A stretch of 64,000 nucleotides of DNA from a virus. The stretch's first letter is position 1. The number at the start of each line of letters is the position of its first letter. Both the position numbers and the translations under genes were made by a program. Positions 1 through 64,000 of the stretch are shown piece after piece. The stretch lies in the IMG/VR virus record IMGVR_UViG_3300032265_003945, positions 14,265-78,264 of that record; one strand, given 5' to 3'. The notes under the pieces were generated by a model. The model searched no databases. It was not told where the DNA came from and saw nothing but the letters and a program-made list of their open reading frames with translations.

Positions 1-1452
1 ATAGCTAAAATTAATTAATGCAGAGTTGTCTCTTAAATTACCTTTTGGTAAAGAAACTAAATCTTTAGTATCTGAATCATACACATAGTCTACTTCATCT
101 TGATAGGAAAATCTATAATTATAAGTGGCGACGGGAGGAGATGCCCCTGTTCCGGACTTAGAGCCGTCTGCGCCATAAACATACACTCTTCCAGTGGTAT
201 AGTCTACGCTATAAGCTCCAGGAAAAGATGGGAGAGCCTCTAATCTAAAGGGAGATTCATATAGGAAGGCGGGATGCTTAGCATTAACGTTAATGCTGTT
301 AGGATCGGTAAAAGTAACCCCGCCTAATTGAGGAACGTCATTATTTAAATCTACAATTGGGGCGTGCTTTAAATTAAAAATATTTATAATTGATGGAAGC
401 GTTTCTCTACTAGACGTTAGCACCTCTTCTACTCTTAAGGAATCAGAATAAATTATTTTACCAACATCTTTATATTGATAAGAGCACTCTATTCTGACAA
501 TAGCGTCTAATTTAAAAGAAGGATCTTGAAGTATCTGCTCGTTTAGCTTTATTTGATTATCTTCTAACAATAAATATTTAAATCCAAAATCCTGATCATA
601 TTTATTTTCTTTTATTTGATACCCAAGAGTCTGAATATCATATTCGTATATTGAAGGCAGGGAACTCAATATAAAAGTTAATTTTGTTAGCTTAATTACA
701 GGTGAAGAATTTAAATTTAAAATTAAACTATTGATGTTAAATTTGCCGTCCACATCTACAGAGTCTGGAGTTAAAAGCTCTCTAGTAACTTGAGTTGATT
801 GAAGCGTAAACGGATAGAATGGAAAAGTGTCTACGCTATAAAAACCAGAGACTTTATTTCCAGAAGGGGTAAGTCCAACCCTAATAATTTCATAGGCGCC
901 TTCTTGATCTAACCGATCAAAAGGTCCACCGCCTCTTGTTTTTTGCTCATCTTCAATAGTGTTACTTAAATAATTTTCATTTTTTACTTGACGCACATCA
1001 TATAAGGATTTAGATATGCTATTTACAAAAGAACCAATAACTTTGTAAACTGCAGTAGTTGGGTCTTCTACATTATAAATATTTTCTCTTAAGAAATTTA
1101 CTAAATAAGTTCTAATGATATTATCGGGCTCTTCTGGACCTAAGATTATCTTTAAGTTGCCTACGTTATCTTCCAGTAATTTAAACTCACCATTTAAAGA
1201 TTGAAATGGGTGATTAGAAGTTGAGCGAAACACGATATCATAAGCGGCATAAGGAGTCAAAGGCTGGCAATAAATCTTTAAGACATTATTGACCACTTGG
1301 ACTTTAAGAGCTTTAGAATCTGGAACATTTAAAGTTTGAGATAAAATTTGAATGTTGCTAACATCTAAATTATTAGTTAATTTTTCAGTAAAACTAGCTA
1401 TTAAATTAGAGCTATCAACAACTGTAACTGATTCTACTCTTAGGTTGCTCAT
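1..1452 (-). CDS. Partial baseplate wedge/tail structural protein (runs off the window; missing from the ORF track)
   Basis: ATG at 1452 overlaps the TGA of baseplate J (ATGA coupling). It translates MSNLRVESVTVVDSSNLIASF... and appears open toward position 1. It sits directly after baseplate J, the usual gpI/wedge slot. Confidence 0.7.
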   Translation of the reverse strand, partial: MSNLRVESVTVVDSSNLIASFTEKLTNNLDVSNIQILSQTLNVPDSKALKVQVVNNVLKIYCQPLTPYAAYDIVFRSTSNHPFQSLNGEFKLLEDNVGNLKIILGPEEPDNIIRTYLVNFLRENIYNVEDPTTAVYKVIGSFVNSISKSLYDVRQVKNENYLSNTIEDEQKTRGGGPFDRLDQEGAYEIIRVGLTPSGNKVSGFYSVDTFPFYPFTLQSTQVTRELLTPDSVDVDGKFNINSLILNLNSSPVIKLTKLTFILSSLPSIYEYDIQTLGYQIKENKYDQDFGFKYLLLEDNQIKLNEQILQDPSFKLDAIVRIECSYQYKDVGKIIYSDSLRVEEVLTSSRETLPSIINIFNLKHAPIVDLNNDVPQLGGVTFTDPNSINVNAKHPAFLYESPFRLEALPSFPGAYSVDYTTGRVYVYGADGSKSGTGASPPVATYNYRFSYQDEVDYVYDSDTKDLVSLPKGNLRDNSALINFSY

Positions 1453-4400
1453 CTTGTCTCAATATTCACTATAACGTTGTTTGCCACAAAGTATTCGTTC
1501 TTTTGAGCCGTTAAGCTAAGAACTTGACCTGGGACCCCTGTTTTATTAAAATAAATTATTCTTGATCTATCTACGCCATTAATAGAGTAAGAAGAATTTA
1601 CCAAATCCGATCCATCAATTATTCCTCCTAAAGAATTTAAATTAATAGAAGAGGTTAATATGTTTCTGACATTTTGAGCAACTATAGATGAACTGTTAGT
1701 AAAGATAGAGCTAACCACTATATTCATAGTTACATCTACAAGTATTGCGATTGCCTCTTTTGCAATAACATCTGCATTTATCGGTCTGTTATTTTCTATA
1801 TTAAAAGTGGCATCCGTAATTGTTTGATTATAATTATAAGTTATAGTGATTCTTTCATTTGTCTTTGGCGCAGTGTAATCGTAGAATACTTTGTATCTAG
1901 AGCCAAGAGGGGGTTGATTTATTGTATTTAAATTTAAAACGGAAGATGCGGTTGATTTAAACCCGCTACTCACATAGACTTTATCAATTAATAAGAATTT
2001 TTTACCCGTATATAATAAACCAGGAGCAGTATAGTTTAATGTTTCAGAGTCCGCAGAATTAACTACACAAATAGTGGCTCGCATCTTATCTCCAATTTTT
2101 GGAAGATAAGGGTTAGTCGAAGTATCTAGCATATTCGTGCTAGTCGATGGCAAAATCACACTAAATCTATCTAAAAGAGGGTTTTCGATTAACTCTCCTA
2201 TATAGTAAGAGTTATCTCTTATTTTTGAGTTAATTAAATCATAATTAACAATAACATTAGTAACTTCATCTAGGTTTCCTGCAGTTTGAACTTTTTCTAG
2301 CTTAACTATTCTAGCCAATTTAAGAGAAGAAGGTATAGCAGATGTAGAAGATAAACTTAACCCTTTAACAACTGCTTCTAGTAAATTGACCTCTAGCCCG
2401 GACGCAGTTGAGGTAAAGATTACATCTTTTATTTTAAAAATAGTTTTTCCTGTAATGGCAATCGAGCCATTAGATACGTTTTGATCGAAAATTAAAGAAG
2501 AAATGTTTGTTGGAGAGGTTCTTAAATTATTATAATTATAATAATTTATAAAAACTTTATCAAATAGTTTAGGATTGCCAAAAGATGATAGAATTAATTT
2601 ATTATTTGCAAAATTTATCGTGCCAGATCCGTTCCACACTTCTTGATTATCTGAGATCCTAGTAATAGAAATTTGAGATTTACTAATATTTTCTAGGGAA
2701 ATAGTCGCTGTAAATTGCTGCAAACTAGAATTAAAATTAATTATATCAAATATACCATTGTTATTAAAATTATACCCATCATAAATTTTTAATTTATAAT
2801 TAGATATGGCAGTAATATAATTAAGATTCATTGTCGGGCTAGTAACTAAGATCTGTTGAGGGTTTGACGGATCTTTTTGCAAATACCCATCAAGAACTTC
2901 TCCGTAAACTATTTGGGAGGCGGGGTCTAATATTTCAAATCTTAATGGTCCGACATTATCTATAAAATTTAAAATATCAACATATAGTTTTTGATCAGCA
3001 TCAGATTTTACCTCTGATTGTTGTAATGCAATTACTTCATTAGAAAAACTAACTGGCTGATATCTCGTATTATCCTTGGAGTAGTAGAATGTAACTACTT
3101 GATCTTTTTCCAAAGGAGAATTGTAATTAGATAGTATTAACTGATAATTATTATTAGAATTATTAAAAGTTATAGTTCCTGGATGCATGCTATCCCAAAG
3201 AACAGCGCCATCACTAATTCTTATAATAGATAAGATGTCCGATGTGCCCAGGGTGAAGTTATTTGCATTAATGGATAATTCAATGTAAAGCTGATTGCTA
3301 ACATTTTTATTAATTAATAAGCTCTCTCTTATTAAATTATTAAATATATTGTTATTTATAAATCCCAGGTTATTTAAGTTAAATCCATTAGAGACTCTGC
3401 TCGCTGGGAGCAGGGTCGTTGCGGAAGAGTAGAGCGAAGGGACATTGGCTATGTAAGAAACATTTAAATAAATTTGAGAAGAGTCTGTTACGATATTGCT
3501 TGCCGGTATATTAATTGTACTAGAATTAAAGCTGCCATTTATATTATCTACATAAAAAGTATTTTTACTATCAAAAATAATAGAGACTTTTTGACCACTT
3601 ACTGCGGTAGTGTCTGCCGGTAGAATTATATTTGCGCCATAGACAACTTTAATGCCTATGACTGATGTGCTGGCTGTAAAAGATCCGTTATTTTCAGCCG
3701 TATTATATAGTTCAACAAAAGTATTCTTTAAATAAATATTTTGTATTGATTGAACTGGAACTGGTAAATTTAATAATTGAACGGATTTTCTCCCGGCGTA
3801 TATCCCAGAGGTTACATCCGAGACAATACCGTCTTTTTGTTCAAAAGTATTGCAAGATATTACTGAGCTTATTGGGTGAGATACGGATCCCGTAAATATA
3901 TTTGCCGTAGCGTCTTTGATAAATAATGCTTTTTCGTCTTTTATTTCTGAGCAATAACCCCAGTCAACATTATCAATTGAAGGACGTAAATTATCATTTA
4001 AATATTTTCCATCATAATCCGAATATTGATCATAATCAAATATCCAAGTATAATCTACCTGAAGGACATCAGTGGCAACCGGTAAAGTATTACCAGAAAT
4101 TTTTATTCTTCCAGTTGTATTGACGCTTCCGGTTCCGTCTACATTTTGATTTACTATGAAATATCTTTCCCCGGTATTAACATTAAATACTCTAGTTACA
4201 TTTGTTAAGGGATAGTGAAATAATTGAATAATTGATCTGTCGCTAGTAATAACGCTATTCTCATTAACAATAGATATATTTTGCTGAATATTTGGAATGT
4301 TCAGCACATCAGTGTATGACAATGGATCTTGTCCATTAAATTTATTTTTAATTAAGTCCTGGGAGAAGGCAGATATTTTATTTGATGTCCATTTAAACTT

Positions 4401-5552
4401 ATCAAATCCCCAGGGAGATCCTGCATACACTCCCGTGTCTTTTACTAGCTCATAATTTCCGGAAACTCTTCCGAGAGAATCGACTGATTTGGGTATGAAA
4501 TTAGGTCCGCTCAGAGAACCTACTACGGTAACAAGAGAGTCGACTGGCTGAGACGGCAAGGTCCCATTCTTTATATTATCTACTCTTCTTTTGTTAACAG
4601 TCTTGTTTTCATCTCCGGATATTTGTCCCAAGACAATATCGTTTTTATCATTGGAAGAGTTATTCGTATTACTTTTATCTTGATAGATATAGGTATCTAT
4701 TGTTTGGAGTAAATTTTGCCCCAAAATAATAACATCAACTTTGCCGCCTTGTCCCTCGGAAATAATTGTTTTATTGCCGCTAGAGTCGGTCGAGACTACG
4801 GTCCCATCTCTTGTCATCAAGGGGTCACCCGGCTCGATAACCGTGGCATCTATAACATTGGTAGTGGCGAGGGCGGTGCTTCTATAACCAAGGGCAGTGC
4901 CAATGCTAGAGCCATTAAAAAGAGCTAGAATTCTATTTCTAAAAGCAGCGTCGTTTTCCTGATTCGAGCCGCCAGTAAAATTATTAGTATTTGTTGCCCC
5001 GGTGATTCCAGTGGTCGTAGATCTAGAGATATAATATTTGCCAATATTTCCAATGGCTCCAGGAGAAACACATTGAACTAAAACTTGTATCGCGTATTGA
5101 TCTTTAATACCTACGAAGTCTAAATCATTTTTGAATCTAGTAGCCGTAGATGCGTATGAGTTGGCTGAAGCTGGAATAATAGAGACTCCGGTAGTTACTT
5201 GAAAAGAAACTCCGCTACTGGTAATAACTAAATCTCCTGAATTAACTGCAAATGGAGCATCTACGGAATTAAAAGTAAGAAGGGCTACCCCATTAGCCGG
5301 TACAGCTTGTTTTCTAGACAACCCGAAATTTTTTGCTAGTTTGTCTAAATCTGCCCCAGCAGCCAATTTAATAGATTGTAAATCTGAAACGTTAGCAAGC
5401 TCATCATAAATTAAAGAAATTTGGCTAGCGGGGGCATCAATAAATAAATCTCTGGCAACAGTTCCAGGTTTAGTATCTAGATCTGGCTGAACCAGCTTAA
5501 AATAATCAATTAAGCCTAAGATAATATCATTTACATTTCTTATTGTTACCAT
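1449..5552 (-). CDS. Baseplate J-like wedge protein (gp6/gpJ family) with large internal insertion
   Basis: N-terminal DTKPGTVARDLF, 'GADLDKLAKNFGLSRKQAVPANGVALLT', 'GAIGNI' and 'FTGGSNQENDAAFRNRI' are baseplate-J hallmarks. It follows a gp25-like gene. Confidence 0.9.
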   Translation of the reverse strand: MVTIRNVNDIILGLIDYFKLVQPDLDTKPGTVARDLFIDAPASQISLIYDELANVSDLQSIKLAAGADLDKLAKNFGLSRKQAVPANGVALLTFNSVDAPFAVNSGDLVITSSGVSFQVTTGVSIIPASANSYASTATRFKNDLDFVGIKDQYAIQVLVQCVSPGAIGNIGKYYISRSTTTGITGATNTNNFTGGSNQENDAAFRNRILALFNGSSIGTALGYRSTALATTNVIDATVIEPGDPLMTRDGTVVSTDSSGNKTIISEGQGGKVDVIILGQNLLQTIDTYIYQDKSNTNNSSNDKNDIVLGQISGDENKTVNKRRVDNIKNGTLPSQPVDSLVTVVGSLSGPNFIPKSVDSLGRVSGNYELVKDTGVYAGSPWGFDKFKWTSNKISAFSQDLIKNKFNGQDPLSYTDVLNIPNIQQNISIVNENSVITSDRSIIQLFHYPLTNVTRVFNVNTGERYFIVNQNVDGTGSVNTTGRIKISGNTLPVATDVLQVDYTWIFDYDQYSDYDGKYLNDNLRPSIDNVDWGYCSEIKDEKALFIKDATANIFTGSVSHPISSVISCNTFEQKDGIVSDVTSGIYAGRKSVQLLNLPVPVQSIQNIYLKNTFVELYNTAENNGSFTASTSVIGIKVVYGANIILPADTTAVSGQKVSIIFDSKNTFYVDNINGSFNSSTINIPASNIVTDSSQIYLNVSYIANVPSLYSSATTLLPASRVSNGFNLNNLGFINNNIFNNLIRESLLINKNVSNQLYIELSINANNFTLGTSDILSIIRISDGAVLWDSMHPGTITFNNSNNNYQLILSNYNSPLEKDQVVTFYYSKDNTRYQPVSFSNEVIALQQSEVKSDADQKLYVDILNFIDNVGPLRFEILDPASQIVYGEVLDGYLQKDPSNPQQILVTSPTMNLNYITAISNYKLKIYDGYNFNNNGIFDIINFNSSLQQFTATISLENISKSQISITRISDNQEVWNGSGTINFANNKLILSSFGNPKLFDKVFINYYNYNNLRTSPTNISSLIFDQNVSNGSIAITGKTIFKIKDVIFTSTASGLEVNLLEAVVKGLSLSSTSAIPSSLKLARIVKLEKVQTAGNLDEVTNVIVNYDLINSKIRDNSYYIGELIENPLLDRFSVILPSTSTNMLDTSTNPYLPKIGDKMRATICVVNSADSETLNYTAPGLLYTGKKFLLIDKVYVSSGFKSTASSVLNLNTINQPPLGSRYKVFYDYTAPKTNERITITYNYNQTITDATFNIENNRPINADVIAKEAIAILVDVTMNIVVSSIFTNSSSIVAQNVRNILTSSINLNSLGGIIDGSDLVNSSYSINGVDRSRIIYFNKTGVPGQVLSLTAQKNEYFVANNVIVNIETR

Positions 5553-5570
5553 TTACTTTTCTCAGGCTCC

Positions 5571-6002
5571 TCATATAGTGGTTACGGTAAAATCAGTGGC
5601 TAGAGCCTTTAATCCCTTACTCAAAACTTTCACTCGAACCAAAAACAACCTAAAGTCATTTGTATCCCTGCTAATTGATATATCCATAATATAATTAATT
5701 TGCTCAAAAGGGGATAATGTTTGTAATTGTTTTGATTGTGTTTCTTGCAAAGATTTTAAATTTTGTATGGCATTTTCTAATTGAACCCTAGATACCTGCA
5801 AGATAATGTCATTGCTTAGGGGTGAGCCAATCATTGTTTTTGAGAGAAGGGAACCGTACCACGGATAAAGTGGGTTAGTTCCGGTAGGAGTAATGCATAT
5901 TTTTAACAAATCCTGGGCTAATTTATCCGTATCGGTAACAACATTTAAGTTACCGTTATTGACTACCAAATCTCCAGAAATTATTTTTAGATCAAAGGAC
6001 AT
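5571..6002 (-). CDS. gp25/gpW-like baseplate wedge (sheath initiator)
   Basis: 143 aa with GDL..., 'QDLLKICITPTGTNPLYPWYGSLL' pattern; immediately upstream of baseplate J. Confidence 0.85.
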   Translation of the reverse strand: MSFDLKIISGDLVVNNGNLNVVTDTDKLAQDLLKICITPTGTNPLYPWYGSLLSKTMIGSPLSNDIILQVSRVQLENAIQNLKSLQETQSKQLQTLSPFEQINYIMDISISRDTNDFRLFLVRVKVLSKGLKALATDFTVTTI

Positions 6003-6046
6003 AATTTTGCCTTATTTTATATAAAAATGCAAAATTATTACTTTAA

Positions 6047-7729
6047 TCAAGAGGATGCCGATTTTTTAAGGTTCAGATAGATGGCATCACATATAGAATA
6101 TAAATATTTTACTAAAACTGAAAATCTAGATAGAGCTTCTTTAATTCCAATTCTTTCGGGAAGAGGGGTCCTTAAATTAAAAATTTTATTTTGCATTCTA
6201 GCATAGGCGGTATCATCAAAGAAAGAAATTAAAACCTGCTCATCTATTAAATAAAGTGCTGAAGTAATTACTAAAACATCGCATAATCCAAGACCACTAA
6301 ATTCTCCCATTATATATTCTATATACTTAAGGGCGTTGTTGGTATAAGAAAATGCATTGGACCTTGCTTTATTGAGTTGCTCCAAGTTTTTTTGATCTAA
6401 GGTAGAATCTATCGGTGGTCCATTGATAAAATCAGTAATCGCTCCCAGAGCGCTTTGTAATTGAGCTAAGAAAGGGTTTTCAGATAAACTAGAAGTTTTT
6501 ATAATTTTGTTAAAGAGAATATCTATTTGATTTGTAGCATTTTTTGCCGTTAAATACACTATTTCAATTTCTCTTTTATCTTTATTATTAGGATCTGATG
6601 AGAGTATTTTTCTTAAGTTGCATCCATACTCTGGTCCAGATTGACTCGGTACGGGTATTAAATTATAATTTCTTTGATTTTCATTAATTACATCTACGTT
6701 TTTTTTAAGCTCTGCCATCATTTTTTTAGCAAGTCCTATGAAACTAGCATAATAAACCGATGTATTTCCTGATGCATTTGTATTTGTATAGATTTTATTT
6801 AAATCTGAGCTATCTAATGAGATAGATCCTGTACTGGTCACCTGCTTAATGTAATCGATCTGGCTTTTTTGATAATCACTTAATTGCTCTTTTTGATTAT
6901 TTGAAGAAAGTCTATCAATACATATTTGTTGCAAGCCAGCCGCAGGATATTGGATTTTAGTATCAGGAGTTTTACCATCAAATATAAAAAAGGGAACGTT
7001 AATATGATTGCTATCTCCCGCTGCAAAAGATGCTCGAGGATCAACTACAAATGGCATAATGAAATGGTATCTTTCGTTTGCATTTTTACCGAACCACTTA
7101 ATATAAGGCGAAAGATCGTCAAGAGCGGTACGATTAAATAAATTAACATACGTCATCATATCTTTGCCATCCACGGATTCTGTAGAGACATTATATTTAC
7201 AATCCTTAGATTCTATTTCTAAGGGATTTTTTTCTGGATTATTCATGCAACTATCAAATTTTCTTGGATTTTTTGTAACTAGTGCTAAAACGCTCGCCCC
7301 AATACTTTCATTCCTAGAAAAAATAGATAATATTTGATTTAAATATAAATTTCTATCATTAGATGTTATGTAGCATTTTGTTTTAGTAAAATTATTTGAT
7401 ATTTTTATTTTATTTTCAATATTATCGGTATTAGAGTCGTACCCGGGATTAAAGAAATTATCATTATCAATTACCGGCATCCCTAATATTCTGTAGAAAG
7501 CGTGACACCTAGATTCTTTAAAAGCATAAGATGAGTCATCGTTGAAGACCAATACGGGAGGAGGATCTCCTTTAGTTACTTCTGGACTATCAATTGTGTA
7601 AATATTATTTTCATTTATAATTCCAGAAATATAATTATTTCCACGGTACCCATCAATATGCTTAATCCATTTAGAATACAGGTCATCTAGATCTATAGTG
7701 TAATTTGCGTTATCTCGGTAAAACGGCAT
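6047..7729 (-). CDS. Hypothetical virion/baseplate-region protein
   Basis: 560-aa ORF translationally coupled (TGATG) to the upstream gene within the baseplate operon; no motif recognised. Confidence 0.55.
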   Translation of the reverse strand: MPFYRDNANYTIDLDDLYSKWIKHIDGYRGNNYISGIINENNIYTIDSPEVTKGDPPPVLVFNDDSSYAFKESRCHAFYRILGMPVIDNDNFFNPGYDSNTDNIENKIKISNNFTKTKCYITSNDRNLYLNQILSIFSRNESIGASVLALVTKNPRKFDSCMNNPEKNPLEIESKDCKYNVSTESVDGKDMMTYVNLFNRTALDDLSPYIKWFGKNANERYHFIMPFVVDPRASFAAGDSNHINVPFFIFDGKTPDTKIQYPAAGLQQICIDRLSSNNQKEQLSDYQKSQIDYIKQVTSTGSISLDSSDLNKIYTNTNASGNTSVYYASFIGLAKKMMAELKKNVDVINENQRNYNLIPVPSQSGPEYGCNLRKILSSDPNNKDKREIEIVYLTAKNATNQIDILFNKIIKTSSLSENPFLAQLQSALGAITDFINGPPIDSTLDQKNLEQLNKARSNAFSYTNNALKYIEYIMGEFSGLGLCDVLVITSALYLIDEQVLISFFDDTAYARMQNKIFNLRTPLPERIGIKEALSRFSVLVKYLYSICDAIYLNLKKSASS

Positions 7730-9996
7730 CAGCTATCTCCTGAAGAAATTTCTTCTCTAGATACGTCTCCGTCGTCTCTTCTAGGTTGACCATCCGAGGA
7801 GTCGCCTATTCCGACAGACGTAGTTCCAACTCCAGAAGATGCGTAAATGAATTGATACTCTATTTTTCTAACAGAAACGCTAGATTGTTTTGATAGATCG
7901 GCGGGAATATTAGTGTCAGATATTTTTTTATTATCAAATGATATTTCTAATTCTCCAACTCCAGCCGTCTTACTGCCTATTTCTGCGATAAAGTATCGAC
8001 TTCCATCATAAGAGAAAGAGGTGATATCTCCAAAAGTTACGTGAGGAATTATTTTTTCAGCCAATGAAGATGCGGAAGCGCTCGGCAATGAGCCGCACAA
8101 AGAGGCTCCGGAGCTTTCTTTTAAATCCACCTTTACTTGAATTTTCTTGCTTGTAAATTGAACGGAGGGATTTATCTCTATGGTAGACCTGTATTGATCG
8201 AAACCGATTGGTATAATCGAGTTTATTGTGCTTTCTGTTTCTTGTTGCAGTTGCTGCATACAAGCAATTGCGGTAGCTTGCAGTTGTTGAGCGCCACTTT
8301 CCGTCACATCGTTTCTAAAGGCATCGATAGCTGAAAATACGCATTCCTGAGCTTTTGTAACATCCGGGAAAACAAGATTTTGTAATTGCGCAATCTTAGT
8401 ATTAAAATCATTGCTAAATACGGCATTTGTAAAAGTTTTATCAATATTTACTTGAGGCATGCACCCATTAGTAATAAGATCTTTTGATAGCAATACAGAG
8501 TGATTTATTTTAAATGTATATTCAATATTGTTAATAATGACTGTTGGAAAATCTGTAATTGATTGAAAAATTGTTTTTGGAGGATTTTTTATGAAAAGAA
8601 AATTCTCTATTGTGGCTTGTGCACTTACTTCTGTAGTATTATTGCTTGCATTAGTATCGTAACCGGTTACAACAGTAACTCCATCCTCTTCAAATCCCTT
8701 TCCTCCCGCCATTTTTAAGACTCCCGTTGGATTTACTTTAAAGGAATTGTCGGGTTGAATTAAAAGAGATTCTGTTGGATTGGTTATAATGCAATCTTTA
8801 AATACTAGATGCCTTATCTTATTTGTCGAAGATACTGATCTTCCCCAATCTGATGGATTGTATAAAAACTTCATATCCACTAGATAGGGGGCTTGGTTCG
8901 GTGGGGTTGACGCAGTATAATTTGAATCTGTGGGGAAAAATACCGGTTTTGGAGGCTCAGGAATGTCCTTAGCATCAATCATATTAATGAATTGTTGATA
9001 AAGATAACTGTTCGGACCGGCGCTATAGCCTTCTGTAGTGTATTCTCCCGAAGGAGCGTGTGCAGAAGCTTGGTCATAGAATCTAAAACTGGACTCTCTG
9101 TCTATTTTTTGGGGCAAGGAGCCAATTAAAACAGAGTATAACGGGTCGTTTTGGTTTATTCCTGCAAGATTTGGAAGTGACTGAACTTGGCTAATGTACT
9201 GGAAGGACCCGGTAGTTCGAATAAAGTTAGAATATTTTATAAAATTAGGGCAAACATCGGCGGTACAGCAGTTTTGAAAATCGCTGCTGTCGCATGGCGG
9301 TATAGCAAATCCAAGCTGCAGAATATCTTTAAAAATTTGAATCACTAAAGATATCATTAAAAACACAACGAAAACATTTTGAAATAAGCAGAGAATTATA
9401 CCAATTTTTTTAGCAACTGCCAGTATTACTTCTTTGTCAGCTCTATCTATAGCCTTGAACAAAGTTCTAATATTTATAATTATTAACTTAACTAGTTGTA
9501 CAATTAAAAGTATTACGTATTGTATAATTTGAATTATTAATATTAATAAGGCAATGATCATTACAATCAATGCTAATAATGGAAATAATGCCAAGAATAA
9601 AGGAATACATTCTCTAAAAAGTCTTTGCACGGCGTTTGCCGTTTTTACCGGATTAGGTAATGCGCAAATTACTTCAATCACGCACAAGATCATTTTTAGC
9701 AGTGGTAGAAAAAATTTATACAACATCAAAAATGGCAAAAATTGATCTAATACTTTAATCACCCCGTCAATAATATCTTTTCCAAAATTAGGGTTTAATG
9801 GTGACTTTAGCTCTCCTACTGGCAGTAAAACTTTAACCAATTCAAAAATGCCAGACAAATCTGGTGGTCCGAGAAGACCTTTAAAGTCAGGAATGGGCAG
9901 ATTTGGGACGCCAGGAAGCCCAAAGCCAGGTATTGCTGGTCCGGATGGACCATCCGGTATATTTATATTAATGCTATTGGGATCGCAAGGACACAT
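7729..9996 (-). CDS. Baseplate-region protein with long hydrophobic (membrane-like) segment and Cys clusters
   Basis: 755 aa; residues about 75-230 are very hydrophobic (IPLFLALFPLLALIVMIIALLILIIQIIQYVILLIVQLV); MCPCDP and CCTADVCP clusters. Confidence 0.6.
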   Translation of the reverse strand: MCPCDPNSININIPDGPSGPAIPGFGLPGVPNLPIPDFKGLLGPPDLSGIFELVKVLLPVGELKSPLNPNFGKDIIDGVIKVLDQFLPFLMLYKFFLPLLKMILCVIEVICALPNPVKTANAVQRLFRECIPLFLALFPLLALIVMIIALLILIIQIIQYVILLIVQLVKLIIINIRTLFKAIDRADKEVILAVAKKIGIILCLFQNVFVVFLMISLVIQIFKDILQLGFAIPPCDSSDFQNCCTADVCPNFIKYSNFIRTTGSFQYISQVQSLPNLAGINQNDPLYSVLIGSLPQKIDRESSFRFYDQASAHAPSGEYTTEGYSAGPNSYLYQQFINMIDAKDIPEPPKPVFFPTDSNYTASTPPNQAPYLVDMKFLYNPSDWGRSVSSTNKIRHLVFKDCIITNPTESLLIQPDNSFKVNPTGVLKMAGGKGFEEDGVTVVTGYDTNASNNTTEVSAQATIENFLFIKNPPKTIFQSITDFPTVIINNIEYTFKINHSVLLSKDLITNGCMPQVNIDKTFTNAVFSNDFNTKIAQLQNLVFPDVTKAQECVFSAIDAFRNDVTESGAQQLQATAIACMQQLQQETESTINSIIPIGFDQYRSTIEINPSVQFTSKKIQVKVDLKESSGASLCGSLPSASASSLAEKIIPHVTFGDITSFSYDGSRYFIAEIGSKTAGVGELEISFDNKKISDTNIPADLSKQSSVSVRKIEYQFIYASSGVGTTSVGIGDSSDGQPRRDDGDVSREEISSGDS

Positions 9997-10006
9997 ACTT
10001 TATATA

Positions 10007-12094
10007 TTATATCGTTGGATTTAGGCTTTGCGCTATTTTCTCGACTCGCCTTCCTTCAATTTCAACTATTTCTCCGGAAATAGAAACCTTTGAATTAGAT
10101 CTTATATCGATTTCCCCATTAGACTCAATAAATATTTTGGTTGGAGATATTAGGGATATCCCTGTTTTATCTATTCTAATAACAGTAGCATTGTTTCCTT
10201 CCGTTATAACCCGAATATCAATGGCTCCAGAAGTGTACGCATTGTTTATCCCTTTGCTATCAAACCTACTATCTTGGCTTTCATTAATGCCGAATCCACC
10301 TACTTGCAATAGAAGTTGACCATCCATCCCAATAGCTGCACTAATATTATTTTTATCTTTACCTATATTAGCTATCATTCCTCCGGCAGTATCAAGCCAA
10401 ATTGACTGTCTATCTATCGTATTTGCTCCGACATTAAGCTCGATGGAGCCATCTAAATTAATAGATCCGCTACGACCTCCGGCATTTTTACCAACAATTA
10501 TAGATTCGCTGACGATCGGATGGGTGATGACTTGATTTGGAAAAATAAGTGTTTCTGGTGGATTATAAAGATAATTTGTAAGGTCGGGAAGTTGATGAGA
10601 AATACAAGTGGCAGTAATATCGTGATAAGCTGTTCCATGAGCAAGATGAGAGACATTATTTCCATCAGTAATCTTTTTAGAGATTCTATCAATGGGCGAA
10701 ACTTCTGCACCATCCTTATCTTTAATAGAAATTAATCCACGATTATATCCACCTTTGCTTTTTATTTGGTCTTTTTTACTTTCATACTTTAAATTAAAAT
10801 TAACCATTCCTGCCGCAAATGAATCATGCAAAACATCAACCGCATCACTGGGAAATAGTAATTCATTTGGATTAATAGACGGATCATTTGCTGCGGCAAC
10901 CGTATTATAATTCTCATATCGAGTTAATAGGGGCACATTTCCCGACTCCGAAGAAGCGGGAATATTTATTTTGAACTGACCCTCTTTATCTACGTCAACG
11001 AAAAATCTACTTCTACTGCGAGCATAGTCCGACGTATCGTTTACGTCGGGAGGATTATTGAGTTTTCCAAGATCTTTTTTAGCATTTATTTCAAAATGAA
11101 AAGCTATTCCTCGTCTTTGATTTTCCCTGATTTTAAAATAATTATCTGCTTGAGAAGATTGAAGATCTCCATTAAGTTTATTTTTAATTGGGAATCTATT
11201 TAAATCTAAAAGATTTCCATAAATATCTACTACGGTACCTTTTACTGACTCCATTAAATAATTGGGTGAAGTTAACCCTAAACTCAGAGTATCTGCCCTA
11301 CTCGCCCGCCTATCTTTTTTAAGCGTTGGCAAGGTCGAAGATTTGCTGGCTTTTTCTGAGGACGAGAGATAATTTTCGGATTCAGATTTTAAATCTAAAA
11401 CATTAGAAGAGTAGGAAAACTCATAAACAATTTCTCTATTTTCTGTAAAATTGGGGCTTTTTAATGAAACAAACTCATTTAATTCTGTAGAATTAAAATC
11501 ATCGAAAGAAAATAAAGATATTGACGGTATGTTTCTATAAAAATCTTCTTTAATTAGTTTTAAACTGTCTGGATAATTGGTTTCACCAATTTCTCTTCTT
11601 ATTTCCCCATCAATTTTTCTAGAAGATTGAGAAAAATTAAAATGATAATTGTAATTATTATTAGAACTATCGTACCAATTATCAGATGCGTATTCTCCAT
11701 TATAAAGAAGTAATCTTTTATTTTCTGATTTTCCTAAAATAATATCATTTTGTCTTAATAAAATATTATTTTCCGGATTACTTCTTAGTAGTAACTGCCC
11801 TGGGACTAAATTTTGCGGCAAAATACCATGATTCGTGGCGTAATATTTAATAGGGACATATTGACTGCTTTGTCCTTGCAGAATGAGGGCTGGTGTATTT
11901 GGCGGCGGTTTGGCGCCAATAAGCACGCCATTATTATCTGAATATGTATAATAAAAATCGTATTGAGAATTCTTTTTTCCGCCCAAGGAAATACTTAACG
12001 GAATTCTATTACTAGAATCGTCTACGGTTCCGGTGACCTTCCCGGTAATAATTAATCCAGGAGGTGGGGTAAATTTTAAACTACTAGCGTTCAT
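10007..12094 (-). CDS. Baseplate central spike (gpV/gp5-like)
   Basis: C-terminal short beta-strand repeats IRIDKTGISLISPTKIFIESNGEIDIRSNSKVSISGEIVEIEG typical of spike beta-helices; lies directly after the hub gene. Confidence 0.65.
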   Translation of the reverse strand: MNASSLKFTPPPGLIITGKVTGTVDDSSNRIPLSISLGGKKNSQYDFYYTYSDNNGVLIGAKPPPNTPALILQGQSSQYVPIKYYATNHGILPQNLVPGQLLLRSNPENNILLRQNDIILGKSENKRLLLYNGEYASDNWYDSSNNNYNYHFNFSQSSRKIDGEIRREIGETNYPDSLKLIKEDFYRNIPSISLFSFDDFNSTELNEFVSLKSPNFTENREIVYEFSYSSNVLDLKSESENYLSSSEKASKSSTLPTLKKDRRASRADTLSLGLTSPNYLMESVKGTVVDIYGNLLDLNRFPIKNKLNGDLQSSQADNYFKIRENQRRGIAFHFEINAKKDLGKLNNPPDVNDTSDYARSRSRFFVDVDKEGQFKINIPASSESGNVPLLTRYENYNTVAAANDPSINPNELLFPSDAVDVLHDSFAAGMVNFNLKYESKKDQIKSKGGYNRGLISIKDKDGAEVSPIDRISKKITDGNNVSHLAHGTAYHDITATCISHQLPDLTNYLYNPPETLIFPNQVITHPIVSESIIVGKNAGGRSGSINLDGSIELNVGANTIDRQSIWLDTAGGMIANIGKDKNNISAAIGMDGQLLLQVGGFGINESQDSRFDSKGINNAYTSGAIDIRVITEGNNATVIRIDKTGISLISPTKIFIESNGEIDIRSNSKVSISGEIVEIEGRRVEKIAQSLNPTI

Positions 12095-12095
12095 T

Positions 12096-15000
12096 TTATT
12101 TTCTAAGGACGGGTTTAATAAAGCAATCTATTATATATCCAACTAAGTATTTCTTTTTCTTATACACAATTTCTACGGGAGTTTTAGAGATTGCGTTGGG
12201 GTCTGCCGCTGGCGTAATGCTGGAAGTATCTTTTTTTGCAAGCTGATCGGCTGCATTAAAAGCAAATCTAGATGGGCTGGACCTTCTGCTTGAACTTGAT
12301 AAATCTACAGCTGGGGCGACAGTGACCGTTGCCCTAGATCTATTTCTAAAATTAAGTAACGAAGGATCCTCGTCATTAAAAGTTGAAGTTCCGTCAAAAA
12401 TTGATTTAATATAATTGGCGAAATTTTTTGTGATATCTGACTTTTTAAAAGCCTTATCTTCATAAATTACTAATCTTAATTCTAAGTCAAAATTTGGATC
12501 ATTATTTGAATTTATAGCTTTATCAAAAGCAGAAGATATTTGTTTTAAAATATTAGAATTAGTATTGCCAATAGGAGTTTTTTCAGATAATAATTTTTGA
12601 TTTATTTCTTCGGTTGTTCCTTTTTGTAAAATTATTTGAGGATCTAGGACGAAACAACCTACCGCAGTACCGTCGACAACGTTCAAATTTTTTCTATTAT
12701 CTATGGTGACATTGTCTCTGTTATTGTAAAGCATTTTTCCGGCTATATCTAAATTAGTTGGAATATATTCTCCAGGATAATGTCCGTAAGAAAGATCTAG
12801 AGTGGTTGCGAACTCTCCTCCCATACTAATAGTATGTCTTACTGATTCTACATAGAATAACATTCCTTTTTGCTCTAAATACACAACTTCTCCTGGTTGG
12901 GAGAACTCATTGCCAATAACGGTAACCGATCCTTTAATTATATTTTTTCTTTGCCTTGATAACAAGGCGGCTGCAAATGGTCCAGTTTGCGACTGTGGAT
13001 TGGTTAAGAATGGCATATCTACTTCGGATGCCTCTTTGAGACCATACATTTTCCATAAATCATAATCAATTGCATCTGAAGAGATAAGCGCATTACCTCC
13101 GTTAGGGAGAAAATCAAATCCAGGTCCGCCAGATTGAGTTGCAGATTTGGGTAAATTTTTATCTAGCCGACCAGTTACTCTTACAGAGGTATATTCTGGC
13201 CCATTAGAATCTATATTATAATTAATAATTTGAGAATTTTTAATAATATATCTGGAACCTGACCCAGGACCGTAATCATCATATGACTCATCTTCAATCA
13301 GGTATTCAAATGCTTCTGGAAATGTTTGGCTGGAAGTAGTCGAGGAAGGAAATAGTAACTGAGTTGTTGTTTCCGAATTATTTAAAGAATTTAGCTCTGA
13401 TGCATTTTTAATTACTGAATATAATGACTTAATCGCTTTTTGTCTTTCAAAGATTTTTTTAGCCATTTCATTTGTTATTTTAAAAGAATCTACCTGGTAA
13501 AATTTTGGAAAAACTACCTCCCCAATAACACTTCCAGATTCTTCAGAAGACCCTCCATAAGAATTAGAATAAATATAATCTTGTGGCTTAATTCTTACTC
13601 CTATTTTTTTGTACACTCTATCAATTAAATAATTAATTAGCTTATCCTTACTTTCGTCTTCCTGCGTAGACAGTAATTGTTGTTGAAGCAATTGAGAATT
13701 AAGAACAGTATTTCTAAAATTATTTAATCTACCACCTAAATCAAAAGTGCTTTTAATATTTAATTGAGGTTTTAAAATTCCATTTAAATTTTTTGTTTTT
13801 TCAAAATTATCATCTCTTTCTGTCCTGTCTGAGTTAATGTTCCCATTAGAATCTAGAAAGGAGTACAACTCAGCGAATCCCTTTATTTCTCCATTGTATG
13901 GATCGGATAATAAATTAAAATTTGCTTTGCCTGCCGAATTTGGAGAGGCTAACGGAGATCCCAAATCATTAGATGTAGATGATTTAATAAAATTAATAAC
14001 GGGAGTGTCGTCGGTACGATTATTTTTTTGACCAGAAATAGCTGCAAATATTCTTAGCTCATCTTCAATAGCTGTAATTTTATTATAAAGAGATTGTATT
14101 TGATTAAAGAATAGGTTATTTAGAAATTGAGGAAATATTTGAATATTGCTTTTGCTGTTTTTATTTTGAAGCATTTTGTAAAAAACAGACTTGGGCATTC
14201 TATTATATTGCGGAGTTCTAACTCTTAGATGTCCCTGAGTATCTGCAAAAAATTCTAAATCTAGTACCTTTGCGGCAGATTTTATTTTTTCTAATACGGT
14301 ACTATATCTGTTATTATAGAGATCTATTTTTTGCCCAGCGATATCCGCTTCAAAGGCTGATAAATCATAGCTTTTATCATAGGAATCATCAACTATAAAA
14401 TAATTAACATCTTGATTAGACCGAACAGCCCAAGATAGTCTTCTTGTTAAGAAATTTATTTTTCTTCTTAGCGCCCGTCGATTATTAGGATCTTCATAAT
14501 TAATTCCCTTGCTAAGATAATAATTATAATCAGTAGAAATATCATTTCCAATAATAGTAAAATTATCAGTTTTTAAAAAATTAGTAAAGGACTGCTCTTG
14601 ATCTTGCAAAATATTTTGAGATTTTGATATTTTTTCTTTATTTTGCTCCATTATTGCGGAAGGATTAATAGTTGAATCATTGTTCAAGGATGCAACAATG
14701 ATAGAAAATTGAAGCTCCTGTAAGGATTTGTAATTTTCTTGAAGCGTTACCTGGGCTTTAATTAAATCTTGCGTTCTCAAAGAAATCATTTCCGTATAAG
14801 ATTTCTCATCAATAGATAAATTTTTAAAAGGAACAAAGTTTCCCCAAAGAGAATTATTTTTTTGTATATTTGAAGATAATTGAGATAATCTAGATGCTAC
14901 CAAACGAGAATTGTCTTTGTTTAAATTTAGTCCGCCCGTATCAATTCCCGCCTTAAAATAATTAGGATAATTATAAGGAGTTCCAGTAACCAGCAAAGAA

Positions 15001-17099
15001 ATTGTGTTCATGACGTCTTGGTTGGCTAACACTTCGGTGGTAGAGCTTTGTTGCCCATAATGCTCTTCAGTAAAAATTTCATCGGAGGAGCCGCCTAAGC
15101 TTAAGATTCCAATTCCTTCTTTCCATTTATATAAAAGACCATCTGGAGCAAAAATTATTTTTTTACCTCGCAAAGTATAATCTGCTTTGCCATATTGAAT
15201 TTCAGAGTGCAATGATTGTAATGAGGGCGCCCTCCCTGCATTATTTCCGGCAGAAAATCTTATTAAACCAGAATTAATGAGAGCTTGATTTTCATCTAAC
15301 AATTCTAAATTTTGATTTAAAGAATAGGTCTGATCAAATCCAGTCTTGTACGGAGTTAGTGGATCGTAAAGCATTCCAGCTGCCGTGGTATCTACTCCGG
15401 GATTAAAGTTTACTCGTCCTTGTTCTAAATAATAAGTATTATCTCTAGCGGTTATATCGACACCAAAGACACCTCCACTATACGAACTTCCTACGGACGT
15501 CACTACGCCTGCAAATACGTGAGCCCCTTCTTTTTCACTAGTAAATTGGGACCTTAACATATTCCAGAGATAATTAGGAATATCCGTATTTCCTAAAAAT
15601 ATAGACTTTTCTGTTTGCAAATCTAAATTATTAGAGGGTAGAAAAAAGTTATTGTAAGAATTTTTAATATCATAAATAGTATTAGAAAAATTAGTAAACA
15701 ATCCAAATCCATTAAAAGCATTTTGAATTCCGGACATAACTTTTCCGTCAAATTTTGTTTTGCTGGACATAAAAATATTTACAGTATCCATTGGTTGGAT
15801 TATATTTTTTCCAGAAAAATAAAATGTTAATTTTCTTCTGACATTATTTATTATCTCAGAAGCTCCATTCACAAAATCATAATTTCTAATTGTGGCTTTA
15901 TCTAATTTTATTTTAGTATAAATTGCGTTAATGGTGTCAGAAAATAAATTTAGCTCGTTTGTAGCATCTGCTAGAACATTAGAATCAGCGGATATTTTGT
16001 GACGACTTCTTAGAGGCGATAGTCCTTGCTCTCCTAGAACGGCTCCCCCTAAGAGATATGGATCCGCTACTTTTACTTGGCTAAGATTAAGATTACTTGG
16101 TTCAAAAATTATTTCTTGCCCGGTCACATCTACAATTGCAATTACTCTTCTGCCATAAACCGTATCGGGATTAATTTTAAAAGATATTTCTGAAGCGCCA
16201 CGAGATCTTCTTGTTTGATTTAGTTGACCTATCTTTTTTTCAACTAAATCTTCGGCAGTTTCTTTGCCTAAAGAAATAGAAGAGCTGAACCCTTTTTTAC
16301 TTTCAAAAGCGTTATTGACGTTAATTGTATCGCTAATGGCGTATTCGATATCCATTGGCGTGACGGTCATTATTTCATATGGATCATCAATTCCAATGGA
16401 GCACATTCCTCCAGAAGAAAGAGAGCAGCTACAGGATACGTTGGTAAAATTAGTTAACTCAATTACTCCGGTGCCTCGCCCATATCTTAAAGAGTATGGA
16501 GTGACAATATCTTCAATCCATTGAGTGTAAAAATTAGGAGCGGAGTAATTGAAAATAGATTTTATTTTTCTAACTGTTTGACTAAATTCTCCAGGCTCTC
16601 CACTGATAGTGGTAGATGAAATAAAGTCAGACAATCCTATAATAAAAGGCAATACTTGTTCATCTATTTCGCCTACTTTTTGTGAAGCCAATTGTATTTT
16701 GCATAATTTTTCATATGCGGATATCTGCTTGCATTTATTTAAAAATAAATTATCCATTGCCAAGAAAACTAACTTCTCTTCTTCATTCATAAATTCTGGA
16801 ACGAAGTTTCCAGCTAAAGAAGAATACATTTTCTTTTTTATTAAAACAGTTACATTGGGCTCCTGCATACTTATTTCCATCATTTTAGCAGAAGCTGTTC
16901 CGTAATTATTTTGAAGATATCCTTCTTCAAGATAATTTCTTTGAGCAGATTGATCTATATTTTTGGCAAAATCTCCTAATTTAGCGAAATTATTTTGCTG
17001 ACCATCTAATTTACCACTTAAAGTTCTTTGATCTTCTGGAAGTTCTCCTCCTAAAAATTGGTCAGCTAATTGATTTCCTAAATCACTTAAAAATCCCAT
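12096..17099 (-). CDS. Baseplate hub protein (gp27/gpD-like), greatly enlarged
   Basis: 'LEFFADTQGHLRVRTPQYN' and 'GSVTVIGNEFSQPGEVVYL...FYVESVRHTISMGGEFATTLDLSYG' resemble hub/late-control-D motifs; synteny fits. Confidence 0.75.
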   Translation of the reverse strand: MGFLSDLGNQLADQFLGGELPEDQRTLSGKLDGQQNNFAKLGDFAKNIDQSAQRNYLEEGYLQNNYGTASAKMMEISMQEPNVTVLIKKKMYSSLAGNFVPEFMNEEEKLVFLAMDNLFLNKCKQISAYEKLCKIQLASQKVGEIDEQVLPFIIGLSDFISSTTISGEPGEFSQTVRKIKSIFNYSAPNFYTQWIEDIVTPYSLRYGRGTGVIELTNFTNVSCSCSLSSGGMCSIGIDDPYEIMTVTPMDIEYAISDTINVNNAFESKKGFSSSISLGKETAEDLVEKKIGQLNQTRRSRGASEISFKINPDTVYGRRVIAIVDVTGQEIIFEPSNLNLSQVKVADPYLLGGAVLGEQGLSPLRSRHKISADSNVLADATNELNLFSDTINAIYTKIKLDKATIRNYDFVNGASEIINNVRRKLTFYFSGKNIIQPMDTVNIFMSSKTKFDGKVMSGIQNAFNGFGLFTNFSNTIYDIKNSYNNFFLPSNNLDLQTEKSIFLGNTDIPNYLWNMLRSQFTSEKEGAHVFAGVVTSVGSSYSGGVFGVDITARDNTYYLEQGRVNFNPGVDTTAAGMLYDPLTPYKTGFDQTYSLNQNLELLDENQALINSGLIRFSAGNNAGRAPSLQSLHSEIQYGKADYTLRGKKIIFAPDGLLYKWKEGIGILSLGGSSDEIFTEEHYGQQSSTTEVLANQDVMNTISLLVTGTPYNYPNYFKAGIDTGGLNLNKDNSRLVASRLSQLSSNIQKNNSLWGNFVPFKNLSIDEKSYTEMISLRTQDLIKAQVTLQENYKSLQELQFSIIVASLNNDSTINPSAIMEQNKEKISKSQNILQDQEQSFTNFLKTDNFTIIGNDISTDYNYYLSKGINYEDPNNRRALRRKINFLTRRLSWAVRSNQDVNYFIVDDSYDKSYDLSAFEADIAGQKIDLYNNRYSTVLEKIKSAAKVLDLEFFADTQGHLRVRTPQYNRMPKSVFYKMLQNKNSKSNIQIFPQFLNNLFFNQIQSLYNKITAIEDELRIFAAISGQKNNRTDDTPVINFIKSSTSNDLGSPLASPNSAGKANFNLLSDPYNGEIKGFAELYSFLDSNGNINSDRTERDDNFEKTKNLNGILKPQLNIKSTFDLGGRLNNFRNTVLNSQLLQQQLLSTQEDESKDKLINYLIDRVYKKIGVRIKPQDYIYSNSYGGSSEESGSVIGEVVFPKFYQVDSFKITNEMAKKIFERQKAIKSLYSVIKNASELNSLNNSETTTQLLFPSSTTSSQTFPEAFEYLIEDESYDDYGPGSGSRYIIKNSQIINYNIDSNGPEYTSVRVTGRLDKNLPKSATQSGGPGFDFLPNGGNALISSDAIDYDLWKMYGLKEASEVDMPFLTNPQSQTGPFAAALLSRQRKNIIKGSVTVIGNEFSQPGEVVYLEQKGMLFYVESVRHTISMGGEFATTLDLSYGHYPGEYIPTNLDIAGKMLYNNRDNVTIDNRKNLNVVDGTAVGCFVLDPQIILQKGTTEEINQKLLSEKTPIGNTNSNILKQISSAFDKAINSNNDPNFDLELRLVIYEDKAFKKSDITKNFANYIKSIFDGTSTFNDEDPSLLNFRNRSRATVTVAPAVDLSSSSRRSSPSRFAFNAADQLAKKDTSSITPAADPNAISKTPVEIVYKKKKYLVGYIIDCFIKPVLRK

Positions 17100-17101
17100 A
17101 A

Positions 17102-18019
17102 TTACCTTGTATTAATTTTTTTATTAAAAGAATATTGGGAAGAGGTTGCTGTCCCAGTTGATTGATTATAATCTGAACCAAGATTACCAGAAGCTGGGTT
17201 AAAATCTTGATCAAAATGACTTCCGAGATTTCCACCTCCTCCAATTGGTGTTTTATGCCATGGTAAGAAATTAGTTCTATACCCTCTTCTTTGAGTGGCT
17301 GTAAATGATATATCATAGGAAAACAATAAATCAGTAGTTTCTCGAACAGTAATACTATTAAAGTAGCCTCTGAATACCCAGCCCATGTAATACATCTCCA
17401 CAGTTAATGCATGATTGGCTAAGGTAGGTAAATTTCGAGGAGATAATGCATTAGATGCAGGAGAAAGAAGCGCCGAAGTAATTCCACCAGTAATGGCTCC
17501 AAAGCCGCCTCCAATGCCGTCACTTATTTTTCCTCCAATATAATTTGCGCCTTTACCAACAATGTTGTTTGCTAAATTTTCTGCGGCATTATTACTGGAT
17601 AAAGTTAGTCCTACAGCATCGAAGGCGTATTGTTCGGAACGATAAACTTCATACAATGCGTTTATTCCTTCTACGCCTGAGCTGCCAGTGGTTCCAGCAA
17701 GAGCTATTGTAGTAAGCTCCTCTCCCCAATACTGAATATTATATCCGCCTTTGGTTCTTCGATTTTGAATTGCTTTTCTAAAAGAATAAGATATATTTTC
17801 CGGATTAACATACATTCTAACGACGCCCATATCCGGAACAAACCAATTAATTAAATGTCTTTTACTGTTCTGAGCCGCAGTGACGCCATAAGGAACTTTG
17901 GTGAATGGCAATCCTACATCTGAGCCAGGCGCATTGGGGGCACTGAACCCTTGCTCTTTTACATTGCTCAGATTGTTGATAGAATCATTAAGATCAGTAA
18001 TATCTTTGATGGTCACCAT
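17102..18019 (-). CDS. Tail tube initiator (gp48/gp54-like)
   Basis: 'MYVNPENISYS', 'WGEELTTIALAGTTG' and 'FRGYFNSITVRET' tube-fold pattern; lies between tape measure and hub. Confidence 0.7.
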   Translation of the reverse strand: MVTIKDITDLNDSINNLSNVKEQGFSAPNAPGSDVGLPFTKVPYGVTAAQNSKRHLINWFVPDMGVVRMYVNPENISYSFRKAIQNRRTKGGYNIQYWGEELTTIALAGTTGSSGVEGINALYEVYRSEQYAFDAVGLTLSSNNAAENLANNIVGKGANYIGGKISDGIGGGFGAITGGITSALLSPASNALSPRNLPTLANHALTVEMYYMGWVFRGYFNSITVRETTDLLFSYDISFTATQRRGYRTNFLPWHKTPIGGGGNLGSHFDQDFNPASGNLGSDYNQSTGTATSSQYSFNKKINTR

Positions 18020-18031
18020 ATATTTTTCCTA

Positions 18032-20266
18032 TCAATTGCCTGTAGAGCTTGCCGCGTTTGCGTTGGGGTCCGCTCCTAATAATCTAGATAAATCTTCTAA
18101 AATAGTTTTTTGGCATTTAGTGCAAAAGAATGGAATTCCTCCGTGCGGATGACCGCCAGTATCTTGTGGAGATTTTGCCGCTCCTTTTGCTGCCGAAACT
18201 TTTTCTGGAGATTTTACATCAGGCTTGCTCGCAGCGACCAAATTTCTAATGGCATCTTGTTCGCGCCCTATACGAGCGGCTTCAGCATCTTTTGCAGAAG
18301 TCTGTAAAAGATTTCCTCCTGATTCTTTTAATCTTTTAGCTTCCGCTAACGCCTCACCTCTTTGCGAATCAAGCTCCTTAAGCTTTTTTTGGGGGTCTAT
18401 TGTACCTTTTTTAACACCCTCTACAAAATCTTTAGTGTACGCCTCTAAATAATCCATTGCGGCGCCTGCAACTGATCCTATCGCGCCTGTAGATGCAATA
18501 GCTCCACGGCTTCGAGCAGTTCCAGGATCCTCTTTCATCGAGACGGGATCCCTGCGATCTAAATCGCGAAGCTTTGCTTTCAATTCTTTGGCTTCTGCTG
18601 AAATCGAATCTACATTTCCAAAAAGAGATGTCACTCCTGGGCTTGCTGTTCCAGAAAGATATTTCGTGCTGGCTAATGCTACTATTTGAGTATCTAATTT
18701 AATAGCATCTAGGGCATCATTGGATCTGGAGATAAGGGTATTGTTTTCATCTTGCTTTGACTTACCTCCCTCAAAATAATCTTTCAGGGATTTAGAAGAG
18801 TCGTCTAGCGCGCCTACCTTGCCCTCATCTTCCGCTTTCATTCCCTCTAACAATCTTTCAGCTGCATCATTGCTTTTAGCAAAACCTCCTAACGGACCTT
18901 GCTGCAATAAAGTTATTTGCTTGGCAAACTGAGCCGCCGCCTCTGGACTTTGTCTAGCCTCTTGCACAGAGATTAGTTCGCCTCCCATTTGGGATTTTAA
19001 TGTTTCTTTTACTTTTTTAGCGACTTCGTCAAACTTACCTTCCCTTAGAAGGGCGTCGATATCAAAAGCTCCTTGTAACCCGCCAGGTCCACCGCTCTGC
19101 TCAGAAAGATAGGCTTTTTGAGCTAAAGATAAATTTTTAAAATTCTGAATGTATCCTTCCGCTAATTCTGCGGAGCTTTTAGCACTCAATCCAGTCGCTT
19201 CTAATCCCTTAGCGACTTTGTACATATTTTCTACCAGCCCTTGAGAGTTATCTCCGTATAGTTTAAAGGAACTCGCTAGATTAGTAATATGACTCCTAAG
19301 AGTCTGACTATCTAAACCTAATTGGTTGGCTGCCTTTGCCGTGCTGGCTAAAAATGTCAAAACTTTATCGCCAGCTCCCTCGGATCCTGGTCCGGTAGTA
19401 ATTAAGTTGAAACTATCTCTTAATTCTTGAGTTTGCGCCACCAATTTTTCTACAGGCACGCCAGCGCCTTGAGATAAAGTTATTAGTGCTTCCCCAAATC
19501 CTTTTATCATGTTCGAACCCGTAGCGGTAGTTGTGGCGACTAAATCTAAAGCCCCGGGTATTTTCATTATTTGATTGAGGTATTTTTCTGATTCGTTTGT
19601 AGTTAGTCCGGTATTTAATTGTATTTGCTTTAGCTTTTCAATATATTGAGCACCAACAGCATCTAAAGAGCCATAAGTTTTAATTTGATTGTTTAACACA
19701 TCTAATTGCCCAGTTGTTGCTGCGGTTTTAAATAAAGTTTCATTAAATAATTTCTGATTATTAGATGCCTCAAGAGTATTTAGAGCAAATGCTTTTATAC
19801 TCATCCCCGCTTTATCAGCAGCTTGTTTTAATTTATCTTCGGATTCACTCCCCATAGCTTTTGCTATCCCAGCAGCATTATTTTCGCCGAGTTTACTTAT
19901 CGCGTCTTTAATTTGAGCATGTCTGGCTTGATAAGTTTCAAAACCAGTCACATCAGTAAGGTCATTTGTAAGTTGCCCAAAGGCTTTGCTTGCTTCTTGA
20001 GTGGCTAAAGATACTGCCGCCATAATTTGCGGATAATTAACTGCAATGCTTTGCAATTTTTCAAAAGCGCTTCCCGATGACGTTAATCCGTCTTTGAGCT
20101 CATCACTACTTATCTTTAATCGATCAAATATTTTATAAATTGTAGTAGAAGGAGACTCTAAATTTTCAAGAGACTTTCTATAATCATCAGCAGCCTCTGT
20201 GCCTTCTTTAATAGCTTTAGTAGTTGAGGTAACTATATCTGTTGTGGATGGTTCCGCATTCGGCAT
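18032..20266 (-). CDS. Tape measure protein
   Basis: 744 aa, Ala/Lys/Gln-rich and helical; directly follows the frameshifted tail chaperone pair. Confidence 0.75.
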   Translation of the reverse strand: MPNAEPSTTDIVTSTTKAIKEGTEAADDYRKSLENLESPSTTIYKIFDRLKISSDELKDGLTSSGSAFEKLQSIAVNYPQIMAAVSLATQEASKAFGQLTNDLTDVTGFETYQARHAQIKDAISKLGENNAAGIAKAMGSESEDKLKQAADKAGMSIKAFALNTLEASNNQKLFNETLFKTAATTGQLDVLNNQIKTYGSLDAVGAQYIEKLKQIQLNTGLTTNESEKYLNQIMKIPGALDLVATTTATGSNMIKGFGEALITLSQGAGVPVEKLVAQTQELRDSFNLITTGPGSEGAGDKVLTFLASTAKAANQLGLDSQTLRSHITNLASSFKLYGDNSQGLVENMYKVAKGLEATGLSAKSSAELAEGYIQNFKNLSLAQKAYLSEQSGGPGGLQGAFDIDALLREGKFDEVAKKVKETLKSQMGGELISVQEARQSPEAAAQFAKQITLLQQGPLGGFAKSNDAAERLLEGMKAEDEGKVGALDDSSKSLKDYFEGGKSKQDENNTLISRSNDALDAIKLDTQIVALASTKYLSGTASPGVTSLFGNVDSISAEAKELKAKLRDLDRRDPVSMKEDPGTARSRGAIASTGAIGSVAGAAMDYLEAYTKDFVEGVKKGTIDPQKKLKELDSQRGEALAEAKRLKESGGNLLQTSAKDAEAARIGREQDAIRNLVAASKPDVKSPEKVSAAKGAAKSPQDTGGHPHGGIPFFCTKCQKTILEDLSRLLGADPNANAASSTGN

Positions 20267-20267
20267 T

Positions 20268-20621
20268 TCATGTTCCTATTTTTTTGCGCTTTCTTCTTCT
20301 CTTAAGAGATGCTTTATTTTCCGTATTTTCATGCGAATCTTTAACAATCTTCAAAGATTGCTCAAATTCTTCTTCAGAGACAGAGACTGATTTTTCATCG
20401 GCGTTAATTATTCTTTGCAACATTTCAGGATTGCTGAAACCGCCAACTAAATAAGCGTGATTTTTATAGGATTCGTTAGATTCTTTCTTATCTTCCAGCC
20501 AGCTATAAAACATCCACATTTTTTGAACCGGATCCATATCAATAATAAATGGATCATCTGGTAATACTTTATAGGTCTTGCATAAATACCATGTGAATTT
20601 ATGGTCCGGTTCAGCTACTAT
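20268..20621 (-). CDS. Tail assembly chaperone, -1 frame extension (lambda T-like part of GT)
   Basis: The ORF annotated 20268-20537 stays open upstream to 20621 (IVAEPDHKFTWYLCKTYKVLPDDPFIIDMDPVQK...). It overlaps the A AAA AAA heptamer at the end of the upstream chaperone in the -1 frame. Confidence 0.85.
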   Translation of the reverse strand: MVAEPDHKFTWYLCKTYKVLPDDPFIIDMDPVQKMWMFYSWLEDKKESNESYKNHAYLVGGFSNPEMLQRIINADEKSVSVSEEEFEQSLKIVKDSHENTENKASLKRRRKRKKIGT

Positions 20622-21244
20622 TTTTTTATATCTTCTACCGTCTTCCTCGCTTCTTGATCTGTTTTAAATGAATATTTATCTTTAATTTCTTTATTTACAT
20701 TCAAATACTCATTATATAATCTATCAGAGACTGCCTCGTCCAGCTCATCGATAAATTCTAATTTAGCCGTGAATTCACTGGTACCGAGAAAAGAATCAAT
20801 ATCAACTCCTGCAACAGAAACTAAACTTCTTGCTAACGCTTGTTTTCTTAATTCAAAAGAAAATTCTATTGTGCCATCATATTTGAGAGAGGCTGTTAAT
20901 ATGTCTCTATTTTCTTTTGTTTTAAGAGACCTTAACACAAAAATATTTTCTCCAATTTCAACTTCTTTAAGGAGTCTTGACATTCCGCACAAAGTTTCAA
21001 TTCTTCTCTTTGCAGCCTCAGAAATTTTAGAATTATCTAAGCTCGCTTGTCGTCGAGCCTCTCCCCTTTGAACAAATTGCTGTTGAGTGGGAACCGCAAC
21101 TTGCTGATATTGAGGTTGCGACGGCATTTGAGATTGCTGTTCTGGATACACTCCCTCTTCCGATCCATCTTCTTCATTAACAACAAACTCTCGCATACCG
21201 CCTTGAAACTTTTTGGAACCTAGTGAACTGTTAATTGTGGGCAC
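20618..21244 (-). CDS. Tail assembly chaperone (lambda G-like)
   Basis: Located between tube and tape measure; GTG start with AAGGAG SD; ends GAT ATA AAA AAA TAG (slippery site). Confidence 0.8.
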   Translation of the reverse strand: MPTINSSLGSKKFQGGMREFVVNEEDGSEEGVYPEQQSQMPSQPQYQQVAVPTQQQFVQRGEARRQASLDNSKISEAAKRRIETLCGMSRLLKEVEIGENIFVLRSLKTKENRDILTASLKYDGTIEFSFELRKQALARSLVSVAGVDIDSFLGTSEFTAKLEFIDELDEAVSDRLYNEYLNVNKEIKDKYSFKTDQEARKTVEDIKK

Positions 21245-21257
21245 TCTTACTCTCCTT

Positions 21258-21306
21258 AAAATAAATAAAGCCTTCGTGTATATATAACGAAGGCTTTATT
21301 TATTTT
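21258..21306. terminator. Long inverted repeat / probable bidirectional intrinsic terminator after tail tube
   Basis: aaaataaataaagccttcgt-gtatatata-acgaaggctttatttatttt, a 20-bp perfect stem. Confidence 0.7.
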
Positions 21307-21320
21307 TTTAAATTTAAGGA

Positions 21321-21947
21321 TTAGAATCCGCCGGTCAAATCAATCAATCCCTGCGCATCAAGAGAACCTCTACGATTGCCTACGTCAGTTCCTTGCTCAA
21401 TAGCATCGACGTATGGGTTAACCGCTCTAGGAACAATGATATTGCCAACTGGTCCGCCATTCATAACGCTAAAGATGGTTTCTGCTTGGCAGTTCATCGT
21501 TTCAGAAATAACCCAATCAGTTGAACTGTACGCATACGATATGCTTTGAATCCAGCAATTTTTTAATGTAGTGATGATTTGATTAGAGGGGTCTTGAGAT
21601 TGATTATCAATAATCAAAATATCAAATGGATATCTTTGAGATTGAACGTGAACGAAGCCACGGCTAAAGGCTTGGGCAATGCGTAATTTATCAAATCTAA
21701 TTCTGGTCGCATTGACGGTAAAAGTGGAGGATCCTGAAGGAACGGAATCTACCGAGCCATCAGCTCCTACTTCGGAAATTTGCCTAAGTGGTCTATTTTC
21801 ATTGACAGTAAGCCCCTGAACAGCTCCTACTGGAGTGTTGCCTACTTGAATGATGATATTAGTGCTAAGAGCGGTGCTCGTCTTATTACTGTAGCCGTTG
21901 TCTTGGTATAAAGTGGATCCGGTTTGTGGATAGCCGTTCGTGACCAT
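21321..21947 (-). CDS. Tail tube protein
   Basis: 208 aa after the sheath; 'PFDILIID...ITTLKNCWIQSISYAYSSTDWVISETMNCQAE' tube-fold pattern; strong GAGAGG SD. Confidence 0.85.
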   Translation of the reverse strand: MVTNGYPQTGSTLYQDNGYSNKTSTALSTNIIIQVGNTPVGAVQGLTVNENRPLRQISEVGADGSVDSVPSGSSTFTVNATRIRFDKLRIAQAFSRGFVHVQSQRYPFDILIIDNQSQDPSNQIITTLKNCWIQSISYAYSSTDWVISETMNCQAETIFSVMNGGPVGNIIVPRAVNPYVDAIEQGTDVGNRRGSLDAQGLIDLTGGF

Positions 21948-22011
21948 TTAATTTTCCTCTCTCAAACAATTAAAAATTGCTTTTCTTCTGATTATGCATA
22001 ATTATTACTAA

Positions 22012-22629
22012 TTATTTTGATAATTTTCTTTTTCCTTTTAAAATATTTAATTTAGAACTGAGCGGTCGAAGATTCGCTAGCGCCCAACACTCTAAAAACT
22101 GAACACTTTCTAAACATTCATATTTAAAATCGGCTTTAGGTCGAACATGGTCTATGTGCCAAGTCCAAGTAGATGGGTCATCATCTTTCCAATTATTTGA
22201 ATCAAATTTACCCCAATTACTCCAATTCATCCAAGGTTCAAATAAAGATTCTAAATGATTTTTTAACTCTTCTATGTTATAGGGTAGCTTAGGTATTTTG
22301 CTCGATTTATTATTTAATTTTCTTTTAAGGGAACTATTGATGTAAGAAGAAATATTAGTTCTTAACTTATAATTAAGATCATTTTTTCTTTTATTTTTCT
22401 TATAGTTCCTGTCATATTCTTTCATGTAAGCAGAAATTTTTTCTTTATTTTTAACTTTATATTCTTTATATGAATTTTTATTTTCTTGATATCTGCGACG
22501 GCATCTAATTTTGTTCGAATCTTTTTCGCAAACCAAACAAAGAGCCTCTCTAGATCCATTTTTATGTTGCCTAAATAATTCAATAGGTAGTAGCTTGTTG
22601 CAGCTTTTATTTTTGCAAATTTTATTCAT
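22012..22629 (-). CDS. HNH homing endonuclease (WMNWxNxG..WHIDH family)
   Basis: N-terminal Cys pairs; ELKNHLESLFEPWMNWSNWG..WHIDHVRP..CWALANLRPL. The likely start is ATG 22629 because the annotated upstream extension overlaps a terminator. Confidence 0.85.
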   Translation of the reverse strand: MNKICKNKSCNKLLPIELFRQHKNGSREALCLVCEKDSNKIRCRRRYQENKNSYKEYKVKNKEKISAYMKEYDRNYKKNKRKNDLNYKLRTNISSYINSSLKRKLNNKSSKIPKLPYNIEELKNHLESLFEPWMNWSNWGKFDSNNWKDDDPSTWTWHIDHVRPKADFKYECLESVQFLECWALANLRPLSSKLNILKGKRKLSK

Positions 22630-22632
22630 AAC

Positions 22633-22665
22633 AAATAAAAATGGCGGGCATTCACCCGCCATTTT
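22633..22665 (-). terminator. Intrinsic terminator after tail sheath
   Basis: Stem-loop aaaatggcggg-cattca-cccgccatttt with a U-tract on the minus strand. Confidence 0.8.
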
Positions 22666-22680
22666 CTATAGATTAATTAA

Positions 22681-25449
22681 TCAAATTGTTCCGACACCGA
22701 CTCTGATGTATATCCAGTTGACCGGGTAGGTGGGTTGAACCTTAACGAGAATGTTCCATTGCCTTGGATCAACTGAATCTCTTTGGACAACAAGGTCCTT
22801 ATATGCAGTGATGAGAGATTGATTGATGAAGGCGTTAAGAACATTGACCGCTTGGTTTGCCAAAGTAATTTGAGTGGTCTGAGTTTCTGGGAGACCGATA
22901 TAACCAGCAAAGCTCGCTCTCATCGACTTAGCAATTCTGTCTCGAATAAAGACGATGCTAATTTCTTGCTCTTCGGCGAAGCCACTTTGTGTTGTAGTAA
23001 TGCCCCAAACAATTCTACCACCACCAGAAACTGGTTGAAGAGTACATACGCCAGAAGAGGCGAGCGACTCAAGAGTTAATTGAGAGAAGAGTTTGTTGCG
23101 AAGGATGGTAAATCCAGAGAGAACCTTATTGGTGAGGGGAATTTCGACTCTGGGTTGACCACCGAGGTAACCGGCAGCGGCGGCGGCGATATAGAAACCA
23201 TCGATAAGTACGTTATCTGCGCCAGCTTGAACAACGATTTGGTCTGGGTAGAAGTAAACGCAACGATAGGTTCTGCCATAAGCATCAGATACAGAGTAAT
23301 TAGCAATATCTTCAATGTTACCATTAAGAATCTCTGTAGCGCTATCTCCTTGAATACCTTCAAGAATTCCGATATTTTCTACTGCTACCGGAGTATTGGT
23401 GCCATCCGAAGCCGAACCGATTAAGTTGGCGGGGGCTAATCCAGAAATGGCGCCTATAAACAATACGCGCTCTTTGCGATTGCGTATGTTGCTCATGGTT
23501 AAGCAGTGATTAAGGGCATTTTGGAAAATAACCGAAATAGTTGATTTGGGGAGAGGAACAACAATATCTACGTTGGTCTTTTCTAGCGCCGCGAGTGCAT
23601 TTAACCAACCAGCATCATAGAAAGAGGCGTCTTTTTCATCAACAACAGATACTCTGAGGGCGTATCCATTTGGCACAACGTCATTGTGAATAATGACATA
23701 AACGCTGGTTAGATCGGGATCTAACACAGAATAAACTAGTGGAGTCTCAATGACGACAGATTTTTTAATATTTACATATCCTAGTCCGCCACCAGTGATA
23801 TCAAATAATCCGTAATTAGCACCAGCTGTTTTGATGTTTAATCGTTTTCCAGCCAAGGTTCCATCAAGAACAGAGCTGGTAACAGTGGCAGTCGCGACAT
23901 CAACTAAAGCCAATATCCCGTCAGAAGCGCTATGCCCAGGAACAACCAATCCTGTAAGCGGATCGATAACTTCAAAATCTAAAGTGGGAACAAGATTATT
24001 TTCAAAAGGATCGTAGCTAGTTACATCAACCGAAGCGTAAAGTTTACCATTGCTTACCGAAGTTACTGTGTACTTGGCGTTATTGGCAACATTTTCTGCA
24101 TCGATTATTTTGAGGGTTTTACCAACATAGTTGGAAGTAAAGGTGAAGCTGGGAGAGCTGAAAACAGCGCCATTGCCATTAGCGACTAGAGGGTCTCTAG
24201 CAATGTATCCGTCAAATCCAGAAAGGATAGTGGCATCGTTATCATAATTTTCTATTAAAGAGTAATAGAAAGAATATTCTGCATCGGTGATAAATTGGTG
24301 ATAAGTTGGGTTAGATCCACCAGTGCCTACTTTGTAGTATTCATATTTGTTAGGAAGTATTTGTGTTTCAATTCCAGTAGCATTATCTGTGATAAAGAAT
24401 TGAATATTAGAGTTTACATCAGGAACAACTCCTAAGGGGAGCGCAAAAACGAAGTCATCATCAAGCACAGAAGTGCTCTTTACTGATTCAGAAAGAATAA
24501 CCGAAGTTTTGCGAGGAACGGCAGGAGCACATTGTAAAGCAACGATAGATGAGGTGGTATTGGCAAAGGCTAATTGAGAACCGAGGCTAAGATTATTGTC
24601 GATGCTGGGAGAACCGTAACGCTTGGTTACTTGATCCATTCCCTGTAATTGAACCGGATCATTAAGATAAGAAGAGACGATGTAGGTGGCGGTTAAGCTA
24701 TCATTGGGAGAAAGTTTTCCGCTGCTAACTTTAACAGTAAATCCATCTCCTTCAGAGAGAGGATTTCCGCTAGTAGTTTGATAGATGGCAAATTTAATAA
24801 TGCCATTAGAAGCTGTTTGACCATTGGAAGTCCATATTACTGGATTTCCGTTAGAATCTGTTTTGTTTCCAGAAATAGATCCAACTGCAATGAATTTGGC
24901 GGTTTCTGGAATGGGAGTGTTGCTGTTGTCTCTTTGAACCGAAATGCAACGAATGCTCCAGGTTTCGCGGGGCGCGTTAGAATCTACTAATTCTAAATCG
25001 GAAGAAATATATCCATCGCCTTTGTTGGTGGTAAATGCGGAATAATTTTGTCCGCCCAAGTCTTGAAGGTTGGCTTTTTGCATTTCGATTCTGCCTGTAT
25101 CAGGATCAAATCGATAGTCATATTTAAAAGCAAAAGAAGATGAATTAATTTTTTGTTCAATTCCAACTAAGGGCAAACCATTGCGGTACAAGGTGGTTCT
25201 ATTAGAAACAACAGGAAAGAAAGAGAGAAGAAAATGTCTTCCATCGGCTCCGTTAGACGAAGTATAAGAAGAATTAAGACCATCTTTTCCATTGCCAAGT
25301 GCGGAAGATACGAGGGTTTCAGGGGTTAAACCTTCGCCCATAATCGCGGGAACACGTAATCCACCAGCTACAGCGGTGCCTCTTGATTCTGTTACTACGT
25401 CCGTAAATACCCCTGGTAATACGTTTGTTGCGCCTGGAATGTTAGCCAT
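22681..25449 (-). CDS. Contractile tail sheath protein with inserted domains
   Basis: N-terminal PGVFTDV; C-terminal 'GGRIVWGITT..EEQEISIVFIRDRIAK...VQPTYPVNWIYI' sheath C-domain; followed by the tube gene. Confidence 0.93.
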   Translation of the reverse strand: MANIPGATNVLPGVFTDVVTESRGTAVAGGLRVPAIMGEGLTPETLVSSALGNGKDGLNSSYTSSNGADGRHFLLSFFPVVSNRTTLYRNGLPLVGIEQKINSSSFAFKYDYRFDPDTGRIEMQKANLQDLGGQNYSAFTTNKGDGYISSDLELVDSNAPRETWSIRCISVQRDNSNTPIPETAKFIAVGSISGNKTDSNGNPVIWTSNGQTASNGIIKFAIYQTTSGNPLSEGDGFTVKVSSGKLSPNDSLTATYIVSSYLNDPVQLQGMDQVTKRYGSPSIDNNLSLGSQLAFANTTSSIVALQCAPAVPRKTSVILSESVKSTSVLDDDFVFALPLGVVPDVNSNIQFFITDNATGIETQILPNKYEYYKVGTGGSNPTYHQFITDAEYSFYYSLIENYDNDATILSGFDGYIARDPLVANGNGAVFSSPSFTFTSNYVGKTLKIIDAENVANNAKYTVTSVSNGKLYASVDVTSYDPFENNLVPTLDFEVIDPLTGLVVPGHSASDGILALVDVATATVTSSVLDGTLAGKRLNIKTAGANYGLFDITGGGLGYVNIKKSVVIETPLVYSVLDPDLTSVYVIIHNDVVPNGYALRVSVVDEKDASFYDAGWLNALAALEKTNVDIVVPLPKSTISVIFQNALNHCLTMSNIRNRKERVLFIGAISGLAPANLIGSASDGTNTPVAVENIGILEGIQGDSATEILNGNIEDIANYSVSDAYGRTYRCVYFYPDQIVVQAGADNVLIDGFYIAAAAAGYLGGQPRVEIPLTNKVLSGFTILRNKLFSQLTLESLASSGVCTLQPVSGGGRIVWGITTTQSGFAEEQEISIVFIRDRIAKSMRASFAGYIGLPETQTTQITLANQAVNVLNAFINQSLITAYKDLVVQRDSVDPRQWNILVKVQPTYPVNWIYIRVGVGTI

Positions 25450-25542
25450 TTTTAAATCCTTGTTCTATAAAAGTTGTTAGCCCTTTTAGCCTAAATTAAT
25501 ATATTTTTATTGACAGTTTGATTAAAGAATCGTTATATTTCT

Positions 25543-26142
25543 TTATAATATTTTTTTATGCCTAACTCTAGAGGCTCCTTCCGACATATTTGTCTTGGCA
25601 TCCAATGGTCGTAAATTATTTAATGCCCAACATTTCTTAAAATTTTCTTCTTTGACGCTCTCATAATAAAAAGATGATTGAGGTAAAATGTGATCAATGT
25701 GCCAATATCTTCCATAATTATCCCAAGTCATATAGGAGTCAAATTGTTTTTCCAAATGAATCTTTAGATCATTAATCTTCCACTCTAAATATTGATCTAG
25801 GGTAGAATTCTTAGAGAATCCATTTTTCTTTAGCGCATGATAGATGGAGCGAGAAATATTTTTTCTCAATCTAAAAAATAAATTATTTTTAATTTTTTCT
25901 TGATATTTTATGTTTTGATAATTTTTATTCTTTATCTTCCACTCTTTAGTATAAACTTTGTTTTTCTCTTTTTGATCTGGCGTTCTTGGATTCTTTTTAT
26001 TGTAGGCGATTGTATTGAGCGATTCGCATCTTCTACAGATAGATTTAAAATAATATTTTCCAGAAGGATATTTTAATTGTCGATAATTCTGCTTATCGGC
26101 TTCTTTTACGGATAAACATTGCTTACAGTTCTTAAAATTCAT
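25543..26142 (-). CDS. HNH homing endonuclease (same family)
   Basis: CxxC...CxxC; LKIHLEKQFDSYMTWDNYGRYWHIDHILP..CWALNNLRPL. Confidence 0.85.
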   Translation of the reverse strand: MNFKNCKQCLSVKEADKQNYRQLKYPSGKYYFKSICRRCESLNTIAYNKKNPRTPDQKEKNKVYTKEWKIKNKNYQNIKYQEKIKNNLFFRLRKNISRSIYHALKKNGFSKNSTLDQYLEWKINDLKIHLEKQFDSYMTWDNYGRYWHIDHILPQSSFYYESVKEENFKKCWALNNLRPLDAKTNMSEGASRVRHKKIL

Positions 26143-26933
26143 AAGTTATTAATAATATTATCAGTAAGAGAAATGTCTGTATAAATAGAGAAATTAGGGT
26201 CTGTAGGAGCTTCAGGATTTTCTATATTTACTAATTCGGTAACAAAAAGAATTCTGTCAATAATGCTGCTAACCGGAATTTCTCTTCTCCATTCGGTACG
26301 AATATCTATAGTAATGCTTTGTCTAAATAACTTATCGTTGCGATCTTCGGATTCTGATGGTGCGCCAATATTAGGTGGCTTAACTACGATACCGGCATTT
26401 CTCATTGTCTCAAACATAATATCGGCAAAGCAAATACCGACCAATTCTGCAAGATCGTCACGAGAGCGAAGAGAGCGAGTGATAATATCGATGGTAACAG
26501 AGCCCTCCCAAATACCAGCGAAAAGAAAGGCTCTAGGAGTATAGATGGTTTTATGATTGCCGTAACCGTCTTCATAGACAGTGGTTTCATAAAGAGGGGC
26601 TCCGGCTTCTCTGTTGGCGGAAATGGGGACATATCGAGCGCCATTGGCTTTGACGAGAATGGCTGGATAATGAATCCCGTCATATCTATAATTTTCGCCA
26701 ATAAAGATTCTAGTAGTGGCGTTATCGTACAGTCCGGCGGTTAGGGGCAAATCGGTATGATCTACTGTCTTAGCAAATCCATACTCATCTTTCGTATAAT
26801 GGTAATAACTGTCTTTTGAGAAAAAATCTCTCAAAGTAGCTATCACCATTTCTTTAGGATAAACTAGCGCAGAATACTGAACCAAATGATGAATATTCTG
26901 AAGATCGCTACGGGCAAAGTTGTTGGTAGACAT
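26139..26933 (-). CDS. Tail terminator/tail completion protein
   Basis: Upstream of the sheath once the HNH genes are removed; 'YPAILV...GSVTIDIITRSLRSRDDLAELV' pattern. Confidence 0.6.
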   Translation of the reverse strand: MSTNNFARSDLQNIHHLVQYSALVYPKEMVIATLRDFFSKDSYYHYTKDEYGFAKTVDHTDLPLTAGLYDNATTRIFIGENYRYDGIHYPAILVKANGARYVPISANREAGAPLYETTVYEDGYGNHKTIYTPRAFLFAGIWEGSVTIDIITRSLRSRDDLAELVGICFADIMFETMRNAGIVVKPPNIGAPSESEDRNDKLFRQSITIDIRTEWRREIPVSSIIDRILFVTELVNIENPEAPTDPNFSIYTDISLTDNIINNL

Positions 26934-26940
26934 CCTATAA

Positions 26941-27942
26941 TTATGGCTTTTTATGCCGACTTCTTCTTACTCCATCAAAATAATTTTGTTTTGAACTGAG
27001 GGGTCTAAGATTAGTTAAGCTCCAGCATTGCTGAAAAGAATCGTCATCGGTCGAACGATAAGAAAAAGTAGAAGCAGGAATAATATGATCTATCTGCCAA
27101 GTCCAAGTAGAAGGGTCATCATCTCTCCAGGTTTTGGAATCATATCTTCCATAGTTATCCCAGTTCATCCAGAATTCAAATTGAGATTCTAGATGAGATT
27201 TTAATTCTTGCTTAGAGTAAGGGAGAGATGAAAATTTTTTATTATTACTGTTAATTGAGCTTTTTATTAAATAATTTCTAATAGAGCTGCTAATATTATG
27301 GCGAATTAATTCGCAAGGGCTATTAGATCTTTTAATAGCCCTGTTTTTATTTCTAAGATGTTTTTTAGCAATCGAGTTATTATCTCTACATTGATTACAA
27401 GTATTAAATTGCTTTTTATCAAAGAAATAAATTTTATTTTTTGTTTCTCTACATTCCCTACAAAATACATTATCTGTAGAATATAGATAATTTTTAATTT
27501 TTTTCTTAACTAGCATTACAGAACAATTATATTTTACAGATAATTGTTGATAAGAAGAGTTATTTTTATAATCTTGAATTAAAGAATCAATTTCTTGTTG
27601 AGAAAATTTTTTAGTGTATTGAGAAGCGGATCTAACCTTTGAAACGTTTGATTTAATTATTTTTTTAATTTTAGAAGAATTAATGCTAAATTTTTTTGAT
27701 ATTTCTTTTCCGGACAAACCAGAGTTATAAAGATCAATGATCTTATTAATCTTGCTTACAGATAAGTTAATTTTTTGCTTTTTAATAGGAATATTATTTT
27801 CTCTTAATATTCTTAAAATAACTTTAAAATTAACATTGAATCTTGCGGCAATTTTGGTAGTTGATTCTCCGGAGAGATAATGTCTAATTATCTCTCCGGA
27901 TTCATGTGAAGTAAAATATTTTTTATTATGAGCAACTACCAT
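26941..27942 (-). CDS. HNH homing endonuclease with three N-terminal HTH repeats
   Basis: Repeated 'IIxxYxSGxSxxxIAxxFxxN' HTHs plus WMNWDNYG..WQIDHIIP..NLRPL. Confidence 0.85.
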   Translation of the reverse strand: MVVAHNKKYFTSHESGEIIRHYLSGESTTKIAARFNVNFKVILRILRENNIPIKKQKINLSVSKINKIIDLYNSGLSGKEISKKFSINSSKIKKIIKSNVSKVRSASQYTKKFSQQEIDSLIQDYKNNSSYQQLSVKYNCSVMLVKKKIKNYLYSTDNVFCRECRETKNKIYFFDKKQFNTCNQCRDNNSIAKKHLRNKNRAIKRSNSPCELIRHNISSSIRNYLIKSSINSNNKKFSSLPYSKQELKSHLESQFEFWMNWDNYGRYDSKTWRDDDPSTWTWQIDHIIPASTFSYRSTDDDSFQQCWSLTNLRPLSSKQNYFDGVRRSRHKKP

Positions 27943-29579
27943 TTATATCTTATTTTTAGATTTGAAGCATCGACTTCTCTATAGTCTGCGACAGCGGGTA
28001 AATCTGCCTTTATGTTTATTTTTGTTAGAGGGGACCGGGCAGAAGATGTATCTAATGACAAAGACTCATCAACTAATTCGTATACTGTTTGTAAATTTAA
28101 TTCGTTAGAGAATTCTTCTATTTCCGAAGTCGCTTTAATTTGTATTTTTCTGCTATTTATCAATAAACTATAAGTTTGATTATCTCCAGCAAATAATTGG
28201 CTGATCTTTAAATCACAAGATGTATTTACAATAAATACATTTGGAGGTAAAATTTCATTAGAGTTGATCGACCAATTAAAATAATTATTCTCTCCACCTA
28301 GATTATAGGTTTCTTTCGTATACTCTTCTGTGTAGGGGATGCCTATGATTCTTTTAATTTGAATGTATCCATCTTTTATGTTAGTGTTGAATGCTGCCGG
28401 ATCAATTTCATATATTCCATCATTATCCGCATTTGATCCAAATATTTTGCATCTTATTGGTGGTAACCCGTAAGTTGCCGAATCAGCATTTAATTTATAT
28501 AATATAAGCTGATATATTCTATATATTGAAGTATCTAAGAGGTTAGTTAATCTATCCTCTCCCTTTTTTATTGGCTGACTATTATCATAATTTGCTAGAT
28601 TGCAAGTTCCATTTTTAACAACATAGTAGGGGTGGGGGATTGTGTAGTTAGCGTTATAGACTTTAGGTATCCATTCTATTCCGGAATAAGAAAGCTCGCT
28701 CCATACTCCATTTTCTAAGAACCATAAAGGCAATCCAAAAGAGTCTATTTTTGGAATGAGACCTGTATCATCTGTGTATAAATAATATGGACCTAATGGA
28801 TAGGTGGGAGAAGGAGGGTTGTTGGGAGGCGAAGAAGAAGATGTTTCCCATGCCGGCCATTTATACAGCTCATTGGTTGAGTACAGTAAAGATATGTGCG
28901 CAGAAACTTCTCTTTTAATAGAATTATCTACGATAAATTTAACAATTCCATTATCACTAGATATTTTATTTCTAAATTTCCAATAACAAACTGCGCTAAA
29001 TCCTCGGGTAATAGTTATTGGGTTGTTTGAAAATGATTTTTCTCCAACTGAAGAGTCAACAATAACTTCTTCGGTTTGATTTTTATTTCTTTCTACGGTC
29101 CAGCCTGACCCTCTTGACTTAACGACATCTTGCCAATTACTAACGCCATCTACCGTATCATGGCTAAAATAATTATCTACAATTAAAGCAGAAGATAGAT
29201 TAGGGCTTGGATTTTCTGTTGGAAGAAAATAACCCGAAATAAAAGATTTTATTGTTTGAGATATACCTCTAGATATATTATTATTAGAGATAACGCCTAT
29301 ATTGCTTATTTTGTTGTAAGTTACAATTCCATTATTTATAAATCCGCAGATGTCATTTTTAGTTGCGCTAAAAGATATTTGACTACCAAAAGACATTCCG
29401 TCAGTGTAAGTTTGTCCAGAAGAAAAAATATGATTAGAAGAAATCTGACAGCCATTTTGAAAACCTGACCTCCCTCTAACATTGATTCCTGCAACGGGAA
29501 ATTGGCTGGAAGATATTTTTGTTAAATTATTAGGATTTGCAGAAATATTATTGTTTGTTATTTTAAGAAGAGTTGTCAT
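27936..29579 (-). CDS. Tail spike/fibre-associated protein; N-terminus continues a beta-helix pattern
   Basis: IxNNxI rungs at the N-terminus; starts 11 nt after the 1763-aa gene. Confidence 0.55.
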   Translation of the reverse strand: MTTLLKITNNNISANPNNLTKISSSQFPVAGINVRGRSGFQNGCQISSNHIFSSGQTYTDGMSFGSQISFSATKNDICGFINNGIVTYNKISNIGVISNNNISRGISQTIKSFISGYFLPTENPSPNLSSALIVDNYFSHDTVDGVSNWQDVVKSRGSGWTVERNKNQTEEVIVDSSVGEKSFSNNPITITRGFSAVCYWKFRNKISSDNGIVKFIVDNSIKREVSAHISLLYSTNELYKWPAWETSSSSPPNNPPSPTYPLGPYYLYTDDTGLIPKIDSFGLPLWFLENGVWSELSYSGIEWIPKVYNANYTIPHPYYVVKNGTCNLANYDNSQPIKKGEDRLTNLLDTSIYRIYQLILYKLNADSATYGLPPIRCKIFGSNADNDGIYEIDPAAFNTNIKDGYIQIKRIIGIPYTEEYTKETYNLGGENNYFNWSINSNEILPPNVFIVNTSCDLKISQLFAGDNQTYSLLINSRKIQIKATSEIEEFSNELNLQTVYELVDESLSLDTSSARSPLTKINIKADLPAVADYREVDASNLKIRYKW

Positions 29580-29590
29580 ATTTTTCTCTT

Positions 29591-32500
29591 TTAACTAGCA
29601 GATCCATCGTTAACATAAACGTCAATATATTGAGCAGTGTTATTATCAATAATCATACTTCCAGTTGTACTGGGCGTTCCTATAGGAGAGTTTCCATAAT
29701 TATCTAATGTTAGGATGGCGTCGCAGGTGTTACCTTCAATTAATATATTTCCTCCATCTAATGATGGAGAAGAATAGGCGCTAATATAAGAAAAATTATT
29801 ATTAGCTACAACAATATTTTCTGCGGTAAATCCAGATTTATTATTTGTACCCGCCATAATAAAACCATTATAATTATAAGCGACATTGTTTTTAATAATT
29901 ATATTGGAGAACTGATTGATTTTTGTTTGATCAGATTCTCCATAATTTATGAAAGCAACCGCCGCATAAAATGTGTTAACTGGAGAAGTGCCTCCAATAA
30001 ATCTGCACTTGTCAATTACAACAAAATCAATGATATTTGGAGCGTTTGTACTTGAAGGTGCGGTAAAGCAAACGAGTGGAGGAAGTTGGTAGTCTTGGTT
30101 TTTATTGTTCCCACCATCTCTACAATATTCTGACTGCCCATTTTGAGGAAAGCTATTTTGAGCTAAGGTGCAATTTGTTATTTTAACATTGTTAATGCTG
30201 CCATTGGAAACTATCGCCCCGCCTCCAATGAATCTTATTTTATCATCTTTATTAAAGTAACCTGCGGCAAAAAGAGGGGGAGTATAATTAACAAATGTAT
30301 TATCTATAATAATATGATCTGCTTGAGAATTTTTGTATCCTCCCCTGGGGTTTAATAGGATTCCTATTTTTGATTGGATAGAGTTAAACTTAGAATTAGT
30401 TATTGTATTTTCATAACTTTCTATAATTTCTCCTCCAGGAATATCATGACTATCGTCTCCCAAGACTAACCCATAAGCGTTAGTTACAATAGAGTTAACA
30501 TTAAAGTCATTAATTATATTTCTACTTCCATAAACTCTAATTGCGGATCCCTCAGGAGAGCTACAAATGATGTTATTAATATTAAATTTATTAATAACAT
30601 TATCACTTCCTATTTGAATAAAGTACTCAAATCCCTGATTAGAATTCTGATAAGCAGAGGAGGGCGAGAATGCATGAAAGAAACTGCTTGCTCCAAATAA
30701 GGTATTTTCAATTATATTTTTATTTCTTAAAGTAAATACTGTTTGATGGCAGTTAACATCTGTGGCAAAAGTGCAGTTAATTAATTTATTATCGTCTTGA
30801 AGAACGAACCCTAACCCATTATTAGATTTCACGGATCCAAATCCGCAACTTTCCAATACGTTATTATTATATCCTAATAATAAAGTATTGGAATTATCTT
30901 CTAATATAGCAAAAGAGCATTCAATAAATTTATTATAAGATTGAATACCTATTAGCGTATTATTACTTGTTGTTGGTGAGTTCTTTATTTCTTCAAAAAA
31001 GCACTTTGAAAAATTATTAAAATCTATAATATAGAAAAAATTAATTCTGGAAAATATACAATTATTAAAATAATTACCACTATTAATTTGTAAAATCATC
31101 GAAGAGACAAGATCAGTAGAATCAAATTTAAAATTTACATTTTCAAATGTACAGCTTGAATTATTTATTTGCAATATTTGACTATTTTCTAAAAATTTAA
31201 AATTTAAATCTTTAAAAGTAATATTAGATCCGAGCTGAAGTACTGGAGTTGTTCCCATAACAAATCCAGCTTCACTTCCTTCTCCTTGGAATACTGCGGG
31301 TAAATTAATTTGAGAAAAATCAAGCGTGCCAGAAGTATTAATATTTCCTTTTATAGTAACATGATTGGAAATTTTACCATAATAATTAATCCAATTTTTA
31401 ACCGCTTCAAAACTATGGAAGTAAGAAACGATATTGTTTTCAGCAGAAGTATCCGCCCAAGTAAAAGTATTATTTAAAGGTTCGCTATTAATGAATTTAC
31501 GGACATCACTTAAAGAGATGCTATTGTATGTAACTCCATTAATTCCCGAGTTATAGTACCCATCAACTTCTAAAACATATAATGGAGTTAAGTCTTTTCT
31601 ATTGTTAATTAGATCCTTGAAAAAGACACCATTAACGGAATATGAATTCGCTAATCCGTTACTAACGGAAACATCGTAAACTTTAATGTCTCTGGCTGCA
31701 CTTGGTGCTCCGGATTGTGAAGCTCCGTCCAACAGTGCTATGAATTGATATTCATAATTATCATTAGCGCATAGGGCCCAGAGCATATTATAGCTGTTGG
31801 CTCCAAAAATTTCTTTCACCGAGGGAACTTGTACTGAGGTATTGTTTAGTTGAACTAGTTTTCCGTTTACTAGAGAGATTCCTCCCTCTAGGAAATTAAC
31901 ACTTCCCGAGGATAGGGAAACATCTGTATCAAACCCTCTCACTACGCCATTGACATGAATTAATCTTTCAGGTGCAGAAATATAATTTAAAGCAGAAGTA
32001 GATAGGTCTTTTTCAGAGATATTTCCAAACTGCCTTAAATCAAGAATATGATCTACTATGTTGGTTGCGCCATTTAATTGCGCAGAAGCCAGTAACAACA
32101 CTTCGTCGTCCAAGGCTATTGTTGGGAATAATTGAATTGAGATATATTTATTTGAAATGTCTGAAACATTGACATTAATGTCAAAAATAAAATCAATATA
32201 GTCTATCCCTGTTTCATCATAGAAGCGAGTGACTTCGCCTTTGCGACCACTAACAAGAGGTCCTAAATTAGAGTCGCTTCCTGGCAAGCCATCTCTATTT
32301 AATAATCTGCCAGAAAATGTATTGTCATGTTGGCTAAAATTATCAATTAATAAAGTTATTTTGTTAACTGTTCCATAAGAGTATCCTCTTAATTTAGGAG
32401 AGACTCTCACTATATTAATTTTAGATAGCTCTGCGTTTGAATATAATGGAACGTTGCTGCCAACCGTGAAAACAGGGTCAGTAAGATTCATTCTTGCTCT

Positions 32501-34882
32501 TTCAAGAGCGAATGTTCTTCCTTCTTTATTTAAATAAACTTCAAAATGTCTTTTGAAGTTAAAATTATAAGCAGAATCAAAAGAGTTAACAGAATTGAAT
32601 CCAACCGAATCGGAATTAAAATATAAATTGTAATGATAACCGTCATTTGGGACAGCTAGGTCGCTAGGTATTGGTTGCGGGGGACTAATTCCGTTAGTGG
32701 CTATGCTTCCCTGAATGGCGTCATATACGGTAATATCTGTTTGATCGGCGGAGGGTCCCCCGCAAATATTAAAGACAACAGACTTGATGGTAAATCTTCC
32801 AAAATTAATCTGATTATTATTTTGTAAAGACTGAACAACTAGGGTTTTCCCTGGGGATATTCCACTAGAAGCAAGATTATAATTAACTCGATAAGTTGTC
32901 TCTATTCTATTAGGAAGCTGTTGTTGAGAGGCAATTGAAGAAATCCAATATCCATCTCCGTATTTATCTGTTACTTGATGAGGCTCGATGGCAAATTTGT
33001 CAGACTCTACGCCTACGCCATCTATGTAATAGTTATTTCTTCTTAATGGAAGGAATATTTTTGTTGGAAAATTATAAGCGTTTTGAGCCGATGGATGGCT
33101 CCCAGTATATTCTGGGCTAGCCACATTGGATTTGTTCTTACCGAAACCTAAAGGATCGGAGGTAACTAATCCATCCGCATTGTAAGAGATAATGTTTTTG
33201 GGATAAACAAGAGAAACGTCTTTATACTTGGAGCCATCTGAGGATAATTCTCCAGCAATAATAGAGAAAGCGGAATTATTGTAAGGTTCTGCGAGCATAA
33301 TCCCAAATTGACCTTGATAAGAGAATGCTACAAAACGATAATTGTAACCTACTTTCCTAAAGGCATCATTGGTCGATTTAATAACAGAATCAAGAGTGTA
33401 TGCGCCAGGGGTAGCTCCTCGATTGCCTGTAACATCGATTGGAGCCATTTTGACTTGTTTTTCTGATGGATTGCCAGTGGGATACAAGACCAAGTAAAGA
33501 TAATAATTATTGCTATTAAGCAAAGAAGGATCAAACCCGTTGCCTAATGTAATCGCTCCTCTTGGATGACTAACTATTAAGCTAGGAATTTCTCCAATTT
33601 CATTTGCCCCTGATGCGTTCAATGTCTGTGCAGCAGAAACAGATAGAACTCCGTATTTATTTGTATTGAACAAGGGTCTATCTATGCGGGCATAACCATC
33701 GTAACCATCTGCGGACATTAAATTTTTGCCATCTATTCTAACGGCATAAACAGAGGGAATTGCTGGATCGGCAGATTGAACATATTTTTTTTCTTTAACT
33801 AAAAATTCTGTTTGAATTAATCCGTAATTAATTCGAAGAACATCGCCTGCTTTAACTAAAGAAAATTGAGAGTCAAACTGAAACCCGCTATTCGCAGAAG
33901 TTTCTGGGAAAAATCTAATAATGTCATCGCCAGTATTTGGATTGTCCCATACAGAAGTTGCGTTATTGTAAGATAAATAAGCTTTAACGGCGGTTGAAGG
34001 AACTACTGGCGGACCGTAACCATCTACAGTTAAAATAGAAGATCTAGATGCTCTAGATATTCCTCCAGTAAATAAGTTTTGAATTCTACTTCCGAGTAGA
34101 AAAATGCTATTTTGATCAATAAAATCTGCAAATTTTTGCAAGCTATTTGCATCTAAAGGTATGACATTATAGCTGGAAGTATTTAAATAAATGCCTGCGG
34201 CTGTATGAGCGAAGTTAGATGGGTAGCTATCTCCCCCCAGGGTATACACTGGGAAGACAGATCCGCCAAAATATCCATCTGATTTTTGATGAGAAACATA
34301 ATCATTATTAATATCGCTTAATAAAGAATAAGCGTTTGTATTATCTCTAAACTTTGATCCAAAATTTATTGGAAGGGGAGGATTGTTTGGATTAAATTTA
34401 TTAGTTAAATACTGATTAGAGTTAAAAGCAACATCTATATGAGATAATTCGTGGCGATAGGCAGTTCCCGCTAAATGTGGATTGAGCTTCACGCCTGTAC
34501 TATCTACCCAGCCGAGAGCTTTATTCACTCCTAAGGATAAGTGCGTAATGTAATCATACAAATCTTGTGTAGAGTGATCTAAGGATAATTTATGTTCTTT
34601 AATTTGAGCATTATCAGCAATGTATCCGTCATAAATTGGAAGAGTAACAAATCCTAATAAAGTTAGAACAGATGGTTTAATGCAACCATCTGGATTTAGG
34701 GTGACACCTAGCCTTGCAGCTATCGACCCTGCAGATCCTGAAGCGCCAATACCGATCTCTTCTTCGATGTTAAGTACGGCGTCACGAAGAGCGTTAATAG
34801 CTTCTCCCCCTATTTCTGTTAAATTATTGTTTACGGGAGGAAGCGTAACGTCATTATCAATTTTATTAGGAAAATCGCTCAT
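29591..34882 (-). CDS. Giant tail fibre/tailspike with C-terminal parallel beta-helix
   Basis: 1763 aa; N-terminal 'SDFPNKID..INALRDAVLNIEEEIG' virion-anchor-like segment; C-terminal N-x-I/F-x-N-C-x-F rungs. Confidence 0.7.
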   Translation of the reverse strand: MSDFPNKIDNDVTLPPVNNNLTEIGGEAINALRDAVLNIEEEIGIGASGSAGSIAARLGVTLNPDGCIKPSVLTLLGFVTLPIYDGYIADNAQIKEHKLSLDHSTQDLYDYITHLSLGVNKALGWVDSTGVKLNPHLAGTAYRHELSHIDVAFNSNQYLTNKFNPNNPPLPINFGSKFRDNTNAYSLLSDINNDYVSHQKSDGYFGGSVFPVYTLGGDSYPSNFAHTAAGIYLNTSSYNVIPLDANSLQKFADFIDQNSIFLLGSRIQNLFTGGISRASRSSILTVDGYGPPVVPSTAVKAYLSYNNATSVWDNPNTGDDIIRFFPETSANSGFQFDSQFSLVKAGDVLRINYGLIQTEFLVKEKKYVQSADPAIPSVYAVRIDGKNLMSADGYDGYARIDRPLFNTNKYGVLSVSAAQTLNASGANEIGEIPSLIVSHPRGAITLGNGFDPSLLNSNNYYLYLVLYPTGNPSEKQVKMAPIDVTGNRGATPGAYTLDSVIKSTNDAFRKVGYNYRFVAFSYQGQFGIMLAEPYNNSAFSIIAGELSSDGSKYKDVSLVYPKNIISYNADGLVTSDPLGFGKNKSNVASPEYTGSHPSAQNAYNFPTKIFLPLRRNNYYIDGVGVESDKFAIEPHQVTDKYGDGYWISSIASQQQLPNRIETTYRVNYNLASSGISPGKTLVVQSLQNNNQINFGRFTIKSVVFNICGGPSADQTDITVYDAIQGSIATNGISPPQPIPSDLAVPNDGYHYNLYFNSDSVGFNSVNSFDSAYNFNFKRHFEVYLNKEGRTFALERARMNLTDPVFTVGSNVPLYSNAELSKINIVRVSPKLRGYSYGTVNKITLLIDNFSQHDNTFSGRLLNRDGLPGSDSNLGPLVSGRKGEVTRFYDETGIDYIDFIFDINVNVSDISNKYISIQLFPTIALDDEVLLLASAQLNGATNIVDHILDLRQFGNISEKDLSTSALNYISAPERLIHVNGVVRGFDTDVSLSSGSVNFLEGGISLVNGKLVQLNNTSVQVPSVKEIFGANSYNMLWALCANDNYEYQFIALLDGASQSGAPSAARDIKVYDVSVSNGLANSYSVNGVFFKDLINNRKDLTPLYVLEVDGYYNSGINGVTYNSISLSDVRKFINSEPLNNTFTWADTSAENNIVSYFHSFEAVKNWINYYGKISNHVTIKGNINTSGTLDFSQINLPAVFQGEGSEAGFVMGTTPVLQLGSNITFKDLNFKFLENSQILQINNSSCTFENVNFKFDSTDLVSSMILQINSGNYFNNCIFSRINFFYIIDFNNFSKCFFEEIKNSPTTSNNTLIGIQSYNKFIECSFAILEDNSNTLLLGYNNNVLESCGFGSVKSNNGLGFVLQDDNKLINCTFATDVNCHQTVFTLRNKNIIENTLFGASSFFHAFSPSSAYQNSNQGFEYFIQIGSDNVINKFNINNIICSSPEGSAIRVYGSRNIINDFNVNSIVTNAYGLVLGDDSHDIPGGEIIESYENTITNSKFNSIQSKIGILLNPRGGYKNSQADHIIIDNTFVNYTPPLFAAGYFNKDDKIRFIGGGAIVSNGSINNVKITNCTLAQNSFPQNGQSEYCRDGGNNKNQDYQLPPLVCFTAPSSTNAPNIIDFVVIDKCRFIGGTSPVNTFYAAVAFINYGESDQTKINQFSNIIIKNNVAYNYNGFIMAGTNNKSGFTAENIVVANNNFSYISAYSSPSLDGGNILIEGNTCDAILTLDNYGNSPIGTPSTTGSMIIDNNTAQYIDVYVNDGSAS

Positions 34883-34932
34883 AGTGAAACCTTGCCAATG
34901 AAGCTTTGAAAATACTCTAACAAAATATCAAT

Positions 34933-35298
34933 TTATTGATTATTTTGCTGAGGATCTTCTTTTTTATTTTTTGGGATCTGTGCCACAATCATAGATTTAG
35001 CTACTCTATAAACTAACCCAGAAAGCATGCCTGCGACAAGTCCAAAGAATACTCTCCCACTTAGGGTAGAGACTACTTCTGGAAAAGGATATTTGCTAAT
35101 TAATCCAGCAACAACGCCGCCAAGAATTACTGGTAAAATAGGCATTATTAAGTCCCCCCATAATAATTCTAATTTTTTTAAAGAATAATAATTAATTATA
35201 AAATATCCAATTTTTCTAACCACAAAAGTAATTGCCGCAATTCCTAGACATAACATTACGAATTGCCAACTTAGAAGTGTTTGAAGAGCTGTGTCCAT
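34933..35298 (-). CDS. Putative holin
   Basis: 121 aa with three hydrophobic helices and a charged C-terminal tail, within the structural operon. Confidence 0.6.
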   Translation of the reverse strand: MDTALQTLLSWQFVMLCLGIAAITFVVRKIGYFIINYYSLKKLELLWGDLIMPILPVILGGVVAGLISKYPFPEVVSTLSGRVFFGLVAGMLSGLVYRVAKSMIVAQIPKNKKEDPQQNNQ

Positions 35299-35312
35299 AT
35301 TTTACCTTTATT

Positions 35313-37457
35313 TTAGCTTAGTAGTATTGAAAGAGTTACGTTTGTGGGAAATGCAGAGGTTGAGCCAATAAAAGAAACAATAACCGATAAATTATCTCCA
35401 GCGTTAACGGGGAAAGAGTGCACAACATCAGAACCAGAAGTGGCAGTTGTTAACGTAGTGGTTGTTAAAGTTGTAGCTACCCCGTTTTTATAAACTGTAT
35501 AGATCACTCTGTCTGCTCCGGTTCCAGCAGTTTGATTTAAGTAAAGCTTGCTCACTGTTCCGCTTACCGGTACGGTTATTTTCTTTTCCGCTATATTATT
35601 GCCTCCATATGGTCCACCAGGAGGTAAATAAGTTGAAGAAGGATTATATGTAATGGAAGACGCTCCAAAAAGAAATACTGTCCCTATTCCAGAAGAGCCA
35701 GCAGCTCCAGTCGCCCCAGTGGCACCATTTGCGCCTGCCGCACCTGCACCAGTAGCGCCGGTAGCCCCTATAGTCCCTGCAATACCCGCAATACCCGCAA
35801 CGCTAAAAGTCCAAGGAGCGGATATGTTTCCATAAGTTCCAGAAGATGAGCTAGTATTATCAACAAATACTGTTAAAGTATTACCGCTAAAAGAAGTAAT
35901 TACACCTTCCATATAGGTAGGACCAATTGCAGCTCTAACTCTTGTTCCAGCAACAAAAGAAGTTTGAGTGTCTAGTAAATTAGTTGTCCAAGTTCTATAA
36001 TAAGGCAGTCCACCTGTAGCTAAAGAAATGGCAGTAGGAGAATTCAATCCTCGATAACCTACCCCATCCGATCCAGAAGTTCCTGTTGCCCCAGTTGCCC
36101 CTGTGGTGCCTCCGCCAGGTCCGGTAGCTCCGGTAGCGCCAGCTGCTCCGGTTGCCCCTGTAGCCCCCGAAGAAAAGTGAGCTAAGCTCCATTCTCCACT
36201 TCTGAAAACTAAAGTATCTCCCTCATTTGGAGTTCTGACTAAATAAGAGAATGGATTGTCGTACAAACCAACAACAGTTTGTAAGGTTGAGCTACCAGAA
36301 AGATTGTTTCCTGGGGTAAAATAATTTCCTACCGGTGCAAGATCCCATTGGTTGGATCTAAACACCAAAGTATCTCCATTCATAGGGTGTTCAGCTGTAG
36401 GAGAAATTGGTTGATTATAAATTCCGACAACCGTAGGTCTATCGCAGGCGCCTCCCAAATCGTTAGTTAAAGTGATTGCGCCTTTATTGTAACCATCGGC
36501 GCAAGGTAAATCGGATGGTTGCCAGAAACTACCATCAAGAGGATCTTCTACGTATCTTAAAAATTGTCCATTAAATGGAATTTGGTCTCTTAATGGAATT
36601 AACCGTAATCCAACAACTTTGGCTCCTCCTGAATTTCCTGGAGACAAGTCTTCGGTTAAGGTAATGGCGCCACGAGTAGTACTAGTTGCTAGCGGTATTG
36701 GTCTCGATCTCCAAGAACCGCCTTCAAACAATAAAGCGTCGAATTCGCTAGGGCAATCCGGAGCAATTGGTTTGCACTGTATGCCAACTACACAAATACA
36801 GTCTGCGGACAAACCAAGATCGCACCCTAATTTAATTACTCCGTAATTATTGGCGCTGGCAATAGGCAAATTGCTATTAGTCCACTCAGATCCGTCCCAT
36901 TTTAAAAATTGATTTGAAGTTACTGGTTCGTTAAATTTTAGTGAATATCCCTGTAACTTATTTACCTGCAAATAATCGGCAAGTCCACCAATGTCTCCAT
37001 TGTTCGCCAATCCTGCTATTTTTACTGTTCCAAAAACTTGATCGCTTGCTGGCGGAACTTGAGTGCTTGGAGGGGACGGAGTCCAATAACCGTTATTATC
37101 ATCCCAAGTTAAAACATTACCATCGCTTGGGGCTGCGTTTAAAATAGAGTAGCCTTGTATTTTGGTAACTCTTGGAGAGTCTGCAGTTGATGCCGGTCCC
37201 GCTAAATCGCCCGCTAACTTTAAAATTCCTTTAATGGTCTGAGTAGCATCTGGTATTGTTGGGGGAAAAGCAATATCAGCTATTTTTTCAATAGCTGATT
37301 GCAAATTAGAGGCGACATATCCATCAATATTGACCTGGGGCGAAAGGAGTAGACCATCCGCATGATGATTAAAATCGTACCCATCTATGTGCTTTTGAAA
37401 ATCATAACGATCGGTAGCTAACCGACCTACACCGGGCGTATATTTAAGATTAGTCAT
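35313..37457 (-). CDS. Tail fibre with five 'A-x5-GxxxL..DLG' repeats and collagen-like GAT repeats
   Basis: PDATQTIKGILKLAGDL, PPASDQVFGTVKI, PIASANNYGVIKLGCDL, PLATSTTRGAITLTEDL, PCADGYNKGAITLTNDL; two GATGAT blocks; C-terminal beta-sandwich. Confidence 0.8.
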   Translation of the reverse strand: MTNLKYTPGVGRLATDRYDFQKHIDGYDFNHHADGLLLSPQVNIDGYVASNLQSAIEKIADIAFPPTIPDATQTIKGILKLAGDLAGPASTADSPRVTKIQGYSILNAAPSDGNVLTWDDNNGYWTPSPPSTQVPPASDQVFGTVKIAGLANNGDIGGLADYLQVNKLQGYSLKFNEPVTSNQFLKWDGSEWTNSNLPIASANNYGVIKLGCDLGLSADCICVVGIQCKPIAPDCPSEFDALLFEGGSWRSRPIPLATSTTRGAITLTEDLSPGNSGGAKVVGLRLIPLRDQIPFNGQFLRYVEDPLDGSFWQPSDLPCADGYNKGAITLTNDLGGACDRPTVVGIYNQPISPTAEHPMNGDTLVFRSNQWDLAPVGNYFTPGNNLSGSSTLQTVVGLYDNPFSYLVRTPNEGDTLVFRSGEWSLAHFSSGATGATGAAGATGATGPGGGTTGATGATGTSGSDGVGYRGLNSPTAISLATGGLPYYRTWTTNLLDTQTSFVAGTRVRAAIGPTYMEGVITSFSGNTLTVFVDNTSSSSGTYGNISAPWTFSVAGIAGIAGTIGATGATGAGAAGANGATGATGAAGSSGIGTVFLFGASSITYNPSSTYLPPGGPYGGNNIAEKKITVPVSGTVSKLYLNQTAGTGADRVIYTVYKNGVATTLTTTTLTTATSGSDVVHSFPVNAGDNLSVIVSFIGSTSAFPTNVTLSILLS

Positions 37458-37485
37458 AATACCTTATTTAATATGATATTATCAC

Positions 37486-39075
37486 CTAAATTAATATTTC
37501 ATGAGTATGCCCTAACGCTTCGATAACAACTAGCTTATTAGCCGAAGCATCCCAAACAACCTGATGATTGTGTGCTTGAACAATGCTGCTTAGCTGAGAA
37601 AATTTATCTGGGCTTTGTTCATTGGTAACAATTTCGTGTTTATGAGGTCCAATGCCAAAAGCATTGGTAATGGAAGTATTTACCTTTGCTGGCAAAGTAG
37701 CTGTATTTCTAAAAGCATTAATTTGATAAGCAATGTCAAATTTACGAATTCTTTGCACTCTCATTCTTTGAGCACTCTCTAGCTGTGTAACAGTTCTGTT
37801 TCTATTAACCGATAAAACTTCATATCTGAATTCTTCATTGCCGTCTTGATCAAATCGAATTAAAATATCCCTATCTTTAACAGTGGGGACGGTTAATGTC
37901 CAGCATTCGGTAATCAACTCAGATTCTAACCCAGCTTCTTGCATTTTTAAATCTTCATCAGCGGGGCTGAAGCGAACCATAATTCTACCATCGGAGCGAC
38001 GAGGGTTGAAATATTGTTCGTAGCCCATCACAAATTTAGTCCCCAGGCAGCGAACGCACCTGTCATCAGGGTACTCGCTTGTCGGCAATACACAGCTACA
38101 AACAATCCCGGTTCTTTGCCTTTTAATTAAAACAACCGGCTCACCAGTAATGCTAAGCAATATCTCCTGTCTTTGCAAAATTCTTTCTTGCAAAGGAATT
38201 CCTCTTAGTACTCTCCCTACCCCATCATAACCATCGGCACAAAACTGCTCTCCGCTCAAATAACTTCCAACGCACTCTCCTGAAATTAACTTAACTGGAT
38301 CGGTTCTATGCCACCCATCGTAATCATAAGAATTAAAGTCGACATTGTAAGCATCGCTCCCACTCAAATCAGTGGTTAACAAATCTTTAGTGACTTGTTT
38401 GTATCCATCTGCAAGAGTAAAGGCATTATGATCCAAATCAAATCTACTTTGACAAGGGTAAATTCTATCAAACGAAGAATATTCTTTTCCGGCAAAGAAA
38501 GTTACTGCAGGATTCCAATAACCATATCCATCATATCCGTCTAAATTATGAATTCTTGCTTCGGTATTCCAGTACCCTCTTTGGCTCGCTGAAGTTAATA
38601 TCAAATTGTTATTTATTCGATCTACTGAAAGATATTGAATTAGTTCAATGCCAATTTTAATTACACCGTAATCTGGAAAGTCAGTGCTATCTATTAAAGG
38701 AATTAACAATTGAGAGCTTGTAATATCTTCTCTTAGCAAGGTTTCTGGATAAACTTTTAAATTATTAAAAGAACTGGGTAGCTTGGACAAATCCGTTACA
38801 ACCGGATTGTACTCTACTGGGCGAACAGAGAAATAATAAAGCTGACCTGGAGTAAGATCACTTATATCGGCGCTCAAGTAACCGTCATAAGAAATAAATT
38901 TAACACCTTCAGAAAAAACATTTTCTCGCACAGTGCTGTAATATAAATTATATGCAACGCTGTAACCATCAAAATTAGAGAAAGCTTTAAACCACTTGGT
39001 AATGACAGAATAACCATCCCCGTTGGAAATGGTAGCGTCTATCCCGACATCAGTGTTTATCGCATAATAAATCAT
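37486..39075 (-). CDS. Neck/head-closure protein with FN3-like N-domain, Cys4 Zn site and C-terminal HxH repeats
   Basis: 'DLTPGQLYYFSVRP' FN3-like; CSC...CVRCLGT; 'WTLTVPTVKDRDILI..RYEV'; HKHEI/HNHQV/HTHEI. Confidence 0.6.
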   Translation of the reverse strand: MIYYAINTDVGIDATISNGDGYSVITKWFKAFSNFDGYSVAYNLYYSTVRENVFSEGVKFISYDGYLSADISDLTPGQLYYFSVRPVEYNPVVTDLSKLPSSFNNLKVYPETLLREDITSSQLLIPLIDSTDFPDYGVIKIGIELIQYLSVDRINNNLILTSASQRGYWNTEARIHNLDGYDGYGYWNPAVTFFAGKEYSSFDRIYPCQSRFDLDHNAFTLADGYKQVTKDLLTTDLSGSDAYNVDFNSYDYDGWHRTDPVKLISGECVGSYLSGEQFCADGYDGVGRVLRGIPLQERILQRQEILLSITGEPVVLIKRQRTGIVCSCVLPTSEYPDDRCVRCLGTKFVMGYEQYFNPRRSDGRIMVRFSPADEDLKMQEAGLESELITECWTLTVPTVKDRDILIRFDQDGNEEFRYEVLSVNRNRTVTQLESAQRMRVQRIRKFDIAYQINAFRNTATLPAKVNTSITNAFGIGPHKHEIVTNEQSPDKFSQLSSIVQAHNHQVVWDASANKLVVIEALGHTHEILI

Positions 39076-39186
39076 ATTATTATCTCAGAATATCGAAAGA
39101 TATTGTTAACAATTTAACTTGAACTTTATCTCGACAAACTCTTGGGACATATATATAGGGAGAGTAATTATTCTCTACTATAGGGG

Positions 39187-39708
39187 TTAGACTTTGCTCA
39201 TGAGAACATCTTTCTTCTCTTTTCTTTCTTTTTTACTATCTATGTCATGATGGTCTAACAAACCCTCTACGTACTTCTCTGCTTGATTGTCTCCAAATTC
39301 TCTAGAAATATATTCTATTTGATTTTGAAAACCCTCTTGTTCATCTGGGTTGTCTAGGTATTCCCCTTCGTCTGCGCCTTTCGTTGGCTTGTTTTTAAAA
39401 CATTGTTGCAGATAGTGGGAAACTTCATGAATTAAGTACCCGTAATCTTTAAAGAAATCTCCATCCGCCAATAATTTATAATTTAAAGTAATTATTCCGT
39501 GCGAAGTAGTGGCGGAAACTTCAATATCTCCAAATCTCATTGGGATTAAATCTAAAAAAGAAATATCAACGCCAAAGTCTTGAAAAACTTTTTTCATAAC
39601 TTCATCAGTTTTTAAAAACTTTTTAGCTCGATTAATTATATTTAAAAGAGATTTAGGAGACCTCTTTTTTATTTCTTCGATGGTATATTTCTTTTTACCC
39701 TGGATCAT
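39187..39708 (-). CDS. HExxH zinc metallopeptidase-like protein
   Basis: YLIHEVSHYLQQ plus downstream YLDNPDEQEGF (likely third ligand Glu). Confidence 0.7.
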   Translation of the reverse strand: MIQGKKKYTIEEIKKRSPKSLLNIINRAKKFLKTDEVMKKVFQDFGVDISFLDLIPMRFGDIEVSATTSHGIITLNYKLLADGDFFKDYGYLIHEVSHYLQQCFKNKPTKGADEGEYLDNPDEQEGFQNQIEYISREFGDNQAEKYVEGLLDHHDIDSKKERKEKKDVLMSKV

Positions 39709-39738
39709 AGCTTAATGCGAATAAATTAATATAATTTT

Positions 39739-40112
39739 ATGAAAAATACTTATTATGTAGCTTTATCAAAAATTGATGGCAAAGGAGTTTTTGCCGACCA
39801 ATATTTTGTAACCGGAGATTATATTGGAAAATGTTTAATTTCTATTTTAAAACAAGATAAAAAAGAAGATAAAGAGTATGGTTATAGTGATGTTTCCGAG
39901 AGATTAGGAACTTTGGTGCAAAAAAAACTAAATTAGAAAAATATTTAAACCACAGCCCTCAACCCAATGCAGAATTATTTTTTCATCATGGACTGGAGTT
40001 ACATTTAAAAGCAATTGCTGATATTGCTAAAGATGAAGAAATTACAGTAAATTATGGAGATGCTTTTCCTAAGATAGATCAGTTGCAGATAAAGTTTATT
40101 AAATTAATCTAA
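39739..40112 (+). pseudogene. SET-domain protein split by a frameshift in an A8 run
   Basis: Frame 0 gives SKIDGKGVFA (SET motif I). The -1 frame from 39927 gives TKLEKYLNHSPQPNA...AIADIAKDEEITVNYG (NHS and EEITxxY motifs), ending at TAA 40112. Confidence 0.8.
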
Positions 40113-40799
40113 TAAAAATCCTGGATGGATAACTACAGTACATTCTGATTGCTCGGTTCCTCCTTCAGATCCAAGAACAAAAGCTTTATTAGTAGGAACT
40201 TCAAATATTTTATCATTATTATCTACTATAGAAGAAAATCCTAAGCCACCACCACCACCACCACCCCAATTTCCAAATCTTGTTTCACAATGACCGGTAT
40301 CTAAATTAATTATAGCTACATATCCTCTTTTGTAATCATAGATGGATTGATTTTGAGGATTAACCACATTAGATTTAATTAATCTTACAGTTCTTTTTTT
40401 ATATTTAATATTTTCTTTTAAAGCTTTTTGTAATTTTTTAGATAAACTAGATGTTGCGACTCGGTCGCCCGACCATTTATTAAATTTAGAGTCAGCGGGA
40501 GCTTCTTTTAAACTTTCAAAAAAATCATCTTCTGTTTTATCTACTTTTGTTTTATCTACTACAACATCTTCATGGAATTTTTTAAGTACTTCCCAGGCTT
40601 CATTTATATCAACGATATTTTGCGATCCGCCTAAATCTGAGCGATCTGGATGAAATTGAAAAGATTTTTTCTTATAAGCTCTTTTTATTTCTTCTAGACT
40701 AGCATGAAGAGAGACTTCTAAAATTTGAGCAGCCCTTTCAGGACTCATAGAAGCTAATTTAAAAAATAAATTTATTTTATCAAATAGTTTTTTAGACAT
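40104..40799 (-). CDS. J-domain (DnaJ-like) protein with KxA leader
   Basis: ILEVSLHASLEEIKRAYKKKSFQFHPDR..INEAWEVL, with an intact HPD motif. Confidence 0.85.
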   Translation of the reverse strand: MSKKLFDKINLFFKLASMSPERAAQILEVSLHASLEEIKRAYKKKSFQFHPDRSDLGGSQNIVDINEAWEVLKKFHEDVVVDKTKVDKTEDDFFESLKEAPADSKFNKWSGDRVATSSLSKKLQKALKENIKYKKRTVRLIKSNVVNPQNQSIYDYKRGYVAIINLDTGHCETRFGNWGGGGGGGLGFSSIVDNNDKIFEVPTNKAFVLGSEGGTEQSECTVVIHPGFLLD

Positions 40800-40815
40800 G
40801 ATTTAATATTAAATA

Positions 40816-41214
40816 ATGCCCAATATAGAAAAAATAATTTACAAAAAATAAAAAATAAAAGAAAAAGATAAACAGAAAAGTAAAAAGTATTATCAAAAAA
40901 ATAAACAAAAAATTCTTAGTCTAGAAAAAGAAAAATATTTAAATAATAAAGAAAAAATACAAGAAAAAAATAAAATTTATTATGTAAATAATAAAGAAAA
41001 AGTTTTATTGTCAAGTAAGAAATATTATTTAAATAATAAAAATAAAATTAATAATTATTATAAAAATTATTATAAAAATAAAAGAAAAGTAAATGTTAAT
41101 TTTAAGATAAAAACAGCAATTTCTGCCAATATAAGTTTTTATTTAAAAAATAATAATTTAAGTAAAAATAAAAAATCTACATTAAAATATTTAAATTATT
41201 CCATTGAAGAATAA
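40816..41214 (+). pseudogene. Truncated HNH endonuclease remnant (paralog of 41982-42683)
   Basis: KIKTAISANISFYLK..KNKKSTLKYLNYSIEE matches the paralog KLKTNISANINFYLK..KNKKSTLKHLPYKVDE. It has an in-frame stop near the 5' end, and the HNH core is replaced by a tnpB fragment. Confidence 0.8.
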
Positions 41215-41302
41215 AAACCAACGAGAATTAAACTTTATCTCTGGCAGATCTATCTCATGATTAAGTGCTGCATTTAAACCTGCATCTATTTCTAGATTAC
41301 AC
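41211..41302 (-). repeat. Inverted 92-bp copy of the tnpB 3' region (51488-51579)
   Basis: The reverse complement matches at 91/92 nt (mismatch at 41279). Confidence 0.9.
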
Positions 41303-41425
41303 CTGTTACTTTCTCTTCGGGCAAAGAAAGATATTGCAGAAGGAGAAGAGATTACGGTAGAATATGGAGACGCTTTTGAAAAAATAGATCAGCTGCAAAG
41401 AGATCTTGTTGCAAAAATAAAATAA
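41303..41425 (+). pseudogene. 3' remnant of a second SET-domain gene
   Basis: LLLSLRAKKDIAEGEEITVEYGDAFEKIDQLQ* is paralogous to KAIADIAKDEEITVNYGDAFPKIDQLQ at about 40.0 kb; no 5' half is present. Confidence 0.8.
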
Positions 41426-41965
41426 TTATGTTGTTGGAATCTTATTTTTACTTATATTTGCCAATTGTTTTTTTACTTCTTCGGCTTGTTGATCTGTCAT
41501 TTTCGATGGAGCGGCGGGAGATTGTGTGGGGCGAGGAGCTGCCACAGCTCCTCCCGGTAAGCTGGCAACCAATCTTTGTAAATTTTCAATTGGACCCATC
41601 CTAACGTCCTTGCTAACATATTCTTCGCCCATAGAAGATAGCACCAGCGGTACTTTGATATTTTGCTTGTTTCCTTTTAGGACATTAATAAACGCATTTA
41701 TCTTATAATTTAAGGAAGTTTTATTAATTAGCGAAGCATTAGATGCTTCCAATATATCTTCAATATAACCTTTAATTATATTGGGTAATTTTGAAGGAGG
41801 AACATTGGCTTTTTGAGAAATCACTTGCCCGCAATAGTAAGAAGAATATCCAGATAATTGCTGAGCTGCTTGTTTGATTTGCTCAACGAGCGGTGAAGGT
41901 TGGCTACTTTGAGCTAATTTAATTTCAAATCTATTGGCTAATTTAATTGCTTTGCTAATATTCAT
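41426..41965 (-). CDS. Hypothetical protein with KLA leader
   Basis: Likely start ATG 41965 (MNISKAIKLANRFEIKLAQ); the longer annotated start overlaps the divergent HNH gene. Confidence 0.65.
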   Translation of the reverse strand: MNISKAIKLANRFEIKLAQSSQPSPLVEQIKQAAQQLSGYSSYYCGQVISQKANVPPSKLPNIIKGYIEDILEASNASLINKTSLNYKINAFINVLKGNKQNIKVPLVLSSMGEEYVSKDVRMGPIENLQRLVASLPGGAVAAPRPTQSPAAPSKMTDQQAEEVKKQLANISKNKIPTT

Positions 41966-41981
41966 GACTATATTCAATTTT

Positions 41982-42683
41982 ATGAGCATATTAAAAACTT
42001 GTAATAAATGTAAGAAAGAAAAAAATTGCAATAATTTCAACTTTTCTCAATTCAAAAATAAATTCGGTAGATACAAAGAGTGCATCTCTCACTACAATAA
42101 AAAATATAGAGAAGATAATTTAGATAAAATTAAAGAATCGGACAGAAAAAGCTCTATGGCTTATTACTCTAAAAATAAAAAAGAAATTTTAGATAAATAC
42201 AATAAAAAGCACTACAACGGGACGAGACAAAGATTTGCCAGATCTAAACAATTTAGCATTAAAAATTATAATAAAGAATATCAAAAAAATAAAAGAAAAA
42301 ATAACATTCAGTTTAAATTAAAAACAAACATATCAGCAAATATTAATTTTTATTTAAAAGTTAACGGTAAAAGCAAAAATAAAAAATCAACATTAAAACA
42401 TTTACCATACAAGGTAGACGAGTTAAAGATTCATTTAGAATCTCTATTTCAGCCTTGGATGAACTGGAATAATTATGGCAAATACAATCCGAAAACTTGG
42501 GATGACGGCGACTCTGCCACTTGGACTTGGCAAATAGATCATGTCATCCCTCACTCCACTTTTAATTATTCTTCCATGGAAGATGCGGACTTTAAGAGAT
42601 GCTGGTCGTTAAGTAACCTAAGACCCTACTCATCCAGAGATAATTTTATGGACGGAGTGAGGCGGGTTAGGCATCTTAAATAA
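41982..42683 (+). CDS. HNH homing endonuclease (same family)
   Basis: KTCNKC N-terminus; ELKIHLESLFQPWMNWNNYG..WQIDHVIP..NLRPY. Confidence 0.85.
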   Translation: MSILKTCNKCKKEKNCNNFNFSQFKNKFGRYKECISHYNKKYREDNLDKIKESDRKSSMAYYSKNKKEILDKYNKKHYNGTRQRFARSKQFSIKNYNKEYQKNKRKNNIQFKLKTNISANINFYLKVNGKSKNKKSTLKHLPYKVDELKIHLESLFQPWMNWNNYGKYNPKTWDDGDSATWTWQIDHVIPHSTFNYSSMEDADFKRCWSLSNLRPYSSRDNFMDGVRRVRHLK

Positions 42684-42691
42684 CGCTGAGG

Positions 42692-43594
42692 TCAAAGTAT
42701 TTTTCGTTCTTTAAGATGCCTAAGCCTTCGTACCGCAGGGTTGAAACCACTGCTCATGCTCCAGACACCTAAGCCCTTTGGTTGAGGTCTTAGGCTATTT
42801 TTTATATATTTAAGTTTATCCCAATAATTGGTTAGCAGAGTTCCATATTGACTGTTCAACAAATCGCTGACGCCAGGCAACTGGAATGAAATCCCGTTAT
42901 CGGTGACGTTAATCTCGTTTCCTTTCTCGATTAACGCACGGCTCGCTAATGCATATAAAGTTGCCCCTTCGACCAATATTTCTCCAAATTGATCTATGAA
43001 CATATCGTCATCAAATTGAAAATAGGTAAAATAGGGAACTTGATTGAAGTCCCAGAGGGCTCCTGCTAACATGGTAACTAACTGGTCTACGGAAAAGATG
43101 TCGCAAGTAACGTAAACTGTATTTCCATATTTATCTGTGGTCTTGACTTTCCCCGAGCTATTTAATCTTCTTTTTAACAATCTAAGTAGTTTGTTAATAT
43201 TTTTAATGGCTATCTGAGAATAATCAAATTCGGGCGTATCACCCAAATGAGCATATCCATCGCTATTTATTGCAGGGACATCCGTAGCACTAACGATAAA
43301 AGAAAAATTAGTCTCTACTCTAAAGCCATTAACAAAACCCACCCAAATATCGGAATAAACACCCAAGGGTCCATTGTAACCTACCGTATAAACAAAAGAA
43401 TACTTTCCCGTGTCCACTTTAGCCACACCAGCAGAAGTGGGTCCAAAAGACACTAATCCTGTCGGATCTACTACCGTGATAGTGGGAAAAATATCCGTAT
43501 CAATAGGGTTTCCTTGTGCGTCCTTAAATTGGACGGTTAAGTTAACTTGATCGTTTAAGTCAAGCATTTCCCCACGGGCTTTGATAGTTGCCAT
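42692..43594 (-). CDS. Head-tail adaptor/neck protein with N-terminal Ig-like (BppU-like) domain
   Basis: Start MATIK with AAGAGGA SD; 'VQFKDAQGNPID..GKYSFVYTV..GVYSDIW' Ig-like domain, then a helical connector-like domain (ALWDFNQVP; VTDNGISF). Confidence 0.6.
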   Translation of the reverse strand: MATIKARGEMLDLNDQVNLTVQFKDAQGNPIDTDIFPTITVVDPTGLVSFGPTSAGVAKVDTGKYSFVYTVGYNGPLGVYSDIWVGFVNGFRVETNFSFIVSATDVPAINSDGYAHLGDTPEFDYSQIAIKNINKLLRLLKRRLNSSGKVKTTDKYGNTVYVTCDIFSVDQLVTMLAGALWDFNQVPYFTYFQFDDDMFIDQFGEILVEGATLYALASRALIEKGNEINVTDNGISFQLPGVSDLLNSQYGTLLTNYWDKLKYIKNSLRPQPKGLGVWSMSSGFNPAVRRLRHLKERKIL

Positions 43595-43628
43595 GGATAA
43601 ATTCCTCTTTATTGATATATGTTTTTTT

Positions 43629-44435
43629 ATGCCTGCAAAAATAAGTGAAGATGTTTCTAAACAAATATGCAATTTATATTTATCCGGAGAAAAGGGAACT
43701 AATCTTAAAAAAATATTTAATTTAAATATTAAAACTATTTACAGTATTTTGTTTAGGAACGGAATTCAAATTAGGTCGCCGGAAGATTCTAAAAGAAAAT
43801 TTAATTTTGATCAAAATTATTTTGATCAAATTGATTGTCCCAGAAAAGCTTATTGGCTTGGCTTCATAGCCGGTGACGGCGGGATCGTAAGAAATTGTTT
43901 AAGATTTAACCTATCTAAACAAGATATTAATATTTTAAAACAGTTTAAAAAAGATTTAAAATCAGATCATAAAATAGAGCAATATTGCAATAATATTGTT
44001 AGTTTCACTTTAACTTCTAAAAAATTAAAAGAATCCTTAGCGCAATGGGAAATTTATCCCTCTAAATCTAAAATATTATCTCTTTGTTCAAAAATTCCAG
44101 ATCAATTTATTAATTATTATTTATTAGGGATTTTTGATGCAGATGGTTGCTTTAGCGTAGATAAGCGGCGAGGAATTAGATATTGCATGATCGGCTCCAC
44201 TATATCTATGTTGCAAATTCAAGAAATTTTAATTAAAAAATGTGGAGTAAATAGAGTAAAGCTTCACTCGCACCCAAGCGAAGGAATATCTCAACTTCAT
44301 TATTCTGGAAATCGTCAAGTTAAAAAAATTGTAGATTTTTTATATAAAAATCTAGATGTTTGCTTAGATAGAAAATTTAAAATCGCTTCTGATTTTTATT
44401 CTTTAGATCCCTTAAAAAATTACACTGCGCTATAA
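43629..44435 (+). CDS. LAGLIDADG homing endonuclease with N-terminal HTH
   Basis: KAYWLGFIAGDGGI and YLLGIFDADGCF motifs. Confidence 0.9.
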   Translation: MPAKISEDVSKQICNLYLSGEKGTNLKKIFNLNIKTIYSILFRNGIQIRSPEDSKRKFNFDQNYFDQIDCPRKAYWLGFIAGDGGIVRNCLRFNLSKQDINILKQFKKDLKSDHKIEQYCNNIVSFTLTSKKLKESLAQWEIYPSKSKILSLCSKIPDQFINYYLLGIFDADGCFSVDKRRGIRYCMIGSTISMLQIQEILIKKCGVNRVKLHSHPSEGISQLHYSGNRQVKKIVDFLYKNLDVCLDRKFKIASDFYSLDPLKNYTAL

Positions 44436-44758
44436 ATTCCATACGGAGCACTTACCACTAATTGATAAATAATTTCTTGCACGGCAAGAGTAAAAGGATC
44501 GATATAGGTGACGTCAACTAAGTACGAACCTACTGCAGAAGCTCCGGTGGGAATAGTAAAGTAGGAAACATACAGTCCTGTAGCTACTTGAACCATCGGG
44601 CCAGTGTAACCATCTATTAACTCTAAGGCAGGATTCCAGATATTAGCTACTCTCGGAAGCTCCGAACAATCCATGCGATAACCGTCTGGACCAGTCGTCT
44701 CTAATACGATAGAGGCTTTTTGTCCCGGAGTGTATTGTAAAATGTTCATGTCTACCAA
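44420..44758 (-). CDS. Small Ig-like virion protein
   Basis: 'TGLYVSYFTIPTGASAVGSYLVDV' resembles the Ig-like domain of 42692-43594; contains two DGY motifs. Confidence 0.55.
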   Translation of the reverse strand: MVDMNILQYTPGQKASIVLETTGPDGYRMDCSELPRVANIWNPALELIDGYTGPMVQVATGLYVSYFTIPTGASAVGSYLVDVTYIDPFTLAVQEIIYQLVVSAPYGIYSAV

Positions 44759-45063
44759 GCCTCGATACGAACAGAAATGCTAGGTCCGCCAGACTTGACT
44801 CTTAACCAAATCATGGATACAGTTCTGTTATCAAAAATTATTCCTTTGGTAAGATCAGCAGAGTTTAACTCTGTATGAACCGTGTTGCCATTAAAAGAAA
44901 CCTCAACTACTCCCGATCCTTCATTTAAAAATAAAATACCGTTGGTAGAGAAAGTAATGATGGCGCTGGGATAATCTGAAAAAGTTGCGCTACTAACGTC
45001 AATTCTTTGAAAGAAATTAAAATCTTTTCCCTGAGTTTTTTTACCAATTTCATAGAAAGCCAT
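44752..45063 (-). CDS. Small beta-rich putative virion protein
   Basis: 103 aa, AGGTGA SD; 'VEVSFNG...IWLR..VRIEAW'. Confidence 0.5.
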   Translation of the reverse strand: MAFYEIGKKTQGKDFNFFQRIDVSSATFSDYPSAIITFSTNGILFLNEGSGVVEVSFNGNTVHTELNSADLTKGIIFDNRTVSMIWLRVKSGGPSISVRIEAW

Positions 45064-45118
45064 GGTTCACCTATTTTAATGCAATTTTATTCCTCTAAAG
45101 GTAGGATATATAGATATT

Positions 45119-46180
45119 ATGAGTAAATACGCCGAAGTTGTTTCCATTAATGGTCAAAAAATTGACAAAAAGTATGTAGCTTCCTTAGATAAGCAAGGTC
45201 GAGAGAATTTGGTTGAGCCCCTGTTTAATCATTTTAGGAATCAGGGATGGTTGTATCCAGATGAAGAAGGTAAAATTAAAAGTGAATATCAGAAATTAGT
45301 AGATCATGTCCCTGATCTTTCTTCTGACGTTTTATTTAATAATTCCTCTCTTGCCACTAATATTTGTAAATTTTTCTGTCATAAATTTTATCATGCTACG
45401 GAAAAAGGCAAGAGAAACATGATTGAGGTTTTTAATGACGATCAATCATTAAAAAAATTAATTAGAAATAGATTGGGTATGGATTGGTACGATCCCGCTA
45501 ATAACCCTCAGGGAGTAGAGGAAACTTTTCATATCTCATTTCGAATGATGGTTCAAGGGCTCAGAAGCAGTAGACTAGTTCCTTCTATTTCTGTTTTTAA
45601 GCCCGATGTTGCTAAATACATGTACACTAAATATTCTCAACCAGAAGACACTGTATTTGATTACAGCGCTGGGTGGGGCGCTCGAATGCTGGGAGCCGCT
45701 TCTTGCAATCGAAAGTATATAGGAGTGGATCCCTGGACCATCGATGAGCTAGAGACAATGAAAAATTATCTAGATCTAAAAGAGGTAACTCTTATTCAAG
45801 ATGGATCGGAGAATGTTAGCTTAGGAGAAAATACGATTGATTTTTCTTTTTCTAGCCCTCCCTATGTTACTGATAAATCTTTTATTAAAGAGTTTTATTG
45901 TCAAGACGATAATCAAGCTTATAGTCAAGGCATCGATTCTTTTTATAACAATTATTGGAAGAATACTTTGCTCAATGTAAAAGCTATGCTCAAGCCCGGA
46001 AAATGGTTTGGCTTAAATGTTACTAGAGACTGCAGTAAAATGGTAGAGATGGCGAAAGCTGTTTTTGGAGAGCCAGTAGAAGAAGTTAGTTTAAGACTTG
46101 TTAAGTCGCATCTTAACAAGAAAGGCAAAGAAGATGCCACTAAGTATGAGCCTATTTTTATGTTTAAAAATATTAAATAA
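45119..46180 (+). CDS. Amino-type (N4-C/N6-A) DNA methyltransferase
   Basis: Motif I FDYSAGWGARMLGA, YIGVDP and motif IV FSSPPY. Confidence 0.85.
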   Translation: MSKYAEVVSINGQKIDKKYVASLDKQGRENLVEPLFNHFRNQGWLYPDEEGKIKSEYQKLVDHVPDLSSDVLFNNSSLATNICKFFCHKFYHATEKGKRNMIEVFNDDQSLKKLIRNRLGMDWYDPANNPQGVEETFHISFRMMVQGLRSSRLVPSISVFKPDVAKYMYTKYSQPEDTVFDYSAGWGARMLGAASCNRKYIGVDPWTIDELETMKNYLDLKEVTLIQDGSENVSLGENTIDFSFSSPPYVTDKSFIKEFYCQDDNQAYSQGIDSFYNNYWKNTLLNVKAMLKPGKWFGLNVTRDCSKMVEMAKAVFGEPVEEVSLRLVKSHLNKKGKEDATKYEPIFMFKNIK

Positions 46181-46182
46181 TT

Positions 46183-46941
46183 ATGTTTATTAACTCTTAT
46201 TCCTGGAAGTGTTTGTTAGGTGCTCAAGCCAAAGAAATTAAAGAATATGACGGAATCTACGCCTGGAAAGTGGGAAAGAGAAATCATTTGGTTGCTGATA
46301 GAAAATTAACCGAAGCAGATCTTGCCACTCTAAAAGAACACACTCCATGTAATTTTAATTACATGAGCAAAGATAACGTTGCTTTCTTAAAAAAATATTG
46401 CAAAATCACTACCTCTGCAGATCGATCAGTGGTTGTAGATTTAGAGAATTTTTCTTTAGACGGCGGAGAATTTAAAAAAACCAGACAATCATTTAATAAA
46501 TGTAAGAAAAATAATCTTACCGTAGAAAGTAATTTTAGAAAACTAAAAGATGTCGAAGATATGGTTGAGGAATGGTCCAATGACTATACCGACAAATATT
46601 TTAGAGATTTCTCAGGTAAAAATTATTATTTCTATAAAAATAATTTTCATCAAGATTGTATTAATGTCTTTATTTATCACCAAGATGCCCTAGTAGCTTT
46701 TAGCACTCTGTCCCCTAATCAAAATGGGAACTCTGTGTATATTATTGGTAAAGCCTTGTATAAAAGATTTGCGGGAATATCAGAGTATGCTGATATCGTT
46801 GCTTATCAACAAGCAATTGCTTCTGGAGTAAAAAAAATAGATATGGGACAAGCTCCCAAGAATCTTCTTAAATATAAAATGAAATATCCTGGAGCCTCAA
46901 TAGAAGTAAGTTATGATGGAAAAATTTTAGAAGTTATTTAG
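46183..46941 (+). CDS. DUF2156/MprF-C-like (FemABX/GNAT fold) aminoacyl-transferase-like protein
   Basis: 'VVDLENFSLDGGEFKKTRQSFNK', 'LVAFS', 'GKA...GISEY', 'IDMGQ..NLLKYKMKY' pattern. Confidence 0.6.
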   Translation: MFINSYSWKCLLGAQAKEIKEYDGIYAWKVGKRNHLVADRKLTEADLATLKEHTPCNFNYMSKDNVAFLKKYCKITTSADRSVVVDLENFSLDGGEFKKTRQSFNKCKKNNLTVESNFRKLKDVEDMVEEWSNDYTDKYFRDFSGKNYYFYKNNFHQDCINVFIYHQDALVAFSTLSPNQNGNSVYIIGKALYKRFAGISEYADIVAYQQAIASGVKKIDMGQAPKNLLKYKMKYPGASIEVSYDGKILEVI

Positions 46942-47394
46942 TTATTTACCGTAATGCTCTTCAGCGTGGCAATTAGGGCATAATAATTCTAAGTTATCTA
47001 AATCGTCAGATCCTCCATCTTTGCGCCTTATCTTATGATGGATATTTAATATTTTTTGATTAGAGTAAGAGCATCTTTCGCAGAATTCTCCACGAAGAGC
47101 CACTAATCTAGATTTTAAAAATCTTTGAGTGGTAACTTTATCTTTTCTAGGACCAGTTTTATATTTGCTGCCTATTTTTAATTTGTTAGCGCAAGCTTTG
47201 CTGCAATGTTTTTTATTTAACCCGCTTTTGAATTTAGAATTGCACACGGGGCAAGATTTCCAAATAATAGAAGCTTGAACATAGCATTGTTGAGAGCAGT
47301 AAACTTTACCCTTTTTAAGTTGAAAAGGTCGTCGATAAATTGCCTTGCTGCATATTATGCAATTACAATTTGTTTTTCTGCTATATTTTTTCAT
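46942..47394 (-). CDS. HNH endonuclease with zinc-ribbon repeats
   Basis: CIIC..YCSQQC, CPVC..HCSKAC; CERC..NIHHK..DNLELLCPNCHAEEH. The true start is ATG 47394, as the annotated extension lies inside the tRNA. Confidence 0.85.
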   Translation of the reverse strand: MKKYSRKTNCNCIICSKAIYRRPFQLKKGKVYCSQQCYVQASIIWKSCPVCNSKFKSGLNKKHCSKACANKLKIGSKYKTGPRKDKVTTQRFLKSRLVALRGEFCERCSYSNQKILNIHHKIRRKDGGSDDLDNLELLCPNCHAEEHYGK

Positions 47395-47402
47395 GAATAA
47401 AT

Positions 47403-47492
47403 TGGCGGAATTGGGCGGATTCGAACCGCCGGTACGGTTTCCCGTACACTGCATTTCCAATGCAGCTCCTTAAGCCACTCGGACACAATTCC
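47403..47492 (-). tRNA. trnS: tRNA-Ser(GGA)
   Basis: GGAATTG acceptor stem, anticodon arm CTGCA-TTGGAAA-TGCAG, long variable arm GTACGG-GAAA-CCGTAC, GGTTCGAATCC, encoded CCA. Confidence 0.95.
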
Positions 47493-47517
47493 AAACAATA
47501 ATATAACATATCATTAG

Positions 47518-47703
47518 ATGTTTGATGATATTTTTTTAAAAAATCTTTCTTCAGAAGAAGCGGAGCAATTCATGGAAGATTTATGGGAGTGCGGAATTCC
47601 TCCTGTTTCTTTTGAGGAGTGGAAAGCTTTCTATCATAAATGGAAAGATAGGGTAGAGCTTCCTGATCTTAATTTAGAAAATTACAATTTATTTAAAAAA
47701 TAA
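47518..47703 (+). CDS. Small hypothetical protein
   Basis: 61-aa ORF filling the gap after the tRNA with protein-like composition. Confidence 0.5.
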   Translation: MFDDIFLKNLSSEEAEQFMEDLWECGIPPVSFEEWKAFYHKWKDRVELPDLNLENYNLFKK

Positions 47704-47769
47704 CCGGCTTGATATATTGAGTCCTGGACTTAAACTATCTTAGTCCAACTTAAAACAAAAGGAAATTTT

Positions 47770-48069
47770 ATGCGTAAAGTATTTTTTGTAACGATCGCCA
47801 CAGCCTCGCTACTCTCAGTTGCCTGCGGAGATTCAACAGATTCAAAATCAACAACAACTTCATCTAGCGCTACCTCTTCATCGGTGGCTTCTAGCTCCGG
47901 TGCTGGCGGCGCCGCATCAACCAGCTCATCGGATGCCTCTGCTTCGAGCGCTACGGGTACAGGCGGAGCTTCGAGCGTTGCTACAGGTGCCGGAGGCGCA
48001 GGAGGCGCCGGATCGGGCGGAGGAGCATCTTCTTCATCGGTTGCCGTTTCGTCATCATCTGGTATGTGA
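47770..48069 (+). CDS. Ser/Gly/Ala-rich lipoprotein
   Basis: Signal MRKVFFVTIATASLLSVA-C (lipobox) then a low-complexity SSSGAGG tail; AAGGA SD; GC-rich; own terminator. Confidence 0.8.
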   Translation: MRKVFFVTIATASLLSVACGDSTDSKSTTTSSSATSSSVASSSGAGGAASTSSSDASASSATGTGGASSVATGAGGAGGAGSGGGASSSSVAVSSSSGM

Positions 48070-48093
48070 CAATTAACTAAAATATTGTTGTAT

Positions 48094-48127
48094 AAAAACC
48101 CTCCGAGATATTTTCCGGAGGGTTTTT
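48094..48127 (+). terminator. Intrinsic (bidirectional) terminator
   Basis: aaaaaccctccg-agatattttc-cggagggttttt. Confidence 0.8.
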
Positions 48128-48162
48128 TATATTATAATTTAAAATTAATAATTTGATATGTA

Positions 48163-48345
48163 ATGATGGCTCCCATCAAAAAGCTAATCGAAGGAATTGA
48201 TTTCGTTTGCGTGGATGGGAAATTGATATGGACCGAAAAATTCTTGCTGGAGAGAGGGTTTTGCTGTAATGGAAGATGCCCTAATTGTCCGTATAAAATA
48301 AAAAATAATCTATCAATAAAAAAAAATCATAATTATGAAAAATAA
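48163..48345 (+). CDS. Small Cys-rich protein (DUF5522-like)
   Basis: WTEKFLLERGFCCNGRCPNCPY motif. Confidence 0.7.
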   Translation: MMAPIKKLIEGIDFVCVDGKLIWTEKFLLERGFCCNGRCPNCPYKIKNNLSIKKNHNYEK

Positions 48346-49783
48346 TATTTGTTACTTAACAGATTTTTTTTATAAGAAAGCCTCCGAAAAAATTGACACA
48401 GATTTATCTTTTGAAGCGGAGGAAATCTATCCACTCTTAAATAAGATGGGGTGTAAATCTATTTCAGATGCAGAAAAATATTTAAAAAATAAAATTATTC
48501 CCCTAATCAAAGAAATAGATTATATCTATCTTTTACCTAAAAAAAATCCATCCGGAGCATTAATTGGATCAATGGGTAGCTTACACTTGCTCACAGATGC
48601 AAGAGTTTCAGATTCTTCTCGGGAAGATTTAATTGGCTCTGGTGATGGAGTAAAGAATTTAATTCTTTATAGTTTTAACAAAGATATTTCGGAAAAAGAA
48701 ATTGAGGATTACTTTAAAACGGTTCCAATAAACGAATCTCCAACAGTGGCGCATTACTATTGGGTCGGGGAAGCATTGTCTCTTCTGTTAAATTTAAATC
48801 TAAAAGATGAAAATTTTGGAAATTGCTTTGAACAATTTGTTATTAAAAATAAATCTAAATTAGATGAATTGAATCAATTTAAAACTATTTCAGAGCCTAA
48901 TTTTTTGGGACAAGGGGCTCAAGGAGTTGTTTTTTTATTAGACCCTGGTAAAAAAGGAGAGTCGACAGCTAAAGTAGTTAAAATTTACACAAATAATGAT
49001 TTGCACGAGTCAAATAAAAAAAGCTTTAATGATTTGTATCAAAATCCCAGTTTGTCCGGTACAGAGATGAGGTTTTATGACCTTGGTAAGTTGGGTGATT
49101 TTTATTTTGATAACTATTCATTGCCCATTTATTATACAGTAATGGATTTAGTTGAGCCGGTTTTTGATAAAGCTGAAGATTATTCAGAAAAATCTGATAT
49201 TGAAAGAAAAATAAATAAGGTAACTGACTGTATTCATTCTGCCATGTTGGATTGTACAGGAGAATCTCGAAAACAATTAATTAAATTAACAAAATTAACA
49301 GAAGCAGAAAAAAACTCCTTGTTTAAAAAAATTAATAATTTAGTCTCTGAATATTTAAACTCTTCAATAAAAAATTATATAAAAGATTCTTTTAAATTAA
49401 GAGATAATTGGTTAGAGAAATTTACAGAAGAGTACGTCTTTAAGTGGATGACTGGTCGACGAGATTTAGCTTGTAGAAATCTAGGAGTTAATTCTAATGG
49501 CTATTTAGTATATTATGATCCCTACTACCCATCGTATGATGTTGGGGGTATAAGAAATAAAGATTCGACTTTAAATATAAATAATATTAATAAGTTAGCT
49601 AATCGTTTTTATAGATTAGCATCTGAAAATAAATTTGCTTGGGTAGAGGATGCTGAAGTTCCTCCTGAGCCTGGATCTACCCCTATTCCTGGCGGGCATG
49701 TAAGGTTTTACCACTATACAGGGGTAAATGAACCAAGCGCTTTAGGAGGACATCAGGCGGCAGAGTCTAAATATATTTTATAG
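48335..49783 (+). CDS. Protein kinase-like protein; 5' part of an IS607-interrupted kinase-ART gene
   Basis: LGQGAQGVVF (Gly loop), KVVKIY, RDLACRN (catalytic loop), YYDP; ends with the start of an ART-like domain (RFYHYTG). Confidence 0.75.
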   Translation: MKNNICYLTDFFYKKASEKIDTDLSFEAEEIYPLLNKMGCKSISDAEKYLKNKIIPLIKEIDYIYLLPKKNPSGALIGSMGSLHLLTDARVSDSSREDLIGSGDGVKNLILYSFNKDISEKEIEDYFKTVPINESPTVAHYYWVGEALSLLLNLNLKDENFGNCFEQFVIKNKSKLDELNQFKTISEPNFLGQGAQGVVFLLDPGKKGESTAKVVKIYTNNDLHESNKKSFNDLYQNPSLSGTEMRFYDLGKLGDFYFDNYSLPIYYTVMDLVEPVFDKAEDYSEKSDIERKINKVTDCIHSAMLDCTGESRKQLIKLTKLTEAEKNSLFKKINNLVSEYLNSSIKNYIKDSFKLRDNWLEKFTEEYVFKWMTGRRDLACRNLGVNSNGYLVYYDPYYPSYDVGGIRNKDSTLNINNINKLANRFYRLASENKFAWVEDAEVPPEPGSTPIPGGHVRFYHYTGVNEPSALGGHQAAESKYIL

Positions 49784-49834
49784 AAAATATATAATTTTAT
49801 ATTAAAATCTAGTAATATAGTTATATATAAATGT

Positions 49835-50416
49835 ATGAAATTATCTCAATGGGCAAAGAAAAGCGGATTAAGCTATCAAACAGCTTTTAATCTTTTTAAG
49901 AAAGGACAGCTTCCGGGTAAAGTTACTCAGTTGGCTTCCGGTACTATTCTAATCGAAGATAGCCCCATTGCAAATCGACAAGATGACTTAAAAACATATA
50001 TTTATTGCAGAGTCTCCTCTGCCAATAAGAAAGAAGATCTAAATCGTCAAGTAGATAGGTGCTTACAATTCTGTAATGCTAATGGCTGGGAAGTAGTAAA
50101 GGTTTATAAAGAAATTGCTTCTGGTATGAACGATAACAGAAAGCAATTAAACTTGCTTCTAGATGCAACTCCTAAAAGAATTGTGGTAGAACATAAGGAT
50201 AGATTAACTAGATTTGGTTTTAATTATTTATCTAGATTGCTTAATATTTTAAATTATCAGCTGGTCGTAATCAACAGAGATCAAGAAGATGAAGCGGATC
50301 TTATTAAAGACCTTGTTGCAATTATAACTTCTTTCTGCTGTAGATTGTATGGACTAAGAAGAGGCAGTAAGAAAGTTAAAGCAATCAAAGCAACATTAGA
50401 GGAGAATAATGATTAG
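49835..50416 (+). CDS. tnpA: IS607 serine recombinase TnpA
   Basis: N-terminal HTH MKLSQWAK, YCRVSS..DLNRQ, EIASGMN, EHKDRLTRFGF, SFCCRLYG. Confidence 0.95.
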   Translation: MKLSQWAKKSGLSYQTAFNLFKKGQLPGKVTQLASGTILIEDSPIANRQDDLKTYIYCRVSSANKKEDLNRQVDRCLQFCNANGWEVVKVYKEIASGMNDNRKQLNLLLDATPKRIVVEHKDRLTRFGFNYLSRLLNILNYQLVVINRDQEDEADLIKDLVAIITSFCCRLYGLRRGSKKVKAIKATLEENND

Positions 50417-51668
50417 ATCAACTAAACATTATCTCAATAGTTGCAACTCTGGCAAAAAGAAAATTTTATCAAATTTTCTTAAAGATTATCGTCATGCAGT
50501 TCAATCTTACATTGATTATATCTGGGATAACCAATTTACTAATCAGCATGGAGAAATTTGTTGGGATATAAATAGTGATAAATTATATCTTCCGACGTAT
50601 TTAAATTATAAAATAATATCTCATGAAAGACTGTCTGCTAGAGCTTTATCTGCGGCTTTAGAACAAGCTATCGGAATAGTTAAAGGTAGAACAGCTATCA
50701 GAAATAAAACTTTATACATAATAAAGAAAAGGTTAGAACAGAGCCAAACAATAGATTATTGGCATAAAAAGCTAGAAAAAAACAAGCTAACTAAACCAAT
50801 GGTTGGTGATAAGCTTCAAGCGGAATTATCTCAAAAGCAAATTGAATTTAGAGGTCAGTCTGATCACTTTGATATATTTGTTAAGCTTTATAGCACAGGA
50901 TATGAAGTTATCAAATTACCAGTTTCTTATACTAGATGTGATAAGAAATGGATTAATGCAAAAGGTAAGAGATTGGCTGGAGTGTTATTAACAGACAATT
51001 GTATTCAGCTAAGATATGAAGTTCCAGAGCCCGTTAAACAGACTGGCAAGACAGTAGGAGCAGATACTGGTTATAAAACCGTTCTTACCTTATCTAGCGG
51101 TCAGACAACACCAAAAACAGATACTCATGAGCATTCATTAGAGTCTATCTGTGCCACTTTAGCTAGAAAGAAAAAAGGATCTAAGGCTTTTAAGAAAGCT
51201 CAGGATCACAGACTTAACTTTGTTAACTGGTCAATTAACCAATTAAATTGGAATGATATTGGTCAGGTTAACTTAGAGCATATTTATGATATGAAACGTG
51301 GGAAAAGAACCAGTAGAAAAATGTCCGCTTGGTGCAACCCGCTAATTCATAATAAGATTATTAGAAATTTAGAGGAAGTTGGGGTCCAACTGAATCTACA
51401 ATCCAGCCCATATCGTTCAAGGAGATGTTCTGGATGCGGCATAGTACGAGAAAAGAACCGCAAAGGTAAGCTCTATAAATGCAATAAGTGTAATCTAGAA
51501 ATAGATGCAGATTTAAATGCAGCACTTAATCATGAGATAGATCTGCCAGAGATAAAGTTTAATTCTCGTTGGTTTTTATCAGAGCTATCTTGTTTCTATT
51601 GGAAACTGGATGGTTTATATGATGAAGCTGGGCGGGAGCTTAGAGTCCCTGCCACAAACAAAAGCTAA
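50409..51668 (+). CDS. tnpB: TnpB RNA-guided endonuclease
   Basis: RuvC-I GADTG, RuvC-II LEHI, CxxC...CxxC zinc finger, DADLNAA (RuvC-III). Confidence 0.93.
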   Translation: MIRSTKHYLNSCNSGKKKILSNFLKDYRHAVQSYIDYIWDNQFTNQHGEICWDINSDKLYLPTYLNYKIISHERLSARALSAALEQAIGIVKGRTAIRNKTLYIIKKRLEQSQTIDYWHKKLEKNKLTKPMVGDKLQAELSQKQIEFRGQSDHFDIFVKLYSTGYEVIKLPVSYTRCDKKWINAKGKRLAGVLLTDNCIQLRYEVPEPVKQTGKTVGADTGYKTVLTLSSGQTTPKTDTHEHSLESICATLARKKKGSKAFKKAQDHRLNFVNWSINQLNWNDIGQVNLEHIYDMKRGKRTSRKMSAWCNPLIHNKIIRNLEEVGVQLNLQSSPYRSRRCSGCGIVREKNRKGKLYKCNKCNLEIDADLNAALNHEIDLPEIKFNSRWFLSELSCFYWKLDGLYDEAGRELRVPATNKS

Positions 51669-51688
51669 ATATATTTTTATATATTTAT

Positions 51689-52138
51689 GTTAACTCTTTG
51701 AAAAAAGATGGCATTTTAATGAGAGAGGCTAAAGGTAATACTTACGGAGAGCCTAATTTAGTTTGGGCTTCTGCTGAGAAACCAGGAAACTTTAAAGTAT
51801 TTGCGGAATTCTCTGTTTCAATGGATGATGAACGATGGAGATTGGGAAATCCAGACAAAGTTCCAGAAGAGTACAGCAAATTTACACTTAGCCCAGGCAA
51901 TCATTATAACATCTCTCCGGAAGAATATCATCGAAGAGGATCTAATGTTGGATTTACTGGCTCTATTCTTCCCGAAGAGATTTTAGCTGTGCATGAGCCA
52001 TGGCATCATAAATATAGATATATTTTAAAAAACCCAGAATTAATTGAAGAGATTTTGGCGGGCGAGCATGATTTTCTTTTAGATAATCAAGAATATGGTC
52101 CCGCTATTCAAAAAATAAAATATGAATATAAAAAATAA
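51689..52138 (+). pseudogene. 3' part of the interrupted gene: ADP-ribosyltransferase-like domain
   Basis: Same frame as 48335; rejoined HYT..SLKKDGI..VWAS..ILPEEI pattern of Tpt1/PARP-like ART folds. Confidence 0.6.
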
Positions 52139-52140
52139 TT

Positions 52141-52740
52141 TTATATTAAAGAGCTTATGCCTTTTGACATCCCATGAACATCCGAAGGATTAAATCCAAC
52201 AGTAATATGAAAATCTTTTGGATCTAAACCAAATTCTTTTCTTATATTGTTTCCAGCATCCCAAGAAATTACCATAAAATAAGCCTCTGAATTATCTTTA
52301 GAAGCTTTTCCTAAGCCTTTATTTTCTAAATTTGAATCAAAATTTTGTTTAGCTTTGTGCAAGATGTCTTTTTTTATAGCAGATTCTATTTCTTTTGTTG
52401 TTCCATTATATTTATTTTCTTCTTTATTTCTTTCTTTAATTTCTTTTACAATCGTACTTAGTTCTTTAGAATTAATAACTGTCATATGAGCTTCTTCGCC
52501 ATCTCTAGCTACTCTATTTGCAATTAAAAGATTATATGCAGTTTCATCATTTAATTTTTCTTTTAAAGCAATCTCTCCTTCTTTTTGGATTTCATTTAAT
52601 TTATTAGAAACAACTTCCATCGCTCCTTTTTCAATTTTAATGTCACTGTTAAGATCTAAATCGATCCCCATTTGAGCATATTTAAATTTAATTTCAAATT
52701 TATTAGCTAATTTAATTATTTTTTTAAAATTATTAGTCAT
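52141..52740 (-). CDS. 2H phosphoesterase with KLA leader
   Basis: Two HxT motifs: AHMTVI and FHITVGF. Confidence 0.8.
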   Translation of the reverse strand: MTNNFKKIIKLANKFEIKFKYAQMGIDLDLNSDIKIEKGAMEVVSNKLNEIQKEGEIALKEKLNDETAYNLLIANRVARDGEEAHMTVINSKELSTIVKEIKERNKEENKYNGTTKEIESAIKKDILHKAKQNFDSNLENKGLGKASKDNSEAYFMVISWDAGNNIRKEFGLDPKDFHITVGFNPSDVHGMSKGISSLI

Positions 52741-52820
52741 AATATTTTATATTAAAATAATAGTTAAAAAATATAATAATTAAGCATTATATGTAATATT
52801 TCTTTAAAAAGAAGAAAAAT

Positions 52821-53408
52821 ATGTCATTAAAATCAATTATTAAAGTAGCAAACTATTATAATTTTAAATATGGATTTGATAAAGTAGCGGGCTCAATATT
52901 ACGAGATAAGTTTAAAGAATTTGAAAAATATCTAGAGGATCAAATTGAATCTGTTAATTTAAAGTATGATGTTTTTCCAAATTATATAGAAGGCATAAAA
53001 AATATATTTGAAGGATTTGGATTATCTGATGTGGATATGAATATTTTAAAAAATAAAGCTAATGCAACCGCATCAGATAAAACTTCTAAATTTCATGGTT
53101 CTGATCCATATAGCGTATACCGCCTTAATGAAAGAAAAAAAGCAGATGAAGATTATCGAAACTTAAAAAGAAAATTGCTTGGAAAAATAGATATCGAAGA
53201 GTCTCCGCTAGAAGATAGAGTTAAAAGATATAAAATTGAAAGACTTGAATTTGAGAAAAGAAAATTGCTTAATTCAATGGAAGAGTCTGGAGATTTTACA
53301 GACTATAATAAGATCGCAGAAATAGAAGACAAAATAAGAGAACTTAAAAATTTGCCGTCAATAAGTGACAAAAATGAGTTTACGCCTTTAGATGAATTTA
53401 TTTTTTAA
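52821..53408 (+). CDS. Hypothetical helical protein with KVA leader
   Basis: MSLKSIIKVANYYNFKYGFDKVAG; coiled C-terminus weakly UVR-like. Confidence 0.6.
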   Translation: MSLKSIIKVANYYNFKYGFDKVAGSILRDKFKEFEKYLEDQIESVNLKYDVFPNYIEGIKNIFEGFGLSDVDMNILKNKANATASDKTSKFHGSDPYSVYRLNERKKADEDYRNLKRKLLGKIDIEESPLEDRVKRYKIERLEFEKRKLLNSMEESGDFTDYNKIAEIEDKIRELKNLPSISDKNEFTPLDEFIF

Positions 53409-53446
53409 AAAAAATCTGTTGATTGAATAAATATTTTACAGCTATC

Positions 53447-55378
53447 TTATTTATTGTTTTTGAACATATAAATCTTTTCGGATTTTACTTTATTTCCATT
53501 AAAGTGATAGCGCATGCTGACTAGATTTATTTCTTCTACAATCTCTCCAAAGTATTCTTTGGCGATTTCTACCATTTTATAATACTTGGCGGACACATTA
53601 ACTCCAAAATATTTTCCAGGTTTTAACATCCATTTAATATTTTCTAAAGTATCTCGCCAATATTTATTATAAAAATAATTAATTCCCTTATTGTATGATT
53701 GAGATAAAGAATCAGAATAAATCTCCAAATCATAATATGGAGGACTGCTCCAATATAAATCTACACTATTTTCTTCTCCTCGATAATATTCAGATCCTAT
53801 TTGAATTACTTCACAATCTTTAAAATTAAAATAATTTATCATGTTTTGCAACTCTACGGCGGTCAGTGGGTCGGTTCCAATGTATTTTCTACCACAAGAC
53901 ATCGCTCCTAGTAACCTGCCTCCAAATCCACTAGAATAATCTCCAACTACATCTCCGGGATTAGAATATTTTAAGCATATATACTTGGCAATAGCTGGTT
54001 TAAATAAACTAATGTAACCAGATAATCTCATGTCACGAACTTCATCTATCATTGTCATTGGACTGAAATTATAGCTTCCTCTTCCATCTAATAGTTTATT
54101 TGATACTACTTTTGTTATTTTTTCTTTGCCTCCATAAGCTTCAAATATACTACACTCCTCCCTTGTTTTTGAATGAAAAAAGCTATGACAAAAATATCGG
54201 CAAATGGAATTGCCCAATCTATGTTGATTGTTTAATTGAACTGTGGTTAAATCAACCTGACACTCAACCAAATCATTATATTGCTCTAGTAAATTATCAT
54301 CATCTGGATAAATAAAACCAAGATCCATTAACTTATTAACAATAGGCTCTAATAACTCTTTTCTATTATTCTCTGGCATGGTTTTAAGCGCAGCAGTATT
54401 CATCAATTGCCCGCCAACCTCAATTGGTTTTCTATAGTTATTTTTTTCTATCGTTCTATGAGATTCATGCATTGTTCTTTTTATTTCTTGATATTTTAAA
54501 TAATTATGATCCAAGCACACAATGCAAGAATGATAGAGCAATCCAAGAATTTTATTAATTTTTAAATTGCCATTGGCATAAATAGAATTTGTTTTACTCC
54601 ATGGATCAAAGTCTAATTTTAAATCCTCTTGAGCAAAAAAATCAATAATTTGATTTAGCAGTTCGTTTTTTCCAGAAATGTGTAATTTCCATTGACCATT
54701 CTTTTTTTGAGTTAAGCACCCCTTGCCGTCAAAATAACCTAAAATAAAATAAGATTGATATGTTGAATTAATTTGGGCAAGATTGAAATTTTTGTCTTTC
54801 TTTTTACCAAATCCTAGATTAATTAATTTTTCAACAATATGTTTATTTCCTATGCTAATTACAGAATAAGCATCGTCTTTAATGCTTTTAATAATTCTTT
54901 TATCCGCCCCCATAAACAGAGAAAATTTCTCTAAATGATTTCTTTTATTGGTAGGAACAGTGACAGTAATGGAGTTATTTTTATCTGATAGATGTGCATC
55001 GGAGTACAAGAACCCTAACCAATAAGCTTTTTCTTTTTGATCAATTTGATCAAAGATATTTTCATTAATTAGATGCTTTCTGTTGGATTCTGATTTAGAT
55101 CTTGCTAATCCAGCTTCTTTTGCCCATTTAATTATTCTTCTTTTGTCAATACTAAATTTAAAACCTAGGTTTTTGGCAGATGCGCCATTGGAATATAATA
55201 TAATTATTTCTGGTATTAAATTTTCGGAGAAAGTAACCTTATTAAGATTAAAATTATTGTTATTAATAATTTCTTTTACTTGATTAACTGGAATGTTTAA
55301 TTTTTCTGAAATTGCAGAAAAAGAAAGCCCATCGGAGGTCATTAATCCTATTGATTCAATAATTAAATTATTTATCAT
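53447..55378 (-). CDS. HTH-LAGLIDADG-DNA methyltransferase fusion
   Basis: KAYWLGFLYSDA and FILGYFDGKG, then DYSSGFGGRLLGA, YIGTDP and WSSPPYY. Confidence 0.85.
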   Translation of the reverse strand: MINNLIIESIGLMTSDGLSFSAISEKLNIPVNQVKEIINNNNFNLNKVTFSENLIPEIIILYSNGASAKNLGFKFSIDKRRIIKWAKEAGLARSKSESNRKHLINENIFDQIDQKEKAYWLGFLYSDAHLSDKNNSITVTVPTNKRNHLEKFSLFMGADKRIIKSIKDDAYSVISIGNKHIVEKLINLGFGKKKDKNFNLAQINSTYQSYFILGYFDGKGCLTQKKNGQWKLHISGKNELLNQIIDFFAQEDLKLDFDPWSKTNSIYANGNLKINKILGLLYHSCIVCLDHNYLKYQEIKRTMHESHRTIEKNNYRKPIEVGGQLMNTAALKTMPENNRKELLEPIVNKLMDLGFIYPDDDNLLEQYNDLVECQVDLTTVQLNNQHRLGNSICRYFCHSFFHSKTREECSIFEAYGGKEKITKVVSNKLLDGRGSYNFSPMTMIDEVRDMRLSGYISLFKPAIAKYICLKYSNPGDVVGDYSSGFGGRLLGAMSCGRKYIGTDPLTAVELQNMINYFNFKDCEVIQIGSEYYRGEENSVDLYWSSPPYYDLEIYSDSLSQSYNKGINYFYNKYWRDTLENIKWMLKPGKYFGVNVSAKYYKMVEIAKEYFGEIVEEINLVSMRYHFNGNKVKSEKIYMFKNNK

Positions 55379-56333
55379 TTTTCATTTCTTTATAGAGTTT
55401 AAATTTCAATACTTCTTGATATTTTTCATATTTTCTATCCATATAGAAATTTTGACAATCATTGTAAATATAATTTAAAAACTTGACACAATCATTAATA
55501 TTGCTGATGGTAATGTCTACCACTTCAGAGCGAGTGTACTTACTAACCGAGGATTTAATATCTAAACTGTTAAGTAAAAATTGCTGTAAACCATTTCCAA
55601 AATTTACATTGCAAGTAAAAATTACTCTGCACCTATTTTTTGCTACTGAAATACATCCATCTCCATCTAAATATCCTCTTAAAAAATGAGACATATATGG
55701 GAAATCTGGAAAAGTAATTTTAAATGTTTTATTGGGCATGCAACCTAATTTAATAAGGTCATCTTTCATGCGCTGACTATTAACTCCAAATCTACATATT
55801 TCATGTCCAGTGTCTGGCTTAATTCTGTTAGTTATTTTTTCAAAACCAAAAACTTGGTGAGAAAATAAGCATAGTACTTTTCTATCTTTATTTAAAATTT
55901 CAATTTTTATATATTTTCTATTTTTACTGACATTGCCATCGCTGAACATTAATCCTAAAAAATAAGATTTTTGCGCAGCGTCAATTTTTGAAAAATAATC
56001 AAATGTATGATTTGGATATTTTAACTTATTTTCTGTTGCCGGTCGAATACTTATCTTATTTCTTTTTAATATTCTGCATACGGTTGATCCGTTGATGCCA
56101 AGATCTTTGGCAATCTTCTCTGAGGACTCTCCATCGGAATATCTTTCAATAATTACTTTAATCTGCTCAGGAGAGGTTTTAACGCATCGATTCTTCTCTA
56201 TCCCATGATTCTTTAAAATTCTGTTAACACTCTCGGGAAAGATGCCGCAACGCTCTGCAATTTGGTTGGTGGGAGTTCCGGCTTGGTAAAGATTGATAAT
56301 TTGATCAATGTTGGATTTCGCTATTTTTTTCAT
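55368..56333 (-). CDS. LAGLIDADG homing endonuclease with two HTH repeats
   Basis: SYFLGLMFSDGNV and FLRGYLDGDGCI; GAGGGG SD before ATG 56333. Confidence 0.9.
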   Translation of the reverse strand: MKKIAKSNIDQIINLYQAGTPTNQIAERCGIFPESVNRILKNHGIEKNRCVKTSPEQIKVIIERYSDGESSEKIAKDLGINGSTVCRILKRNKISIRPATENKLKYPNHTFDYFSKIDAAQKSYFLGLMFSDGNVSKNRKYIKIEILNKDRKVLCLFSHQVFGFEKITNRIKPDTGHEICRFGVNSQRMKDDLIKLGCMPNKTFKITFPDFPYMSHFLRGYLDGDGCISVAKNRCRVIFTCNVNFGNGLQQFLLNSLDIKSSVSKYTRSEVVDITISNINDCVKFLNYIYNDCQNFYMDRKYEKYQEVLKFKLYKEMKNDK

Positions 56334-56425
56334 AGTTACCCCTCGCCACATATATAACAACTTATTACCATAATTACAATACATGGGTTCAATTATTATC
56401 TATTATTTTATTTGGGGTCAATTAC

Positions 56426-56462
56426 AAATAAAAGAAGGGCTGCGGAAAACCGCAGCCCTTCT
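56426..56462 (-). terminator. Intrinsic terminator after major capsid gene
   Basis: agaagggctgcgg-aaaa-ccgcagcccttct with a U-rich tail on the minus strand. Confidence 0.85.
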
Positions 56463-56505
56463 AGCTAATTTAAGCTATGAAAATATAGTATTTTCAGCCT
56501 AAATC

Positions 56506-57519
56506 TCAGCCAACAACGACTGATTTACGACCCGCAGAAACGCCGCGAGGATTGACAATACCGATACCTATGATTTCGGAAACAACCCAACCAAGCTTAA
56601 GTTGCTTGGGCTCGTCAGCTGGGAGTACCTCTATGTCTTGGCGTACGGGCATAACGCCTACGAATTCGGGATCTGCACAACCATATACGGTGCCAGGTGG
56701 TACGATCTTCGATACCATGATGTCCGAGCCCCAGATGTGAGCATAGAGACCGGTTTGAAGAACTTCGCGCATGGTGACGGGATCAACTTCGCCGCCCGAA
56801 CCAGCCGCTTGACCGCCGCCGCTGCCCCACTTGAGGATGTCGGTGAATTCATTGATGTTCATGAAGAACTTGGTGGTGACTAGGTCCCAGCGATCAATTT
56901 GAGCCTTCAATTCAACGAGGTCTCTCTTGAGAAGACCCGCGTCCGCGATGTCTTGGAGAGTGTTTTCGACGGAAGCCGCAGAATCAAGAGCGGCGAAGAC
57001 GTTGGCATCTTCTTGCGCCATGATTTCTTGGCGAGCCTTTTGAACCGCACGGTCGATGACGTTGAAGCGGCTGCGCTTGACTTCGGCAATACGAACGGTG
57101 GGGTTGGCGAAGATTTCGAATTCAGGAACAACAACACGGTCACCGAAGACGCGTGATTCTGGACCTGTGCCGTTTGAAGAAATAACAACGGCGGCGACGT
57201 CGATATCGCGATCGTAGACGGGCATGGCGCCTTGGGGAAGGGGATCGACTACGAGGGCGCGGCGAGCGATACCATGATAATCTAAGTTGCGGCGGATGGG
57301 GTTCGCCATCGCTTGAGCAAGAGCGATTTTGCCTTCTTGAGTCATGATGGCTCTAGAAACCAATTCGTCGCGCTTATCATCGGAAAGCGAAGGTTGACCC
57401 GCAAGACCTGTGTTTGAGGGTTGGTTATCTTCTAAAATAGACGCGTATTTAGCGATTGTGGTGAGAGCTTCCTTAACGGAAGAGGCGTTGATTTCGCCTT
57501 TGTTGTTAAACATGTTCAT
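56506..57519 (-). CDS. Major capsid protein (HK97 fold)
   Basis: 337 aa, AGGAG SD, strongly biased GC-rich codons, own terminator; 'PEFEIFANP...DRAVQKARQEIMAQEDANVF' backbone-helix pattern and C-terminal EIIGIGIVNP. Confidence 0.85.
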   Translation of the reverse strand: MNMFNNKGEINASSVKEALTTIAKYASILEDNQPSNTGLAGQPSLSDDKRDELVSRAIMTQEGKIALAQAMANPIRRNLDYHGIARRALVVDPLPQGAMPVYDRDIDVAAVVISSNGTGPESRVFGDRVVVPEFEIFANPTVRIAEVKRSRFNVIDRAVQKARQEIMAQEDANVFAALDSAASVENTLQDIADAGLLKRDLVELKAQIDRWDLVTTKFFMNINEFTDILKWGSGGGQAAGSGGEVDPVTMREVLQTGLYAHIWGSDIMVSKIVPPGTVYGCADPEFVGVMPVRQDIEVLPADEPKQLKLGWVVSEIIGIGIVNPRGVSAGRKSVVVG

Positions 57520-57700
57520 AATTCTCCTAGGAATTGTTTCTTTTACCAGTTTTTTAAACTAGTATTTTATTGAGCAGAGGAATTCCACTCAAATAAATAT
57601 CCCTATATTCCTAGAATTATTGATAAAATGCTGATATCTAGTTATTTTATTATCTTGTACAATTTGGCATAACTAATAATATTATGTTATATATCATGAT

Positions 57701-58852
57701 ATGAAAAAAATAAGTTTAATTGGAAAGAAGTTTCACCACTTGACAGTCGTTGATTCGGCGCCTGGGATTCCATCCAAATCAAGAGGATCGGACACTGCTT
57801 GGAAATGTCTCTGCGCTTGCGGCAAGATTCTCACTTTAAGAACTTCAACATTGACTTCGGGGAGTCAAAAATCATGTGGCTGCGTCGTGCATCAACATGG
57901 TAAATTAATAAATCCAGGAGATAAATTCAATCAACTAACCGCAGTATCATATCAAGATGGAAAATGGATATGCTTATGCGAATGCGGCAAAAGTACAAAG
58001 CCTATTTTAACTTCTGTTTTATTTTCCGGAAAAAGAAAATCTTGTGGATGCACTAAAGGAGATGTAATTAGAAAAAACCAAAAATTATCACTACGGGTAA
58101 ATACTAAATACGAACCAAGAATTGCCTCTGCTCGAAGAAGATGGAAAAGTTATCTTTATCAAGATAAACAATGTGATCTAACATTTGAACAATGGATGGA
58201 AATTTCCCAAAGAAACTGTTATTATTGCGGAGTGGAACCCGACAATCAATATAATTATTTTTCTAAGAAAAAAGACGCTTCGGAAAATGGAAAACTAAAT
58301 GGAAATTTTCGGTATAACGGATTAGATAGGGTCAGCAGCGACGGATATCATACATTAAATAATGTGGTTGCCTGCTGTTATGTTTGCAATCGAGCTAAAA
58401 GCAACAGATCGCCACAAGATTTTTATCAATACATAGAAGATCTGAAAAAAGAAATAAATGTAATCACGATACAAACGAATCAATTGCCATCGGGTCATAT
58501 TTTAACTTCTATTAAAGATGCCTATCGACATTATAAAAAAAACTTTGGAGAGATGGGAATAACCCTGGAAGAATTTTATGCTTATTCTCAATTGCCCTGC
58601 ACTTATTGCGGCAAAGAAAAAGTAAATTGCTTAAATACTTATTTGAACGATAAAAAATCCTCTCAAAAAGCAAAGAGCGAAGCTTATTTTTACTATAATG
58701 GAATTGATCGAGTTGATAGCGAAATGGAACATACTAAAGATAACGTAGTGACTTGCTGCAAATACTGCAACTTTGGCAAAGGCAAACTACCCCTACATCA
58801 ATGGCAAGAATGGATTGATCGAATCAAGAAATTCCAATCCGGTTTGTCATAG
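57701..58852 (+). CDS. Homing endonuclease with tandem HNH-like domains
   Basis: Two 'GxKFxxLTxV..WxCxCxCG..SCGC' repeats plus two 'CxYCG..YNGxDRVxS...VxCCxxCNxxK' domains. Confidence 0.85.
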   Translation: MKKISLIGKKFHHLTVVDSAPGIPSKSRGSDTAWKCLCACGKILTLRTSTLTSGSQKSCGCVVHQHGKLINPGDKFNQLTAVSYQDGKWICLCECGKSTKPILTSVLFSGKRKSCGCTKGDVIRKNQKLSLRVNTKYEPRIASARRRWKSYLYQDKQCDLTFEQWMEISQRNCYYCGVEPDNQYNYFSKKKDASENGKLNGNFRYNGLDRVSSDGYHTLNNVVACCYVCNRAKSNRSPQDFYQYIEDLKKEINVITIQTNQLPSGHILTSIKDAYRHYKKNFGEMGITLEEFYAYSQLPCTYCGKEKVNCLNTYLNDKKSSQKAKSEAYFYYNGIDRVDSEMEHTKDNVVTCCKYCNFGKGKLPLHQWQEWIDRIKKFQSGLS

Positions 58853-58859
58853 CTACATG

Positions 58860-61349
58860 TCACAGCTTGTCACCGCTCTTTAAAAAACAAGACAATTGAC
58901 TGTAAACATTTGCCATTTTAATTATCTTTCTTAATTTATTTTGAGCCACTTTATTCATTTCAATGGAAGAAGGATTAAATTCTGGACGTAATAAGTCCAA
59001 ATAATCTTCTTCATTAAAATCACTATAAGGCTCGTCTACATCAAAAGATCTCGGATCTTCTTCCATTTCTCCTGATCCAAAGCTAGAGCTTGATAATTTA
59101 TTATATTCTTTACCGCAAATAAAATATTTTATATTCCAATCTTGCTTTAATTTTTGAGCTAAATTAGCATAAAGATTATCTAAATTTAAATTATATTTTT
59201 TGATTAAAGAAAAATTAGCTTCAACATTATCTAAAATATACCCATTATCTTGAGGGACATAATGAAAATAACTTTGAGCAATAATTTGATTTTTATTTTT
59301 TAAGGTCAGCACTCCGGCTAACGGGTTAATAAAACTATCGATCATTGCCTGTTCGCCCGCTCCGCCAGGAGCTTGGCAACATTGAGTCGCGGCTCCAACT
59401 GTAAAGTGTTCAACGCTTTTATCAGGCAAAACTTCAAATCGTAAACCATTTTCTAAATTATAATTTAAATTAAATAATTTAGAGTCCTTTAGTTTTGCTT
59501 TTTCAATATTTTCAGAAATTAATTTTTTTGTTAAAATTATATTAATAATATTATCTACTTGATAAATTTTTTCTTTAAAAGAAAATGGAATCGGAGCTGA
59601 ACGAGCCACTATTTCTCTAATTTCCATTAAATTATGTCTAAATTGATCAAAATTAATATTGTAATGAACCAATAATGATTTTATTTTATTTTGATGTTCT
59701 TCAATTTCTTTATCAATACTAGAATTTATTGCCACATTAATAAATTTATTTACCAGATCTTGATCTAAATCCCATTTAGATTTTAACAATGATAAATACA
59801 AATCTGTATCATATCCTTCAAATTTAAAATCCATAGATTTTTCATCTACTTCCGGAATATCATATCCATGGTTATGAAAAATTCTGTTAATAATTTGGCT
59901 TCTTTTTTCTAAAGAAATAATCTGCTCATCAGATTTTATTCCTAATTTTTTTATCGAGGCAAGTAATAAATTAAAATCTTTAGAGAGCTTCCCGTTAGTT
60001 AATAAAGTAAATTTTAACAAATCCCCACTGATCAACATGCCGAGATTGATAGGCTTAATATTTTCATGATAAAATTGAATAAATTGATTAAAAAGATCAT
60101 TGTTATTTTTTAAAATATTACATAAGGTATAACAATTTAAATCTTCAAAATAATTATTAATATAACGATAAAGAGTTTTATATAAATTTTTTATTAATTC
60201 ATTTTTTTGTAAAGAAGATGTGTAAGATATTTTATTTAAAAATAATTGTTTTTCAATAATATTTGAATCAAGGTTTTCTTTTACAATGTCTCTGTATGAA
60301 GTTACATTGGATAACACCTCTCCTCGGTGTTCTTCGCTGTTTCTTAGAGCTTGTGCAATATCTTTATCATTTTTACAAACTGACATCAAAAAATTTAAAT
60401 CCCCAGAGGCGACTTTTTCAAAATCAGATACTGGAAAATTTTCTAAATTATATTTTTTGTGAAAAATGTATAATAAATTTTTATTTATTATAAAATTTTT
60501 TTTGTCAGATAAATAATTTGTTAAATTTTCTACGTATTCTTGACTTATCTCCAAAGCATAAAGAATATGGATTATTTGCCTTATTTGTCTTTTAAGAGGG
60601 TAATTATATTCTTTAAATTCAGAAAATTTTAATAAAATATCTTGTTCAATATATTTTGATTGATATGAAGCTATATCGTTAGTGATCATTATAAATTCAT
60701 TAATACTATTATTTAAATTTGAAATTTTTTCAAGTAATTTTTTACGCTGATCAAAGGTTAGGGAACGTTTGGCGTCAGATAATGCTACTGATAATTTATA
60801 GGCTTGATTTATATAAAATAAATATTTTAAATAAATTTGTTCAATTTTTTGAAATTTTAAAGTAAATTCTTTTTTAAATTTAATTAAATTATTTAGTTGG
60901 ATTTTTAAATCTTCATTAATATCTTCTTTATTTTTTATAATTTGTAAATATTCTTGAATTTCTTGGTCTTGAAATTGACGCTCTTGTATTTTTTCTTTTA
61001 TTTCTTTTTCATTTTCATTTAAATTTATATTAGATGCCTCGTCTAATTTAGAATATAATTCTTCTAATAATTGGCTTTCTCTAGATCCATTGACAATAGG
61101 CTCGTTAATCCGATCAAATATAATATAATTTAATGATGTTGCAAGAGATTTATCTTCATTAAGATATTTAATAATTTTGCTTCCAATTATATCAAAATTT
61201 TGATAATTTAAAGATTGAGTATATAATTCAGATACGTAATTTTCAAGATTAAAAGGGGCGGATTCTTTTGGTGACTCTGAGTCTTTTTCGGAGTCATGAA
61301 TAACTTCATTTGCTATTTTTTTTAATAAATAAAATCTATGCTTATTCAT
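58860..61349 (-). CDS. Large protein with KIA leader and C-terminal CCQ (PcfJ/GNAT-like?) domain
   Basis: 829 aa; VGAATQCCQAPGGAGE..IIAQSYF..ILDNVE; the fold call is tentative. Confidence 0.55.
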   Translation of the reverse strand: MNKHRFYLLKKIANEVIHDSEKDSESPKESAPFNLENYVSELYTQSLNYQNFDIIGSKIIKYLNEDKSLATSLNYIIFDRINEPIVNGSRESQLLEELYSKLDEASNINLNENEKEIKEKIQERQFQDQEIQEYLQIIKNKEDINEDLKIQLNNLIKFKKEFTLKFQKIEQIYLKYLFYINQAYKLSVALSDAKRSLTFDQRKKLLEKISNLNNSINEFIMITNDIASYQSKYIEQDILLKFSEFKEYNYPLKRQIRQIIHILYALEISQEYVENLTNYLSDKKNFIINKNLLYIFHKKYNLENFPVSDFEKVASGDLNFLMSVCKNDKDIAQALRNSEEHRGEVLSNVTSYRDIVKENLDSNIIEKQLFLNKISYTSSLQKNELIKNLYKTLYRYINNYFEDLNCYTLCNILKNNNDLFNQFIQFYHENIKPINLGMLISGDLLKFTLLTNGKLSKDFNLLLASIKKLGIKSDEQIISLEKRSQIINRIFHNHGYDIPEVDEKSMDFKFEGYDTDLYLSLLKSKWDLDQDLVNKFINVAINSSIDKEIEEHQNKIKSLLVHYNINFDQFRHNLMEIREIVARSAPIPFSFKEKIYQVDNIINIILTKKLISENIEKAKLKDSKLFNLNYNLENGLRFEVLPDKSVEHFTVGAATQCCQAPGGAGEQAMIDSFINPLAGVLTLKNKNQIIAQSYFHYVPQDNGYILDNVEANFSLIKKYNLNLDNLYANLAQKLKQDWNIKYFICGKEYNKLSSSSFGSGEMEEDPRSFDVDEPYSDFNEEDYLDLLRPEFNPSSIEMNKVAQNKLRKIIKMANVYSQLSCFLKSGDKL

Positions 61350-62397
61350 GACGGCTTATTTTTTTAAAATAATAAATTCTTTCATCTCTAGACCATTTAA
61401 TATCTCGATAAGCGCCTGCTTTTAAACTATCTTGATATTGTTTAAGATACTGTTTTATTTTTTCTTTTTCCTTTTCTTTTAGTAGTGATGGTAATCCCAA
61501 TAATCTATTTTCATAATTTTGATTTAATTCTTGATCTACCCAATCACTAATTTCTTCCGGGCTCATCATTTTTAATCGATCATTGGATACACTAGCTAAA
61601 TGAGATAAAATTCCAGACATAAATTCCGGATAATCATTTATTTCATAAAATTGATCTTCGCTCATTTGATCAACTGTTTTTCTTTCTATAAAAGAATAAA
61701 GAGCGGAGTTAATATTTTCTCTAATCTTAGATGATTGCAAATCTCGCATTTGTTGAATGAATTTTTCTTTTTCTTCAATCACTCGATACGCCTCTTCTTC
61801 GGAATAAAATTTAGTTCCAGGCAATGAAATATCTGTTTGCTTGGGAAGAGCGCTTTCTAAGCGAGAATTTCCACGGAGAAAAGGGTTATCAGAAATTCTA
61901 TAATTAGGTTGACCTTCACTAATTACATCCGTTTTTGATTGGTTTAAAAAATGATTGATTTCTTTAATTAATGGATGAACTAATTTTTGAGCTGATTCAG
62001 GGTCATTTATATTTATTAAATAAATAATTTGATCAACTTCTTTTACTAAATTTTCTATCCATTTTTTTATTTTTCTTGCTCGGTGAAATAATAATAGACT
62101 GGTACAGCATTCTGTTAAATCTTTATCTAGCTCAAATCTTTTAGGGAAATTTTTTATTTCCGGGGGAGAGTCATCTAATAATATTAAAAAAGATTGTAAA
62201 GATTGTAAATTTTCTTCTAAAGTAGAATATTTGGCTCGATCCCTTACTCTATTAATAAAGTTTAAACTAGATTGGCTGGGAGACCAAACATCATCCGTTT
62301 TTTCAGGTGATGAATCAGGAAATAAATCGCTTGGCAAACGATCTCTTGTCATTTCATCTGCTATTTTTTTTAATAAATAAAATCTATGCTTATTCAT
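61342..62397 (-). CDS. Hypothetical protein with the same KIA leader
   Basis: 351 aa; its first 13 aa are identical to those of the downstream gene. Confidence 0.6.
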   Translation of the reverse strand: MNKHRFYLLKKIADEMTRDRLPSDLFPDSSPEKTDDVWSPSQSSLNFINRVRDRAKYSTLEENLQSLQSFLILLDDSPPEIKNFPKRFELDKDLTECCTSLLLFHRARKIKKWIENLVKEVDQIIYLININDPESAQKLVHPLIKEINHFLNQSKTDVISEGQPNYRISDNPFLRGNSRLESALPKQTDISLPGTKFYSEEEAYRVIEEKEKFIQQMRDLQSSKIRENINSALYSFIERKTVDQMSEDQFYEINDYPEFMSGILSHLASVSNDRLKMMSPEEISDWVDQELNQNYENRLLGLPSLLKEKEKEKIKQYLKQYQDSLKAGAYRDIKWSRDERIYYFKKISRHE

Positions 62398-62398
62398 A

Positions 62399-64000
<1,602 letters not shown>

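Follow-up and report, generated by a model that had tools for sequence, protein, structure and literature searches.

Mycobacteriophage virions are glycosylated by phage-encoded glycosyltransferases, as cited from Freeman et al. 2023 in PMC12619734, with capsid and tail-tube subunits reported to carry the glycans at their C-termini. The phage locus described here resembles that system in having phage glycosyltransferase genes beside structural genes, and for it too a cytoplasmic glycan coat on the virion is proposed. It differs in that neither the capsid protein nor the tube candidate has the motif at issue, the tripeptide Asp-Gly-Tyr (DGY); the candidate sites are instead internal, in DGY-bearing loops of other virion proteins, and Tyr is the only hydroxyl residue in DGY. 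O-glycosylation of Tyr is described for bacterial S-layers, where β-Glc or β-Gal is attached in SpaA of Paenibacillus alvei and in Thermoanaerobacter; transfer is co-secretional, by an O-oligosaccharyltransferase, and the review gives no sequon (PMC2943079). Bacteria thus make stable Tyr-linked glycans on surface-array proteins, but the present phages differ from the S-layer type in having no Wzy_C-type O-oligosaccharyltransferase (no PF04932 match in three genomes that are 92-97% complete).

Three-residue sequons are represented by N-X-S/T and by the general O-glycosylation motif of Bacteroidota, D-(S/T)-(A/I/L/V/M/T). Like these, DGY is strict and independent of position, the number of copies being maintained rather than their exact places, and it shares its initial Asp with the Bacteroidota motif. 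Those systems modify Asn or Ser/Thr and transfer the glycan from lipid carriers in the periplasm or lumen; the cytoplasm is where phage tails are assembled, and the lack of a Wzy_C-type oligosaccharyltransferase again sets these phages apart. In serine-rich repeat adhesins, glycosylation is cytoplasmic and stepwise, with the GT4 initiator GtfA/GtfB followed by transferases such as GalT1. The arrangement proposed here would be alike in its cytoplasmic GT4-family starter and GT2-type extenders, but the adhesin acceptors are Ser/Thr in long repeats and the enzyme similarity is at the family level only. The 'Moraphages' are large aquatic phages with genomes of up to 307 kb, four core glycosyltransferase orthogroups and DnaJ/DnaK homologues, and the DGY motif is absent from that description (PMC12619734). 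The present phages are likened to them by description only, not by sequence, both being uncultured and large and having conserved glycosyltransferases as well as a gene with a DnaJ domain (40104-40799 in the window, the stretch of 64,000 nucleotides analysed here). A literature search found no published DGY sequon.

The 45 ORFs of the window (20.4 k amino acids) contain 30 DGY, compared with 3.4 expected from per-protein composition (Poisson p=1.2e-18) and 9.2 expected under a first-order Markov null (p=5e-8). Within-protein shuffling of the ORFs, repeated 5000 times, gave a mean of 3.4 (s.d. 1.8) and a maximum of 11, and DGY ranks first among the 8000 tripeptides, the runner-up having a p value of about 1e-5. 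A sequence-only reading had counted about 29 DGY in structural proteins by eye, against a rough expectation of 2-3, and had proposed a comparison with shuffled proteomes; its per-protein counts were all reproduced, and the excess in the window is confirmed. The D, G and Y residues are each fairly common in fibres, and the dipeptides DG and GY are mildly over-represented in the window, as might be expected if the excess were an artefact of composition, paralogous repeats, a nucleotide motif or ORF calling. However, the composition, Markov-1 and shuffle nulls all fail, the carriers are not paralogues, about 30 independent contigs reproduce the excess, and the long open frames give no sign of frame or genetic-code error. 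Of the 31 DNA matches to GAYGGNTAY, 30 are in frame, and codon usage over 396 DGY sites is that of the background; hence the signal is a peptide rather than a nucleotide motif. We consider the chance of an artefact to be negligible.

The motif is strictly specific. In the fibres of 24 related contigs (76 kb-equivalents), 267 DGY were found versus 15.7 expected (p=2e-221), with observed/expected values of 14/16.5 for DGF, 1/2.1 for DGW, 27/20.8 for NGY and 6/9.6 for EGY. YGD and GDY are likewise at background and NGF is not enriched, so that no residue other than D ahead of GY, G in the middle position or Y after DG gives the enriched level. The carboxylate, the glycine and the phenolic hydroxyl are all needed, in the manner of enzyme sequons. 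The flank logo over 187 sites is flat and BLAST found no similarity between the carrier proteins, in keeping with the original description of a short linear motif with unrelated flanks rather than a repeat domain. DGY is accordingly a strict, short, flank-independent motif enriched in a particular set of proteins.

All of the DGY carriers given here with window coordinates lie on the minus strand. The neck protein (529 residues, 37486..39075) has seven sites, at residues 20, 36, 64, 179, 182, 223 and 281. It comprises N-terminal FN3-like domains, a neck/stopper-like core and a C-terminal region with CxC..CxxC and three HxH motifs, and its model (pLDDT 85.5) matches the neck proteins of phages 812, Pam3 and phiCD508 in Foldseek. 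Among 104 homologues the site at 223 is invariant and those at 20, 179, 182 and 281 are kept in 72-86%, while 36 and 64 are recent gains. The large fibre-like protein (1763 residues, 29591..34882) has eight sites (85, 202, 287, 392, 395, 643, 747 and 1107) and no protein family match; like the neck protein it includes a DGYDGY tandem. Its orthologues in the related genomes G003, G005 and G004 have eight, six and three DGY, respectively, mostly at other positions. The collagen-like fibre protein (714 residues, 35313..37457; sites 25, 45 and 321) matches tail-fibre PHROGs and a collagen repeat, and its orthologue at locus L005 has seven DGY. The distal fibre, of which the N-terminal 484 of 2367 residues are encoded at 1..1452, has two DGY, both in the part that extends upstream of the window; it is followed there by a 1312-residue fibre and the glycosyltransferase block (G000:C1:130-4619, locus L007).

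In the tail sheath (922 residues, 22681..25449), the two sites (145 and 413) are outside the conserved C-terminal sheath domain (745-919) and, by analogy with known sheath architecture, probably lie in an inserted, outward-facing part. The baseplate J-like wedge protein (1367 residues, 1449..5552) has its two sites (888 and 925) in a long C-terminal extension past the J domain (4-292), and the G003 and G005 orthologues also have two each. A free-standing Ig-like β-sandwich protein (112 residues, 109 from the Met; 44420..44758) has two DGY, and its position beside the neck and connector genes suggests that it is on the virion surface. Its model (pLDDT 90.8, pTM 0.80) matches Ig domains with a Foldseek probability of 1.0, at a TM of only about 0.45-0.55. 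Both of its sites fall in inter-strand loops, as do those of the neck protein (DSSP), so that the two confident models bear out the proposal that DGY would map to loops; DSSP strings and substitution patterns suggest that the side chains are exposed. The first loop of the Ig-like protein is variable in length and has DGY units added in relatives; in 23 of 24 homologues it is 12-39 residues long and contains 1-5 DGY.

The major capsid protein (337 residues, 56506..57519, minus strand; phrog_2522, E=1.4e-77) has no DGY, as the sequence-only reading had it. That reading had also listed the tube, tape measure, hub and spike as free of the motif. Eight minus-strand ORFs within 5571..21947 (143, 695, 1667, 305, 744, 89, 208 and 208 residues) have none and may be the sheath-initiator/baseplate wedge, tube-initiator, tube, tape-measure and hub proteins, identities assigned only from gene positions and from weak or incomplete family matches; the listing thus holds for ORFs in the right places, less firmly for the names given to them. 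The same span also encodes a 560-residue carrier and a 755-residue ORF that is DGY-free in the window, yet has two DGY in each orthologue. When the eight are taken together with ORFs of 121 and 173 residues (34933-35298 and 39187-39708), these ten inner-tail candidates have no DGY in 12.9 k residues pooled over three genomes, versus 1.9 expected, and the carriers have 92 in 32.8 k residues; at the carrier rate, the probability of none is 2e-16. The attribution of DGY to outer virion proteins in general therefore holds for the exterior of the tail, neck and fibres but not for the capsid shell, which is also an outer surface.

The excess, roughly ten times the chance frequency, extends throughout a clade whose members have genomes of about 360-406 kb, in which it is confined to the neck, sheath, baseplate, fibre and small Ig-like proteins, individual fibres having as many as 8-26 copies. 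Only the background level of DGY is seen in the non-structural genes of a 383-kb relative (290 kb), in bacterial DNA contiguous with a phage piece and in the tails of two outgroup phages. Conservation in homologues, proposed earlier as a check, is evident, 41% of DGY sites being retained between orthologues versus 10.4% for other tripeptides, but turnover is fast: 36 orthologue sites align to non-DGY residues, mostly small polar loop residues and not hydrophobic ones, and 27 fall in insertions. The number of sites is held while their positions turn over, as in sequons.

A search of the genome for glycosyltransferases, also proposed by the sequence-only reading, located GT4, GT2 and GT2 genes immediately following the fibre genes and a short way beyond the window, in a block that is syntenic in G002, G003 and G005. 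The juxtaposition of phage glycosyltransferase and structural genes is that expected for virion glycosylation. In 24 of 24 further contigs, which were themselves found through the GT4 orthologue, this gene directly follows the last, DGY-laden fibre gene. At locus L091 the GT2 genes are replaced by those of a GT-B enzyme, a dehydratase, an aminotransferase and a PglD-like acetyltransferase, which reads as a swappable glycan cassette. In a lineage with a DGY-free neck protein, the distal fibres still have DGY and GT4 is still present, so that this lineage does not serve as a natural knockout. Generic enzymes are the only matches of the GT4 and GT2 proteins, among them a weak GT2 match to GalT1 (5hea), and none is known to glycosylate tyrosine. 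The cassette is interleaved with genes for an Fpg/Nei DNA glycosylase and a membrane-anchored protein without assigned function, and in one lineage it also contains an amidase endolysin. It is thus not a clean virion-glycosylation operon and its enzymes could act on the host envelope; furthermore, the link between transferase and motif is synteny inside one clade and hence phylogenetically non-independent.

DGY looks like an undescribed tag that is read by something, most plausibly the phage's own sugar-adding enzymes. To account for the observed enrichment, specificity, protein restriction, conservation with turnover, loop location and cassette-fibre linkage, we propose that DGY is a selected three-residue linear motif in exposed loops of outward-facing virion proteins, and that a phage-encoded cytoplasmic glycosyltransferase would read the Asp-Gly turn and attach a sugar to the Tyr hydroxyl. 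The foremost candidate for this writer is the GT4 whose gene follows the last fibre gene in every contig extending that far; the other, lineage-dependent enzymes of the cassette would then extend the sugar, leaving the tail exterior coated with a lineage-specific glycan. We infer the attachment of anything at all, Tyr as acceptor and GT4 as writer. That DGY is a putative sequon for Tyr O-glycosylation is held tentatively, at somewhat less than even odds, and the complete scheme of a virus-encoded cytoplasmic system with DGY sequon, fibre-linked GT4, swappable cassette and lineage-specific coat is given a probability of roughly 0.35.

Among the three readings offered at the outset (a modification sequon, a docking site and a metal-binding turn), the sequon is the best supported, since glycosyltransferase genes adjoin the fibres, but the Tyr phosphorylation suggested with it is not borne out. 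In the three near-complete relatives (92-97% complete) there is no Fic enzyme and no protein kinase above threshold, with sub-threshold Pkinase fragments in two of the three; nor is there a GT8 (glycogenin-type) enzyme (no PF01501 match). For a TPST/RaxST-type sulfotransferase (Sulfotransfer_3 family) there is no PF13469 match in G009-G011 or G005, and G003 has one sub-threshold match on another contig. The missing sulfotransferase, kinase and Fic enzymes count against sulfation, phosphorylation or nucleotidylation of Tyr, although in largely unannotated genomes an unrecognized phage enzyme could be responsible, and a reaction on the hydroxyl or on the Asp-Gly bond would fit the strict requirement for Asp-Gly and for Tyr over Phe. 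A host enzyme is disfavoured by the binning of the relatives with MAGs of three phyla, which suggests varied hosts, binning being weak evidence of host. Spontaneous succinimide or isoAsp formation or cross-linking at Asp-Gly, which would stiffen the tail with age, belongs here too, but isoAsp chemistry leaves the Tyr requirement unexplained; other covalent chemistry as a whole is quite improbable. Glycosylation of hydroxymethylated DNA bases by the transferases finds no support, the ThyA-family pyrimidine hydroxymethylase (PF00303) occurring in only one of the three near-complete genomes.

The motif might instead act without modification, as an Asp/Tyr-turn unit that binds host capsule or glycans, a cation or a tail-decorating partner through multivalent avidity, much as in Tyr/Gly/Asp-rich antibody loops, the glycosyltransferases being unrelated neighbours. 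Its occurrence in variable loops of Ig-like, FN3-bearing and fibre proteins, all typical scaffolds for binding, its limitation to outward-facing parts and the rise in copy number by loop expansion would agree with this, and a cassette in which lysis and repair genes are interspersed may have no role in the virion. Generic stickiness, however, should accept YGD, GDY, NGY, DGF and DGW, no conserved context shapes a pocket around the motif, and docking to a single partner would not require the copy numbers seen in fibres; we consider such binding unlikely, if a serious contender. A purely structural role, in which a type I' or Asx turn at Asp-Gly with Tyr packed on the adjacent strand aids folding or stability of long β-rich tail proteins with no reader, is improbable. 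Asp-Gly is a classic pair for tight turns, both models place the sites between strands, several neck sites are strongly conserved in position, and the alternatives at neck site 179 (SGF, NGF and AGF) keep the aromatic residue. Against this, NGY, DGF and NGF, which would form an equivalent turn, show no enrichment; β-rich inner tail proteins, the capsid, non-structural proteins and outgroup tails lack the motif; the flanks have no hairpin pattern; lost sites become mostly small polar rather than hydrophobic residues; and tandem DGY units accumulate in variable loops.

Were DGY a glycosylation sequon, no glycosylation code directed at tyrosine and no phage sequon would have been defined before it, and it would be legible straight from the genome sequences of hundreds of uncultured huge phages. 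Phages would then remodel the chemistry of the entire tail surface, with consequences for host range, adsorption to capsule or mucus and stability, and would have a new route to tune adsorption or evade host or environmental recognition; the tag and its enzyme would form a compact pair for protein engineering. The claim is directly testable with the 109-residue protein and one or two enzymes. Even without attachment, selection on the copy number of a strict tripeptide across the tail exterior is a rule of virion design that calls for explanation.

The remaining carriers of the window have a single site each. That of the 560-residue baseplate-region protein (6047..7729, site 26) is absent from the G003 and G005 orthologues, while that of a 264-residue structural-module protein (26139..26933, site 122) is kept in both. 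For a 547-residue protein (27936..29579, site 403) no orthologue was found in G003 or G005. The site at 138 of a 326-residue protein (42692..43672), the '300-aa' protein of the earlier reading when counted from the first Met, is kept in relatives; from weak family leads, this protein is possibly a head-tail connector or adaptor. A 472-residue ORF with collagen-like repeats (62399..64000, 533 residues to the window end; site 159) is at the contig end, and its G003 orthologue adjoins the neck module. This site and one inside an HNH endonuclease are the two DGY of the window that fall outside the range 1449-44758, to which the excess had originally been assigned.

The tripeptide Asp-Gly-Tyr (DGY) occurs 30 times in the 45 non-overlapping translated ORFs of the window (20.4 k residues). 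Eight copies are found in the 1763-aa fibre, seven in the 529-aa neck protein, three in the 714-aa fibre and two each in the baseplate-J protein, the sheath and a 112-aa Ig-like protein (44420-44758, − strand), with single copies in proteins of 560, 547, 264, 326 (300 from Met) and 472 aa and in an HNH endonuclease. Translation and counting reproduced every per-protein number of the sequence-only reading. A null based on the composition of each protein predicts 3.4 occurrences (Poisson p 1.2e-18), 5000 within-protein shuffles gave a mean of 3.4 and never more than 11, and 9.2 are predicted by a first-order Markov null in which the numbers of DG and GY dipeptides are preserved (p 5e-8). DGY takes first place among all 8000 tripeptides and the runner-up reaches a p of only about 1e-5, so the look-elsewhere effect is covered. 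The excess is confirmed and is very strong.

A motif at the DNA level is ruled out, since 30 of the 31 occurrences of the degenerate pattern GAYGGNTAY are in-frame codons and the codons vary freely. The codon oddities seen at DGY in the window (an excess of TAC and no GGC) vanish when 396 DGY sites from 27 genomes are compared with the codons used for Asp, Gly and Tyr elsewhere in these genes. DGR-type mutagenesis is likewise ruled out on codon grounds, the Gly codon being GGA or GGG, and not NNY, at 17 of 30 sites. The proteins that carry DGY show no BLAST similarity to one another, and a logo of the residues flanking 187 sites is flat except for a mild shortage of Pro at +1. These results rule out a paralogous repeat domain and agree with the earlier description of DGY as a short linear motif. 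DGY alone stands out in the window and three relatives, where NGY, EGY, SGY, DGF, DGW and YGD are at background. The same specificity is seen in a larger set, the fibre proteins of 24 further contigs (76 k residues), which contains 267 DGY versus 15.7 expected. The corresponding values are 27 versus 20.8 for NGY, 6 versus 9.6 for EGY, 36 versus 24.9 for SGY, 14 versus 16.5 for DGF, 1 versus 2.1 for DGW and 1 versus 2.8 for DGH. Among D-x-Y tripeptides only x = G is raised, and DG followed by K, Q, I or V is mildly increased (two- to three-fold), the level of DGY being reached by Y alone. No published DGY motif was found in a literature search.

The excess is found across the clade and only in particular virion proteins. 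Regions of ±10 kb around the neck gene in six relatives (L001 to L006) contain 11, 23, 12, 6, 26 and 18 DGY, versus 1.5, 1.0, 1.1, 1.0, 1.3 and 1.2 expected, respectively. In one of these (L003, IMGVR_UViG_3300033066_001289) the neck and glycosyltransferase orthologues are fragmented, being spread over several reading frames and interrupted by in-frame stops, as would be expected from sequencing errors or gene decay. A 383-kb relative shows the excess only at about 180-270 kb, with the other 290 kb at background. The non-structural regions of G005 contain 11 DGY versus about 10 expected. Tail regions of two distant outgroup phages contain 2 versus 3.3 expected (Eggerthella phage LE2-3) and 3 versus 2.2 expected (Bacillus phage G). 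The sequence-only reading had found no DGY in the capsid, tube, tape measure or hub. The absence holds for the capsid protein and, for the inner tail, applies to ten candidate proteins (tube, tape measure, hub and initiators) that are identified solely from their place in the gene order and from weak or partial family matches. Pooled over three genomes, the ten candidates have no DGY in 12.9 k residues versus 92 in 32.8 k residues of DGY carriers; at the carrier rate a count of zero would have a probability of 2e-16.

When orthologues from three genomes were globally aligned, both retention and turnover of sites were seen. Window DGY sites are retained in 28 of 68 cases (41%) versus 10.4% for all other tripeptides. 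Conversely, 36 DGY sites of the orthologues align with non-DGY residues in the window proteins and 27 fall in insertions. Lost sites align mainly with small polar tripeptides (for example DGT, DGS, NGS and QGT), which points to exposed loop positions at which the Tyr would not be buried. In the neck family (104 homologues) one DGY site never varies, four persist in 72-86% and two were gained recently. In the neck model DGY 20, 64 and 223 are in inter-strand loops, 179 and 182 are within a long loop, 36 is just before a strand and 281 is within a disordered stretch. The 112-aa protein, modelled as an Ig-like sandwich (pLDDT 90.8), has both DGY in inter-strand loops and is the clearest case of gain within loops: 23 of 24 homologues have one to five DGY in a single loop of 12-39 residues, at non-homologous positions, and longer loops contain more units. 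The loop location raised as a question by the sequence-only reading holds for most sites in the two models, and the side chains themselves are probably exposed. Separately, in the C-terminal half of the neck protein (37486-39075, − strand; residues about 320-529) a zinc-ribbon-like CxC...CxxC motif is conserved and three HxH motifs are invariant; these recall metal-binding trimeric fibre tips and are unusual in a neck protein.

Five genes lie directly after the two distal fibre genes on the same strand, just outside the window, and encode a GT4 glycosyltransferase (Glycos_transf_1, G000:C1:3531-4619), a GT2 glycosyltransferase, an Fpg/Nei-family DNA glycosylase (L007:1967-2800 on the window's contig, G000:C1), a 343-aa membrane-anchored protein and a second GT2. 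The glycosyltransferase block is syntenic in G002, G003 and G005, and the Fpg/Nei gene is kept in G005 and several of 24 related contigs. A scan with the GT4 identified 24 more viral contigs, and in all of them (24/24) this gene comes after the same pair of fibres. Upstream of the GT4, 10 kb contain 255 DGY versus 15.3 expected; downstream of it, 10 kb contain 4 versus about 10.5. Avoidance of DGY in co-expressed non-target proteins was considered and the evidence is mixed, given the downstream deficit (4 versus 11.4 on a slightly wider ORF set) and the G005 non-structural regions at expectation. A DGY-rich contig, L091, has in place of the GT2 genes a different GT-B enzyme together with a sugar 4,6-dehydratase, a DegT aminotransferase and a PglD-like acetyltransferase. 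The GT4 is thus the fixed element, followed by a sugar-building cassette that varies. The 343-aa protein, which combines a hydrophobic helix at its N terminus with a coiled coil and a beta-rich part, is unsupported as a fourth transferase: it has no solved or named relatives, and several DGY-rich contigs lack it. The last fibre (1312 aa, L007:4665-8603 on G000:C1) has a dockerin-type calcium-binding repeat (PF00404) and contains no DGY in this phage and three to five in orthologues.

The neck family was searched by profile and a tree was constructed with the aim of finding a natural knockout of the association between motif and cassette. Clades with zero or one DGY in the neck adjoin clades with 6-10. 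In the DGY-poor lineage the proximal tail is near background (3-4 versus about 1.1 expected), the distal fibres have 8 versus 1.4 expected, and the last fibre is followed by an amidase endolysin and then by a GT4 homologue (31% identity, E 8e-59); contigs G006 and G007 end before reaching the cassette. The motif is reduced and redistributed in this lineage, not lost, and there is therefore no natural knockout, so that the association is a property of a single clade. A metagenome-assembled contig, G004:C50 (Terriglobia MAG, L020-L032), looked like a DGY-rich case that lacks glycosyltransferases and was set aside: in it, a 26-kb piece of a related phage (GC 0.39) adjoins 230 kb of bacterial DNA (58% GC), with the junction at about 230 kb. 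The DGY excess ends exactly at the GC jump from 0.39 to 0.58, and the junction reflects either chimeric assembly or integration of the fragment.

The evidence points to DGY as a site that is read by something, based on its strict three-residue specificity including the Tyr hydroxyl, its confinement to the Ig-like protein and to those tail, neck and fibre proteins that face outward, and conservation combined with rapid gain in loops. Since the fibre-linked glycosyltransferases are the only conserved candidate readers, Tyr O-glycosylation is placed first, as a putative assignment with a probability of about 0.4. That DGY is a non-covalent binding unit is possible and less probable. That DGY is purely a structural turn, to which its loop positions lend themselves, is unlikely.

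Chemistry of another kind is rated slightly lower still. Other enzyme classes with potential activity on Tyr are not conserved: the three near-complete genomes contain no TPST-type sulfotransferase, GT8, Wzy_C-type transferase or Fic enzyme. Of the two enzyme types suggested by the sequence-only reading, glycosyltransferases were found (the fibre-linked GT4, GT2 and GT2) and kinases were not, none scoring above threshold in these three genomes. A 252-aa protein (46183-46941, + strand) matches the C-terminal aminoacyl-tRNA transferase domain of MprF (PF09924, E 5e-13); it is ruled out as a writer of the modification because G003, G005 and G004 have no orthologue. Glycosylation of hydroxymethylated DNA bases requires a ThyA-family hydroxymethylase, which is present in only one of the three near-complete genomes.

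The window covers 64 kb of a 78-kb viral contig and also encodes many homing endonucleases, a TnpB element and DNA methylases. The neck protein was identified by its predicted fold, which resembles those of the phage 812, Pam3 and phiCD508 necks. No annotated phage is close and the neck protein has no relative in the annotated phage collection, while more than 898 homologues are present in metagenomes. Three IMG/VR relatives are 361-406 kb (CheckV completeness 92-97%), and the contig is therefore a fragment of a huge-phage genome; the 361-kb relative, G010, is labelled a provirus in IMG/VR. A recently named large aquatic phage lineage, the 'moraphages', has four core glycosyltransferase groups and is noted for its DnaJ/DnaK homologues (PMC12619734), and the window phage may be akin to it. 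The window encodes a DnaJ-domain protein between its neck and connector genes (40104-40799, − strand).

In relatives the connector-like, 472-aa and neck genes adjoin each other. In the window (about 45000-62400) they are separated by ∼17 kb of methylases, mobile elements, endonucleases and the major capsid gene (56506-57519); the head-neck region has probably been rearranged or invaded. The two DNA methylase-like genes (45119-46180, + strand, and 53447-55378, − strand) have a common 350-aa region that is 39% identical. The TnpB (IS605 OrfB/Cas12f-like TNB domain, 419 aa, 49835-51668, + strand) has a 193-aa ORF just 5′ of its gene, constituting a mobile element within the phage genome, and a LAGLIDADG gene (55368-56384) and an HNH gene (57701-58852) are also present. 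Three endonuclease-VII/HTH-type homing-endonuclease-like paralogues (22012-22662, 25543-26142 and 26941-27942, all − strand), 37-53% identical, are sited between tail structural genes, and a tRNA-Ser with anticodon GGA is encoded at 47403-47492 (− strand).

Follow-up and report, generated by a model that had tools for sequence, protein, structure and literature searches.

What kind of signal could a J-domain protein, a kinase-like protein, a 2H phosphoesterase and a major capsid protein have in common? The question is raised by a window of 64,000 nucleotides (the whole stretch of DNA analysed here), whose record, 78 kb long and about 15% complete, is a fragment of a megaphage that has a phage-G-type capsid protein. 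A short helix with Lys-x-Ala at its end occurs in eight proteins of the window, among them the capsid protein and several enzymes. The first-pass annotation had read this helix as a tag, and every peptide that it quoted was found at its position, as were the tag which it placed between the kinase-like and putative ART domains and the one at the C-terminus of an 829-aa protein. The tags are 13-26 aa long and often doubled; they stand at N-termini, but also at a domain junction and at C-termini.

The J-domain protein (231 aa; 40104..40799, minus strand; Pfam DnaJ at residues 25-74, E=5.6e-11, HPD present) has its putative tag, with KINLFFKLAS, at residues 1-17 (nt 40749-40799); this ends in FFKLA followed by S, and the strict regex picks it up at residue 12. 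Its gene and the next one form an insertion relative to G001, one of our two comparison genomes (181 kb; the other, G004, is a complete genome of 452 kb). The next gene (41426..41965, minus strand) encodes a 179-aa protein with no assigned function, whose tag AIKLANRFEIKLAQ (residues 1-19, nt 41909-41965) consists of the two units IKLAN and IKLAQ and is kept in the homologues P0001 (98% identical) and P0002 (84%). Its positional orthologues start with KLADKFEYKL..KRAQ in G001 (127729-128127) and with LADHFEYRLKKEAQ in G004 (389245-389730).

The kinase-like ORF (48335..49783, plus strand) represents the 5' portion of a gene for 624 aa and carries LTDFFYKKAS at its N-terminus (residues 1-17, 48335-48385) and an internal tag, INKLANRFYRLAS (49586-49624), after which the C-terminal domain starts. 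The gene is split by an IS607-type element (49835..51668, plus strand; phrog_6620 transposase, E=3.8e-52; phrog_12300, E=3.7e-18), composed of a serine recombinase (49835-50416, plus strand) and a TnpB-like gene (50409-51668, plus strand), which is absent from the intact homologues; P0011 and P0009 (624 aa, 97% identical) are uninterrupted. The 3' remainder (51698..52138, plus strand), a putative ART-like C-terminal domain, aligns with the residues after ..AAES of P0003 and P0011 and has no Pfam or PHROG match. A more distant homologue, P0004 (about 40% identical), stops 13 aa past the equivalent KVAQ, so that its tag is C-terminal and the tag is not strictly an N-terminal address. Of the earlier domain labels, Pfam confirmed DnaJ and 2H and gave no match for kinase or ART, which are suggested by sequence motifs and by weak Atlas leads, for the kinase among others.

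Downstream, the 2H phosphoesterase (199 aa; 52141..52740, minus strand; Pfam 2H-SAK, E=1.3e-26, both HxT motifs invariant) begins with IIKLANKFEIKFKYAQ (residues 1-23, nt 52672-52740), ending in KYA followed by Q, and a 195-aa protein of unassigned function (52821..53408, plus strand) begins with IIKVANYYNFKYGFDKVAG (residues 1-24, nt 52821-52892), made up of the units IIKVAN and DKVA, the latter followed by G. The major capsid protein (337 aa; 56506..57519, minus strand; phrog_2522, E=1.4e-77) has an N-terminal extension with IAKYAS at residues 22-27 and, within that motif, KYA followed by S at residues 24-27 (residues 1-26 correspond to nt 57442-57519). The last two carriers, both of unassigned function, are the 829-aa protein (58860..61349, minus strand; tag at residues 1-14, nt 61308-61349) and a 351-aa protein (61342..62397, minus strand; tag at residues 1-14, nt 62356-62397), which have the identical N-terminal tag MNKHRFYLLKKIA(N/D). 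The 829-aa protein also bears a C-terminal double motif, NKVAQNKLRKIIKMANVY (residues 798-816, nt 58902-58958, minus strand); neither IMG/VR nor five related genomes contain a homologue, it belongs to no Pfam or PHROG family, and the Atlas gave nothing usable.

Whether such a motif exceeds chance depends on how it is written, as bare K-x-A is too loose to discriminate. The regex [FYLIMV].[KR].A[QSNDG], which was drawn up after inspection of the data, gave nine matches within the first 40 aa in 8 of the 52 ORFs of the window, where the rest of the proteome leads one to expect 1.7 (p=8e-5), and these lie in 8 of 24 ORFs at 40-62.4 kb versus 0 of 28 elsewhere (p=0.001). Among the 52 ORFs no HNH, endonuclease, MTase, IS or tail gene has a strict match in its first 40 aa; the equal frequency in HNH and MTase genes that the first-pass annotation had named as evidence against its proposal is therefore not seen, with zero matches there. 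At the N-termini of three genomes K.AQ is 2.7-fold enriched (p=9e-5) and ranks 11th of 6752 patterns, the leading ones being signatures of Zn-ribbon and GIY-YIG paralogues. A matrix trained only on the head proteins of relatives did not separate the window tags from shuffled background: the 829-aa and 351-aa N-termini scored 12.6 and the kinase N-terminus 11.6, while the best match in shuffled proteomes averaged 11.8. Taken singly, the N-terminal tags of the J-domain and kinase-like proteins are weak cases. Both the modest K.AQ enrichment and the failure of the matrix count against a head signal.

Could the tags then have no common function, a few leaders having been copied by recombination and the other K-x-A instances being chance products of an AT-rich proteome rich in Lys, Ile, Phe and Asn? 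The mild enrichment, the matrix result and the paralogue signatures at the head of the ranking would all fit, as does the DNA of the two best pairs. The 829-aa and 351-aa genes are identical over 39 nt from the ATG, similarity stopping after KKIA(N/D)E with unrelated DNA upstream, so that from their sequences these two tags are one DNA duplication; in the other pair, the 179-aa and 2H proteins, the tags have 9 of 10 codons in common (P=0.015). We nevertheless consider this explanation unlikely, since the tag outlasts its carriers across orthologues of 40-60% identity. In P0013, a homologue of the 195-aa protein, 20 of 24 tag residues match versus 61% identity overall, and 2H homologues of 40-44% identity keep the tag with an invariant Q after the Ala, although these are only the three nearest homologues and more than 140 more distant ones lack it. 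Judged by these alignments, the tag is conserved better than the proteins which carry it. In the capsid gene 79 of 80 relatives have kept K-Y-A, the remaining one having K-F-A, while third codon positions vary beneath the motif; mobile-element genes of the same composition are without the motif, and the enrichment and its clustering in the head module recur in two further genomes and in phage G. The evidence supports a tag that is real, modular and under selection.

The related genomes indicate what the tag may be for. In G001, [FYLIM].[KR].A[QS] has 11 matches in the first 45 aa with 1.4 expected (p=2e-7), eight of them inside a head module of 19 ORFs (p=4e-7); in G004 a regex set in advance found 13 matches with 4.7 expected (p=0.0012), five of them inside an 18-ORF head module (p=1.6e-5). 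The motif-bearing proteins of this module include the capsid protein and a protein with a head-maturation-protease domain, where the motif stands twice directly before that domain; across 25 homologues F33, A44 and P45 do not vary, and K35, A37 and K41 hardly do. The protease assignment is based on a PHROG match (phrog_18299, E=6e-13) and on a visual alignment with gp19 of phage G, named as head-maturation protease (PMC12484599); there is no Pfam family or PDB match, and the AF2 model is poor. At 60 loci head-core families retain F-x-x-F-x-K-I-A-Q, and at 36 loci L-E-K-V-A. A form of its own, M-K-R-L-x-K-K-A-(S/N/D), is found in cultivated phage G on eight or more proteins, including gp38, gp251, gp347 and gp351, and the gene of its related gp233 (MTRLLKLKKLAS) adjoins an ADP-ribosylglycohydrolase gene. 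The fragment that holds the window contains no protease or portal gene, and the tagged accessory proteins have no homologues in G001, G004 or phage G, so that their one link to the head module is the motif itself.

A prohead-protease or capsid-targeting signal would be expected in the head module, on the capsid protein and on the protease-domain protein, as this motif is in the relatives, and the tag is therefore probably a label of the type "load into the capsid, then trim", by analogy with phage T4. To the fuller reading, a capsid-targeting and prohead-protease signal on the principle of the T4 capsid-targeting sequence (CTS) with a motif of its own, we would give about an even chance on sequence, structural model and analogy together. 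The signal of phage-G-like megaphages would then consist of a short amphipathic helix that ends in hydrophobic-x-Lys-x-Ala and leads, through a residue that is small or polar, into a flexible linker. The helix would dock its carrier to the assembling prohead, at the scaffold core or the capsid interior, and the head-maturation protease of the phage would cut at or near K-x-A; the capsid protein, the core or scaffold proteins and the protease itself might be processed in this way. The tagged J-domain protein, the kinase-like two-domain protein, the 2H phosphoesterase and three unassigned proteins would be loaded into the head, from where the accessory enzymes could reach the host cell along with the DNA.

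The same helix might instead remain uncleaved and serve docking or oligomerisation, as a short coiled coil whose common partner need not be the prohead; candidates are a phage assembly factory, a chaperone (one of the carriers being a J-domain protein) and the carriers themselves. Tags at N-terminal, internal and C-terminal positions would suit such a role, as would the AF2 model of the 2H protein (pLDDT 93), in which the tag is a free helix (residues 3-23, ending in A-Q) on a nine-residue linker (24-32) before the domain starts at residue 33. The motif resembles generic or designed coiled-coil heptads such as LKKIAQ, and the position that follows Ala is variable (Q, S, A, N, D, G, K, R, E), so that a cleavage rule cannot be read from it. 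The C-terminal tags, the variable residue and the coiled-coil likeness are also counted against a head signal, as is the phage G capsid protein, which has no N-extension of this kind: gp27, 52% identical to the capsid protein of the window, is without its first ~42 residues. We regard an uncleaved helix as rather unlikely, because the concentration of the motif in the head module, capsid protein and protease of the relatives points to the prohead as the partner, and because a motif-bearing extension that is dispensable in the mature capsid protein of phage G fits removal.

The tag might also be an N-terminal amphipathic helix for membrane targeting. The tags are Lys-rich and moderately amphipathic, and in hydrophobic moment six tagged proteins rank 16th or higher among the 52; they are not outliers, however, and neither the capsid protein nor the head protease, which bear the motif, is a membrane protein. 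Codon bias around translation initiation, the other form of this idea, does not fit an invariant Ala (GCN) or internal and C-terminal copies, and we hold both forms to be very unlikely. In staphylococcal phage 80alpha the capsid and scaffold proteins carry a motif like that of ribosomal protein L27 and are cut by the host's Prp-type cysteine protease. Mimicry of the L27 propeptide, with a cut by a Prp-type protease of the host, would accord with KINLFF..AS, which looks superficially like the L27 leader, and with phage G infecting a Firmicute, a group that has Prp. The position before Ala, a conserved Phe in Prp sites, nevertheless holds any of K, L, Y, I, V, T, R, N and E in these tags, and Peptidase_Prp (PF04327) is absent from the record and five related records, while control genomes matched, which makes this mimicry highly improbable.

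The preferred reading, a signal for loading and trimming, has precedents in the CTS that T4 internal proteins and Alt carry and in the SPN3US/phiKZ propeptides (PMC9026906, PMC5694885, PMC5512222). As in polyvalent proteins (Iyer, Burroughs and Aravind 2017, PMC5512222), effector domains, here the kinase-like protein with its second domain and the 2H phosphoesterase, occur among late structural genes and capsid travel is predicted; unlike in these, the domains are mostly single-domain proteins with a common peptide tag and not one giant polypeptide, and there is no match to a Pfam PolyVal family. Herpesvirus assemblins cut after Ala at their R- and M-sites, in pseudorabies virus for example between YLQA and T and between VQA and S (PMC4498786), and a cut after Ala with a small polar residue next is the putative arrangement here; a few dozen residues separate the M-site from the capsid-binding C-terminus, a placement like that of the C-terminal motif in the 829-aa protein. 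Aliphatic there, the third residue before the cut is Lys here, and no homology between assemblin and the megaphage protease is demonstrable (poor AF2 model, no PDB match). With phiKZ and SPN3US, where gp175/gp245 cut after S/A/G-x-E, the likeness lies in a giant-phage head with many processed and ejection proteins and one short motif; the lineage, protease and motif are different, and their sites were mapped by mass spectrometry whereas those described here are sequence-predicted. From the T4 CTS (IPI-III and the Alt propeptide, which prohead protease gp21 removes) the tags differ in having hydrophobic-x-K-x-A in place of L/I-x-E, in being longer, often doubled and present also at C-termini and a domain junction, and in the divergent type of the relatives' protease, in a system known from its sequence. 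As in T4, a short N-terminal peptide is common to unrelated proteins, its terminal motif recurs in the capsid protein, core proteins and protease, and enzymes are among the carriers, T4 Alt being an ADP-ribosyltransferase that is packaged and injected.

The 78,264-bp linear viral record is approximately 15% complete by CheckV; the window covers its positions 14265-78264, and positions 1-39 kb of the window hold a long tail and baseplate module. The major capsid protein (56506-57519(-)) matches phrog_2522 (E=1.4e-77) and shares 52% identity with gp27 of Bacillus phage G, and capsid genes 85-90% identical to it occur on 80 IMG/VR contigs, which reach 480 kb in length; on these matches the window is a piece of a phage-G-like megaphage. 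Gene calling took the longest ORF from its first possible start codon (ATG, GTG or TTG) and removed overlaps, and some starts are approximate. Homing endonucleases, HNH genes, methyltransferases and one IS607 element are scattered through 40-62 kb, and four paralogous endonucleases of the phrog_4645 type were located at 26941-27942, 43581-44435, 53447-55378 and 55368-56384, of which one is a fusion with a DNA methyltransferase. The capsid gene is flanked by several HNH genes, and its surroundings are unlike those of all 80 relatives.

The first-pass annotation had reported a short N-terminal peptide ending in K-x-A on otherwise unrelated proteins, and each of the peptides it quoted was found at its position. 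A shared peptide, mostly N-terminal, is indeed present in 8 of 52 ORFs, whose Pfam families differ or are lacking. The pattern [FYLIMV].[KR].A[QSNDG], which was devised after inspection of the data, gave nine matches within the first 40 residues of these eight ORFs against 1.7 expected from the remaining proteome (p=8e-5), with the carriers confined to 40-62.4 kb (8/24 ORFs versus 0/28 elsewhere; p=0.001). There were zero matches in HNH, endonuclease, methyltransferase, IS or tail genes; the motif is thus not equally frequent in HNH and methyltransferase genes, because none of these has it. I-I-K-(L/V/M)-A-N-x-(F/Y) is common to the strongest set, whose members are the 179-aa protein (41965(-)), the 2H phosphoesterase (52740(-)), the 195-aa protein (52821(+)), the kinase-like ORF at an internal site (49586-49624) and an 829-aa protein at its C-terminal end. 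The 829-aa protein and a 351-aa protein are identical over their first 13 residues. Each tag can be read as hydrophobic-hydrophobic-K-x-A-(N/Q/S/D/G), single or doubled, as in IKLAN followed by IKLAQ. The N-terminal instances of the J-domain protein and the kinase are weak when each is taken alone. Bare K-x-A is uninformative, N-terminal K.AQ being enriched only 2.7-fold across three genomes (p=9e-5), and an ungapped position matrix built from the head proteins of relatives was of insufficient specificity, as it did not place the window tags above shuffled background. In an unbiased scan of three-residue patterns, the leading patterns were mostly signatures of Zn-ribbon and GIY-YIG paralogues. 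The similarity begins precisely at the ATG, with unrelated DNA upstream. It would be surprising if a membrane helix or codon bias at the start codon accounted for the tag.

Two of the enzymes named in the first-pass annotation were borne out: the J-domain protein (ORF 40104-40799) matches Pfam DnaJ (E=5.6e-11) and contains FHPDR, and the 2H phosphoesterase (ORF 52141-52740) matches 2H-SAK (E=1.3e-26), has two H-x-T motifs and yields a confident AF2 model; H85-x-T87 and H178-x-T180 are invariant across 60 homologues. In the protein labelled kinase/ART, kinase-like motifs (GQGAxG, VVKI and RRDLACRN) are visible and the ART assignment is unsupported, with no Pfam match. An intact 624-aa homologue (P0011) likewise had no Pfam match, and the kinase-family leads for the split gene in the Atlas scored only 0.83-0.84, with one weak Kinase-PolyVal lead. 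An IS607-type element composed of a serine recombinase and a TnpB-like gene (49835-51668) splits the kinase-like gene into 48335-49783 and 51698-52138; this insertion is recent, since the gene is continuous and without IS607 in two 624-aa homologues of 97% identity (P0009 and P0011). The internal tag follows the kinase-like part and precedes a C-terminal domain, so that two domains are joined at the tag. A further homologue (P0004, approximately 40% identity) ends 13 residues past the equivalent ..YKVAQ.., and therefore the tag position can be C-terminal, as it is in the 829-aa protein. No function was returned by Pfam, PHROGs or the Atlas for the 829-aa, 351-aa, 195-aa and 179-aa proteins. 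Pattern scans of IMG/VR with the 829-aa and 179-aa proteins and the homologues P0004 and P0016 as queries detected no close relatives, the 829-aa protein was unmatched in five related records, and a metagenome scan with another homologue (P0002) found nothing. The accessory genes also include one for a FemAB/LPG_synthase_C-like protein (46183-46941; Pfam E=5e-13) and one for a small predicted lipoprotein rich in Ser and Thr (47770-48069), and the tag is absent from both. The J-domain gene and its neighbor form an insertion relative to G001, a related 181-kb megaphage genome. Inside the insertion bearing the J-domain and 179-aa genes, a 92-bp stretch (41211-41302) is the reverse complement, with 91/92 positions identical, of 51488-51579 within the TnpB-like gene 10 kb away.

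Sequence comparison shows the tag to be modular and under selection. The tags of the 829-aa and 351-aa genes are identical over 39 nt, and those of the 179-aa and 2H genes have 9 of 10 codons in common (P=0.015 given the codon usage of the genome), which argues that tags have moved between genes. Copied leaders supplemented by chance matches, as an explanation of the whole pattern, we consider quite unlikely; the 195-aa protein and its homologue P0013 are 61% identical overall and match at 20 of 24 tag residues. A HMMER search of 1.84 billion representatives with the 2H protein gave 773 homologues, and inspection of the N-termini of the best 46 of these located the tag in the three nearest only (40-44% identity), where the Q after the Ala is invariant; it was absent from the remaining inspected homologues and from metagenomic loci. 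In the AF2 model of the 2H protein (pLDDT 93) the tag forms a lone helix (residues 3-23) ending in A-Q, followed by a 9-residue linker and by the domain from residue 33. Such a helix could also serve, uncleaved, to dock onto some other partner, an explanation that we regard as unlikely.

BLASTP of the tagged accessory proteins of the window returned zero homologues in phage G, in G001 or in G004, a complete megaphage genome of 452 kb, but the motif still recurs in the latter two. G001 is syntenic with positions 1-45 kb of the window at 40-60% protein identity, and its portal-to-capsid block has six motif N-termini (..FDNFIKIAQ.., ..LEIQKYAQ.., ..FRSLEKIAQ.., ..FGNFNKRAQ.., ..LDNFKKFAS.. and ..ILKKANDYY..) not counting the capsid protein and another ORF closer to the portal. 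The 179-aa protein has a positional orthologue in G001, which begins ..KLADKFEYKL..KRAQ. Within the first 45 residues the pattern [FYLIM].[KR].A[QS], set before the G004 count, gave 11 matches in G001 against 1.4 expected (p=2e-7) and 13 in G004 against 4.7 expected (p=0.0012). These matches cluster in the head modules (8 of 11 in 19 ORFs of G001, p=4e-7; 5 of 13 in 18 ORFs of G004, p=1.6e-5), which are mutually orthologous and so not independent of each other. The C-termini of the relatives had no general enrichment of the motif. Families of head-core proteins keep F-x-x-F-x-K-I-A-Q (60 loci) and L-E-K-V-A (36 loci), and in 79 of 80 relatives the capsid protein has K-Y-A-(A/S), the one exception having K-F-A; the third codon positions of K-Y-A vary, a sign of selection on the protein. 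The capsid protein of the clade (56506-57519 in the window) has a conserved N-terminal extension of approximately 42 residues, which is dispensable in the mature lattice since gp27 of phage G (282 aa; 8995-9843 of the phage G region L001) is without the whole of it. The KLAN-type pattern is nearly absent from the capsid-gene flanks of the 80 relatives because gene content differs there. An untagged ORF within the structural region of G001 (132855-133727) has, by eye, a patatin-like phospholipase motif (..GGGCKGAF..).

No prohead protease was detected in the 78-kb record, which is approximately 15% complete. The relatives encode a head-module protein of 1187-1219 aa (G004 281824-285483, corresponding to 1824-5483 of the G004 region L106; G001 160995-164558) with the protease domain at its N-terminus, residues 106-214 matching phrog_18299 (head maturation protease; E=6e-13), and the remaining C-terminal part of approximately 900 residues matches only phrog_2774, a family without an assigned function. 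Aligned by eye, this protein corresponds to gp19 of phage G, which has been named as the head-maturation protease (PMC12484599). Phage G gp19 is 300 aa long, as against 1187-1219 aa in the megaphage relatives. Just ahead of the protease domain, 25 homologues have the segment ..N-F-x-K-x-A-x-N-L-K-K-I-A-P-K-A-E-D-F.., in which F33, A44 and P45 are invariant and K35, A37 and K41 nearly so. All these homologues conserve two blocks, CIDHKSSSVDH and VSMGTAVG, in which D, H, K and several of the Ser residues do not vary and which look like putative His and Ser catalytic motifs. Searches of Pfam and sequence and profile searches of the PDB were all empty as to protease fold or family, and the AF2 model (pLDDT 53) was too poor for a fold search. 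Cleavage by a host protease of the Prp type is extremely improbable. Prp sites, of the ribosomal L27 type and as in the capsid and scaffold of phage 80alpha, have a conserved Phe-Phe or His-Phe directly before Ala-Ser, whereas the residue before the Ala varies in the tags (K, L, Y, I, V, T, R, N or E), and PF04327 was not found in this record or in five related records in searches whose positive controls gave matches. The Prp candidate was rejected on this motif mismatch and on the absence of PF04327 from these records.

A scan of the whole 497-kb genome of phage G (NC_023719.1) located an exact N-terminal M-K-R-L-x-K-K-A-(S/N/D) on gp38 (28218-28733), gp251 (178671-179204), gp347 (255911-256453) and gp351 (258975-259427), and related forms on gp233 (163172-163849), gp238 (167993-168730) and the ORFs at 435497 and 482110. 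Within the first 25 residues, [LIMFV].[KR].A[NSDQ] was matched 15 times against 6.5 expected (p=0.003). The tagged proteins have no Pfam family, and neither PHROGs nor the Atlas gave a function. Directly after the tag, gp251 reads ..LYHGTSS.. and gp233 ..LFHTTSS.., segments which by eye appear to resemble the ..FYHYTG.. that follows the junction tag of the window; this (L/F)(Y/H)(G/T)TSS segment looks ART-like by eye. An ADP-ribosylglycohydrolase gene adjoins gp233. The N-termini of gp20 and gp21, which adjoin the protease gene, read ..LKKTA.. and ..RKKLA...

A head-targeting and/or protease-processing signal is the most likely reading of the tag, with about an even chance of being correct. 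More tentative, and somewhat short of even, is the proposal of a clade-wide peptide address in phage-G-like megaphages, shuffled by recombination, which would load enzymes for delivery and for cutting in the head. A lineage-specific, changing set of enzymes would be loaded into the capsid by means of the helix ending in hydrophobic-x-K-x-A and delivered with the DNA, and proteins with two tags or with a tag at a domain junction would be split inside the head into separate effectors; docking, cut position, packaging and injection are steps that we infer. The cargo here would include the J-domain co-chaperone, the kinase-like two-domain protein and the 2H phosphoesterase, and in phage G the proteins that look ART-like by eye. 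Proteins delivered from the capsid are the first tools of a phage in its host and can redirect the host machinery before phage genes are expressed; to our knowledge, the rules by which such proteins are loaded are poorly known beyond T4 and phiKZ-like phages. Phage-G-like megaphages are distributed worldwide and are uncultivated except for phage G. If the proposal is true, the address code would permit candidate delivered effectors to be listed straight from metagenomic sequence, and the tag might serve to load foreign proteins into very large capsids, a use to which the T4 capsid-targeting sequence has already been put. The cultivated phage G has the same kind of tag, and the idea is therefore testable on existing material; as the only cultivated megaphage, it is a direct test ground for reading the address code.

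The principle of shared head tags is known already. In the literature searched we found no description of this motif, of its spread across phage-G-like megaphages including phage G, or of the cargo set, nor did the phage G proteins with M-K-R-L-x-K-K-A-(S/N/D), a putative class defined here by their sequences, appear there as such. T4 Alt and other packaged enzymes are a precedent for the cargo (PMC5512222), and herpesvirus assemblins cut after Ala, at the slash in YLQA/T and VQA/S (PMC4498786). Polyvalent proteins combine several effector domains in one chain (PMC5512222); here two domains are joined at the tag, and no Pfam PolyVal family was matched. The likeness is to the capsid-targeting sequence and gp21 protease of T4 and to the propeptides of phiKZ and SPN3US, and consists of one short motif that capsid protein, protease and head-core proteins have in common (PMC9026906, PMC5694885, PMC10052503); the motif is also present on unrelated, lineage-specific enzymes.
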